A stretch of DNA of 35,570 nucleotides from a virus (taxonomy: Duplodnaviria > Caudoviricetes), in the IMG/VR virus record IMGVR_UViG_3300020045_020219, positions 1-35,570 of that record; one strand, written 5' to 3'. The notes under the pieces were generated by a model. That model searched no databases, was not told the origin of the DNA, and worked only from the letters and a program-made list of their open reading frames with translations. Shown piece after piece: positions 1 through 35,570 of this stretch. The position numbers and the translations under genes were made by a program. Positions within the stretch are counted from its first letter, which is position 1, and the number at the start of each line of letters is the position of its first letter.

Positions 1-1
1 A

Positions 2-149
2 AGTAAGATTCAACTGATTTTGAATAAAAAAAGAAGCTTTATGGTTGAAAATTTACCTTCAAAATAAACTTTCAGGCAAAGAAACAATAGTGGATGCAGA
101 ATTCAGAAAAATATTTTTTGAAGCTCTGCCTCCTTTTGAGGAGTTATAA
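2..149 (+). pseudogene. 5'-partial small hypothetical gene with an apparent frameshift in an A7 run
   Basis: Frame 2 reads SKIQLILNKK; removing one A at 26-32 continues as EALWLKIYLQNK...PPFEEL*, with TAA (147-149) overlapping the next ATG. Confidence 0.4.
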
Positions 150-418
150 TGAATACTTCAGAAATACAAGAGGCGATAAATTTAATTGAAAAATTAAATA
201 ATGAATATTACGAAAAAACTCAAGATGAAGATTTTTTACCTTTCTCTTTTAAAACTAATGGATTTGAATGTTGTATAAAATTTTTAGATTTCTATATTTG
301 GAATTCAGTAGATGATGAAAGAGATCGAAATGATGAAGAAGAATATGAGCCTTTTGAAAATTTTATCAGAAGAAATTCAAACAATTTTTTGAAAAAAATA
401 AAAGGATTTCAATTATGA
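149..418 (+). CDS. hypothetical phage protein (acidic)
   Basis: 89-aa ORF, GAGGAG SD upstream, ATGA overlap with the next gene. Confidence 0.75.
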   Translation: MNTSEIQEAINLIEKLNNEYYEKTQDEDFLPFSFKTNGFECCIKFLDFYIWNSVDDERDRNDEEEYEPFENFIRRNSNNFLKKIKGFQL

Positions 419-981
419 AAAAAGGTGGGGGATCACAAAAAGGCTCTTCTTTTGAACGGGATATTGCAAAGAAACTCTCGCAATGGTGGACGCAAGACCT
501 TGAATCCGAACGAGATGACATTTTCTGGCGCACCTCCGGTTCAGGAGCAAGAGCCACTTCTCGAACAAAAGCTCATAAGAAAACAGCCTATGAATATGGA
601 GATTTGACATTTACCGATCCTATCGGAAAACCTTTCATTGATTGTTTTTTAATTGAGTGTAAATGTGGCTATACTGATGAAATTGATGTCTTAGATTTCT
701 TTCATAGAGAAGACACCTCAATATTATTTCAGTGGTGGGATAAGGCAGTTAAAGAAGCAGAAGAAGCAGGAAGGAAGCATGTCTTATTAATTGTCAAAAG
801 AAATCGTAAACCAGAAGTGTGCTTTATTGATAGAGATTTTGGTTTTAATATACAGATGCTTAATGGCAGATACAATAAAGCAATAAGGTTAATTTCTCTT
901 GATAAAAGAATAGATGTTATTCTTCTTGAAGAGTTTCTAAAAATAAATCCAAAATTAATTGAATTGGTAGATAAAAAATGA
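415..981 (+). CDS. Holliday junction resolvase, Hjc-like PD-(D/E)XK nuclease (copy A)
   Basis: KGSSFERDIAKKL N-terminus, R-x2-SG, GD, IECK catalytic motif, later WW and KRNR motifs. Confidence 0.75.
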   Translation: MKKGGGSQKGSSFERDIAKKLSQWWTQDLESERDDIFWRTSGSGARATSRTKAHKKTAYEYGDLTFTDPIGKPFIDCFLIECKCGYTDEIDVLDFFHREDTSILFQWWDKAVKEAEEAGRKHVLLIVKRNRKPEVCFIDRDFGFNIQMLNGRYNKAIRLISLDKRIDVILLEEFLKINPKLIELVDKK

Positions 982-1172
982 ATTTATCAGATAAAATAGT
1001 TTATGGTTTAATATCAATCATTTTATTTTGTTTTATCTTGATCAATACCTTTGATATTAAATCAGACGAATATTATTTTCAAACTCAAATAAATAACCTT
1101 CAAACTGAAATTGATAATCTTAAACAACAAATTAAAACTAATCATGAAAAGGTAATAATTTCTGAAATTTGA
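978..1172 (+). pseudogene. Truncated paralog of the membrane-anchored 3D-domain protein
   Basis: TM segment plus coiled coil matching 1450-1917 up to EKVIIS, then stop; 3D domain missing. Confidence 0.7.
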
Positions 1173-1240
1173 ACTTCAGAGGCTTCTGGAGGGATGACTT
1201 TGCTTTTGAAAATCTCCCATTGTTCTTGGATTGTGTTCAT
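1142..1240 (-). pseudogene. Probable truncated small phage gene (MNTIQEQWEIFKSKVIPPEASEVQISE|IITFS)
   Basis: Not in the ORF track; begins just after 1247-1447 and runs head-on into the inverted copy at about 1158-1168. Confidence 0.5.
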
Positions 1241-1246
1241 GATTTA

Positions 1247-1447
1247 TTATATAAGATTTTCTGGATTTGCATTGATAAAATTTAAAAATTTTTGTTTATT
1301 TATTTTCCAACGACCGGCAAGTTTTTTGCCAAGACTATATCGAATTGTCCAGTCTCTTATAGCAAACCATGAGATTTTTCCTAACCCATTATCTTGATAT
1401 AATTTAATTGCTTCAGAGGAAGAAATAAATTCATCTTTCTTTTCCAT
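1247..1447 (-). CDS. small winged-helix DNA-binding protein (excisionase/MerR-like)
   Basis: ISSSEA...AIRDW....LGKKLAGRWKI pattern. Confidence 0.6.
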   Translation of the reverse strand: MEKKDEFISSSEAIKLYQDNGLGKISWFAIRDWTIRYSLGKKLAGRWKINKQKFLNFINANPENLI

Positions 1448-1449
1448 AT

Positions 1450-1917
1450 TTACTCCAAGACAATCGCCAACACATCATCTTTAACTCCGAACTTTTTTGC
1501 GCTGGCTAATGTCGGATGACAGATATCGATTCTTTTGCCTTTAATTTTTGTATGCATTCTATCTGTTGCTTTGCCAACTCCCCATCCATCAATATAAATT
1601 TTCTTGCCTAACCAGCCTTGTTCAATTAGTTCAGAGGATAAAGCTAATGTCCAGCCAGATATAGGTTTGACCATTGTTGCTGTTGAATCAGGAGTATTAT
1701 CAGAATTAATACCTTTAGATTTTGGATGATAAGCAGAAATTATTACCTTTTCGTGGTTGGTTTTAATCTGTTGTTTAAGATTATCAACTTCAGTTTGGAG
1801 GTTATCTATTTGAGTTTGTTGAAAAACAAAAGTAGCTTTAATTCCTTTTATAAAACCTAAATTCATCCCAAATAAGGCAGTTAATAAAAGAACAAAGATT
1901 ATGGAAGAGACTTTCAT
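1450..1917 (-). CDS. membrane-anchored 3D-domain (MltA-like) protein, putative cell-wall enzyme
   Basis: N-terminal hydrophobic helix, coiled coil, SAY, TATM, IYIDGWG...DR, RIDI, A.KFG motifs. Confidence 0.7.
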   Translation of the reverse strand: MKVSSIIFVLLLTALFGMNLGFIKGIKATFVFQQTQIDNLQTEVDNLKQQIKTNHEKVIISAYHPKSKGINSDNTPDSTATMVKPISGWTLALSSELIEQGWLGKKIYIDGWGVGKATDRMHTKIKGKRIDICHPTLASAKKFGVKDDVLAIVLE

Positions 1918-2480
1918 TTTTTATCTACCAATTCAATTAATTTTGGATTTATTTTTAGAAACTCTTCAAGAAGAATAACATCTATTCTTTTATCAAGAGA
2001 AATTAATCTTATCGCCTTATTGTACCTGCCATTGAGCATCTGTATATTAAAACCAAAATCCCTATCAATAAAACAGACTTCTGGTTTGCGATTTCTTTTG
2101 ACAATTAATAAGACATGCTTCCTTCCTGCTTCTTCTGCTTCTTTAACTGCCTTATCCCACCACTGAAATAATATTGAAGTATCTTCTCTATGGAAAAAAT
2201 CTAATACATCAATTTCATCAGTATAGCCACATTTACACTCAATTAAAAAACAATCGATGAAAGGTTTTCCAATAGGATCGGTAAATGTTAAATCTCCATA
2301 TTCATAAGCTGTTTTCTTATGAGCTTTTGTTCGGGAAGTGGCTCTTGCTCCTGAACCGGAGGTACGCCAAAAAATGTCATCTCGTTCGGATTCAAGGTCT
2401 TGCATCCACCATTGCGAGAGTTTCTTTGCAATATCCCGTTCAAAAGAAGAGCCTTTTTGTGAACCTCCGCCTTTTTTCAT
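1914..2480 (-). CDS. Holliday junction resolvase, Hjc-like PD-(D/E)XK nuclease (copy B)
   Basis: 187/188 aa identical to copy A; start at 2480 by alignment. Confidence 0.75.
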   Translation of the reverse strand: MKKGGGSQKGSSFERDIAKKLSQWWMQDLESERDDIFWRTSGSGARATSRTKAHKKTAYEYGDLTFTDPIGKPFIDCFLIECKCGYTDEIDVLDFFHREDTSILFQWWDKAVKEAEEAGRKHVLLIVKRNRKPEVCFIDRDFGFNIQMLNGRYNKAIRLISLDKRIDVILLEEFLKINPKLIELVDKK

Positions 2481-2731
2481 TATAACTCTCTCCAAAGAGT
2501 ATTTTTTGTTGCAACATCATAAAGAGGGCATACATTACAATCAGCAGAGCCTTTCAATGAACATCCATCACAGAAATTGGTTATTGCTCCTTCATAATCA
2601 TTGCAACGATTTTCAATTTCAATTGATTCGGCTATGAGTTTCTTGTGTTTCTTTTCAAGATCATTATATCTTTTTTCTGCTGATTCTGATCTTGACTTCA
2701 TTAGATTTATTGGATTTGTTCCTTTTGCCAT
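2480..2731 (-). CDS. hypothetical coiled-coil protein with Cys cluster
   Basis: 83 aa, AGGAG SD, CxxC...CxxC. Confidence 0.7.
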   Translation of the reverse strand: MAKGTNPINLMKSRSESAEKRYNDLEKKHKKLIAESIEIENRCNDYEGAITNFCDGCSLKGSADCNVCPLYDVATKNTLWREL

Positions 2732-2755
2732 TTTAAATTTCTCCTTTGTTAAATG

Positions 2756-2947
2756 TTAAAAATCTAATTGTCCATTAATTATCTTTGAACTTTCTTCTTC
2801 TGTTAATCTTCTTCCAGGACAATTCTTTGGAAGGGAAGCTTCAGCCCCTCCGCAAACTTTACATAAAGCAAGAACAACCTCTCCATTACAATCGCAAATA
2901 ACTAGAGATCTGTCTTTATCTTCTGTTTTCCATAAAATATGTTCCAT
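2756..2947 (-). CDS. small Cys-rich hypothetical protein
   Basis: 63 aa, CKVCGGAE.SLP..CPG; ends in QLDF. Confidence 0.7.
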   Translation of the reverse strand: MEHILWKTEDKDRSLVICDCNGEVVLALCKVCGGAEASLPKNCPGRRLTEEESSKIINGQLDF

Positions 2948-4138
2948 TTAAAACCTTCTTTTTCTATCTTTCAATCGAATTCCATCTTCAATCTCTCTCC
3001 AAACTTTTCCTACAATTGCTTGAACTTCTCTTTCAGCATTTTCTGCTTCAATTGCTTTAATTAAATTTTCACGGAACATCTTCTCTCCATTTTCTAAAAA
3101 TCCTGGGGCAACCATATGAGGACCTTCCACATACCATTCTTCTGTTGTCTTTAAGAATTCGATACAGGAATCAATATCGTCAATCCCATAATCTTCATAA
3201 ATTTTAAATTCTATTCCTGACTTTCTTTTCTTTCCGTTCCATTTATTCTTGACTATTTCTCCTCTTGTTATGCCGCCTATTCGATGCTTGATTTTTCTAT
3301 GTTCATCTTTAATGGCAGCTCCGGTGTCAAGAAATAACCTATGATAAGAATAGAAAAAAGGAGCTTCTCCTCCGGTTGTTGTCCAATCAGGCGCTCCGAA
3401 TACTGGCATACCAGCAGGAGCAATATATTGCTTTGTCTGTTGGATAATAAATAATAGGCTTTTTGATTTTTTAATATACCCATTTACAAGTCTCAATACT
3501 TCTGAAATCTTTCTTGCCTTTTCAGTTCCATAGGATTTCTGAATCTCTTTTAATGTTTCAGAATCCTTGGTATTTTTTAAAGCATTTTTCCACTCCCTCT
3601 CTATTTCTGCTGACGATGTTAAAGAGTCTAAACTGTCAAGAACATAAATGAAAGGTTGTTTAGACTTCTTGCATAAAGTAAGAATATTTGCCTCAAAGTC
3701 TTCAATAGAATTGCTGTAAACAGGGACTTCTCCATCATATCTTGGAGCCTTCAATCTATCAACAAGAACAGGGAAAAGATATTCAAGATTAAAAGAATTG
3801 GAATGTTCTGCATCATCATCAATCAATATATAATCATTAAATCTTTTATCAGCAGCGGTCATCGCTAACATCGTCATCATCAATTCTGTCTTGCCTGAAG
3901 AGCTTCTCCCTGGAACTGTATTGATTGTTCCTGGGATAAAAGCCCCATAAGGATTATCTGTACAACCGCAATTGATCAAAGTGACTCCCGAAGGAATAAA
4001 CATTTCTTCGGTTATTCCTTCTTTTTCAGGGCCAATAATTTCTTCTGCTTGAATAGGTTTATCATTAACGGAATTTTCTATCTGCTCTTGTAGGGTTGGA
4101 TTTTCAGTTTTTCTTGTTCTTTTAATTTCTTGAGTCAT
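2948..4138 (-). CDS. recA: RecA/UvsX-like recombinase
   Basis: IPSG, Walker A GRSSSGKT, DAEH, Walker B YVLDS, TTGG.A..FY, VKNK, YGID; start at 4138 (ATGA overlap). Confidence 0.9.
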   Translation of the reverse strand: MTQEIKRTRKTENPTLQEQIENSVNDKPIQAEEIIGPEKEGITEEMFIPSGVTLINCGCTDNPYGAFIPGTINTVPGRSSSGKTELMMTMLAMTAADKRFNDYILIDDDAEHSNSFNLEYLFPVLVDRLKAPRYDGEVPVYSNSIEDFEANILTLCKKSKQPFIYVLDSLDSLTSSAEIEREWKNALKNTKDSETLKEIQKSYGTEKARKISEVLRLVNGYIKKSKSLLFIIQQTKQYIAPAGMPVFGAPDWTTTGGEAPFFYSYHRLFLDTGAAIKDEHRKIKHRIGGITRGEIVKNKWNGKKRKSGIEFKIYEDYGIDDIDSCIEFLKTTEEWYVEGPHMVAPGFLENGEKMFRENLIKAIEAENAEREVQAIVGKVWREIEDGIRLKDRKRRF

Positions 4139-4368
4139 TTGGAAGTAAAGCTCCATTCTAAAATTTTTATTTTCTTTATTTTTTCAAATTCAGCGCCTTG
4201 ATCAGACTTTTCTGATTCTAATATTATATAACCAATATCTCCAAAAATTTTATTAATCTGTTCTTTGAATAGGTAAATGCTCTCGTTTAAAGTAACAATT
4301 CCATCTTCGAAATACCCTATAATATTTTCAAAAGAAATGTCATGATTTAATACAATTGGAATTTTCAT
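4135..4368 (-). CDS. hypothetical protein
   Basis: 77-aa ORF with AAGGA SD, coupled to recA. Confidence 0.65.
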   Translation of the reverse strand: MKIPIVLNHDISFENIIGYFEDGIVTLNESIYLFKEQINKIFGDIGYIILESEKSDQGAEFEKIKKIKILEWSFTSK

Positions 4369-4378
4369 ATTTTTCCTT

Positions 4379-5299
4379 TTATCCAAATATTTTATCAATT
4401 ACAGAAATAAGATATGGAGTTGTAACTTTAAATTCTTGATCCGTTTTCATCCTTTCCTGACAATAATCGATTACTTGATGAAAATAAGCTGCGTCAACTC
4501 CTGTTAATTGGTCTTCTAAAACTTTAACATTGGTAAGATCAAGTTCAGAAATTTGCATGAGCATTTTTAATATCTGTCCGGCATTGATATACCAACCTCT
4601 TTTGAGAAACTTCCTCATTCTAATTACTGAGCAAAGAGGATATAGACTTCCTTGATAATATAAAGTTTTTGTTAATATACTTTCAAGAGCATCTTTATTT
4701 AAAGATAGTTGATTATTTGAAGATTCCCAATAATTACAACAATGGATATAATCATAATTTTTATGAATCTCTTCTGGTTCTCCATAAAATCTAATTACTA
4801 TTTGTATTTTGCCAGAGAGGGTAATCGCATTTGAGGACATAAATACTGGATTAAATTCAGGCTTTATTTCATCCAAACACTCTGAATTAGTCTCATCAGC
4901 AATAGAAGTAACTTTTTCTAGCCAATCATTGCCTACTTCATCAGGAAATTGTTCAAAATATTTATATCCAGAATCTCCATTTACTGAAGATATTCCTGAA
5001 GATTGAACTTTAATTTTAACTCTTTCTCCATCTTCATAAATTTTCGGAGGAATTTGTAAATTTGGATTAATTCCATTGAAACGATCTACATAATAATTTG
5101 CTACAGCCAGTACAGTTTCTTTATTTTTAAAATAAATATCATAATCTTTTACTGGCTCCCCAAGTAATAATGAAACAATAGAACCTCCGGTAATAATCCC
5201 ATTTTGCTCTGCAAGTTTTCTCACTTCTGGAAGCTCAATAGAATCAAGCCATCTTTCATATTTTTGTTTCAAAATTTTCTTGATAATTGATCTATTCAT
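4379..5299 (-). CDS. Pol-beta superfamily nucleotidyltransferase
   Basis: ITGGSI.S.....VKDYDIYF (GG...DxD), later QI, yD...C and R..KF..RGW. Confidence 0.7.
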   Translation of the reverse strand: MNRSIIKKILKQKYERWLDSIELPEVRKLAEQNGIITGGSIVSLLLGEPVKDYDIYFKNKETVLAVANYYVDRFNGINPNLQIPPKIYEDGERVKIKVQSSGISSVNGDSGYKYFEQFPDEVGNDWLEKVTSIADETNSECLDEIKPEFNPVFMSSNAITLSGKIQIVIRFYGEPEEIHKNYDYIHCCNYWESSNNQLSLNKDALESILTKTLYYQGSLYPLCSVIRMRKFLKRGWYINAGQILKMLMQISELDLTNVKVLEDQLTGVDAAYFHQVIDYCQERMKTDQEFKVTTPYLISVIDKIFG

Positions 5300-5316
5300 A
5301 TTTTTCCTTTTTTATT

Positions 5317-5405
5317 AATAATGCGGATAATGATTAAATCGGCTTGATCTAACTGCCTTGCCGCTCTATAATCCGGTATTGCATTGTTTTATTATCCGCA
5401 TTATT
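5317..5405 (-). other. Structured intergenic element closed by a 15-bp perfect inverted repeat
   Basis: AATAATGCGGATAAT (5317-5331) / ATTATCCGCATTATT (5391-5405) around 59 nt with an inner GATTA..CGGC/GCCG..TAATC stem. Confidence 0.6.
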
Positions 5406-5409
5406 CTTT

Positions 5410-6669
5410 TTATCTCCTTCTTACTCTTGGCTGAACTGGCTGAGTTTGAACAGGAGCTGCCTGAGTAGGTTTTGCTTCTTCCCAAGGAGGAGGAGGATCA
5501 GCTTCAGGTTTAACTTCTTTCTTTTCTTCAACAACAGAAGTTCTTGAGCCTGAGTTTATTTTATTAAAAGCTTTCATACATTCGTTGAACATTGCTTCTT
5601 CACAAGAATTTACTGTTTTGCCTTCACACTCTGGAGCTGTTGAATTAAACTCAACTCCGAATTTTCTGCCTGCCGGACATACTGGCCCAGCAACCTCAAC
5701 AACCTTTTCTGGCGCTGTATCAAAATTCCTTGTTCTTCCGCTTCTTACCAAATCACCAACTGTTGTTTTAATTTCTTCTTTCTTAACTTCTTCAACATGC
5801 TGAACCTGTGCTGGAGGCTGCTCAACAGACTTTGTTTCAGGAAGTTTTGTCTCAGTATGATCTGATGAATTTGCGTCTAACCCAAAATAAGAGTTTTTCA
5901 TCTCTTCAAACGATGCTCTTACAACCATCATATCCAGAGGGAATACCTGCTGAAGAATAGATTCCGGATATGGTTCGCGATCTTCAAACTTAATACTATC
6001 TACTTCAGCCCATTCTGCTTTATCAAGAGTTCTTTTCTTGAACGTCGCAACTATTGTTTTACCTTCCTGCAAATCTGCAAAAATTATTGGGCCAGAAGGG
6101 TCAAGAATAGCAGCATCCATAAGATTACATCTTTGAAGATCGTTTTTTCCAGTGCTTTCAAACATGTAATAAGAAATCTCAAATAGTTGAATTCCTTTGG
6201 AAGTATCGTCATAATCATAAACATTGTAAAAGCTTCTCCAAGAAGGCCTGAGTTTAGATGCTTTATCTTTGTCTCCAGCTTTGTAAGCCTCAAACATTTC
6301 ATCACAGATAGGGCATCCGTCCCCAAACGCTTCACGAGGACAGAGAAAAATATCGTTATTTATTCCGACATTTTTATGGACAGGAATTGTCAATCCTTGA
6401 TCAATCATCCCTGGCATTAGCCCATTTACTCTACCAGTTGGCATCCTCAACTTTGAATACCATTCCTGGGTGATAACAAAAGGAAGAATATCAAAAGCAT
6501 TTTCTCCTTTGTCTTTATACTTTGGCATCCACATGTTTACAGTTTTCCCAACAGCCTTTGAAAAATCAAGGGCAGCTTTCCTTCCAAGGCCTGTTTTCCC
6601 TTTGTCGGCCTGTTGCTGCCTCATTTTGTTGAGCATCATTTGGCGATAATTAGTGTCCATCTTTCTCAT
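5410..6669 (-). CDS. single-stranded DNA-binding protein (gp32-like) with Cys-rich C-terminal domain
   Basis: FDILP, VH...CP....CPIC, R.FYNVYD, F.D...GK.I; next to UvsY-like and RecA genes. Confidence 0.7.
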   Translation of the reverse strand: MRKMDTNYRQMMLNKMRQQQADKGKTGLGRKAALDFSKAVGKTVNMWMPKYKDKGENAFDILPFVITQEWYSKLRMPTGRVNGLMPGMIDQGLTIPVHKNVGINNDIFLCPREAFGDGCPICDEMFEAYKAGDKDKASKLRPSWRSFYNVYDYDDTSKGIQLFEISYYMFESTGKNDLQRCNLMDAAILDPSGPIIFADLQEGKTIVATFKKRTLDKAEWAEVDSIKFEDREPYPESILQQVFPLDMMVVRASFEEMKNSYFGLDANSSDHTETKLPETKSVEQPPAQVQHVEEVKKEEIKTTVGDLVRSGRTRNFDTAPEKVVEVAGPVCPAGRKFGVEFNSTAPECEGKTVNSCEEAMFNECMKAFNKINSGSRTSVVEEKKEVKPEADPPPPWEEAKPTQAAPVQTQPVQPRVRRR

Positions 6670-6784
6670 ACTCCTTTTTCTTTTTGAAAAAATAATTGAT
6701 TAATATTTTACCTGGAACTGAAACTATGATACAAAATACTATCAAAATGCATAATCCAATTCCAATTGCAACAAAACTATTCAT
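6650..6784 (-). CDS. small single-TM protein (44 aa)
   Basis: Not in the track; MNSFVAIGIGLCILIVFCIIVSV..., GAGGA SD, fills the gap. Confidence 0.5.
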   Translation of the reverse strand: MNSFVAIGIGLCILIVFCIIVSVPGKILINYFFKKKKEYEKDGH

Positions 6785-7382
6785 TTTGTCCTCTTCTAGT
6801 TCTTTGTAAAGCCTGTTTCATTTCGATTGTATTTTCGTCCCTTTTTGCAATTGTTGCTTGAGGAAAATTTTCTATCAAAGGTCTTGGAAGATCAGGGACT
6901 GAAAAATAATTTCTTGTCCAAAGAATAACAGTATTTTCCAAAGAACTTTTTCTTTCCTCTACCATTTTTGTGGCAGCATAATACATCCTGAATTTGTTAT
7001 TTGCTTCAATTAATTCTTCCTGAGCTTTTTCATAATCCTGCTTTGCTTTTGAACAAGCTGCGTCTTTATCCATATTGATAAGCATTAAAGCAGAAATAGT
7101 TCCTTCTGTAGCTTTTTCAATTCCTGGATCAAAACTTTTTGGATCTTTTCTGATCTTTAATTCAAGAATTGCTTTTTCTTTGTCAAATAACGCCTTTGTG
7201 ATTTCTACTTTCTTCTTTGCTGCATCAAGATTATTTTCTGATTGAGCTCGAAGCTTATAATAACTTCCAACTAAATCAGATTGTCTCAGCCATTCATGAT
7301 GCAGATTATGTACATCAATATTCTTATCTGCTTCATAATTTACTTTTGATTCATCAATTAAAGTCAATATTGTTTCTGGCAT
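6777..7382 (-). CDS. UvsY-like recombination mediator (helical coiled-coil)
   Basis: ID..NL..EW.RQ N-terminus, K.TE..I, helical; between loader and SSB. Confidence 0.55.
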   Translation of the reverse strand: MPETILTLIDESKVNYEADKNIDVHNLHHEWLRQSDLVGSYYKLRAQSENNLDAAKKKVEITKALFDKEKAILELKIRKDPKSFDPGIEKATEGTISALMLINMDKDAACSKAKQDYEKAQEELIEANNKFRMYYAATKMVEERKSSLENTVILWTRNYFSVPDLPRPLIENFPQATIAKRDENTIEMKQALQRTRRGQNE

Positions 7383-7397
7383 TTATTTCCTCTCTTT

Positions 7398-7410
7398 TAT
7401 TATATAAAAA
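7398..7410 (-). promoter_or_regulatory. Repeated promoter-like motif TTTTTATATAATA (copy 1)
   Basis: Exact intergenic 13-mer, also at 8799, 15042 and 25276; no consensus -35 at the copies checked. Confidence 0.6.
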
Positions 7411-7417
7411 TTTGAAT

Positions 7418-8347
7418 TTATCCTGAACACATATTACATAATTTATAACAAGTCATAATGAACCCATTTTTCCCTGCATTGAAGAGAGGATTTTTAAACT
7501 CTTCAAAAATCAATCCTGCCATAAGGTTATCTTCTCTCATAACTGTAGACGCGCATAAACCAATTAAGCCGACCCGAACGCTCTCGTGGTTAGCCAAGTC
7601 CATACTTTGAAGGATAGTCTTAATCTGCACCCATTTTTGCCCCGATAATAGGGCTTTAAAAAGATCAAGAGTGTTTTTTTCAGATGAACGGAAATCTTGG
7701 ACAGAAGCTTCCATTTTATCCAAAGGCATATCTATGATTTGATCAAGAATAACTAATGCCTGTCTTGGACACCCATCAGAAACTTTGGCAATTAATTTTA
7801 TGATATTTTCAGGAATATCATTTACATTTTCTTTTTCAAGAACCCAATTCAATAGTTTGACTATCCCTCTCTCTCCTAACGATTGAACTTCAAATTGAGC
7901 ACATCTATTTCTGATTGTTTTGATAAGCTTTTCAGGGTCAGTTGTGCAAAGGATAAAGTATACATGAGCCGGAGGCTCTTCAAGGGCTTTCAATAAGGCG
8001 TTGGCTGCATCTCCGGTTAGCATATGGCACTCGTCAAGGAGGAATACCCTTGATTTACTCCCAGGAGTTTGAGGTTTATATTTCATATTGTCAATGATAT
8101 TTCTTACTGCATCAATGCCTCTTGTGCTTGAAGCATTGATTTCGACATAATCAGTTCCAAGGCAACCTAATCTATCTTTTACGATCCTGCCTAATGTAGT
8201 CTTACCACAACCACTTGGACCTGAAAAAAGATAAGAATGAGGCCAATCTTTTTCTCTGTCGAAGATAGCTTTTAGTGAACCGACTATAGATTCGTTACCG
8301 ATAATTTCATCTAAATTTTTTGGTCGGTAATCTACCATAAGAGTCAT
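7418..8347 (-). CDS. dnaX: DNA polymerase III gamma/tau-like clamp-loader ATPase
   Basis: YRPKNLDEIIG, GPSGCGKTT, LLDECHML, NALLKALEEPP, TIRNRC, G.PR.A; SD AGGAG before 8347. Confidence 0.92.
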   Translation of the reverse strand: MTLMVDYRPKNLDEIIGNESIVGSLKAIFDREKDWPHSYLFSGPSGCGKTTLGRIVKDRLGCLGTDYVEINASSTRGIDAVRNIIDNMKYKPQTPGSKSRVFLLDECHMLTGDAANALLKALEEPPAHVYFILCTTDPEKLIKTIRNRCAQFEVQSLGERGIVKLLNWVLEKENVNDIPENIIKLIAKVSDGCPRQALVILDQIIDMPLDKMEASVQDFRSSEKNTLDLFKALLSGQKWVQIKTILQSMDLANHESVRVGLIGLCASTVMREDNLMAGLIFEEFKNPLFNAGKNGFIMTCYKLCNMCSG

Positions 8348-8360
8348 GTTAAATCTCCTT

Positions 8361-8540
8361 TTAAAAATACATATCCACAATATTCAGAATTTCATTTGCT
8401 TCTGAGATATTTTGTTTAATTACTTGTTTTTGTAATTCAAGTTGGTCTTCTGAATAAGTCACCTTTGGTTTTAAAATATTATTTGCTTTTTCTTTTATTA
8501 ATTTTAATGTTGAAAAAGGGATTTGTTTATAAGCTTCCAT
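8361..8540 (-). CDS. hypothetical protein (59 aa)
   Basis: Not in the track; AAGGAG SD, MEAYKQIPF..., fills the gap. Confidence 0.65.
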   Translation of the reverse strand: MEAYKQIPFSTLKLIKEKANNILKPKVTYSEDQLELQKQVIKQNISEANEILNIVDMYF

Positions 8541-8553
8541 TATTTTCTCCTTA

Positions 8554-8781
8554 TTATATTAATCCTTTATTCTCTGCCAACCAGTCTGGAATTTCAACAT
8601 CAATTAAATCTCCCTGTGAATAATCTGTATTTGTATCAAAGGAGATTTGAGATTTAGGGAGCCAAATTTTGTCATCATCTCTATAATTCATATTAGAATC
8701 ACAGGAATCTAACGGAACAATAAGAATTGCAGCATCAGTTTCAAAGATAAATATTGCTTCATAAGTTTGCCATTCTTCCAT
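8554..8781 (-). CDS. small acidic phage protein
   Basis: ET.AAILI...IWLPKSQI...IPDWLA.KGL; AAGGAG SD. Confidence 0.8.
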   Translation of the reverse strand: MEEWQTYEAIFIFETDAAILIVPLDSCDSNMNYRDDDKIWLPKSQISFDTNTDYSQGDLIDVEIPDWLAENKGLI

Positions 8782-8798
8782 GCTAATTCTCCTTGACT

Positions 8799-8811
8799 TA
8801 TTATATAAAAA
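8799..8811 (-). promoter_or_regulatory. Repeated promoter-like motif (copy 2)
   Basis: Exact TTTTTATATAATA, flanked by a short CTTGA/TCAAG inverted repeat. Confidence 0.6.
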
Positions 8812-11800
8812 TCAAGAGTTCTTTGTTGAATTATTAAAAGTTTCAGCGAAAAATTTTATCCCATCTCCAAACAATTTAACATTTTCAGCAGACCGATTTC
8901 TTAACACATAAGAAGGATGAACACACCATATAACATTGGCTTTTACCTTTTCGATCCATTCCATTGTCCCTGATGCTTTTGTTATTCCTGCTTGCTTTCC
9001 GCTTAAGGTATAATAAGCAGAACCACCAAGAGCAAGGATCAATTTACAATCCATTGACTTTATTTCTTCAACCATCCATTTATGGAAACAGGTATCAATT
9101 TGTTCATGAGATGGGGTCCTGGAAATTTTAGGAAAACATTTTACCGTATTTCCAACATGAAGCATCCTTCTATTGATTTTATATTTCAATAATTCATCCC
9201 ATAACATTTCGCCAGGGTCACCAACAAAATTTTGACCTTTTTCATCGTCAATTTTCCCTGGATAATCCCCTATAACTAAAACATTATAAGTCCCTTCACT
9301 GGATAAAACAACTTGATATGCTTCTTTTCTTAAATCACATTCGTAGCAATCAAGAACTTTTTTATCTATAACAGCTTTCTTCTTAATAACATCGATTTTT
9401 GATATTGCAATAGAAGAACAACCTGAACCTATATCAAATTGAAAATATTCTTCATAGTTATCGGGTCGAGCTTTTATGTCAGGGTCAAAGGCTTTTATTT
9501 CAGATAATATTTTCTGTGTGCTTGTCTGGTTAACTGCTGTGTTCTGGACATTAAAAAATCCTTTTTTAGGTGCTTTCGGAGGTGACATATTAATACACTT
9601 TAAAGCTTCCTTTTCACCAATCCCTTTGATTTCAATAAAAGGCATGTATAAGTTATTATCTTTAACTATCCATTTATCCGCCTCAGAGATTCCTACTTTA
9701 GGGGTGACAACATACATTCCTTTCTTTTCTGCTTCCTCTATTAATTTACCTTTGTCCCCATCTTCACCATATGTTAAATAGGCACAGGTATATTCGGCAG
9801 GAAAATATAGTTTTGCCCAAGCAGTCCAGTAGCCAATCATAGCGTATTCAATAGAATGCGCCAAATTAAAGCCATACGAAGCCCATTCAAGCAACCCTTC
9901 CCAGAATTCTTCTGCTTGTTTTTGAGTCAAAGTATTTTTATTTCTGCAACCTTCTAAAAATTGAATTCTAAAAGGTTCAAATTCTTTTGGGTCTCTTTTC
10001 TTTCCAATAACCTTTCTTATTTTATCTGCATCAGCTCCTGAAAAACCTGCAAGGTCAGTCATAGCCTTCATCATTTGCTCTTGATAGACCATAACTCCAT
10101 AGGTATCTTTTGTTATTTCATCGTATATTTTATGGATGCTTTGCCATTTTTGTCCTTTCTTTCTTTTGACATATAAATCCGACATTCCGGATTCCTTCGG
10201 CCCTGGCCTTGCAATAGCAATTACTGCTGAAATATCTTCAATATTTTGAACTCCAGCTTCTATGCAAAACTTTGTGCAATCATATCCGGTTAATTGAAAA
10301 ATACCTGCTGTTTGTCCTTTTGAGATATAATTGTAAACTTCTGGATCGTTAAAAGGCAAAACGCTCCATTCAAATTTTTTGTTTGAAATAGGATAGGAAA
10401 GCCCTTCTATATCAGAATCATTTTCTTTTCCAAACCACCAACTACTTGACTCAGGATGAAAATACAAATACTCTCCATAATTTTTGAAAATCAGTCTTTT
10501 ACATTCATTCAAAACAGTTAAAGTACCAAGTTTCAAAACATCTATTTTTATTAAACCAGTATGTTCAGAATCTTCCATGTCCCAGTTAATAACTTTTTTA
10601 TCTTCTCTCAAGGTTAAATGACATCTATTTGTGTTTCTTAAATCGTCTCTTGAAACTATTAATCCAGCAGGATGTTGACCTTTTGCTTTAACCTGCCCTT
10701 CCAAATTACAACAATGTTCGAACTGTTCTGGGTATTTATTAGAAAATAATTTCCCTTCAACTGTTTCTAATGTATGTTTAAGAATTTCATCTTTATGGTC
10801 TCCAACAGTTATCGACTTTGCATATTCATCAATATCTTTTGAAGGTAGTTCGAAGGTACTGCTAACATCCCTTACAATGGCTCTAGCTTGCATTCTAATG
10901 AATGTATTTATTCCAGCTATGTTATAGCTACCATATTCCTTTTCAAGGTGTTCTCGGACAAGATAAGCCTTTTCTTTGTCGAAGTCGATGTCTATATCAG
11001 GGAAATCTATACGTTCGGGATTAATAAATCTTTCAAATAATGTTCCGTACTTCAAAGGATCAACTTCTGTAATGCCTAGCAAATAAGCTATGAGAGAGCC
11101 ACCTACCGATCCGCGACCAGGGCCGATTAGAATATCATTCTTTTTGCACCATTCAACCAATTCATAAATCACAAGAAAGTATCTAGCAAAATTTTTGTCT
11201 TTAATAATTTTGAGCTCATAAGAATATCTGTCCTCATAAGCTTTGTCCCATTTAACTCTTGAAACATGCTCAAAAAGATTGCTTTTACCGAAATGGTCAA
11301 GAATATCCGCAGAGGATTCGTTTCCGCCTTTTTCATATTTGGTTAAAGGAAGTTCGATATTCAATTTGGGAATTTTGAAATCTATCATATCGGAAATTTT
11401 ATTTGTATTACTCATCGCAATAGATATTTGTCTATCAGATAAAATTCCTTGTCTATTGAAAGCAATTCTTAACTCTCTTTCATCTTTCAGATGAAGACCT
11501 TGCACTTCAAATTTCCATCTATTAGGATCATTCCATTTTGCTCTTCTCTGAATTGCTAATAACACCTCTTGGGATTTAGCGTGTTCCATCAAAACATAAT
11601 GGCAGTCATTAGAGGCAACCAATGAAGCTTTTGAATTACCAAAAAGTTCAAGGCATAATTGGTTTGTTTTAATCTGTTGCTCTATTTTATGAGGCATAAC
11701 TTCAAGGAAAATGTTAGAAGAAAAGGCATTCAATAATTCATAGAATACTTCTTTGCCATTAGGCTGCCATAAAAAGGAACTTGTGCAGGCGGTTAAAATA

Positions 11801-12186
11801 ATCAACCCATCATTCATGTTATTCTTTAATGTTTTGAAATCAATTCTCGGTCGATTATAAAAACCTTCTATATTGGCAATTGTGAGCATATCAAGAAGAG
11901 ATTTCCAGCCTTTTTCATTCTTGACTAATATCGTAATATGCCCTCTTTTCTCTCCTTGATTTTTTATAGTTAAATCCGGGACAATATAAAGTTCAGAACC
12001 TATAATTGGTTTGATGTTTTCTTTAATACAAGTTCTTTGAAATTTAAGAGCACCATCTATATTGGCATGGTCGGTGATAGCAATTGCTTCCATTCCAATT
12101 TCTTTTGCTCTTTTAACATATTGTTCAGGAGAGCCCATACCATCAAGAGCGCTGAATTCAGTGTGATTATGAAGTGAAACATACAT
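8812..12186 (-). CDS. dnaE: DNA polymerase III alpha (PHP + Pol core + HhH) fused to a C-terminal family-4 UDG-like domain
   Basis: LHNHTEFS.LDG, AITDH, SNDCHY, GRGSVGGS, PDIDIDF, KIDVL, YQEQ, YGFN.AH, IKGIG; the last roughly 180 aa have C..C.L, GDYPG, FVG..G, NTVKC.P, LG, HPS. Confidence 0.93.
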   Translation of the reverse strand: MYVSLHNHTEFSALDGMGSPEQYVKRAKEIGMEAIAITDHANIDGALKFQRTCIKENIKPIIGSELYIVPDLTIKNQGEKRGHITILVKNEKGWKSLLDMLTIANIEGFYNRPRIDFKTLKNNMNDGLIILTACTSSFLWQPNGKEVFYELLNAFSSNIFLEVMPHKIEQQIKTNQLCLELFGNSKASLVASNDCHYVLMEHAKSQEVLLAIQRRAKWNDPNRWKFEVQGLHLKDERELRIAFNRQGILSDRQISIAMSNTNKISDMIDFKIPKLNIELPLTKYEKGGNESSADILDHFGKSNLFEHVSRVKWDKAYEDRYSYELKIIKDKNFARYFLVIYELVEWCKKNDILIGPGRGSVGGSLIAYLLGITEVDPLKYGTLFERFINPERIDFPDIDIDFDKEKAYLVREHLEKEYGSYNIAGINTFIRMQARAIVRDVSSTFELPSKDIDEYAKSITVGDHKDEILKHTLETVEGKLFSNKYPEQFEHCCNLEGQVKAKGQHPAGLIVSRDDLRNTNRCHLTLREDKKVINWDMEDSEHTGLIKIDVLKLGTLTVLNECKRLIFKNYGEYLYFHPESSSWWFGKENDSDIEGLSYPISNKKFEWSVLPFNDPEVYNYISKGQTAGIFQLTGYDCTKFCIEAGVQNIEDISAVIAIARPGPKESGMSDLYVKRKKGQKWQSIHKIYDEITKDTYGVMVYQEQMMKAMTDLAGFSGADADKIRKVIGKKRDPKEFEPFRIQFLEGCRNKNTLTQKQAEEFWEGLLEWASYGFNLAHSIEYAMIGYWTAWAKLYFPAEYTCAYLTYGEDGDKGKLIEEAEKKGMYVVTPKVGISEADKWIVKDNNLYMPFIEIKGIGEKEALKCINMSPPKAPKKGFFNVQNTAVNQTSTQKILSEIKAFDPDIKARPDNYEEYFQFDIGSGCSSIAISKIDVIKKKAVIDKKVLDCYECDLRKEAYQVVLSSEGTYNVLVIGDYPGKIDDEKGQNFVGDPGEMLWDELLKYKINRRMLHVGNTVKCFPKISRTPSHEQIDTCFHKWMVEEIKSMDCKLILALGGSAYYTLSGKQAGITKASGTMEWIEKVKANVIWCVHPSYVLRNRSAENVKLFGDGIKFFAETFNNSTKNS

Positions 12187-13220
12187 TATTTTAAATCCTC
12201 TATAATATTATTTTTTAATTCTTCCTTTGATGGTATATAATCAACATATCTAATAAATTTCCATCCAATATTTTCTAACTCTTTTTGTCTTTTATTATCG
12301 TATTCTTTATTTTGATGCCAATAAGAACCATCATATTCAATGGCAATCTTTAATTCAGGAATAGCTATATCAATTGAAAAATTTAATGAAGGATAATTTA
12401 AAATTGCTTGAGGATATAATTGTTTTATTAATTTTAAAAGTTCAACTTGGGGTTTGGAAGGGTTTTGATTAAAAGAAAGTGCATGGGCAGCACCTCCATT
12501 AAGCATTCTATTTCTTGTCTTCTCTATATTTTCTTTCCGACTAAAGGGATTATTATTTTTAAGTCTAAAACTTCTATGGGCAGCTATACATTTTTTACTA
12601 CAACAAAAATTTTCTTGATGTTCTAATGAATATTTTGTTGTTTTCATTATTTTTTTACAAATACAACATTTGACTTCAAAAATATTTTGTGATATCCCAC
12701 CCTTCCAATTATAATGATTTTCTCCTGATGTCTTTTCTTTGATTTCAGGCGAATTCCTTATTTTTTTTAATTTTTCTCTATATTCCTCACTTTGCATTAT
12801 ACGAAGATGTTTAGCTTTATGAATAGGATTTTTCAAAGGATGATTATTGCCTAAAAATTTAGCAACAATTTCTGGCCTTTTCATAGGATGATGATCTTCA
12901 AAAGACCATTTACCCATACAATATAAAGAACAAAAAAATTTAAAAGAAATTGAGTTTTTATAACTATTTAATTCAACTTTTTTAATTTTTCCACAATAAA
13001 AACATTTTACGAATATTGATCTATGATTGCCTTTAAAATCAATATTAATTATTTCCCTCTCAGGAGAGTTTCTTATACTTTTTATTTGTTCGTTTATCAT
13101 TTCATAATCCTCAAAAGAAAAACCTTGAGAGTGAACAAAGCTGGAAACAGCTCCTTCATACGTCGCCATATGAAGACTCTCAAGGTTTATTAAGTTATTA
13201 TTAAAGTTTTGCATTTCCAT
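12186..13220 (-). CDS. free-standing homing endonuclease-like protein (NUMOD3/Zn modules + Vsr/DUF559-like nuclease)
   Basis: FCS..C modules, GENHYNWKGG, DIAIPELKIAIEYDGSYWH...D..R...L...GW; start 13220 or 13229. Confidence 0.75.
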   Translation of the reverse strand: MEMQNFNNNLINLESLHMATYEGAVSSFVHSQGFSFEDYEMINEQIKSIRNSPEREIINIDFKGNHRSIFVKCFYCGKIKKVELNSYKNSISFKFFCSLYCMGKWSFEDHHPMKRPEIVAKFLGNNHPLKNPIHKAKHLRIMQSEEYREKLKKIRNSPEIKEKTSGENHYNWKGGISQNIFEVKCCICKKIMKTTKYSLEHQENFCCSKKCIAAHRSFRLKNNNPFSRKENIEKTRNRMLNGGAAHALSFNQNPSKPQVELLKLIKQLYPQAILNYPSLNFSIDIAIPELKIAIEYDGSYWHQNKEYDNKRQKELENIGWKFIRYVDYIPSKEELKNNIIEDLK

Positions 13221-13265
13221 ACTGTTCAACTATATTATCGGATTCTTTTGAGAATATTTAAAGGT

Positions 13266-13544
13266 TTATTTTAATTTCATTTTCTTACTTTTTATGGTAT
13301 AATAAATTAATAATCCAGTATAATAAGTATTCGTTAACATTATAGCGATTCCTCCTATAAAACTACACCATTGATTCAAGAAAGGATAGTAATATAAATT
13401 CCAAAAAGCCCACAATGTAAAATAAGAAATATGAACCCACGAAATGCCTTTAACTTTCTTATCTTTATATAATTTCAAGATACTAAATAAAATAAAAGGA
13501 GAGGCTAATAATTCAAAGGAGCCATTAATAATATCAGGAGTCAT
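13266..13544 (-). CDS. PQ-loop/SemiSWEET-like 3-TM membrane protein
   Basis: LKLYKDKKVKGIS loop and three hydrophobic helices. Confidence 0.65.
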   Translation of the reverse strand: MTPDIINGSFELLASPFILFSILKLYKDKKVKGISWVHISYFTLWAFWNLYYYPFLNQWCSFIGGIAIMLTNTYYTGLLIYYTIKSKKMKLK

Positions 13545-13694
13545 TTATTTTTCCTTATTGAACAAATCGCTTAGTAAGAAAATTGCTTTGATATAGCCAC
13601 GTTCTAAACCAAGAGAAATAAGCCCTGCTAAAAATCCGAGAGGAAAGAGACAGTAACAAAAAAAGACATATACAATTTTGATAAAAGTTTTCAT
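13545..13694 (-). CDS. small membrane protein (49 aa)
   Basis: Not in the track; ATGA overlap with the upstream gene; hydrophobic. Confidence 0.55.
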   Translation of the reverse strand: MKTFIKIVYVFFCYCLFPLGFLAGLISLGLERGYIKAIFLLSDLFNKEK

Positions 13695-14227
13695 CTGATA
13701 TTATTCCTTTCACAGATTCTTAAAAAAGCAAAAGCAGCTTCCATTTCTGTTAATCTTGGGAATGGAGTTAAATCAAAAGGCGGATATCTTAATTGCCAAC
13801 TTTCGGGAGGGTCTGGCATAAAAAGAGGCTGCTCATTAGAACAGATTTTTTCATCTACATATTCAACTTCATTGGATAATGGATATTGTAAACTATATTT
13901 GTCAAAAATAACTTTCAACAAATTATCTTCAATTTTTCTGAACTCTTCAAAACAATCCATATTTTTTAAAGGAGAAGGAACGTCAGGCAAATAAGCTTCC
14001 GCTGCATCATGAAATAAGCCTTCGAGTGGATTAATAATACAGAATTTATATACCAATAAAGAATGCTCCATTACTGTGTATCTTTGGTTTGACTGGCAAT
14101 TATATCTGACTTTCCCGGACACCCCCCAAGCAATATCAATTAACGAAATATCTTTTGGCTGAGGATCAAGTAAATCAATCTTTTTACCTGTATAAGATTG
14201 AACCCATCTTATATCATCTTTTGTCAT
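13691..14227 (-). CDS. HD-domain 5'-deoxynucleotidase (YfbR/YfdR-like)
   Basis: DIA.G.....RY, YTV.EHS, LFHDAAEAYL.D.PSPLK. Confidence 0.85.
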   Translation of the reverse strand: MTKDDIRWVQSYTGKKIDLLDPQPKDISLIDIAWGVSGKVRYNCQSNQRYTVMEHSLLVYKFCIINPLEGLFHDAAEAYLPDVPSPLKNMDCFEEFRKIEDNLLKVIFDKYSLQYPLSNEVEYVDEKICSNEQPLFMPDPPESWQLRYPPFDLTPFPRLTEMEAAFAFLRICERNNIR

Positions 14228-14228
14228 T

Positions 14229-14684
14229 TTACCATCCTAAATAATCGATTGTATTTGAGAGCATTTGATAGATATCGTCGCTGATTTGAAATCTTTTTTT
14301 ATTAATCTCTAAACTCTTTCTGATATCCCCTTCGGGACTGCGTAATGAAGATGCTTTCCAATCGCATAACATTTCAACGATATCAATAAGATTCATATCC
14401 TTTATTCCATTTTTATGAAACTGTGGATGATGTCTATTATTGGTATAATGATGATTAAGAGCGTCTTCCATTTCATTAACTATTTGTTTATTATATGCTT
14501 CTGAACCATATACTAAAGTTTTTATTTTAGGGGTGACAATATCAAAGACTTCTTTTTCTGGAGATTGAAGTTTAGTTGCATCATGGAAAGCAGCTCTGAA
14601 AGAATTTTCTTCGTTAATCCTTCGGATAAAATCTGCTACTTTGGATATATGATTTAATGTTTCTTGAGTGCTATCGTATGTCAA
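14229..14684 (-). CDS. HD-like protein (DUF5662-type)
   Basis: T..HI, HDATKL, HHY..NRHHP, EMLCDW.A. Confidence 0.75.
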   Translation of the reverse strand: MTYDSTQETLNHISKVADFIRRINEENSFRAAFHDATKLQSPEKEVFDIVTPKIKTLVYGSEAYNKQIVNEMEDALNHHYTNNRHHPQFHKNGIKDMNLIDIVEMLCDWKASSLRSPEGDIRKSLEINKKRFQISDDIYQMLSNTIDYLGW

Positions 14685-14970
14685 CTTTTCCTACCTGCTT
14701 AATTAATTTATTATTTTCAAGAACTAAAATTTCATGAAGCATTTTGAAAAGAATTTCTTTTTTTCTCATAATTTCTGAAATAACCAAAGATAGAGATATG
14801 CTATTATTGGCTTTATCAACAAAAGTTTTTGCAGAGGCTTCTTTAAAAAATAATACTAATTGTCCTTCAAAAGATGATTTTAAAATATAATTTTTCACAT
14901 CCTCCTCTGTATCAAATTCTGTCTTATCAGGTGCAATAAATTTTTCAACTTTTTTAATTTCAAAAAACAT
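14671..14970 (-). CDS. hypothetical protein
   Basis: AGGAG SD before ATG 14970; FIAPDKTEFDTEED motif. Confidence 0.7.
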   Translation of the reverse strand: MFFEIKKVEKFIAPDKTEFDTEEDVKNYILKSSFEGQLVLFFKEASAKTFVDKANNSISLSLVISEIMRKKEILFKMLHEILVLENNKLIKQVGKVDIR

Positions 14971-14990
14971 TTCTTTCTCCTTAAAAATAA

Positions 14991-15105
14991 ACTTGTGAGG
15001 TAGAAAATTCAATAAGGGATTATTAATTTCCCATTTTAACATATTATATAAAAAATATCAATTATGCCTCAGTCAAGAAAATTAATAAAAATCTACCTCA
15101 CAAGT
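14991..15105. repeat. 14-bp perfect inverted repeat enclosing promoter motif copy 3
   Basis: ACTTGTGAGGTAGA (14991-15004) / TCTACCTCACAAGT (15092-15105), 87-nt spacer. Confidence 0.85.
15042..15054 (-). promoter_or_regulatory. Repeated promoter-like motif (copy 3)
   Basis: Exact TTTTTATATAATA. Confidence 0.55.
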
Positions 15106-15107
15106 CC

Positions 15108-15128
15108 TTGAGCAACCAATTTGCTCAA
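15108..15128 (-). other. 8-bp hairpin just 3' of the tRNA (processing or termination signal?)
   Basis: TTGAGCAA-ccaat-TTGCTCAA; no clear U tract. Confidence 0.4.
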
Positions 15129-15130
15129 AC

Positions 15131-15204
15131 TGGCAGGGGCAGTAAGAATCGAACTCACTTAGACAGATCCAAAGTCTGTTGGCTAACCAATCACCCATGC
15201 CCCT
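15131..15204 (-). tRNA. tRNA-Gln (UUG) with encoded CCA
   Basis: Acceptor AGGGGCA/TGCCCCT-G-CCA; anticodon arm ACAGA-CT TTG GA-TCTGT; T arm GTGAG-TTCGATT-CTTAC; weak D stem. Confidence 0.88.
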
Positions 15205-15277
15205 AATTTTTAATCCCAACCAAATAACCGCATATTCAGATAAAGCCAAATGTAATGTTCCTTAATCGCTCAGCGAG

Positions 15278-16510
15278 TTATCTAGTTGGGTTATTTTTCT
15301 TCATTTCTAAATATTTTCCATAAGCTTCACTTTTCGGCTGTTGAAATCCTAAACCTTTACACCACCAATCGTTCCTAAGTAGAATTTTGCACATTCTTCT
15401 CCAAGAAGGAGCCCAATGTTTATTTTCTAAAACTCTTGGCGCTGCATCAGGGATTTCTTTAATATAGCCTCTTTCTTTCCATCCCTTTATGAAAACTTTA
15501 AATCTTTCAAGATAATGATCTCTTGTAATTTTTGGCATAGTTTTAAGAAGAAGGTTACAAAAACTTTTATATGTATGCCCTTCAGGAAGAGTTATTTTAT
15601 CATTTCCCATTATATTTCCTTTTTCTTGGATATACATTGCTCCAAAATTAGCTCCATTGACTCTTGAAACTAATTTATACCAAGACTCAGGTTCTAAGAT
15701 ATGATAGAGCCATAATCCTTTCTTTTGATCGTCTCCATAAGGTTGACACAACCTTTGATTCGCTATTGGGACCAAAGCTTTATACATCATTTCATATATA
15801 GAATTAAATATTTTATGAGGATTCAAAAAATGATATTTCCAAATATCAGAAACTTTCCAATCATATATCGGATAAATATTATAAAGATCGTCTAAAACTT
15901 TTGTTGTAAACCTTTTATTTTGAAAAGTTTCCTTTTTATAACTTGCTATAGTTCGAAATCTATTCAAGCTTTCATCAGCTCTTATTCCAACAAAACAAGC
16001 TGTTCTTTTATTATTATTTATGCTTTTATACCAATCTCCAAACAAAATTATAAATTCTTCAAATTCCATCCTTCTATTAAAAAAGGGGAAAAATTTTGAA
16101 TCAGAAATTACTCCAGGATATTTTGGCATTTCTCTTACCCAAAATTCTTTTTTATTTTCATCCCAGGGAGTCCAAGATGGTTCAAAGGCGCTAACTGAAT
16201 TTCTTAATGCCAAAGGTAAACAAACCCAATATAAATGAATATATTCTTTATAAAGTTCAAACATTTTTTGAGCATGACCTGATGTCGCTTTATACTGTGC
16301 TTCAAAATCAATTAATAAAATTCCAATTTTTCTTTTTCTTTTAATTGCTTCATCTACAACTAAATGAAACATTGTAGTGCTATCTTTTCCCCCGCTGAAA
16401 CTCAAATAAATAGATTCGAAATTATCAAAAACATACGATATTCTATCTTGCGCTGCTTCTAAAACATTTTTATTAATAAACCTTTTTAATTTATTATCTT
16501 TATAATCCAT
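15278..16510 (-). CDS. PAPS-reductase-like/DUF3440 protein (YbdN/IbrA family)
   Basis: SFSGGKDS PP-loop, GIRADESLNR, PIYDW...DIW, QRLCQPYG, RVNGANFG, PSWRR.C..LLRND. Confidence 0.9.
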   Translation of the reverse strand: MDYKDNKLKRFINKNVLEAAQDRISYVFDNFESIYLSFSGGKDSTTMFHLVVDEAIKRKRKIGILLIDFEAQYKATSGHAQKMFELYKEYIHLYWVCLPLALRNSVSAFEPSWTPWDENKKEFWVREMPKYPGVISDSKFFPFFNRRMEFEEFIILFGDWYKSINNNKRTACFVGIRADESLNRFRTIASYKKETFQNKRFTTKVLDDLYNIYPIYDWKVSDIWKYHFLNPHKIFNSIYEMMYKALVPIANQRLCQPYGDDQKKGLWLYHILEPESWYKLVSRVNGANFGAMYIQEKGNIMGNDKITLPEGHTYKSFCNLLLKTMPKITRDHYLERFKVFIKGWKERGYIKEIPDAAPRVLENKHWAPSWRRMCKILLRNDWWCKGLGFQQPKSEAYGKYLEMKKNNPTR

Positions 16511-16511
16511 T

Positions 16512-16934
16512 TTAATATAAATTTGGCTCCGTTTTAGATTGTGCTTCGTTCATAGTCAAAGGTCTTTCTCCATGTTTTTCTAACCAGATATTTAAATATT
16601 TTAACGCACTTTCATTTGCTTTGTTTTGTTGTTCTTCTGATAATCTATGGAATCCTACTCTAAAACAAGAGGGAATATGAAATCGATAAGCTAAGGCAGC
16701 TTGCCCTAGCCAAGCTATCCGATTCATTCTTTCATTAGTTAAATAATGTTCACAAGAATATTTCCATTCAGTAATAACCTTATTTAAAACTTCTTCAAAA
16801 AAATCAATATTTGTTAATAGATTAATATAACAAGAAACAGCTTCTTCCTTGGTCATTCCTTCTGGAGGATTGTCTTCATAAAACCCTGCTGGATAACATT
16901 CCCATTTTTCCCAAGTATGAAATATTCTATTCAC
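16512..16934 (-). CDS. conserved hypothetical protein between IbrB- and IbrA-like genes
   Basis: WEKWEC...GFY, W..SCEH.LTN..MNRIAWLGQAA. Confidence 0.75.
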   Translation of the reverse strand: MNRIFHTWEKWECYPAGFYEDNPPEGMTKEEAVSCYINLLTNIDFFEEVLNKVITEWKYSCEHYLTNERMNRIAWLGQAALAYRFHIPSCFRVGFHRLSEEQQNKANESALKYLNIWLEKHGERPLTMNEAQSKTEPNLY

Positions 16935-17727
16935 TTTCAGAGTCCTCTAAAACATTTCCATAAATTTCTTCATCATCAAATATTTCCGACTCCCAAGCTT
17001 GAGAAAAATCTACATTTCCAAACATTTCCAGTAACCCATTTATCTGGCATAACCTTAAAACTTCATCTGGTTCCATTCCCAATTCTTTACCGATTCTGTC
17101 GTTAGTCCAATTTCTTTTCCTTAATTCGATAACTATATCTTTCATTCCATCAACAGTATGCTTTCCTCTTGCTCTATTATGTCTTATTGTAGAGGCTATA
17201 CGATCGTTTTTATTTTCTCTTTCTGCATTGATAATAGATAAAGGAAGATATCCAAAAATTCTTTCTTTTATATTTGAGCATTCTTTACCTACTCTATTTC
17301 TATGAAAGCCGTCTACAACTTCAAAATTTTCTTCTTTACTCCAAGCAACTATAGGTTGAGTATATCCATCGCAATCTATAGAATGTTCAAGTAGTTTCAT
17401 TTCTGGAGGGGCGACTACATTGGGATTATAATCATTTGCTTTAATATTTTCTGATCTAACCCAAACAACACAATCAACAGGTTCATTCTTAAAAGGAGAA
17501 TTTGAATGCAACAGTTGTTTTATTCTATTTATTGTTTCTATCTTATCTTCAAGAGATAATGATTCTAATTCTTTAAAAAGTATTTCTGATTTTTGACAAA
17601 TTTCATTATCAATTTTTCCAATGCCTCCAAATCTATTCCGGTCTAATAAAGAAATAGATTTGGAGGGTTTTTCTATTTGCTCTTTTTCTTTTACTTGAAT
17701 TTTAAAGAATCCTGGTCTATCTTTCAT
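16927..17727 (-). CDS. ParB/Srx-like protein (YbdM/IbrB family)
   Basis: PVDCVVWV, ANDYNPN.VAPPEM.LL, DGYTQPIV, VVDGFHR, STIRHNRARG.H, I.KELGM..DEVLRL.Q. Confidence 0.9.
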   Translation of the reverse strand: MKDRPGFFKIQVKEKEQIEKPSKSISLLDRNRFGGIGKIDNEICQKSEILFKELESLSLEDKIETINRIKQLLHSNSPFKNEPVDCVVWVRSENIKANDYNPNVVAPPEMKLLEHSIDCDGYTQPIVAWSKEENFEVVDGFHRNRVGKECSNIKERIFGYLPLSIINAERENKNDRIASTIRHNRARGKHTVDGMKDIVIELRKRNWTNDRIGKELGMEPDEVLRLCQINGLLEMFGNVDFSQAWESEIFDDEEIYGNVLEDSESE

Positions 17728-17930
17728 TTCTTTAACGTTTTAAATCCTTTCAGCTCTGAATTATCCCAACCCTGATTCCATAAATTTCTAAAAACTCTTG
17801 ACCAAGTCGGCCCGCCTTTTGAATTAAGTTTATCAGGGTAAGGATTTTTATTTTTATCTGTTCCAATACTTCTCGCAATATAACCCTTTTCATAAGCCCG
17901 TTTAAAAGCTTTATTTCGAGTTACTATCAT
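17724..17930 (-). CDS. ribosome modulation factor (Rmf)-like small protein
   Basis: RAYEKGY.A...G.....PY...W..GW. Confidence 0.55.
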   Translation of the reverse strand: MIVTRNKAFKRAYEKGYIARSIGTDKNKNPYPDKLNSKGGPTWSRVFRNLWNQGWDNSELKGFKTLKK

Positions 17931-17936
17931 TTAAAA

Positions 17937-18941
17937 TTACTCATTGATCAAACACACGGAATGCCTAAAATCATTACCTGCAAATAGGAGTATATTTTCT
18001 CCTATTATTACATCTGTTGAAAATTCAAGTATCTGAATCATATGTTCAGGGCTGACATCAAACTTCAATTCGTCTCCATCATAATCAGGAGCCGAAACGG
18101 GTTCTTTAAACCAGGCACCTTTGCCTTCTGAAAAGACATTGATAAATTTCTTTGCTATTTTTACTGTTACTTTGTCTTCATCTTTTGAAAGAATTGATTG
18201 GGCTCGGTTTAAAGCTCCCGATAAAGCCTTTGGAAGCTGTATCTTTCTCCCTTCAACATTTAGAAACTCTTCCAGAGAAGGATAATCATCAACGATAACC
18301 CGATGAGTAAAAACAACTCCATTTTCATCTTTGTAATGGGCACAGGATTCAGTCAAGGCATATTCAATAATTTTGAAGGCAGAAAGAAATGAAGCTATCT
18401 TTCTTGAAATCAAAAGTTTATTGTCTAATAGGCCTGTCATTTCTGATTTCAAGATTTTTTCTGAAATACGATAATTGTCAGAAGAAATAATTCGATCTTT
18501 TGCTACATATAAATTACACATAGAGCCATAAGACGAATCGTTCGCAGCGCTGAAAATACAAAATTTTAAGGCATCAATAAAGCCTTCTGGAAATTTATTC
18601 CATTCTTTTACCTGAGCAAGGCCAAGATCGGGAATTGTCTTTGGATCATAAGAAATCAGTGAGAATCCGGCTTTTCCTTCCGCCCCAACTATCAATTGGT
18701 CTTCTTCGAGAGAAAGAGAGATTTCGTCAACAGCAGATTTCTCAATGAGCTTTGTAAATTTCTCTTCTTGAATGGCCGCTATAAAATCGGTTTTCAACGG
18801 AACGGAGATAGAAATATTGTCTCCATAGCTTATAAGCTTTTCTCCGTCAAAGATTATAAGCCCTTTGAACTCAATAAGTTTTCCATCCGATATTGCTGGC
18901 TTTACTTTTTTAATTGCTTCCAATAATACTTGTTTCTTCAT
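17937..18941 (-). CDS. dnaN: DNA polymerase III beta-like sliding clamp
   Basis: 334 aa, three-domain pattern, LL.AI.KV, SSDNYRI (ATDG.RL-like), DYP linker, final F.H.V..I. Confidence 0.8.
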   Translation of the reverse strand: MKKQVLLEAIKKVKPAISDGKLIEFKGLIIFDGEKLISYGDNISISVPLKTDFIAAIQEEKFTKLIEKSAVDEISLSLEEDQLIVGAEGKAGFSLISYDPKTIPDLGLAQVKEWNKFPEGFIDALKFCIFSAANDSSYGSMCNLYVAKDRIISSDNYRISEKILKSEMTGLLDNKLLISRKIASFLSAFKIIEYALTESCAHYKDENGVVFTHRVIVDDYPSLEEFLNVEGRKIQLPKALSGALNRAQSILSKDEDKVTVKIAKKFINVFSEGKGAWFKEPVSAPDYDGDELKFDVSPEHMIQILEFSTDVIIGENILLFAGNDFRHSVCLINE

Positions 18942-18998
18942 TTTGGTCTCCCTTTTATTAAATTATTTTTGCTTCTTTTAAAATATTTTTTTGTCAAG

Positions 18999-19721
18999 TT
19001 ATTGCGAACTTAATACCTTTCTTACTTTGATAGGATTCAATCTATCTTTAAATATTTTCAAACTTTCTCTTCCTAAAACTCCCCCATCATTAACAAGTTT
19101 GTTTGCATTTATATAATATAAATATCTTAAATATTCTGGCAAAAAAGGAATATTTTTACATATACAATATCGATAATTAAGATACTTAAAATTTTCATCC
19201 CAAATATTTATTCCATAAATATCTTTAGATGATTCTCCGATTAGATAACTTTGACTTTTCCCTTCAAAAACATAATCAACTAATACATTTGCGTCTTCTA
19301 TATTTTCAAAATTATCAACCCATTCAGATAATAATTTTTCTTTTTTATTTTTTGAAAGATCATTACCAGAAAGATATGATAAATCTTCTTTAATTCTTTC
19401 CGGAAATTTTTTAGAATTCTTTCGGAAAGTCATCCACTTTTTTCCAACCATATTTAAAAAACTTTTGGGATCATAGATATATTCATAATCCAAAAAGTTT
19501 TTACCGGAGAATTCAGGAAAATCGCTCCAAAACTTTCCTCCAATAAATTCTCCTTTTAAAGAAATTTTTGGGAAAATCAATTGGGCATCTCCATAGATTG
19601 AAACAATATCGTTTTGAAGATCTATGATAAAATTACTTTTTTCAAAATATTCAACAGAACACCACCAATTCGGAGTTATGTTATATTTCTCTAGCAAATT
19701 TATATATTCAAAACTATTCAT
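18999..19721 (-). CDS. DUF2156/LPG-synthase C-terminal-like GNAT-fold transferase
   Basis: EYIY....F..M.GKKW..FRKN.KKF and VNDGG.LG.ESL..FK..LNP resemble the DYIY...L.GKK....RN and INRE.DLG..GL...K...P motifs of the family. Confidence 0.6.
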   Translation of the reverse strand: MNSFEYINLLEKYNITPNWWCSVEYFEKSNFIIDLQNDIVSIYGDAQLIFPKISLKGEFIGGKFWSDFPEFSGKNFLDYEYIYDPKSFLNMVGKKWMTFRKNSKKFPERIKEDLSYLSGNDLSKNKKEKLLSEWVDNFENIEDANVLVDYVFEGKSQSYLIGESSKDIYGINIWDENFKYLNYRYCICKNIPFLPEYLRYLYYINANKLVNDGGVLGRESLKIFKDRLNPIKVRKVLSSQ

Positions 19722-19869
19722 TATTCTTTAAAAAACCCTTTCCTTTTGGGAATGATTTTTGAGGGTTGACCACATTTTCTTTCTGGTTGTTCTTTTGGCT
19801 CTTCTCTGAGATTAATCTCTTGACTAAGTCCTTCGTTATTCGTCCTCCCTTCCTGCTCTTGCCTCCCAT
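19714..19869 (-). CDS. overprinted small basic protein (51 aa, MGGKSRKGGRITKDLVKRLI...KGKGFLKNNE)
   Basis: Not in the track; AGGAGG SD 6 nt before ATG; alternative frame inside the tail of 19721-20614. Confidence 0.6.
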   Translation of the reverse strand: MGGKSRKGGRITKDLVKRLISEKSQKNNQKENVVNPQKSFPKGKGFLKNNE

Positions 19870-20614
19870 CGTTTTCCTCCTGACTTATAATTTCTATGTC
19901 GCCAATTTCATCATAAAAGCAACAGGCCATAATCCCGACAACTTTAACGGGCGGAGTCCCTGGCCCTAATCCCATTTCTCCTTCTAACAAGAAATATTGA
20001 TTGCTTTCATTAAAATAAAAATGGACTTTATTATAATATATAAAAATAGACAAAAAATCATCAGTCCTTATTCCTATTGGGCCAAAATTTTTTGTTAAAT
20101 TCGGTTGAAGTCCTCTCATCCCTTCATTTTTTTGAATAATTTCATGTTTTCCCCCGCTGAAAATATCTCTTTGAATCATATAAAAAGTCTTATTTTTAAA
20201 GGATAATTCAATATGGGACAATTCATCTTTTAAAGAAGAAGAGATTGAATTTGAGAAAAAAATACTATCCTCACTATAATGGGTAAAGAATTTCTTAAAA
20301 AGATTATCTATTTCCTCAAATCCTCGACTTGCTTTACAACAAGTCTTTTTGATTGTATGATCTTTTTTTTCAATAGTAAAAACAGCCTGACCATTTTCTT
20401 CTTTGAAATTTTCGCTTATAAACTCAGTTGCGTTGAAACTTACTTCTTGGGCAAATTGAGGCTCGTTTTCTGGAAGAAAAAACCTCAACAATAAGGTGTT
20501 ATCTTTATTCAAAAGATAAATAACCCTTCCTTTGCAATAAATTTCATTTCTTAATCTTCCCGTATCTGAAAGTTTTTTAGCTCTTTCAAAAATTGTTTTA
20601 GTCATTTGGTTCAT
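19721..20614 (-). CDS. hypothetical beta-rich protein with low-complexity tail
   Basis: 297 aa, ATGA overlap with the radical SAM gene; ends KRKGFFKE. Confidence 0.75.
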   Translation of the reverse strand: MNQMTKTIFERAKKLSDTGRLRNEIYCKGRVIYLLNKDNTLLLRFFLPENEPQFAQEVSFNATEFISENFKEENGQAVFTIEKKDHTIKKTCCKASRGFEEIDNLFKKFFTHYSEDSIFFSNSISSSLKDELSHIELSFKNKTFYMIQRDIFSGGKHEIIQKNEGMRGLQPNLTKNFGPIGIRTDDFLSIFIYYNKVHFYFNESNQYFLLEGEMGLGPGTPPVKVVGIMACCFYDEIGDIEIISQEENDGRQEQEGRTNNEGLSQEINLREEPKEQPERKCGQPSKIIPKRKGFFKE

Positions 20615-22011
20615 AAGCATCCCTCCAAAATATTCATTCTAAAATCGTCATTTTTAAGATATTGCCATTCTACATTACCTTGAGTCCCTGATGGAAGAAT
20701 TCCTTGGCCATACCCCATAGAATAGGCCTCAAGTCCTCCATTTTCCATCTGCCAAAGTTGATGAACTTCTTCTTTTAATTTGTCAGAAAGAAATCCTCCG
20801 TTATTATTCACAAAATTTTCAAATTCTTTCCAATTGACTAATTTTCCCTGCTGCCGTTGGATATATCTTATTGCTCCAACCGTCGACCCATAATTAAATT
20901 TAGAATCAGAAAACCAATCTCCAACCTGGCAACATATATCATCATCGTTATAAGGGACATTACCAAGGTCAAAGGTTGAACATTTAAAGCCTTTTTCTTT
21001 GAACATCTCCATAAACTTATTTAATAACAAGGAGCCAATAGCTTGACTTTCGCTTGTTAAAAGAAACATTCTGTTATAGTCATATCCTTGTCGAATATAA
21101 TTTTCCTTTATCCCAGCATTATTGACTGAAAAACTATAGGTATCAAAGGTCATATGTCTTACTCCTGCTTCATAAACTTCGTCTATATATTTTTTTACTG
21201 CATCAGGATGGTCATTGATAAAGGCCATATATGGTTCAATTCTAGCAACAACTCTTATCCCTGCTGCTGACATTTTTCTCATAGCTTCAAGACGTCTGGA
21301 ATAGCTTGGAGCGCCTGGTTCTAATTTTTTTAATAAATTTTCATCAGATGATATTAAAGTCACATGAACCGCTGCCTTTGCTGGATTGTCTGTTAAGGCT
21401 TTTAAATAAGCCTCATCAGCAACCAAATCTGATTTTGTGTTTATCATTACTGGATAATTTGAAGATGCAAGAAATTTTAATAATTCAAGGGAGACTCCTC
21501 TTTTCTTTTCTACAAGATGAAAATCTTCAAAACGGATACCGATGCGAATGGGCATTTTATTGTTAATAGCTCTTTGAATTTCTGAAGAGGTAGGTTTGCC
21601 AATGTTATCAAAGTATTTTGATAATTCAGGTTTAAAAAATTCAGGATTGCATGATCTCAATTTAACGGCTTTTCCATTATCAAAGAAATTAGGATAAAGC
21701 TTTCCTCTAAAATAATCGGCAAAGCAATAACGGCATTTAAATGGGCATAGAATTCCGTCCCAAACATCAATATTTAAACACATTGGGCAAGCTTGGGCAC
21801 GTAGAGAAACTTCAATAAAATTACTAAATTCTTCTGTGTTTAATAACCTTTCGTTTTTTACCCATTCCCCGGAAGAAAGATTGAATTGATGATAATTTGT
21901 TTTTCTTCCTTTTTCTTTTATCGCAGATTGAAGTTTTTGATTAGTCCCTATCAAAACTTTTTGTCTTGGAATAAGCTTTGCCACTTCTTTTCTTAACTCA
22001 TAATAATTCAT
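20611..22011 (-). CDS. radical SAM enzyme, SPL-like (rSAM-1)
   Basis: CPFKCRYC (CxxxCxxC), INTKS, LEPGAPS..RRL, ARIEP, C-terminal CC. Confidence 0.88.
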   Translation of the reverse strand: MNYYELRKEVAKLIPRQKVLIGTNQKLQSAIKEKGRKTNYHQFNLSSGEWVKNERLLNTEEFSNFIEVSLRAQACPMCLNIDVWDGILCPFKCRYCFADYFRGKLYPNFFDNGKAVKLRSCNPEFFKPELSKYFDNIGKPTSSEIQRAINNKMPIRIGIRFEDFHLVEKKRGVSLELLKFLASSNYPVMINTKSDLVADEAYLKALTDNPAKAAVHVTLISSDENLLKKLEPGAPSYSRRLEAMRKMSAAGIRVVARIEPYMAFINDHPDAVKKYIDEVYEAGVRHMTFDTYSFSVNNAGIKENYIRQGYDYNRMFLLTSESQAIGSLLLNKFMEMFKEKGFKCSTFDLGNVPYNDDDICCQVGDWFSDSKFNYGSTVGAIRYIQRQQGKLVNWKEFENFVNNNGGFLSDKLKEEVHQLWQMENGGLEAYSMGYGQGILPSGTQGNVEWQYLKNDDFRMNILEGCL

Positions 22012-22837
22012 TTGGTGCACTCCCAATATTCCAGAACAAGACTTTTTTATCCTGAAAGATTTGTATATTTTCTGTTAACCATTGCCATGCCTTAAGATCA
22101 TAATAAGGATGAGAAGGGAAAGGACAGAATGCTTTTGAAGGCTTAGTATATTCCCATTTAGAATCTATCAAAAATAAATTTTGGCCTCTATACCCCCACC
22201 TTTGAGTTTTTTCTATTATTCTTTTCTTTTTTAACTCTGCATTTCGTGTCCAACCAAGAATTCCATATACTTCTTTTTTAAGATCAATTCCATTTAAAAT
22301 ACCTGAAGTTATTGTGCCGCTACCGACATTAATAACAACACAATCGAAATCTATTTCCTTTTGAACTTTTTGAATAATTTTAGAAGTTTCTATTGTAGTC
22401 TCTTTTAATTGTAAACCCAAAGGCAACATAATAGAATTTTCATAATTTTGATTTAAGATTTTTTTGGATAAATAAAAATTGACTTTAGTTCTTCCTGCCT
22501 TTAACTGTATTATATCTGCTCCAAATTTATTCCATTGCTCTTTATGAAATCTTAAATATTTTAAATCCTCTCTTTCTGAGACATAAACAGGTTCAAAGAT
22601 AACCGCTTTTAAACCTATTTCTTTACAAGCCCAGGAGACTCCCCACCCTGCCATGCTAATTGAGGTTTCAGTATATCCCACTGTTTTAAACCCTTGATCT
22701 GCTAAAGATAACAAATAAGGAAATAAACCTCTTACTTTGGAAAAAGTCGGCCCTGGAAAAGGACAAGCAAAATCTTCTCTTTTAACCAAAACTTCCTTAT
22801 CATTAATCAAATATTTTTCTATCGGCGTTTCATTCAA
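21998..22837 (-). CDS. fold-type-II PLP enzyme (ACC deaminase/D-cysteine desulfhydrase-like)
   Basis: TPIE, VKRED, SKVRG (Schiff-base Lys), VGSGT...G, PYYD.KAW, LFWNIG. Confidence 0.85.
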   Translation of the reverse strand: MNETPIEKYLINDKEVLVKREDFACPFPGPTFSKVRGLFPYLLSLADQGFKTVGYTETSISMAGWGVSWACKEIGLKAVIFEPVYVSEREDLKYLRFHKEQWNKFGADIIQLKAGRTKVNFYLSKKILNQNYENSIMLPLGLQLKETTIETSKIIQKVQKEIDFDCVVINVGSGTITSGILNGIDLKKEVYGILGWTRNAELKKKRIIEKTQRWGYRGQNLFLIDSKWEYTKPSKAFCPFPSHPYYDLKAWQWLTENIQIFQDKKVLFWNIGSAPNELL

Positions 22838-23583
22838 AATAGAAAACCTCCATCTTTGTGAATTATAGAAATAGGTTCTATATCAGGGGTAAAGTATTCA
22901 ATAAATTCTCCTTTCTTTTCTGATTTTTTTAAAAATAGCAAAGCACAAGCATTAGTTTTAAAAAAATAAACCCCTTTTATGTCAAAACCAAATAATCTCC
23001 AAAAAATGTCTTGACATAATTCATAGTATTGTTCCCATGTTGCTAATCTATATCCCTTTAAATTCTTTTCCCCAAATTTTTTACCAAAACAAAAAGAATC
23101 CGCAATTATCATACATTTAGAGCATTCAAAAAATTTTAATAATACTTTATACCAAAAGTAAATTTGATTTAAAGTAAAATTATTGAAATCAAGCATTGTT
23201 AAATCGAAAGTTTCTTTACAATTAAAATCAAAAACATCTAAATTATAAATTTTTTCTTTGTGTTCAGGGAAATTTTTTATTAAAATATCATAACATCCCT
23301 TATCCAAATCGTTTAAATACATTATTTGAGGGTTTAAATATTTTTTGGCGATAGAAGCAGTTAAACCAGTTCCTCCAAAACAGTCCAAATAAGTTCGAAT
23401 CCTTTCTTCAAGAAAATCTTTTCTTTTCATAATCGCTTTGAAGGCTCCTATTTCACTTTCAATATCTTTTTTATGTTTACTTATAAAATTTTTTTGAGCA
23501 GAAAGTTTTTCTATTTTACCTTCATTAAAATCACAATTTTTACCAAGATCAACAATAATATTAGAATCAAAAATTATTTTCAT
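22834..23583 (-). CDS. Rossmann-fold SAM-dependent transferase, atypical
   Basis: YLDCFGGTG motif I, LNDLD, NLDVF, DLTMLDFNNF at the motif IV position. Confidence 0.65.
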   Translation of the reverse strand: MKIIFDSNIIVDLGKNCDFNEGKIEKLSAQKNFISKHKKDIESEIGAFKAIMKRKDFLEERIRTYLDCFGGTGLTASIAKKYLNPQIMYLNDLDKGCYDILIKNFPEHKEKIYNLDVFDFNCKETFDLTMLDFNNFTLNQIYFWYKVLLKFFECSKCMIIADSFCFGKKFGEKNLKGYRLATWEQYYELCQDIFWRLFGFDIKGVYFFKTNACALLFLKKSEKKGEFIEYFTPDIEPISIIHKDGGFLF

Positions 23584-24656
23584 ATTAAAAATCCCCTTTT
23601 CTTCTTTGGTAAAGAAATTTCTGGGATATCTTTCATTGTATAAAATCCTTTAGAATCTCCGGTTAAAATTTTTCTTCCTTCTTCAAAATCTCCAATTCCG
23701 TCCCAAGTAGAAGATAATATTTCTTCGACTTCCATTTTAGGGTTTTGTTGAAGAATTCTTTTCCATGTATGAGTATTGAACGTCATAGGATTAGAAACAT
23801 CAACTCCACAACAAGTATTTGCTTTTTGAAAATATGATCCTGTATTAACAAAATCAGGGCACCCAAGAATAATATCATATTTTTTTGCTAAATCAATTAA
23901 TTTTTGTTGAATAGGTTTCCAATTTTCATCTTGATTTCCCTCCCAAATCGCCATTATATCAAGTCCAATATCCAATAACCTTTTGGCAACAAAATCATTA
24001 AAATGAAAATTATAAATATTATATCGATTAATTCCTTCTGATTTCAGCCTTTTCAACATATCCTCAAATTGTTCAACAGTATGCCAACCGGGGATAAAAG
24101 GCTCTCCATTAACAGCTACCTGCATACCCTCTCTTTTTAAAAGAGCTATATGAGTAAATCTATGGCTTATGGGTGTTGTTCTTTGTCTTTCGAGAACTTC
24201 CCAATCCTTTTCCACCCCACAACTAATAATAGGCTGAACTATTCCAAAATTTTTACAGGAAACAATATCATCAAAATAATCCATCATTATTTCTGTAACC
24301 ATTGTTTGAATAACAAAAGGCCATTCTAATTTTTTCAAAATTTTAATACATTGTTGAGAAATTCTATATTCTCTTTCTGATTTTTGAAATGGATCTGTTT
24401 TGTTCCCGAACCTCAAAACTTTCTTTTTCTTAATTGCATGAGCTAATGAAGTCTTTGGAGAAGAATTTTTTAAACCATTAACGAGTTTAGATTCTAACTC
24501 ATTTGGATCAATAGGATTTAAACCATTATTCCAAATATGGTTAAGTCTTCTCAAATAACAATGCCAGCAATCATTAAGGCAATCTCCATATGAATCAAGA
24601 GAAAAACAGAGGGGACAATATAAACTGTCCCCTCTTATGGAAAGCCCATGAGACAT
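23580..24656 (-). CDS. radical SAM enzyme, SPL-like (rSAM-2)
   Basis: CPL..SLDSYG.CLNDCWHCY, RFG.KTDPFQ..E, LE..T....R, EPFIP, TCCG. Confidence 0.88.
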   Translation of the reverse strand: MSHGLSIRGDSLYCPLCFSLDSYGDCLNDCWHCYLRRLNHIWNNGLNPIDPNELESKLVNGLKNSSPKTSLAHAIKKKKVLRFGNKTDPFQKSEREYRISQQCIKILKKLEWPFVIQTMVTEIMMDYFDDIVSCKNFGIVQPIISCGVEKDWEVLERQRTTPISHRFTHIALLKREGMQVAVNGEPFIPGWHTVEQFEDMLKRLKSEGINRYNIYNFHFNDFVAKRLLDIGLDIMAIWEGNQDENWKPIQQKLIDLAKKYDIILGCPDFVNTGSYFQKANTCCGVDVSNPMTFNTHTWKRILQQNPKMEVEEILSSTWDGIGDFEEGRKILTGDSKGFYTMKDIPEISLPKKKRGFLI

Positions 24657-24657
24657 T

Positions 24658-25239
24658 TTATTTGGCTACTTTAAAGCCAGAATTTTTAATTTCTTCAAAA
24701 ACTTTTGAAACGATATTGAAGGCCCATTTTGTTTCATTCGGATTTGAAGTTCCTCCTGCGGAGGCATATTCTTTATCGATAAGAGAAAGAATTGATTCTT
24801 TGGTTTCTTCTTTGCCAAGAAGAAAAAGAAAAACGTCTGTTGTGATTTCAATACGACCCTTCCCGACTTTGAGCTTATTCGGAGGATTCTTGGAAATCTT
24901 CTTTTCTGAAGTTTCCTTTTTCTTTTCCGGGGATTCTTCTTTTATTATTGGAGGGAAAACTTCCTTCAATCTTTTTGCTGTATCAGGCGAAATTGCTCTT
25001 ATCGCTTCAACTGTTTCTTTCTGAAGCAAAGGAATATCTCCTGATTGAAGAAGTTCATACTTGCCTTCTCCATTCTTGAATTCGCATATTCCTTTTACCT
25101 CTGAGATTATTGCTCCAGTAAAATCATCTTCATTGGTAAAATCTGCTTCTGAAAAGGTGCTACCTATTGCTGGTTCAAGTTGAAGAATTTTGTTTAAATC
25201 TGCCATAGTTGCTATTAAAATTGCTTTTGTTAAATCCAT
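24658..25239 (-). CDS. hypothetical protein, first gene after promoter motif copy 4
   Basis: 193 aa, AGGAG SD, Lys/Glu-rich linker. Confidence 0.75.
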   Translation of the reverse strand: MDLTKAILIATMADLNKILQLEPAIGSTFSEADFTNEDDFTGAIISEVKGICEFKNGEGKYELLQSGDIPLLQKETVEAIRAISPDTAKRLKEVFPPIIKEESPEKKKETSEKKISKNPPNKLKVGKGRIEITTDVFLFLLGKEETKESILSLIDKEYASAGGTSNPNETKWAFNIVSKVFEEIKNSGFKVAK

Positions 25240-25270
25240 ATAAATGTCTCCTTTAAAATTTATGCATTGA

Positions 25271-25311
25271 TATTTTATTATATAAAAAATTACTTTTTAT
25301 ATAATAAAATA
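25271..25311. promoter_or_regulatory. 18-bp perfect palindrome made of two back-to-back promoter motifs
   Basis: TATTTTATTATATAAAAA-attac-TTTTTATATAATAAAATA; motif on minus at 25276-25288 and on plus at 25294-25306. Confidence 0.75.
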
Positions 25312-25952
25312 ATAAAAGAATTAAAAATATGAAGCCCTAATTCTGGTTCAACACAATTCCTTAATGTTTTTATTTTATCTATTCCTTTATAATTATTAAT
25401 ATTAAATTGTTTAAATTGTGTTAATTTTTCAATGCCACCATAATGATTTCTAGTCTTGATATCATAATTAGGAATGTAAAAATTTGACCAAAAATAATGA
25501 TTTCCTCTTTCTTGAGGGAATATCAGGGGGGCATACCATGATTTTACATTTTCTACTACATAATGGCCCTTATAATATCCTTTTAAAAAAAGGATTTCTT
25601 CATAAAGTTTCATATCAGGATAAACTATTTTATTTTTTGCTTTTCCATTTGTAAAAAGTTTATTCATTTTGCTATGACTTTGACATGGCGGACTTGACCA
25701 AATAAAATCAAATTCTTTAAAATGATCTAATAAATATTGATGAGCATCAGCAATAATAACCTTATCATTTGGGAAAAAATCCTGATATATTTTAGCAATA
25801 TTAGGATTTAATTCCACAGCTATTATTTCATGTTCGTTTCCCCAGAGTTTTCTATTTCCACCAATACCACAATATAGGTTTGCTATTCTTAATTTTTTAT
25901 TAGTTTTAATAAGATTTGGAATTTTATTTATTTCAAAAAATCCTTTTCTCAT
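25290..25952 (-). CDS. DNA (cytosine-5) methyltransferase, short phage type
   Basis: NLYCGIGG, SPPCQ, VENV, R..YFW, RNCV; ATGA overlap with the helicase. Confidence 0.88.
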   Translation of the reverse strand: MRKGFFEINKIPNLIKTNKKLRIANLYCGIGGNRKLWGNEHEIIAVELNPNIAKIYQDFFPNDKVIIADAHQYLLDHFKEFDFIWSSPPCQSHSKMNKLFTNGKAKNKIVYPDMKLYEEILFLKGYYKGHYVVENVKSWYAPLIFPQERGNHYFWSNFYIPNYDIKTRNHYGGIEKLTQFKQFNINNYKGIDKIKTLRNCVEPELGLHIFNSFIILLYKK

Positions 25953-27502
25953 TTTCCTCTCCTCACAAAACATGAATCAATGTATGGCCTTCCAATAGCC
26001 AATTGCTGCAAAACAGCAACCTCCGCAAATATACTTTGCTCATGTCTCATTTTATCAATCTCCACATAAATCAATCCTTTTTCTAAATCTTCTTTTTTCT
26101 GATTTAAAGCAATGCCCAAATCAATTCCACGTCTTTTCTCTATTGAACCGGCCCAGCTTCCTTTGCCTACTTTTTTCCCAGTTCTTTCCGTATTACTCTG
26201 AGATGCAGTAATTGATAAACAATGTTTTTCTTGCGCCAATGCTTTATGAGCATCCCATATTTGGTTTAAGCTTCCATACAAGTCGTTAGGATTATACAAC
26301 TTAAATTTATCAGCATAATCCGTTATGAAAAAATCAACAATAAAATCATCATAAAATTCCAGATTATTAACATATGCAATCATCTTGTCAACGGTCAAGG
26401 TATTTGTCGGAAATTCTACCAAATGAAATTTTCCTGCTTTTGTTAAAGTCCCAGACCTTTTCAATTGTTCATATTTATGTACCGCAATAGCCGGATCAAG
26501 AATATTCCTTTCTTCTTTTTTCCACCATGAAGTTAATTTTGAATCATCCCAATTATCTCTGCAAGCAGAACACGGAATATACCCTCTTGGAGTTTCCTCC
26601 GGTTTGGGTAATTTGCCATTTTTATCAACCAAACAAATATTGCAAGATCGTTTTGATAAAGTGCAGGAATTAGTTTGGTTATAGAGACAGTCAAAAGAAG
26701 GGATTAAAACGTCAGGATTCAATGTAGGCGATGCCGTTAAGTCCTGCCATATCCTTCTACCCATTTTCCTTTCTTGCATCTCTAGGGACATAAAGATGCC
26801 GTTAAACCCCCTAAAGACTCCTATCTTTGAAAGGAACCATAGCCACCAGGTTTTGCCTACACCGGATTCAGCTTGGAAAGCCATTGAATATCCTCTTTCC
26901 AAAGGCCCACAGGCTTGTCCTAATGCTCCCGGCAATGTCATTAAAATATCAGGATTCTCTTCATTGGTTTTTGTTGATTCCGAAATGAATTGGATATCTC
27001 TTAAAGGGTCGACCCCTTTGGATTTTATTCTTTCAGGTCTTTGATACTTTTTTATTAGAGCCTCTCCTTCATCAATTCTACCTCCTGTTATTGCTTTGCC
27101 GAGTTCTTGATGGATATGTTTTAAGTTCGTTAGTCTGAAATATTCTTCAGCAATATCTAAAAAATAATCTGTATTGAAATTTTCCGATCTTTCAAAATCG
27201 TCTGAAAGGCCTGTTAAGAAATCTTCAATTAAATTTGCTCTTTCTTCATCTAAGGTAGATTTGTTTCTCAAAAAGATTTCTTCAATATTTTTTTGAGGAG
27301 CTTGATTGTAACTGTCATAGTAATCTAAGCACCAGTCTGCAACTGTTTTGGTAAAATCCGTTTGAAATTTACCGTTCAGAAGTAAAGGCTTCACCTCTCT
27401 TAAAAATCTGTCAGAAATAATCATCCCAGTGATAATTTTTCTTTCCTGGGAGGCGTTAACCGGATTTTTTCGTTCGCGTATTAGTTCGTTGAGTTCAGGC
27501 AT
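25949..27502 (-). CDS. dnaB: DnaB-like (SF4) replicative helicase with Cys-rich insertion
   Basis: ESGVGKT, SLEM, ITDYAD, LAQE...ITASQ, K.R. Confidence 0.85.
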   Translation of the reverse strand: MPELNELIRERKNPVNASQERKIITGMIISDRFLREVKPLLLNGKFQTDFTKTVADWCLDYYDSYNQAPQKNIEEIFLRNKSTLDEERANLIEDFLTGLSDDFERSENFNTDYFLDIAEEYFRLTNLKHIHQELGKAITGGRIDEGEALIKKYQRPERIKSKGVDPLRDIQFISESTKTNEENPDILMTLPGALGQACGPLERGYSMAFQAESGVGKTWWLWFLSKIGVFRGFNGIFMSLEMQERKMGRRIWQDLTASPTLNPDVLIPSFDCLYNQTNSCTLSKRSCNICLVDKNGKLPKPEETPRGYIPCSACRDNWDDSKLTSWWKKEERNILDPAIAVHKYEQLKRSGTLTKAGKFHLVEFPTNTLTVDKMIAYVNNLEFYDDFIVDFFITDYADKFKLYNPNDLYGSLNQIWDAHKALAQEKHCLSITASQSNTERTGKKVGKGSWAGSIEKRRGIDLGIALNQKKEDLEKGLIYVEIDKMRHEQSIFAEVAVLQQLAIGRPYIDSCFVRRGK

Positions 27503-28293
27503 TTATTCTTTTCAAAATGAATATCGACACATTTATTTAAACGATCAATTATATCTGCTCTGTCATAATGAATTTGTTTATTTGGATTTCTCCCTAATTT
27601 ATCCCATCTGCAAAGTGCCACTAAATCAGGCAGCCAAGGATGATTTAGTAATTCTTGAACTTTGGAAGGTTTTCTCATATCCCCTAAAATCAGATACCAA
27701 AATCTCATATGATGTTCAATTAACCATAATGATTTTGCACTTAAATAATCTTGCATCATTTTAACAGATTCTTTTTTATGAGTATGTTCTATTTCAGGAA
27801 GTTCATCCCAAAATTCTTGGAGCTTTGTTTCCGGTTCTTTTGAATCTAAAATATCAAGAATTTCTCTTACAGTATTTAACCTGCTTCCTCTTATTCCATA
27901 ACGGGCAGCTTGTCTTCTTGCATACCCGATAAAAGCTGCTAAATTTTTTGTATAGAATTTATCTCTATTTCTTTGAATCGCTTTCCAGATAAGGCTTGAA
28001 TGTTCAATCATCTCTTCTGGAGCATGAAGCATATCCATAGCAACAGTTTGACCTTCACATGCCAGTTGAATGAAATAATGCAAAGAAAATATTTCAGTAT
28101 CCACATCATCTTTTGTATTCTTGCCTGATTTGTCTTTTGTTGAATAGTTATACACTTTTGGTATTTGGTTCAAAAGAACCTGCCTTTCTGTTGGCAGGAA
28201 TATCCCTTTATAATCTAAGTCAGAATTTTCTGAATCAGTTCCATATAAATGAGAACCAAATTTCATTTTGACGATTAAATTTAACTCATCCAT
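27481..28293 (-). CDS. RlaP/Nuc-transf-like nucleotidyltransferase with an apparent HD-like C-terminal fragment
   Basis: FGSHLYGT....SDLDYKGIFLP, F.GYA..QA.RYG.RGSRL; the tail LWLIEHHMR...L...DK.GR resembles the second half of an HD domain. Confidence 0.75.
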   Translation of the reverse strand: MDELNLIVKMKFGSHLYGTDSENSDLDYKGIFLPTERQVLLNQIPKVYNYSTKDKSGKNTKDDVDTEIFSLHYFIQLACEGQTVAMDMLHAPEEMIEHSSLIWKAIQRNRDKFYTKNLAAFIGYARRQAARYGIRGSRLNTVREILDILDSKEPETKLQEFWDELPEIEHTHKKESVKMMQDYLSAKSLWLIEHHMRFWYLILGDMRKPSKVQELLNHPWLPDLVALCRWDKLGRNPNKQIHYDRADIIDRLNKCVDIHFEKNKCLNSTN

Positions 28294-28297
28294 TTTA

Positions 28298-28453
28298 TTA
28301 CCTTGTTAAAATAATAAGTTCATCAATCCATTCTTTTGGAACGCTTTTCTTTGAAATTTTATACCTATAAATAGCTTTTAAAATTTCTGCAACTCTTTGT
28401 TCCTCGTGAATTTGTTTTGGCTTTAACCCTAATGGCGGCTTTAATTCATTCAT
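28298..28453 (-). CDS. small phage protein (MNELKPPLGLKPK...AIYRY...PKEWIDE)
   Basis: Not in the track; 51 aa, GGAGG SD, fills the gap. Confidence 0.7.
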   Translation of the reverse strand: MNELKPPLGLKPKQIHEEQRVAEILKAIYRYKISKKSVPKEWIDELIILTR

Positions 28454-29276
28454 TCAAAACCTCCCAACTCATAATTGGAATTTTATTAATTGAAAATTCC
28501 TTAAAAATATCTATCAACCCCTGCTTATTATAGCAAGGCTTTTCTGGCTTAATAATAGGACAACCTTCAAAAGGAAGTTTAACCAGTCTTAACATCAACT
28601 CTGCTTGCTCTGTGTCAATAAAACTATTTATCTTCTGCCATTTAACAGAAGAAATTTTCAGTTCATTATGCAACCATTGAATAACTGTCTTTTCTCCGAT
28701 GCCTTTTATCCCTTCTACATTGTCGCTTTGACACCCTCCCAATTGTTTAACTTTTATCCAATCGGTCGGCTTTATATTATATAAACTTTCAAATTTTTCA
28801 GCAGTGATGATTTCTTCTTTCTTTGGAAAATATATTCTACAATAGTCTAATAACTGTAATAAATCTTCATCGCCAGTGACTACAATTGGGAGTCTTATAT
28901 TTTCTTTTTGGTTCATTACGATAGAAGCAATAACGTCATCGGCTTCGAATCCCGGTTCTTCATAAACTTGAAATCCGATTTTTGGTAAAATATATTCTTT
29001 GAGTTTATTGATCTGATTATAAGCTTCTTCAATTACCTGCGGGCTTTCCTCTTCCTTGCCTCTGTTGTTCTTGTATTCAGGATAAAGATCTTTTCTTTTA
29101 TTGGTTTTATTATCAGCGGTAATGACAATAAAAGGGTCTTTGAATTTATCTATTAAGCCAGTAATTTGGGCAAGAGTTCCAAATATAATTCCATTGGTTA
29201 GATTACTGGTAACATAATGGGCTCGCCAAGCAAGATAGTGAAGGTCGATGATTAGCATTTTATTTATCCATTTCAA
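28446..29276 (-). CDS. 5'-3' exonuclease/flap endonuclease (PolI N-terminal, T4 RNase H-like)
   Basis: LIID, YPEYK.NR, EADDVIA, TGDEDLLQL, G..SDNV.GI.GIGEKT. Confidence 0.92.
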   Translation of the reverse strand: MKWINKMLIIDLHYLAWRAHYVTSNLTNGIIFGTLAQITGLIDKFKDPFIVITADNKTNKRKDLYPEYKNNRGKEEESPQVIEEAYNQINKLKEYILPKIGFQVYEEPGFEADDVIASIVMNQKENIRLPIVVTGDEDLLQLLDYCRIYFPKKEEIITAEKFESLYNIKPTDWIKVKQLGGCQSDNVEGIKGIGEKTVIQWLHNELKISSVKWQKINSFIDTEQAELMLRLVKLPFEGCPIIKPEKPCYNKQGLIDIFKEFSINKIPIMSWEVLNE

Positions 29277-29787
29277 AGGGCATCAATTGAATATCTTTTC
29301 GAGTGTATAAAGGATGTCTGCAAGTATTTCCTAAACAAAAAATTTTATCCTCTCTTAACAAAGTTATCACTTCTTTAACTCTTCGAGAATATTTCTTTCC
29401 TTCTGATCCCCATGCAGCTATAATTCTTGATGCTTCTTTTTGTCCTTGTAAAATATAATTATTATTTTCTCTTCCGATAACCCAATCTAAATATTCGTAA
29501 TAGTTTTCAGAGGATGTGATATCCCCAAGATTTTTCCATCTTAAATATAATTTTTTAGAATCTGTTTCTCTCCAAGCAAAAAGATTTGTCATTATTAACT
29601 TATTATATCCCCAAGAAGAAGCAAATCCAATACATCTTCTTATTGTGGGATCGTCAATTTTATCATCTGCTGTTGAAGGGTTTAAACCGATAAACATAAC
29701 TGTTTTAACAGGAAATAATCCTGACCAATCTCTAGTCAAACAATATCTAAATTTTTTGTCTTTTGAAAAATTGGCAGTTTTAAGCAT
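29260..29787 (-). CDS. DUF1643 family protein
   Basis: RY.L.R.W, FIGLNPSTAD...DDPTIRRC..FA..WGY, NLFA, AAWG, RHPLY. Confidence 0.88.
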   Translation of the reverse strand: MLKTANFSKDKKFRYCLTRDWSGLFPVKTVMFIGLNPSTADDKIDDPTIRRCIGFASSWGYNKLIMTNLFAWRETDSKKLYLRWKNLGDITSSENYYEYLDWVIGRENNNYILQGQKEASRIIAAWGSEGKKYSRRVKEVITLLREDKIFCLGNTCRHPLYTRKDIQLMPFEMDK

Positions 29788-29976
29788 TTATTTTAAGAGT
29801 TCCTTGTTTACATGCCATCCTGAAGAGCAAATAAAATTAAATAATTTTTTCTTGCCGGAGTCTGATAATTTTTTTAAAATATAAGCATCTTCTGAATTGA
29901 AATGAGTATTAAAAACATCTTTTTCCATCAATTCTCTTTCGGATTTATATTCTGGCCAAGTGACATCTATTGACAT
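29788..29976 (-). CDS. hypothetical protein
   Basis: 62-aa ORF in the tight array. Confidence 0.65.
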   Translation of the reverse strand: MSIDVTWPEYKSERELMEKDVFNTHFNSEDAYILKKLSDSGKKKLFNFICSSGWHVNKELLK

Positions 29977-30140
29977 TATTTCTTTCCTTCTAACTTTTCA
30001 ACCCATTCTTTTGCTTGTTCTTTCGTCCAATCTGGCATCTGACTCATCCCTGAATTAATTTGTTCTAAAAGAAAGATAAGTTTATCCAGTTCGTATTTAT
30101 AAATCTGGAGATGGAAAATTTCAAATTTTTCTATTTTCAT
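29976..30140 (-). CDS. hypothetical protein (54 aa)
   Basis: Not in the track; MKIEKFEIFH..., TAATG coupling. Confidence 0.6.
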   Translation of the reverse strand: MKIEKFEIFHLQIYKYELDKLIFLLEQINSGMSQMPDWTKEQAKEWVEKLEGKK

Positions 30141-30288
30141 TTCTTTCCTGCTGCTTAGAAGTTAAAATTGATATCTTAAATTCCTTTGCAATCTTTGACA
30201 ATCCCTCATAATTTTGTTTTCTTTTATTTCTTGATAATAGATCATTTGAATAATCGATTATCCAAACTCCATTAATATTTTGAATCAT
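30121..30288 (-). CDS. 55-aa ORF resembling a DnaB helicase motif fragment
   Basis: Not in the track; VWIIDY...L..IAKEF.ISILT..QQ.R; AAGGA SD. Confidence 0.5.
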   Translation of the reverse strand: MIQNINGVWIIDYSNDLLSRNKRKQNYEGLSKIAKEFKISILTSKQQERNENRKI

Positions 30289-30427
30289 TTCTTTCCTTCA
30301 TCTCCTTTAAAATTTTTTCTCCTGCAAGACGTTTCGGGTCAACTTTCCAGGAAGTTTTGATATAACCAATCTTTTGAAGGTCTTTACCTAATTGATAATC
30401 TGCTTCTAATTGTTCAGGAGTTTTCAT
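30272..30427 (-). CDS. hypothetical protein (51 aa)
   Basis: Not in the track; MKTPEQLEAD..., fills the gap. Confidence 0.5.
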   Translation of the reverse strand: MKTPEQLEADYQLGKDLQKIGYIKTSWKVDPKRLAGEKILKEMKERNDSKY

Positions 30428-30635
30428 TGTTTAAAAATCCTTTTGGAACCATTCCAGAGGTTCCCTCAAGAAAATATTGTTCATCTTCTTTAGCCAGTGT
30501 ATTTTCAAACAGTATAACAAAACGATCAACACAATCTTCATAACTAAGATTTAAACCATCAGCTAATTCTATAATTCTTTGGGATAAGCTTATATCTAAA
30601 CCAGCATCATAAAGTCTTTGTTCAATATAATTCAT
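30414..30635 (-). CDS. hypothetical protein
   Basis: 73-aa ORF with AAGGA SD. Confidence 0.65.
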   Translation of the reverse strand: MNYIEQRLYDAGLDISLSQRIIELADGLNLSYEDCVDRFVILFENTLAKEDEQYFLEGTSGMVPKGFLNNENS

Positions 30636-30642
30636 AATTCCT

Positions 30643-32022
30643 TCATATATTTACTTTGAAAGAAGAGTAAGTATTTTCTAATTCTTCCAAATATCCCTGA
30701 AAATATCCATAAGGAGAAAACATCTTTTCAGGATCGTCTATTCGATTGAAATTGTTTAGATGCTTTGCATATCCTTGAAACATTGGTTCAAGTTGCCCCA
30801 TTCCTTTCCCTATAACCTCTGCTAATTTCGGGTTTGGTAAAGTAAAATCAAAAATTTCATCTTTAACGACTCTATTTTCTATACTCTTTATTCCATTATA
30901 TATTTTTTTGTAATCTTTTTCTGAAAAATATTTTAATAAACCTCTTTCTTGAAAGTATTTTGTGTATTGAGGATTGTAGTCTTTGACTTCTTCATGGATA
31001 GTCTGAACTCCATTACTTAAACAGGATAAAAACCAACTACTGCCTGTTCGAGGATTATAAAAAAATTCATCAATTCTTTTCGTAAGAGTTTTTTTATTTA
31101 GAGGGTAATTACCTTGCAGAAAACATTTTTGATATTTGCCTATTGCACAAATAATTTCTCTTGTTGTAAATTTCTTATCATGCCAATCATCAGGGATTTT
31201 ATACCATGAAAGTTTTTCTTTATCTAAAAGACATCTTTTGAAGAAAATACCTTTTGTTAAATATTTAAAATAAAGAGAAAAGATTTTCAAAGTTTCAGTC
31301 GGTTCGTTTTTATGAGTTGTTAATTCAGGAATATCATTCCAATATTGAAGTATTTTCATTTCTTCATCTTCTAGTTTGAATATTGGTTTTTTTGAAGGTA
31401 TTTCTTTTGAGATTATTTCTTCATTTCTTTGAGGTGCTTTTCTTTTTGGAAAAAAAGTTTCTGAAGGATTTGCAGAATCAGATAAAATATCTTTAGATAT
31501 TTCTTTATCTTCTTTACTATTATCTAACCTATATTCTTTAATAAATGATACGATTTGGTCAGAGTAAATCGTATCATTTAGTCTGCATAAATTATTTAAT
31601 TTATGGTTGTTTAAAATGTCCTTTTTCAAACCATCAATATAATAAGGGACAATACCTTCATCGTTTGTTCTTAAAACTCTTTTTCTTCCATTAAAACTTT
31701 CTTCAATAACAATTCCTGCTTTTTTTAATTTAACAATCATATTTGTTATTGATTGTTTGTGTACATTTAAAAGTTTTGCAAAATAATCGTTTGAAGCATA
31801 ACACCCTGTTTTTTCATTATCTAAAGATCTTATTTCTGAATATAGAAATTTTTCTGTAGGAGTAAGATATGGACAATAAGCAATTTTTAAAGGGATAAGG
31901 ATAAACTCAAATCTTCTAGGAAAGGTTAAGAAATGTTCTTTAAGCATTTCTTTTAAACCTTCGTCTATTGTTAAATTTTTTTGTTTTTCTTTGGTATTAT
32001 CAGGAATTAAAATATCAGACAC
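30643..32022 (-). CDS. phage replication initiator-like protein with N-terminal winged HTH
   Basis: LTPTEKFLY.EI.SL....GCYASN.YFA.LL......I...I.KL...G.V; GTG start with GGAGG SD. Confidence 0.75.
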   Translation of the reverse strand: MSDILIPDNTKEKQKNLTIDEGLKEMLKEHFLTFPRRFEFILIPLKIAYCPYLTPTEKFLYSEIRSLDNEKTGCYASNDYFAKLLNVHKQSITNMIVKLKKAGIVIEESFNGRKRVLRTNDEGIVPYYIDGLKKDILNNHKLNNLCRLNDTIYSDQIVSFIKEYRLDNSKEDKEISKDILSDSANPSETFFPKRKAPQRNEEIISKEIPSKKPIFKLEDEEMKILQYWNDIPELTTHKNEPTETLKIFSLYFKYLTKGIFFKRCLLDKEKLSWYKIPDDWHDKKFTTREIICAIGKYQKCFLQGNYPLNKKTLTKRIDEFFYNPRTGSSWFLSCLSNGVQTIHEEVKDYNPQYTKYFQERGLLKYFSEKDYKKIYNGIKSIENRVVKDEIFDFTLPNPKLAEVIGKGMGQLEPMFQGYAKHLNNFNRIDDPEKMFSPYGYFQGYLEELENTYSSFKVNI

Positions 32023-32079
32023 AATAAACCCTCCGCACTAAAGGTTTCCCTCGTATCCCGGAGAGTGCGCTCCGGGATA
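32023..32079 (-). promoter_or_regulatory. structured 5' leader (hairpin, GAAA tetraloop hairpin, potential pseudoknot) abutting the initiator SD
   Basis: mRNA: UAUCCCGGAG-CGCACU-CUCCGGGAUA-C-GAGG GAAA CCUU-U-AGUGCG-GAGGG-UUUAUU-GUG. Confidence 0.65.
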
Positions 32080-32335
32080 ATCAAGGAGAAAGAAAGCTGT
32101 GATCCGGCCAAGACCACATACATGAAAAGAAAGGCAGGAGAAAGAACCTCTCTTTTAAAGCCTTATTATATATTTAAAAAATAAGATTAAAAGGAGAAAA
32201 TTTTATAGTTTTCATAGGATTTATAGAAAAACAAAAAGGATTTTTATTAAAAAATATTGGATGAAAATTTTAATTAAGAAATTATTCAATAAATCCAATA
32301 ATATATCTCCTATAAAAAATATTTTAAAAAATAGC

Positions 32336-32363
32336 TTGACTTTTTTAAAAAAGTCTATATAAT
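32336..32363 (+). promoter_or_regulatory. sigma70-type early promoter
   Basis: TTGACT-16 nt-TATAAT with AT-rich upstream element; closely similar context at 34817. Confidence 0.8.
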
Positions 32364-32388
32364 AAAGCATAATTAAAAAGGAGGTTAT

Positions 32389-32547
32389 ATGGCAGGAATT
32401 TTACAACATTATTTAAACCCTCTTCATATTTATTGCAGATTAAGAGATTTTGGATTAAGTAAAATAACAGCAGGAAAAGTAACCTCCAAATATGAAAATT
32501 GTTTCTTTATCAAATTACATTTAATCAGGAAGGAGTCTCAAAAATGA
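32389..32547 (+). CDS. small protein (MAGILQHYLNPLHIYCRLRDFG...)
   Basis: Not in the track; AAGGAGG SD, 52 aa, ATGA overlap with the next gene. Confidence 0.75.
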   Translation: MAGILQHYLNPLHIYCRLRDFGLSKITAGKVTSKYENCFFIKLHLIRKESQK

Positions 32548-32696
32548 AGACAAAAGATGAAAAAAAGGATTTAGTATTACTTGGAGTTAGCATTGATAAA
32601 AGTACAAAAGAACTGCTGAACAAAGAGGCAGAAAAGGAGAAAAGGAGTTTGTCAAGTCATGTTGTATGGATACTTGAAAAACATTTAAGCCAATGA
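32544..32696 (+). CDS. ribbon-helix-helix (Arc/CopG-like) regulator
   Basis: LGVSI....KELL..EAEKE.RSLS..V..IL; AGGAG SD. Confidence 0.75.
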   Translation: MKTKDEKKDLVLLGVSIDKSTKELLNKEAEKEKRSLSSHVVWILEKHLSQ

Positions 32697-33238
32697 GAAT
32701 AACCATGAACCAGACCTTTAAGCGCAAAGCCCCTAATCGGGAAATTCCTACTTTTAGCGATTATGAAAAGCTTATAAATTCAGTGTCGTGGAAGTGGCAC
32801 TGTAAAACAGGTTGGGAATATGATGAATTGATTGCTGAAGGAAATCTGGTTTTCGTGAAAGTAAGTAAGGATTATATTCCTGAAAAAAGTAAATTCTCTG
32901 CAAGGCTGGGATATTTTCTGGAACAACATTTCCAGAATCTTTTGAATACATCTAGAACTCAAAAGAGATTTGGAACTTCTTGTGAACTGGATGAGACTTT
33001 TTTTAAATCAAATTTGGATGAAGAATCGATTGTAACTTTTTTTGATTTATTAAAAGAATTGCCAGAAGATTCCAAGGAGGTGGTCAAGGCTATATATGAT
33101 ACTCCTGCTGAAATATTGGAGGTGCTGGAAATTACAAGAATATCTCAGTCGGCAATATATCGGTATTTTACCGAAATTAAAGGATGGGGACAGACTCGGA
33201 CGGCTAATGCGTTTCAAGAAATTAAAAATGTTTTATGA
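32693..33238 (+). CDS. sigma-70 region-2-like phage sigma factor
   Basis: Y.KLI......W......EYDELI.EG.L.F......Y.PEK.KFS. Confidence 0.65.
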   Translation: MRITMNQTFKRKAPNREIPTFSDYEKLINSVSWKWHCKTGWEYDELIAEGNLVFVKVSKDYIPEKSKFSARLGYFLEQHFQNLLNTSRTQKRFGTSCELDETFFKSNLDEESIVTFFDLLKELPEDSKEVVKAIYDTPAEILEVLEITRISQSAIYRYFTEIKGWGQTRTANAFQEIKNVL

Positions 33239-33246
33239 GGGAGAAA

Positions 33247-33396
33247 ATGGGGTTTTATTCAAAGAAAGTTGAAGGCGGATCAGGAGGCAAAAGAGGGCAT
33301 TCTAATATGACCCATTGGGAATATACAGAGGTTATTAAAAAGTCTTCTAAAAAGAAAAGACGTCAAATTGACAAAAGGGCAGTAAAGGAGAAATAA
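33247..33396 (+). CDS. small basic protein (49 aa)
   Basis: Not in the track; GAGGGAG SD; GG.GG.RGHSNM.HW. Confidence 0.65.
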   Translation: MGFYSKKVEGGSGGKRGHSNMTHWEYTEVIKKSSKKKRRQIDKRAVKEK

Positions 33397-33397
33397 G

Positions 33398-33712
33398 ATG
33401 AATAAAAAATATAAAATAGGAAAATATATTCATCGGCATTTAGGTGAAGTCGTGATCGACGAACAATGTTTAGATCTTCAAAAAAGAGACGGGACAAAAG
33501 AAACTCTTTTTGTTGTTTACCAAGGAGAAATTCGAGAGGTTACAAAACGTTTAGTGGAGAAAATAAAAAAGAATAAATATGTGATTAAAGATATCCTTAC
33601 AAACGATAGGCATCCTGGAAAAATATATGCAAGATTGTATGACAGTGATGAATTAATTTGTTCTGCAACTCTTGATTATTGCATTGAACGAGTGAAAGGA
33701 TTATTAAAATGA
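33398..33712 (+). CDS. hypothetical protein
   Basis: 104 aa, AAGGAG SD. Confidence 0.7.
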   Translation: MNKKYKIGKYIHRHLGEVVIDEQCLDLQKRDGTKETLFVVYQGEIREVTKRLVEKIKKNKYVIKDILTNDRHPGKIYARLYDSDELICSATLDYCIERVKGLLK

Positions 33713-33918
33713 AATCTCTCTTCAAAGGTACTTTCAATTATTCAGGACATAATTTTGTTCTTTTCACTCATTCGAACAGAAAAGAAAGTGCTTTTTTGAA
33801 TTTCATTTCTCAGATAGCAAAAAAGTTAAACGTAGGCAAAAGAACAGTTATATTCAAATTTGATGGGTTGATTGATAATTATTATATAGAGGAGATCAAA
33901 AATGAAAGAAGAAATTAA
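33709..33918 (+). CDS. hypothetical protein
   Basis: 69 aa, ATGA overlap. Confidence 0.7.
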   Translation: MKSLFKGTFNYSGHNFVLFTHSNRKESAFLNFISQIAKKLNVGKRTVIFKFDGLIDNYYIEEIKNERRN

Positions 33919-34237
33919 AATAACTTATGTATCTAATGATAATAGAAAATTTGATTCTAAAGAAGAATGTTTACAGCATGAAAAAAGGGTAAAAAGAGGC
34001 GCAATTGTTTTTGGTGGAGGGACAATAAATAAAAAGGAATTAGAACGCCTGTTGGTTAAAGGATATCGTCTTTGTAACTTTAAACCTAACTATTTATCTA
34101 TTCATAATCCAGAATGCTATGGCGGAGGGCAGGCAGGAGAGATATTTGGTTCTTTGGCGAATGAATTTGGAAAAATATATGATTCTCATAATTATCAAGT
34201 TCATGTTTTTAGAGGAGATATAGAGATGAAGAGATAA
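33902..34237 (+). CDS. hypothetical protein
   Basis: GAGGAG SD; Y...D...F.SKEECL.HE motif. Confidence 0.7.
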   Translation: MKEEIKITYVSNDNRKFDSKEECLQHEKRVKRGAIVFGGGTINKKELERLLVKGYRLCNFKPNYLSIHNPECYGGGQAGEIFGSLANEFGKIYDSHNYQVHVFRGDIEMKR

Positions 34238-34290
34238 GAATTGCGGAAGAAACAATAAGAGCCAAACTAGCAGAATAAGGAGATAAGAAA

Positions 34291-34419
34291 ATGATCACAA
34301 TTCATTATTATGACAGCAAAGGTAATATTGTAACAGACAGAGCTTGTAATCGGATGATGGAAATTTTTATGATTAAAGCTATCAAGAAAAATGGTTATAA
34401 AATAATCAGTATAGAATAA
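34291..34419 (+). CDS. hypothetical protein (42 aa)
   Basis: Not in the track; AAGGAG SD. Confidence 0.55.
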   Translation: MITIHYYDSKGNIVTDRACNRMMEIFMIKAIKKNGYKIISIE

Positions 34420-34435
34420 AAGGAGAAGAGGAATT

Positions 34436-34786
34436 ATGATAGATTTAAATAATAGGAAGCGTATTGATAATCAGGAATCGTTAGGAGATATGTTAAGAAG
34501 ATGGGGACAGGATATCAATAGACCTTTTCAGAAAAATTCTTTAGAAAATGATGAATTTTATTTAATCAACCAACCTGATATCCAACCAATAATCTGCTGT
34601 GGAAGAGAAGTTCAAGGCGGATATTGCAGACATTGTGGCAAAGAATTTAAAATGAAATTTGTTGTACTTGGAAATCATCCAGTTCTTAAATATGTAAACA
34701 AATATTGTTATACCAAAGAAGAAGCAGAAAGCGAAAAGACCAGTTTGGAGAAAATTGGCTATGAAGTGGAAATTAAACCTTTATAA
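34436..34786 (+). CDS. hypothetical protein with Zn-ribbon (CC...CRHCG)
   Basis: 116 aa, GAGGA SD. Confidence 0.65.
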   Translation: MIDLNNRKRIDNQESLGDMLRRWGQDINRPFQKNSLENDEFYLINQPDIQPIICCGREVQGGYCRHCGKEFKMKFVVLGNHPVLKYVNKYCYTKEEAESEKTSLEKIGYEVEIKPL

Positions 34787-34816
34787 AAAATATTTTAAAA
34801 AAAATAAAAAAATAGC

Positions 34817-34844
34817 TTGACTTTTAAAAAATAATATATATAAT
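34817..34844 (+). promoter_or_regulatory. sigma70-type early promoter (second copy)
   Basis: AAAAATAGC-TTGACT-16 nt-TATAAT-AAAG, same flanks as 32336. Confidence 0.8.
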
Positions 34845-34875
34845 AAAGGCATAACAATTAACAAGGAGATAACAC

Positions 34876-35100
34876 ATGAAAGAATATAGAATTAGAGCAA
34901 AAAAACATAGTAAGAATATCCCTTTTTTTGTAATGGAAGATAGATATATCACTTTCTATAACCCACATTCAAAAATTAAAACATGGAAAACAGAATCCGG
35001 CGCAAAAAGATACATTAATAAAATAGATGAAGCAAATGTGAGATCGTGGGGCTTGGAAGTAGAAGAAGGGGGAAAATCAATTCATAATTTTATTTTTTAA
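34876..35100 (+). CDS. hypothetical protein
   Basis: 74 aa, AAGGAG SD, WKTESGAKR motif. Confidence 0.7.
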   Translation: MKEYRIRAKKHSKNIPFFVMEDRYITFYNPHSKIKTWKTESGAKRYINKIDEANVRSWGLEVEEGGKSIHNFIF

Positions 35101-35111
35101 AGGAAAAAAAG

Positions 35112-35342
35112 ATGGCTAAATTTGAAGTAGTTATTAAAAAAGAGGACGGTTTTTTTGAAATAGAATCAAGCCATGATACAGTTCTAAAAGCTCAAGAGCA
35201 TATAGAAAATAACAAAGAGAAAATTCTTCCTATTTTGTTTTCGATAGTCGATAACAAAAATGCGAATTTAGCTATTTCAGAAAAAGAATATCAATTAATA
35301 GAAAAGGCTAGAGAAATTTCTAACATCAACAATCTCTGCTGA
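35112..35342 (+). CDS. hypothetical protein, 3' end possibly chimeric
   Basis: 76 aa, AAGGA SD; overlaps the convergent fragment. Confidence 0.6.
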   Translation: MAKFEVVIKKEDGFFEIESSHDTVLKAQEHIENNKEKILPILFSIVDNKNANLAISEKEYQLIEKAREISNINNLC

Positions 35343-35570
35343 ATCAACATTTATCTTTCCGAGTATCCAAACTCTTCTCCCGTTCTTCAATGAACCTGCT
35401 GTTTCAAGCAAAAGGTCTTTACTGTCTACAAGAGGCTGAAAAATATCAAAAGCCTCTGTATTCTGAAGAGGGACATAATCAGGGCCGACCGTGCCGAGAA
35501 TTTCCTTTGTGTCAACTCTCATAACTGCCTGAGTAGAAACTTGAGTTTCAATTGCAGGTTCACCGATTTT
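35295..35570 (-). pseudogene. DUF932/DUF945-like phage protein, 5'-partial and apparently 3'-truncated
   Basis: R.DT..ILG.VG..Y.PLQN.EAF......ETAGSL.NGRRVWIL; frame open to the window edge; stops before the expected downstream NSHDG-type motif. Confidence 0.7.

What the first reader, a model, noticed from the sequence alone, without database searches (positions are those of the whole stretch)
9550..25952. Shared basic-Gly-Phe-(Phe/Leu) peptide in DnaE and modification proteins: candidate phage clamp-docking motif
Seen: DnaE linker PKKGFFNV; IbrB-like N-terminus MKDRPGFFKI; 19721 protein C-terminus KRKGFFKE; overprinted ORF KGKGFLK; SAM transferase C-terminus KDGGFLF; rSAM-2 C-terminus KKKRGFLI; C5 MTase N-terminus MRKGFFEI. 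All lie at termini or in a linker. Known: clamp partners bind through short peptides ending in hydrophobic pairs (QLxLF, PIP box). Inference: the phage clamp recruits polymerase and modifiers for co-replicative modification of phage DNA. Caveat: K, G and F codons are common in this AT-rich DNA.
Basis: partly seen in the sequence, partly recalled or inferred. Interest (0 to 1): 0.8.

Follow-up and report, generated by a model that had tools for sequence, protein, structure and literature searches.

The report
Phage clamp-docking Gly-Phe-Phe peptide
Phages that carry their own DNA-replication sliding clamp put a short Gly-Phe-Phe-type peptide on three unrelated kinds of DNA polymerase, on DNA-modifying enzymes and on an overlooked 51-residue protein, and this peptide likely docks them on the phage clamp so that new phage DNA would be modified at or just behind the replication fork.

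Summary
All seven peptides are present. GF[FL] lies near a terminus 7 times in 49 ORFs (shuffle mean 0.5; pattern chosen post hoc). Held-out relatives support the motif. GFF is kept in a variable linker of 82 of 102 parsed DnaE homologs. It opens 45 of 51 unrelated family-A polymerases from clamp-bearing loci, and G[FL]F opens four B-like polymerases beside a phage clamp. Relatives of the C5 methyltransferase from phages without this clamp end in canonical QxxLF-like tails (22 of 71; N-terminal GF[FL] 0). DNA-acting DpdA carries the tail (17 of 34); soluble Que enzymes do not (0 of 87). ORF 17937 is a DnaN-like clamp whose Gln-binding subsite has drifted. Corrections: the 19721 tail and the 'overprinted ORF' share nucleotides, and the conserved one is a real 51-aa microprotein. 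Protein 19721 is a second, PCNA-like clamp fold. Two C-terminal copies double as the next gene's Shine-Dalgarno site. Binding is untested (complex prediction unavailable). Verdict: a new variant of the beta-clamp-binding motif; co-replicative modification has a T4 precedent. The scan noted this motif and this cassette before on other phage DNA (e1-5969754, e1-5727402).

The parts
8812..12186 (-). DnaE (PHP, NTPase, finger) fused to a family-4 UDG-like domain; HhH cut after its first helix and followed by a variable linker
9553..9567 (-). KKGFF motif (K874-F878) in the DnaE linker; the best-conserved copy
   Evidence: 82 of 102 parsed homologs; F877 and F878 in 90% or more of 51 aligned
15278..16510 (-). 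IbrA-like PAPS-reductase/DUF3440 protein; no motif
16512..16934 (-). IbrA/B-associated 140-aa protein ending EPNLY; fused IbrB relatives end in Q-x-[DEN]-[ILV]-Y
16927..17727 (-). IbrB/ParB-like protein with a roughly 35-40 aa N-terminal extension starting MKDRPGFF (GFF at 17712-17704)
   Evidence: 0 of 36 homolog rows have GF[FL], 6 of 36 have N-terminal x-L-F such as MDLF
17937..18941 (-). Phage three-domain DnaN-like beta clamp; predicted receptor
   Evidence: pLDDT 95; TM 0.81-0.87 to beta clamps; pocket mapping
18999..19721 (-). GNAT/LPG_synthase_C-like (DUF2156-type) protein of the cassette; no motif
   Evidence: weak Pfam match; 0 of 15 homologs with the motif
19714..19869 (-). Conserved 51-aa microprotein MGGKSRK...KGFLKNNE (the 'overprinted ORF'); GFL at 19737-19729; predicted tether
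   Evidence: present in 15 of 15 cassette loci examined; hydrophobic anchor in 14 of 14 homologs and 9 of 10 held-out homologs
19876..19881 (-). Shine-Dalgarno AGGAGG of the microprotein
19721..20614 (-). Second, two-domain clamp-fold protein (PCNA/9-1-1/gp45-like); residues 235-297 are a low-confidence tail over the microprotein, ending KRKGFFKE (GFF at 19738-19730)
   Evidence: (Z 14-15, about 200-215 aligned)
20611..22011 (-). Radical SAM enzyme 1 of the cassette; no terminal motif
21998..22837 (-). PLP-dependent (PALP) enzyme; its TTG start overlaps the SAM-transferase stop
22834..23583 (-).
23580..24656 (-). Radical SAM enzyme 2 ending KKKRGFLI (23594-23583), which doubles as the next gene's Shine-Dalgarno site
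25290..25952 (-). C5 cytosine methyltransferase with a 20-aa N-terminal extension starting MRKGFF (25943-25935) and no QxxLF tail

Best explanation
G-F-[F/L], with its spaced form G-F-x-L, is a conserved short peptide of phages that encode their own DnaN-like clamp, and it likely docks its carriers in that clamp's hydrophobic pocket. Shown: the motif is kept at protein level in flexible positions of unrelated polymerases and DNA-acting enzymes; it occurs where relatives carry QxxLF; ORF 17937 folds as a beta clamp. Inferred: the two hydrophobic residues fill subsite I as the LF or LxL of a canonical clamp-binding motif does, and the Gln half has become dispensable as the clamp lost His175 and the Met362-Pro-Met-Arg365 end. 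Inferred: polymerase, methyltransferases and DpdA share the clamp as a tool belt, so nascent DNA would be modified at or just behind the fork (about 0.5). Inferred, weaker: in the rSAM cassette the 51-aa microprotein would act as a tether, binding the modification complex with its invariant N-terminal half and a clamp with its hydrophobic tail (about 0.4).
For: DnaE: GFF in 82 of 102 parsed homologs, 14-31 residues after the HhH turn, flanks unconserved; one homolog has QMGLW in that slot. In the DnaE-UDG clade 14 of 17 records hold the clamp; 13 of those 14 show GFF (one not parsed), and the 3 without a clamp show none. DnaEs lacking the UDG domain keep (G)FF (L086, L091, L100, L103). UDG-exo-PolA N-termini: GFF in 45 of 51, with all four Gly and both Phe codons used. 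GFF is the most enriched N-terminal 3-mer (48 against 1.8). Cultured Vibrio phage R01 PolA starts MGFF beside its clamp; three UDG-PolAs with no clamp annotated nearby lack it. B-like polymerases of 9g, SLUR76, Iggy and RHph_I36 start G[FL]FW; two with no clamp nearby do not. C5 MTase relatives: QxxLF-like tail in 22 of 71 (in-tail shuffle mean 7.1, maximum 16), N-terminal GF[FL] 0; 0 of 50 of their records hold the clamp. DpdA tails 17 of 34 and 40 of 68, against QueC/D/E/F and FolE 0 of 87. Motifs also occur where the next gene has its own Shine-Dalgarno site (L005, L013, L016, L017, L028). The closest relatives put it on unrelated methyltransferases and a GNAT (L542, L543). Clamp pocket: D173 (60 of 62), P242 (58), L155 (59) and R176 (49) kept; His175 mostly Tyr/Phe; M362/P363/R365 not kept. 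LF alone can bind and Gln is not essential (PMC11139829, passages).
Against: No binding data of any kind. Whole related genomes show only 0-3 terminal GF[FL] each. Most PolA and DpdA counts come from one homologous family each, so they are not independent events. The three clamp-negative DnaE records are 7-66% complete. Only 1 of 19 rSAM, 0 of 15 GNAT and 0 of 6 PALP homologs carry a C-terminal motif. In E. coli DnaE a G-G-Y-F of the intact HhH lies at about the same distance after the HhH turn, while its internal clamp motif (QADMF, residue 920) lies about 60 residues further on, so the DnaE copy may descend from the HhH rather than from the clamp motif. Two of six B-like polymerases beside a clamp (Ab26, Suba) lack N-terminal GFF and end in SFF or QPTLF. 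In held-out microproteins the strict adjacent pair is present in only 4 of 10 (144 of 5000 shuffles reach this); 9 of 10 needs the spaced form. In T4 the alpha-GT-gp45 contact is not the main determinant of modification level (PMC13216743, passages).
Confidence: 0.72

Rival explanations
1. The C-terminal copies are a by-product of translational coupling: the next gene's Shine-Dalgarno site, T-rich spacer and ATGA or TTGA overlap read as Gly-Phe-x-Leu/Ile in the upstream frame.
For: Applies to 22848 and 23594. In L542 an unrelated methyltransferase ends RGFIF over the same PALP start. 32 of 46 C-terminal carriers in clamp-bearing loci overlap the next start.
Against: Cannot explain DnaE, N-terminal or microprotein copies. 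Overlapped ORFs carry the motif in 32 of 805 cases in clamp-bearing loci against 2 of 455 in clamp-negative loci. It persists with a separate Shine-Dalgarno site, and Gly is often GGT or GGC.
Confidence: 0.35
2. The motif binds something other than the 17937 clamp: the second clamp-fold protein 19721, the host beta clamp, or another replisome hub such as the helicase or loader.
For: Protein 19721 has a clamp fold. LF alone binds bacterial clamps. 9g-type DpdA tails are canonical. The clamp, loader, SSB and helicase genes travel together, so co-occurrence cannot single out the clamp.
Against: The second clamp was found in only 16 loci against 114 with the main clamp, while GFF is on polymerases throughout. 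GFF is absent from clamp-less C5 MTase and PolA relatives, which depend on host factors.
Confidence: 0.15
3. The copies are unrelated: an intramolecular packing relic of the HhH in DnaE, an N-terminal structural element of the UDG-PolA, and chance elsewhere in AT-rich DNA.
For: E. coli and clamp-negative DnaEs have G-x-F at a similar place. The PolA motif sits a near-constant 19-21 residues before the UDG CxxC. Several single copies are in unrelated proteins, one a neck protein.
Against: The same tripeptide on family A, B-like and C polymerases only where a phage clamp is nearby, variable spacing in DnaE, retention without UDG, and exchange with QxxLF in MTase, DpdA and IbrB slots.
Confidence: 0.1
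4. The motif begins a MinD-like membrane-targeting helix that tethers replication to the membrane (resemblance recalled, from no call).
For: Basic residues followed by GF[FL] resemble the start of such helices (recalled).
Against: Only two hydrophobic residues are conserved, with no further amphipathic periodicity; many copies end 0-2 residues after the pair; soluble pathway enzymes lack it.
Confidence: 0.03

Closest known systems
Bacterial beta-clamp-binding motif, Q-phi-x-[LM]-[FL] and Q-phi-x-[LM]-x-[FL] (PMC11139829, passages)
   Same: Short peptide at termini or linkers of polymerases and DNA-acting enzymes; adjacent and spaced hydrophobic anchors; a DnaN-fold partner; occupies slots where relatives have QxxLF.
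   Different: No conserved Gln or aliphatic second residue; a conserved Gly before the anchor; Phe preferred at the first anchor position; often N-terminal; basic rather than acidic flanks; the presumed receptor is phage-encoded with an altered subsite II.
T4 gp45 partners: LDFL of gp33/gp55 (PMC9690074, passages) and alpha-glucosyltransferase binding to gp45 (PMC13216743, passages)
   Same: A phage clamp shared between replication and other DNA transactions, including a DNA-modifying enzyme.
   Different: gp45 is a two-domain trimer; here the main clamp is a three-domain DnaN type, the motif differs, and it is on three polymerase families and many modifier types.
PCNA PIP box Qxx[IL]xxFF and DNMT1-PCNA coupling (PMC9690074, passages)
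   Same: FF anchor; a methyltransferase tethered to a clamp for action on new DNA.
   Different: No Q-x-x-aliphatic part; different clamp family for the main clamp.
SP15/SPO1-like UDG-fused phage family-A polymerases (bioRxiv 10.1101/2025.03.26.645540, passages)
   Same: UDG-exonuclease-PolA architecture as in the related clamp-bearing loci.
   Different: Those use built-in inserts for processivity; 'GFF' does not occur in the main text; SPO1 and LysYB1 polymerases lack the motif.

Membership tests
Canonical beta-clamp-binding motif | Gln at position 1 and aliphatic residue at position 2 | tested here: not met
   No conserved Gln before GFF in 82 DnaE copies; none in the window's copies.
Canonical beta-clamp-binding motif | Hydrophobic anchor [LM][FL] or [LM]x[FL] | tested here: met
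   FF, FL, LF, LL and FxL or LxL forms; the first anchor is usually Phe rather than Leu/Met.
Canonical beta-clamp-binding motif | Located at a terminus or flexible linker of DNA-acting proteins | tested here: met
Canonical beta-clamp-binding motif | Binds the pocket between domains II and III of a DnaN clamp | not tested
DnaN beta clamp (ORF 17937) | Three-domain clamp fold homologous to DnaN | tested here: met
   Profile hits to solved beta clamps down to E 9e-22; Foldseek TM 0.81-0.87.
DnaN beta clamp (ORF 17937) | Conserved pocket residues His175, Met362, Pro363, Met364, Arg365 | tested here: not met
   Window has Y157, C330, L331, I332, N333; the clade has mostly Y/F, A/C, L and variable residues (sequence alignment).
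DnaN beta clamp (ORF 17937) | Dimeric ring that confers processivity | not testable with these tools
   Only a monomer was modelled.
PCNA/gp45-type two-domain clamp (ORF 19721) | Two-domain clamp fold | tested here: met
   Z 14-15 to 9-1-1, PCNA and gp45, rmsd 3.1-4.6 over about 200-215 residues; Atlas agrees.
PCNA/gp45-type two-domain clamp (ORF 19721) | Trimeric ring loaded on DNA | not tested
   No oligomer model could be made.
PIP box | Qxx[ILM]xxFF | tested here: not met
   No conserved residues at the upstream positions.

The most novel reading that the evidence does not exclude
This phage lineage runs a partly orthogonal clamp system. Its remodelled DnaN pocket reads Gly-Phe-Phe better than host QLxLF, newly acquired modifiers join by gaining the tag, and a 51-aa microprotein tethers an undescribed radical-SAM/PLP/aminoacyl-transfer DNA hypermodification machine, built around a second PCNA-like clamp, to the replisome.
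Probability: 0.25. Interest if true: 0.8.

Novelty: new variant of a known kind. Interest (0 to 1): 0.62.

Why it matters
If it binds, this is a Gln-less clamp-binding motif shared by family A, B-like and C polymerases, and an example of a motif changing together with its pocket. It would make a standing question directly testable: how phages modify new DNA before host nucleases reach it. Cultured phages that carry the motif (E. coli phage 9g and relatives, Vibrio phage R01/MAR10) allow the test now. The tag could also flag which unknown phage proteins act on DNA, and an orthogonal clamp-tag pair would be a useful tool.

Tried and rejected
Complex prediction of clamp plus DnaE 860-892 was not available, so there is no structural verdict on binding. 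A single-sequence clamp search of viral contigs found nothing. The SAM transferase returned only itself in the protein database; its two homologs come from fetched loci. Whole-proteome enrichment in 8 related genomes was weak, so I rejected a genome-wide tag. I first read the 19721 tail as a motif that had moved from its internal G-phi-phi loop; one search showed the tail overlaps the microprotein, so I dropped that as unproven. I rejected binding to the UDG domain in cis: the motif is present without UDG and absent with UDG. A DpdA scan meant as a clamp-negative control returned almost only clamp-bearing loci (68 of 70); four cultured DpdAs served instead, and two of those phages encode a clamp of their own. 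The 9g clamp scan returned only 9 close copies, which I did not analyse. Dropped rows: 18 of 120 DnaE homologs not parsed (many show GFF by eye); 30 of 80 DnaE loci and 30 of 80 MTase loci were not searched for the clamp; 68 of 80 pattern hits had no clamp nearby and were set aside as unrelated. ORFs in related loci came from my own simple caller, so some starts may be wrong. Nine paper searches showed no description of this motif in their listings; the library lacks most subscription papers and I read no supplements.
Full report
Setting. The window is a 35,570-base virus record holding a phage replication block: RecA, SSB, clamp loader, DnaE-UDG, clamp, DnaB and a 5'-3' exonuclease, with modification genes between DnaB and DnaE.

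Observation. All seven peptides are present. GF[FL] occurs 10 times in 49 ORFs (shuffle mean 4.6), 7 near a terminus (mean 0.52, 0 of 5000). The pattern was post hoc, so I tested it in other genomes. Two problems are visible in the DNA. The copies at 19738 and 19737 are one run of bases in two frames. The copies at 22848 and 23594 are also the ribosome-binding sites of the overlapped next genes.

The clamp. ORF 17937 models at pLDDT 95 and matches solved beta clamps by profile (E 9e-22) and by fold (TM 0.81-0.87). Aligned to E. coli DnaN, 62 clade clamps keep L155 (59), D173 (60), R176 (49) and P242 (58). His175 becomes Tyr or Phe in 46, and M362/P363/M364/R365 are not kept. By PMC11139829 (passages) the first set lines subsite I, which takes the LF anchor, and the second lines subsite II, which takes the Gln; LF can bind alone. 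This mapping is by sequence alignment only.

DnaE. Among 120 homologs, 102 were parsed and 82 have GFF 14-31 residues after the HhH turn, with unconserved flanks; most others have FF, LF, YF or similar, and one has QMGLW. Of 17 records of this DnaE-UDG clade, 14 hold the clamp; 13 show GFF and one was not parsed. The three without a clamp show no GFF, and two of them have an ordinary-looking HhH; they are only 7-66% complete. None of 33 more distant DnaE phage records had the clamp. DnaEs without UDG keep the motif. Against this, E. coli DnaE has G-G-Y-F at a like distance in its HhH, and its internal clamp motif lies at residue 920, further on. The DnaE copy may be an exapted HhH relic.

Other polymerases. 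Most of 80 clamp-bearing viral loci encode a UDG-exonuclease-PolA instead of DnaE. Of 51 dereplicated N-terminal subunits, 45 begin with GFF, using all four Gly and both Phe codons, so selection is on the peptide. Cultured Vibrio phage R01 PolA begins MGFF and Edwardsiella phage ZHS PolA begins MSFF, each directly after its clamp gene. SPO1, LysYB1 and a spring phage have UDG-PolA with no clamp annotated in the fetched stretch and lack the motif. A third family, the B-like polymerases (weak Pfam match) of 9g, SLUR76, Iggy and RHph_I36, begins with G[FL]FW beside a clamp gene. Ab26 and Suba have clamps but end in SFF and QPTLF instead; JS26 and LS06, with no clamp nearby, have neither.

Modifiers. 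Relatives of the C5 methyltransferase come from phages in which the clamp was not found (0 of 50 records, 0 of 22 near-complete). Of 71 full-length ones, 22 end in a QxxLF-like tail (in-tail shuffle mean 7.1, maximum 16) and none starts with GF[FL]. The window's copy has no such tail and starts MRKGFF on an extension with no alternative ATG, GTG or TTG start. IbrB relatives never have GF[FL] (0 of 36), but 6 have N-terminal xLF and fused forms end in Q-x-[DEN]-[ILV]-Y. DpdA-like enzymes of the clade end in G-phi-phi or G-phi-x-phi in 17 of 34 and, in a second partly overlapping set, 40 of 68; QueC, QueD, QueE, QueF-like and FolE do so in 0 of 87. Four DpdAs of cultured phages end in QDLF, QMELL, QNRLF and QELF. 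In the closest relatives (clamp 50-60% identical), unrelated N6/N4 methyltransferases start with TGFF or MKGFF and a GNAT ends KGFNL. Against: rSAM 1 of 19, GNAT 0 of 15 and PALP 0 of 6, and only 0-3 terminal GF[FL] per related genome.

Shine-Dalgarno control. C-terminal motifs occur in 32 of 805 overlapped and 14 of 852 non-overlapped ORFs in clamp-bearing loci, against 2 of 455 and 5 of 570 in clamp-negative loci; many carriers are DpdA, so these are not independent. Overlap alone does not create the motif, but it may account for the window's 22848 and 23594 copies; an unrelated methyltransferase ends RGFIF over the same PALP start in L542.

The overprinted ORF and 19721. The 'overprinted ORF' is a real gene: 19869-19714, 51 aa, with AGGAGG upstream. 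It lies between 19721 and the GNAT in 15 of 15 cassette loci examined. Its first 20 or so residues are nearly invariant, then comes a variable basic linker, then a hydrophobic pair in 14 of 14 homologs (GFF, GLL, NLF, PLF, TLF; shuffle mean 2.5). In 10 held-out homologs, 4 have the adjacent pair and 9 the adjacent or spaced form (0 of 5000 shuffles). Protein 19721 is a two-domain clamp fold (Z 14-15 to 9-1-1, PCNA and gp45), in a fixed order rSAM2-(MTase)-(PALP or AKR)-rSAM1-19721-microprotein-GNAT-clamp. Its GFF tail is low-confidence sequence running over the microprotein; among 14 homologs only the window and L001 end in GF[FL]. I count it as a likely by-product.

Mechanism. Shown: conservation, placement, exchange with QxxLF, the clamp fold and pocket drift. 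Inferred: docking in subsite I of the phage clamp (0.72); co-replicative modification by a tool belt (about 0.5); the microprotein as tether (about 0.4). A strictly private code is not shown, since 9g pairs GFF with QDLF.

What is known. The motif works like a beta-clamp-binding motif but fails its Gln criterion. Clamp-coupled modification is known for T4 alpha-GT and gp45 (PMC13216743, passages) and for DNMT1 and PCNA (PMC9690074, passages). A preprint on UDG-PolA phages has no 'GFF' in its main text (passages), and a jumbo-phage survey does not describe it in its clamp passages (PMC7824862). Nine searches showed no description in their listings; supplements were not read. Earlier scan notes report the motif on a 115-kb phage and the cassette with its extra clamp; I saw both after my own tests of those points and do not count them as support.

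Verdict. A real, conserved motif; a new variant of a known kind; binding untested. Interest 0.62.

Noticed in passing
window 18999-24656: Fixed cassette of two radical SAM enzymes, a PALP (or AKR/DAO) enzyme, a GNAT-like transferase, a second clamp-fold protein and a microprotein, directly upstream of the clamp, where other clade members have DpdA and Que genes. Candidate DNA hypermodification pathway.
   Followed up: partly
window 19714-19869 (-): Conserved 51-aa microprotein with no Pfam or PHROG hit; all 12 loci with the second clamp also held the main clamp.
   Followed up: yes
window 19721-20614, residues about 161-170: Exposed low-confidence loop with an invariant Gly followed by FF, LL, MF or LI in 12 of 14 homologs; degenerate in the window and L001.
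   Followed up: partly
window 415-1172 (+) and 1450-2495 (-): The PD-(D/E)xK resolvase gene and part of the next gene occur twice in inverted orientation with near-identical proteins; a possible inverted duplication or assembly artefact.
   Followed up: no
window 17600-17630: Inside the IbrB-like N-terminal extension, GGAGG is followed 9 bases later by ATT at about the place where homologs start; possibly the relic of the ancestral start.
   Followed up: no
window 15278-17727: IbrA/IbrB-like set; fused relatives end in Q-x-[DEN]-[ILV]-Y and several start MDLF, which suggests that this module generally docks on a clamp.
   Followed up: partly
L392, L395, L397, L398, L412, L413, L417: DpdA of cultured phages ends in x-E/D/R-L-F-type tails and its gene often lies beside a phage clamp gene (9g, MS1, Iggy, SLUR76), which suggests clamp-coupled 7-deazaguanine insertion.
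   Followed up: partly
window 30414-30635 (-) and 35112-35342 (+): Two small ORFs of unknown function with terminal KGFL and DGFF; no family hits.
   Followed up: no
window 27481-28293: The RlaP-like nucleotidyltransferase loses family similarity after residue 188; possibly frameshifted.
   Followed up: no
window about 15130-15210 (-): A tRNA-like stretch between IbrA and ORF 14671, seen by eye; not scanned.
   Followed up: no

Follow-up and report, generated by a model that had tools for sequence, protein, structure and literature searches.

A candidate thymine-modification module with two radical SAM enzymes in uncultured phages

In the published pathways considered here, 5-hmU is the starting point of thymidine hypermodification and a DNA kinase acts at the outset (PMC8989533). 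In phage M6, the 5-NedU pathway comprises an amino acid:DNA transferase (gp51), a PLP decarboxylase (gp52), a radical SAM isomerase (gp53) and a 5-hmU kinase (gp54), with gp52 decarboxylating C-alpha-GlyT and not N-alpha-GlyT (PMC8989533). The 5-AcNmdU pathway of PaMx11 employs gp47 as an N-alpha-GlyT oxidase (PMC8989533; PMC11472151); in the gp47–DNA structure the flipped-out thymine is read at O2/N3 by Q182, and the model places R242 at the carboxyl (PMC11472151). Mom of phage Mu is a Gly-tRNA-dependent GNAT enzyme that transfers glycine from tRNA to DNA, at adenine N6, with subsequent rearrangement on the base (PMC13219725). A metagenome survey of thymidine hypermodification retrieved its contigs through kinase homology (PMC8989533) and would therefore have missed the family described here.

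The DNA analysed, hereafter the window, is a single 35.6-kb phage contig (35,570 nt; completeness about 39%) carrying a cluster that had been predicted, from sequence, to encode a new DNA hypermodification pathway. We found no published description of this module in the literature covered, which excluded subscription papers and supplements (where neighbourhood tables may exist).

Gene order and conservation of the module

All eight predicted ORFs were confirmed on the minus strand, abutting or overlapping (gaps of +1, −4, −4, −14, −10, −149 and −8 nt), in the place originally given for them: a C5 MTase and a DnaB-like helicase on one side and a clamp gene on the other (Table 1). The single promoter motif proposed for the cluster holds up in part, in that 30 of 42 loci have a TATAAT box ahead of their homologue of the first gene (7.6 in shuffles), but the −10 box was the only promoter element seen in the window and a sigma-70 scan placed no site there among the 60 matches listed. 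That first gene, H6, gave no family match and no identifiable fold in family and fold searches; judged by its sequence relatives, it is not module-specific, because homologues also occur in phages with other cassettes. The replicative clamp gene comes after the transferase gene in nearly all loci, and its product is a likely docking platform; a clamp-loader gene lies at 7418..8380.

Table 1. Features of the window, in order of transcription
Feature	Coordinates	Strand	Remarks
TATAAT −10-like box	25277..25282	−	upstream of operon
H6, 193 aa	24658..25239	−	heads the slot, as homologues do both in module loci and in sister phages with 7-deazaguanine genes
rSAM-A, 358 aa	23580..24656	−	CxxxCxxC C26/C30/C33; invariant C14, C282, C283; C-terminal GFL tail
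Class I SAM-dependent transferase, 249 aa	22834..23583	−	optional cassette gene; C-terminal GFLF tail
PLP enzyme, 279 aa	21998..22837	−	optional cassette gene; M6 gp52 decarboxylase homologue
rSAM-B, 466 aa from ATG	20611..22011	−	CxxxCxxC C89/C93/C96; invariant C75, C121, C360, C361
Second sliding-clamp protein	19721..20620	−	fixed core; predicted two-domain PCNA fold, ~238 ordered residues
Overprinted peptide, 51 aa	19714..19869	−	fixed core; GGKSRK invariant; Lys-rich linker; GFL tail
Soluble DUF2156/MprF-C/FemX-fold protein	18999..19721	−	fixed core; predicted aminoacyl-tRNA-dependent transferase
Replicative clamp gene	17937..18941	−	context; PHROG 947 processivity factor, E 2e-24

Clustering proved to be conserved when neighbourhoods were compared: among 52 spanning loci, picked by rSAM-B, all 52 carry a five-gene core of rSAM-A, rSAM-B, the second, PCNA-fold clamp, the GGKSRK peptide and the DUF2156/MprF-fold transferase. 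The PLP enzyme (30/52) and the SAM transferase (14/52) belong to a swappable cassette. A second, weakly GNAT-like gene is found only together with the PLP enzyme (6/6); its assignment is weak (Pfam E 0.03–0.06; matched to the core transferase by hhalign with a probability of 8) and a profile search of the PDB gave no match. One locus (L272) has the PLP gene and lacks the core. On gene trees, each of the two cassette types requires one change for rSAM-A and four to six for rSAM-B, the transferase and the clamp, so that on this phylogenetic evidence rSAM-A co-travels with the cassette.

The family is large: rSAM-B has 544 related clusters at the 90% level (the best 120 of these at ≥50% identity) and the transferase has 273 clusters (50% level) at E ≤ 1e-30. 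Searches of cultured phages yielded no isolate for study, returning no match for the transferase, a single weak match for rSAM-A and three partial matches for rSAM-B.

Sister loci were gathered with an alignment of the UDG-exonuclease, keeping the best 80 of 561 rows, so the slot counts that follow are not frequencies. Twenty of the 26 sister loci that lack the module have QueD/QueE/FolE and a TGT/DpdA-like gene in the same slot, and four of the other six have DNA methyltransferases. Avoidance of 4-mer palindromes, considered as a pointer to the target base, did not single one out. It was seen in both groups in 16 tests on 49 module and 18 Dpd loci, related to one another: the module group had the lower values for CGCG (0.41 against 0.76) and TGCA, and the Dpd group those for GGCC and CTAG. 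Palindromes containing T are still avoided in module genomes, with CTAG and GATC near 0 in two of them (G011 and G012), so any protection is not blanket.

Enzymes, clamp proteins and peptide

The PLP enzyme aligns with M6 gp52 over its full length (33% identity, pairwise E 4e-56), and its invariant K34 corresponds to the PLP lysine of gp52, K36. The SAM transferase resembles methyltransferases in structure (TM 0.59–0.64), with weak PDB methyltransferase profile matches. rSAM-A shares 25% identity with gp53 over 204 aa (pairwise E 1e-9), a distant homology, and is likely to be a gp53-like isomerase or tailoring enzyme. It has no Pfam match, a weak PHROG match labelled ‘photolyase’, and owes its assignment as a radical SAM protein to a profile match (probability 98.9) with its paralogue, rSAM-B. 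The latter, barely similar to gp53, scores above the Pfam Radical_SAM cut-off and is the likely entry enzyme of the fixed core; its ORF has an alternative upstream limit at 22026. The CxxxCxxC motif is invariant in alignments of both proteins, and PDB profile searches with the two gave nothing relevant. Calling them SPL-like, as was first done, is loose: on Pfam SPL, where the cut-off is 27 bits, rSAM-B reaches 12.9, and rSAM-A has no match there.

Structural modelling of the DUF2156-like protein (pLDDT 97) gives a tandem GNAT fold of the DUF2156/MprF-C/FemX class, with 2hqy the best Foldseek match (E 2e-8), followed by MprF, aaPGS and FemX; Mom is unnamed among the matches listed. A profile match to 2hqy and one homologue above the Pfam LPG_synthase_C cut-off agree with this, and the modelled fold suggests aminoacyl-tRNA as donor. 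The 240-aa model lacks a membrane flippase domain, and no longer or fused forms were found at E ≤ 1e-8, a weak negative.

The second clamp, one of the genes initially left as hypothetical, is a two-domain clamp fold in its predicted model (pLDDT 84), matching PCNA (Foldseek E 5e-9) and viral PCNA/clamps at TM values of about 0.5–0.6 and 8–14% identity. By sequence criteria the ORF overprinted on it is a real gene, because it is preceded by an AGGAGG ribosome site and its GGKSRK motif is kept in all 67 loci having both flanking genes while synonymous codons vary freely. The peptide has a predicted amphipathic stretch, is absent from sister loci without the module, and is a candidate amino-acid carrier or adaptor. 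Its membership of the core had previously gone unnoticed.

A G[FL][FL] tail, noticed by eye ahead of counting and counted in related rows, recurs at the N-terminus of the UDG-exonuclease (44/50) and at the C-termini of the SAM enzyme (6/16) and rSAM-A (9/63), against a background of 12/601; 13 of 67 overprinted peptides have the strict tail. The terminal tail is scarce or absent in rSAM-B (2/85), the transferase (0/68) and the PLP enzyme (0/42). In sister loci it occurs on the DpdA-like enzyme (6/20) and is absent from the C-termini of QueD, QueE and FolE (0/20 each), QueC (0/16) and QueF (0/6). We infer that this tail binds the clamp. A relaxed version of the pattern was set aside because it had been broadened after the data were seen.

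The entry enzymes of known 5-hmU pathways, reported as unrecognisable in the window, were also not found in eight near-complete relatives. The dUMP hydroxymethylase family PF00303 was found in 0/8 records at least 90% complete and 1/32 overall, and Tet_JBP in 0/21 (a search run without a positive control). With M6 controls positive, the hmU kinase PF18748 was found in 0/21 (with no tblastn match to gp54, and other kinase Pfams outside the search) and the amino acid:DNA transferases PF18724 and PF18723 in 0/21 each (aGPT-Pplase3 outside the search); in all, three kinase/aGPT Pfam families fell outside this entry-enzyme search. Tailoring families of the M6/ViI/PaMx11 type (gp52, gp53, gp47) do have homologues here, which supports the earlier view of a DNA hypermodification pathway related to that of M6 and without its entry enzymes. 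The gp47 homologue is the FAD enzyme of sister cassettes, which matches PaMx11 gp47 and its kin (20 phage records) and keeps K48, P179, Y180, Q182, R242 and K268 in 4/4 cases; W51 and K202 are not kept (n = 4). These thymine-pocket residues come from four sister enzymes outside the window.

Proposed chemistry and alternatives

That the module acts on DNA bases seems to us very probable. Our main reading, to which we assign a probability of about 0.6, is that the target is thymine bearing an amino-acid adduct: a glycine–thymine adduct would be formed on replicating DNA without hmU phosphorylation, then tailored to 5-aminoethyl-U, likely N-methylated in this phage. In this reading the thymine methyl would receive from the fixed core an amino acid delivered by tRNA (by analogy, probably glycine), and no hydroxymethyluracil would be made or phosphorylated.

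We infer the entry chemistry as follows. The DUF2156 enzyme would transfer glycine from Gly-tRNA to the GGKSRK peptide, as a Ser ester or a Lys or N-terminal amide; with the PCNA-fold protein and clamp-docking tails keeping it at the fork, rSAM-B would then abstract hydrogen from the thymine 5-CH3, a second Fe–S cluster would oxidise the radical, and the glycine amine would trap it, with hydrolysis yielding N-alpha-glycinylthymine. An N-to-C shift by rSAM-A, like that of gp53, would precede decarboxylation by the PLP enzyme to 5-(2-aminoethyl)-dU, and the SAM enzyme would in this phage likely N-methylate the amine. The exact carrier route is offered tentatively: a ribosomally made peptide, tethered to the clamp, would act as a reusable carrier that the DUF2156 enzyme loads from aminoacyl-tRNA, and a radical SAM enzyme would join the carried amino acid straight to the unactivated thymine methyl in duplex DNA, on the dedicated second clamp. 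Such a route would amount to an oxygen-free C–H amination of canonical DNA, from which at least five different end products would be made. Its N-terminal-glycine version is weakened because 5/67 peptides have one or two additional N-terminal residues.

The same products could be reached by another entry, which we think unlikely: rSAM-B would hydroxylate thymine to 5-hmU without oxygen and the DUF2156 enzyme would O-glycylate the DNA directly, the ester rearranging on the base to N-alpha-GlyT and the peptide serving as clamp adaptor only. This proposal shares the thymine reading and competes with its first two steps. MprF-fold enzymes esterify hydroxyls, and the transferase has that fold. TET-associated glycosyltransferase homologues in 4/96 module loci also suit this entry, as does the distribution of tails, often present on the peptide and lacking on the transferase and rSAM-B; yet six consecutive residues invariant in 67/67 peptides resemble a substrate more than a docking linker, and we know of no earlier case in which a radical SAM enzyme hydroxylates a methyl group on DNA. 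Mom sets a precedent for tRNA-to-DNA transfer followed by on-base rearrangement (PMC13219725).

Slightly less probable is a different base or the step order of the original prediction, in which the radical SAM and SAM enzymes would first create an amine on a base, 5mC or some other, for final aminoacylation by the DUF2156 enzyme. Slot, clamp and tail point to DNA without naming a base, and a C5 MTase adjoins the cluster in the window, but its homologues occur in just 4/96 loci, which speaks against 5mC as target. In 43 of 49 loci there is a PLP enzyme but no SAM transferase; the SAM enzyme therefore does not supply the substrate of the PLP enzyme, and the order of SAM enzyme before PLP enzyme is not supported. 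The DUF2156 enzyme is present in every spanning locus, also those without a PLP enzyme, and is therefore more likely to act before amine exposure than last, a step better suited to the second GNAT-like gene. Retention of the thymine-reading Gln182 by gp47 homologues tells against another base, and a locus holding both the module and a DpdA-like gene (L129) argues weakly against guanine.

It is improbable that the peptide is the end substrate, in a RiPP-like or protein-modification system acting on GGKSRK to give a clamp-bound regulator or host inhibitor. An invariant short peptide would fit, given its neighbours: radical SAM enzymes that have additional conserved cysteines, and a transferase whose fold is of a tRNA-dependent kind; however, the nearest characterised relatives of three of the enzymes act on DNA thymine adducts, DNA-contact residues are retained in the gp47 homologues, scans of the window found no protease or exporter family, and the slot is common to DNA-modification genes. 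Least probable of all is SPL-type repair or a soluble pathway, one that makes a modified dNTP or a cofactor or that modifies lipid or tRNA, suggested by the action of the MprF fold on lipids, the ‘photolyase’ match of rSAM-A and the common metabolic folds of PLP, AKR and DUF362 proteins, but opposed by the soluble, unfused transferase, by the tail that module enzymes have and the soluble precursor enzymes of sister phages lack, by an SPL score well under the cut-off and by a variable tailoring cassette that repair would not need.

If the glycine–thymine reading is correct, hundreds of uncultured phages modify ordinary thymine through new radical chemistry, and the swappable cassette yields several undescribed bases. 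Functionalising unmodified T in duplex DNA would provide a labelling or sequencing tool, and the five-gene core with two tailoring genes is compact enough for heterologous expression.

Comparison with known systems

Spore photoproduct lyase performs radical SAM chemistry on thymine in DNA. The module enzymes fall in an SplB-like sequence neighbourhood, with NCBIfam PA0069-family matches below cut-off, but lie under the Pfam SPL cut-off and are paired paralogues in a biosynthetic-looking cluster. In sister phages the slot between DnaB and the clamp is taken by 7-deazaguanine (Dpd) clusters, whose enzymes are unrelated and exchange the guanine base using a soluble precursor (bioRxiv 10.1101/2023.04.13.536721). 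The transferase shares with Mom the GNAT superfamily and a predicted use of aminoacyl-tRNA in DNA modification; Mom, however, works alone, whereas the module enzyme, of tandem DUF2156/MprF-C/FemX fold, always comes with four obligate partners. It differs from MprF in being soluble, without the membrane flippase domain.

Likeness to PaMx11 lies in the four sister loci with a gp47 homologue and in a PLP-versus-FAD exchange like that between M6 and PaMx11. The sister FAD enzyme is, however, paired with an aldo-keto reductase and not an acetyltransferase, its loci retain rSAM-A, for which the PaMx11 route has no need, and the window itself has no gp47 homologue. As for the 5-NedU pathway of M6, the module sets a full-length gp52 homologue beside a distant gp53 homologue, and the extra conserved cysteines of its radical SAM enzymes fit the second Fe–S cluster reported for gp53 (PMC8989533). 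Where M6 has gp51, gp54, gp55 and a hydroxymethylase, for which near-complete relatives of our phage carry no homologue, the module instead has a second radical SAM enzyme, a PCNA-fold protein, an invariant peptide and a tRNA-type transferase.

The module and its genomic setting

The window, one phage contig of 35,570 bases that is ~39% complete, carries a replication arm encoding a DnaB-like helicase, clamp, DnaE with a uracil-DNA glycosylase (UDG) domain, clamp loader, SSB and UvsX. All eight ORFs named in the original prediction of a hypermodification pathway are present, with neighbours abutting or overlapping. The two radical SAM enzymes, rSAM-A and rSAM-B, are paralogues sharing CxxxCxxC and invariant additional cysteines, including a C-terminal CC; neither passed the SPL cut-off, and the earlier label 'SPL-like' is a loose one. 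The PLP enzyme matches 66 phage records (52 from Pseudomonas phages, including M6) and is 33% identical across its length to M6 gp52, its K34 aligning with gp52 K36, the proposed PLP lysine (PMC8989533). Similarity to gp53 extends over 204 aligned residues in rSAM-A (25% identity) and is at the bare minimum in rSAM-B.

The 249-aa protein adopts a class I SAM fold and would transfer a methyl or another group. Fold prediction assigns the 299-aa 'hypothetical' protein to the two-domain PCNA fold, making it a second clamp besides the replicative one, and the 240-aa protein to the DUF2156/MprF-C/FemX transferase fold. GGKSRK, found in 67/67 loci with both flanking genes under a search pattern that permitted variants, and synonymous variation of the codons show that the overprinted 51-aa ORF is genuinely a gene; five of the 67 peptides carry 1–2 additional N-terminal residues.

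Features of the window
Feature	Position	Strand	Remarks
rSAM-A	23580-24656		radical SAM
rSAM-B	20611-22011		radical SAM
PAPS-reductase/DUF3440 gene, 140-aa ORF and ParB-N gene	15278-17727	-	directly downstream of clamp
Inverted repeat, 602 nt	412-1013 and 1882-2483		93% complementary
DnaE-type polymerase	8812-12186	-	C-terminal uracil-DNA glycosylase domain, internal GFF motif
RlaP-like nucleotidyltransferase	27481-28293	-	C-terminal part resembles short HD-type segment

The PAPS-reductase/DUF3440 and ParB-N genes, which we take to be an IbrA/IbrB-like pair, form a candidate second DNA-modification unit that did not turn up in the other 95 loci compared below; a GFF motif opens its ParB protein. 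The 602-nt repeat, which gives each strand its own copy of a nearly identical PDDEXK resolvase ORF and encloses a second pair of 85 nt, marks either an invertible segment or an assembly artefact. Relatives have a UDG-exonuclease and PolA in place of the DnaE-UDG polymerase. The RlaP-like gene is possibly a fusion or frameshift.

The core and its cassette

Alignment to rSAM-B retrieved 166 loci, 96 of them non-redundant, the window included. The usual order is DnaB, H6 (the 193-aa protein heading the slot), rSAM-A, cassette, rSAM-B, PCNA, peptide, transferase, clamp and polymerase; some loci place cassette genes ahead of rSAM-A. The cluster is real and conserved: each of the 52 loci spanning DnaB or H6 through clamp has rSAM-A (or a longer variant), transferase, PCNA and peptide, rSAM-B being present by construction as the selection gene. 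The PLP enzyme occurs in 30 of these 52 and the SAM enzyme in 14.

Among all 96 loci, cassettes supply a PLP enzyme (49), SAM enzyme (18), aldo-keto reductase (14), DUF362 protein (8), second GNAT-like protein (6, every one with PLP), FAD oxidase (4, every one with the reductase), GT2-like proteins (4) and a further methyltransferase, presumably CmoA-like (2); the cassette is empty in 11 of the 62 loci visible in full. Quick trees, each built from the same 50 loci, explain the DUF362 cassette and the reductase-plus-SAM cassette by a single change apiece for rSAM-A, against 4–6 for rSAM-B, transferase and PCNA; rSAM-A therefore travels with the tailoring cassette, and the remaining core genes, four in number, form a fixed unit. 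Physical linkage alone could contribute to this agreement, yet rSAM-B also borders the cassette.

Several loci (L065, L067, L068, L069, L070, L074, L078) have a long or split rSAM-B, and database homologues of this enzyme carry intein domains; inteins are usually found in conserved, essential phage genes. Two loci encode a third radical-SAM-related ORF of ~510 aa between transferase and clamp (L055, 12175-13737; L146, 11754-13268).

The target and the base

Three independent lines—the slot, the clamp-fold gene in the core and a G[FL][FL] tail—make it very probable that the module is DNA-directed. Sister phages, located via the UDG-exonuclease gene (best 80 of 561 matches), gave 27 non-redundant DnaB-to-clamp loci, one with the module; these counts are not frequencies, because the longer module loci mostly fell outside the span. 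QueD, QueE, FolE and a TGT/DpdA-like gene fill the slot in 20 of the other 26. DNA methyltransferases occupy it in four of the remaining six, accompanied once by a TET-associated glycosyltransferase and once by an orphan PLP gene; of the last two loci, one contains another radical SAM and the other a lone small ORF, unassigned. Eight of the 7-deazaguanine (Dpd) sisters (L217, L218, L227, L233, L237, L257, L263, L268) have additional radical SAM, glycosyltransferase-like and unassigned genes beside the TGT-like gene, possibly leading to further 7-deazaguanine derivatives. The lone gp52-like PLP gene of L272 (2512-3369), beside methyltransferase genes and with the core absent, may be a remnant or another system's partner.

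G[FL][FL] stands at the N-terminus of 44/50 UDG-exonucleases and at the C-terminus of 6/16 SAM enzymes, 9/63 rSAM-A and 3/8 rSAM-A variants, against 11–12/601 background ends, counts made after the motif had been spotted and on related rows. rSAM-B, transferase, PLP enzyme and PCNA are at background level; in the window, rSAM-A, SAM enzyme, PCNA and peptide each end in the tail. In sisters it occurs on 6/20 DpdA-like enzymes and on the C-terminus of no precursor enzyme. Clamp-binding motifs are known from other proteins, and by analogy the tail may bind the clamp.

The FAD enzyme of sister cassettes is a homologue of PaMx11 gp47, which oxidises N-alpha-GlyT (PMC8989533). It keeps K48, P179, Y180, Q182, R242 and K268 in 4/4 and R210 in 3/4; W51 and K202 are lost. 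In the gp47-DNA structure (PMC11472151), Q182 reads the flipped thymine at O2 and N3, its mutation changing binding only modestly, and R242 is modelled onto the carboxyl. Judged by homology, the three tailoring families related to gp47, gp52 and gp53 point towards an adduct of glycine and thymine within duplex DNA. 5mC, one of the two bases first suggested, is not supported: a C5 methyltransferase was found in only 4/96 loci. In one phage (L129, 235-918 and 8363-9334) the module occurs together with QueE and a DpdA-like gene, and TET-associated glycosyltransferase homologues lie within module loci L003, L043, L062 and L164.

Module genomes avoid many restriction-type palindromes, T-containing ones included, as do Dpd sisters; the modification is therefore probably partial, and its protective role putative.

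The proposed route and known pathways

PLP decarboxylation requires a free amine and a carboxylate (PMC8989533), and 43/49 loci with a PLP gene have no SAM enzyme; the core must therefore supply an amino acid-base adduct, and the SAM enzyme does not precede the PLP step as once envisaged. The core's sole amino-acid-handling fold is the tRNA-type transferase, its sole C-H-activating fold is rSAM-B, and the peptide's invariant stretch looks substrate-like; we therefore favour a carrier route, every step of which we infer. The transferase would charge the peptide from Gly-tRNA, rSAM-B would couple the glycine onto the thymine methyl, and the adduct would be released, then isomerised by rSAM-A, decarboxylated by the PLP enzyme and methylated by the SAM enzyme. 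A near-equal alternative is that rSAM-B makes 5-hmU, which the transferase acylates on DNA in the manner of Mom, a precedent that acylates adenine (PMC13219725). FAD loci still hold rSAM-A, which would be hard to explain unless the oxidase follows isomerisation and the reductase then reduces the keto acid.

The original prediction recognised no known hypermodification entry enzyme in the window, and searches beyond it, in near-complete relatives, recognised none. The thymidylate synthase/hydroxymethylase family appeared in 1/32 records and in none of eight at least 90% complete; ADDT, HMUDK_hel and HMUDK_HMUD1 were each absent from 21 records, with M6 as positive control matching all three. 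Tet_JBP, searched without a positive control, was absent from the same 21, which do not include L003, L043, L062 and L164. At E 0.01, tblastn with M6 gp51, gp54, gp55 and gp58 matched nothing in the window, the loci or ten whole records. This absence rests on relatives, as the window represents ~39% of its genome and the remaining ~60% lies outside the contig. The literature covered yielded no published description of the module.

The module resembles the M6/PaMx11 tailoring pathway in its mode of working, but is not a member of that class because the three defining entry features do not hold here; its entry step would be new chemistry.
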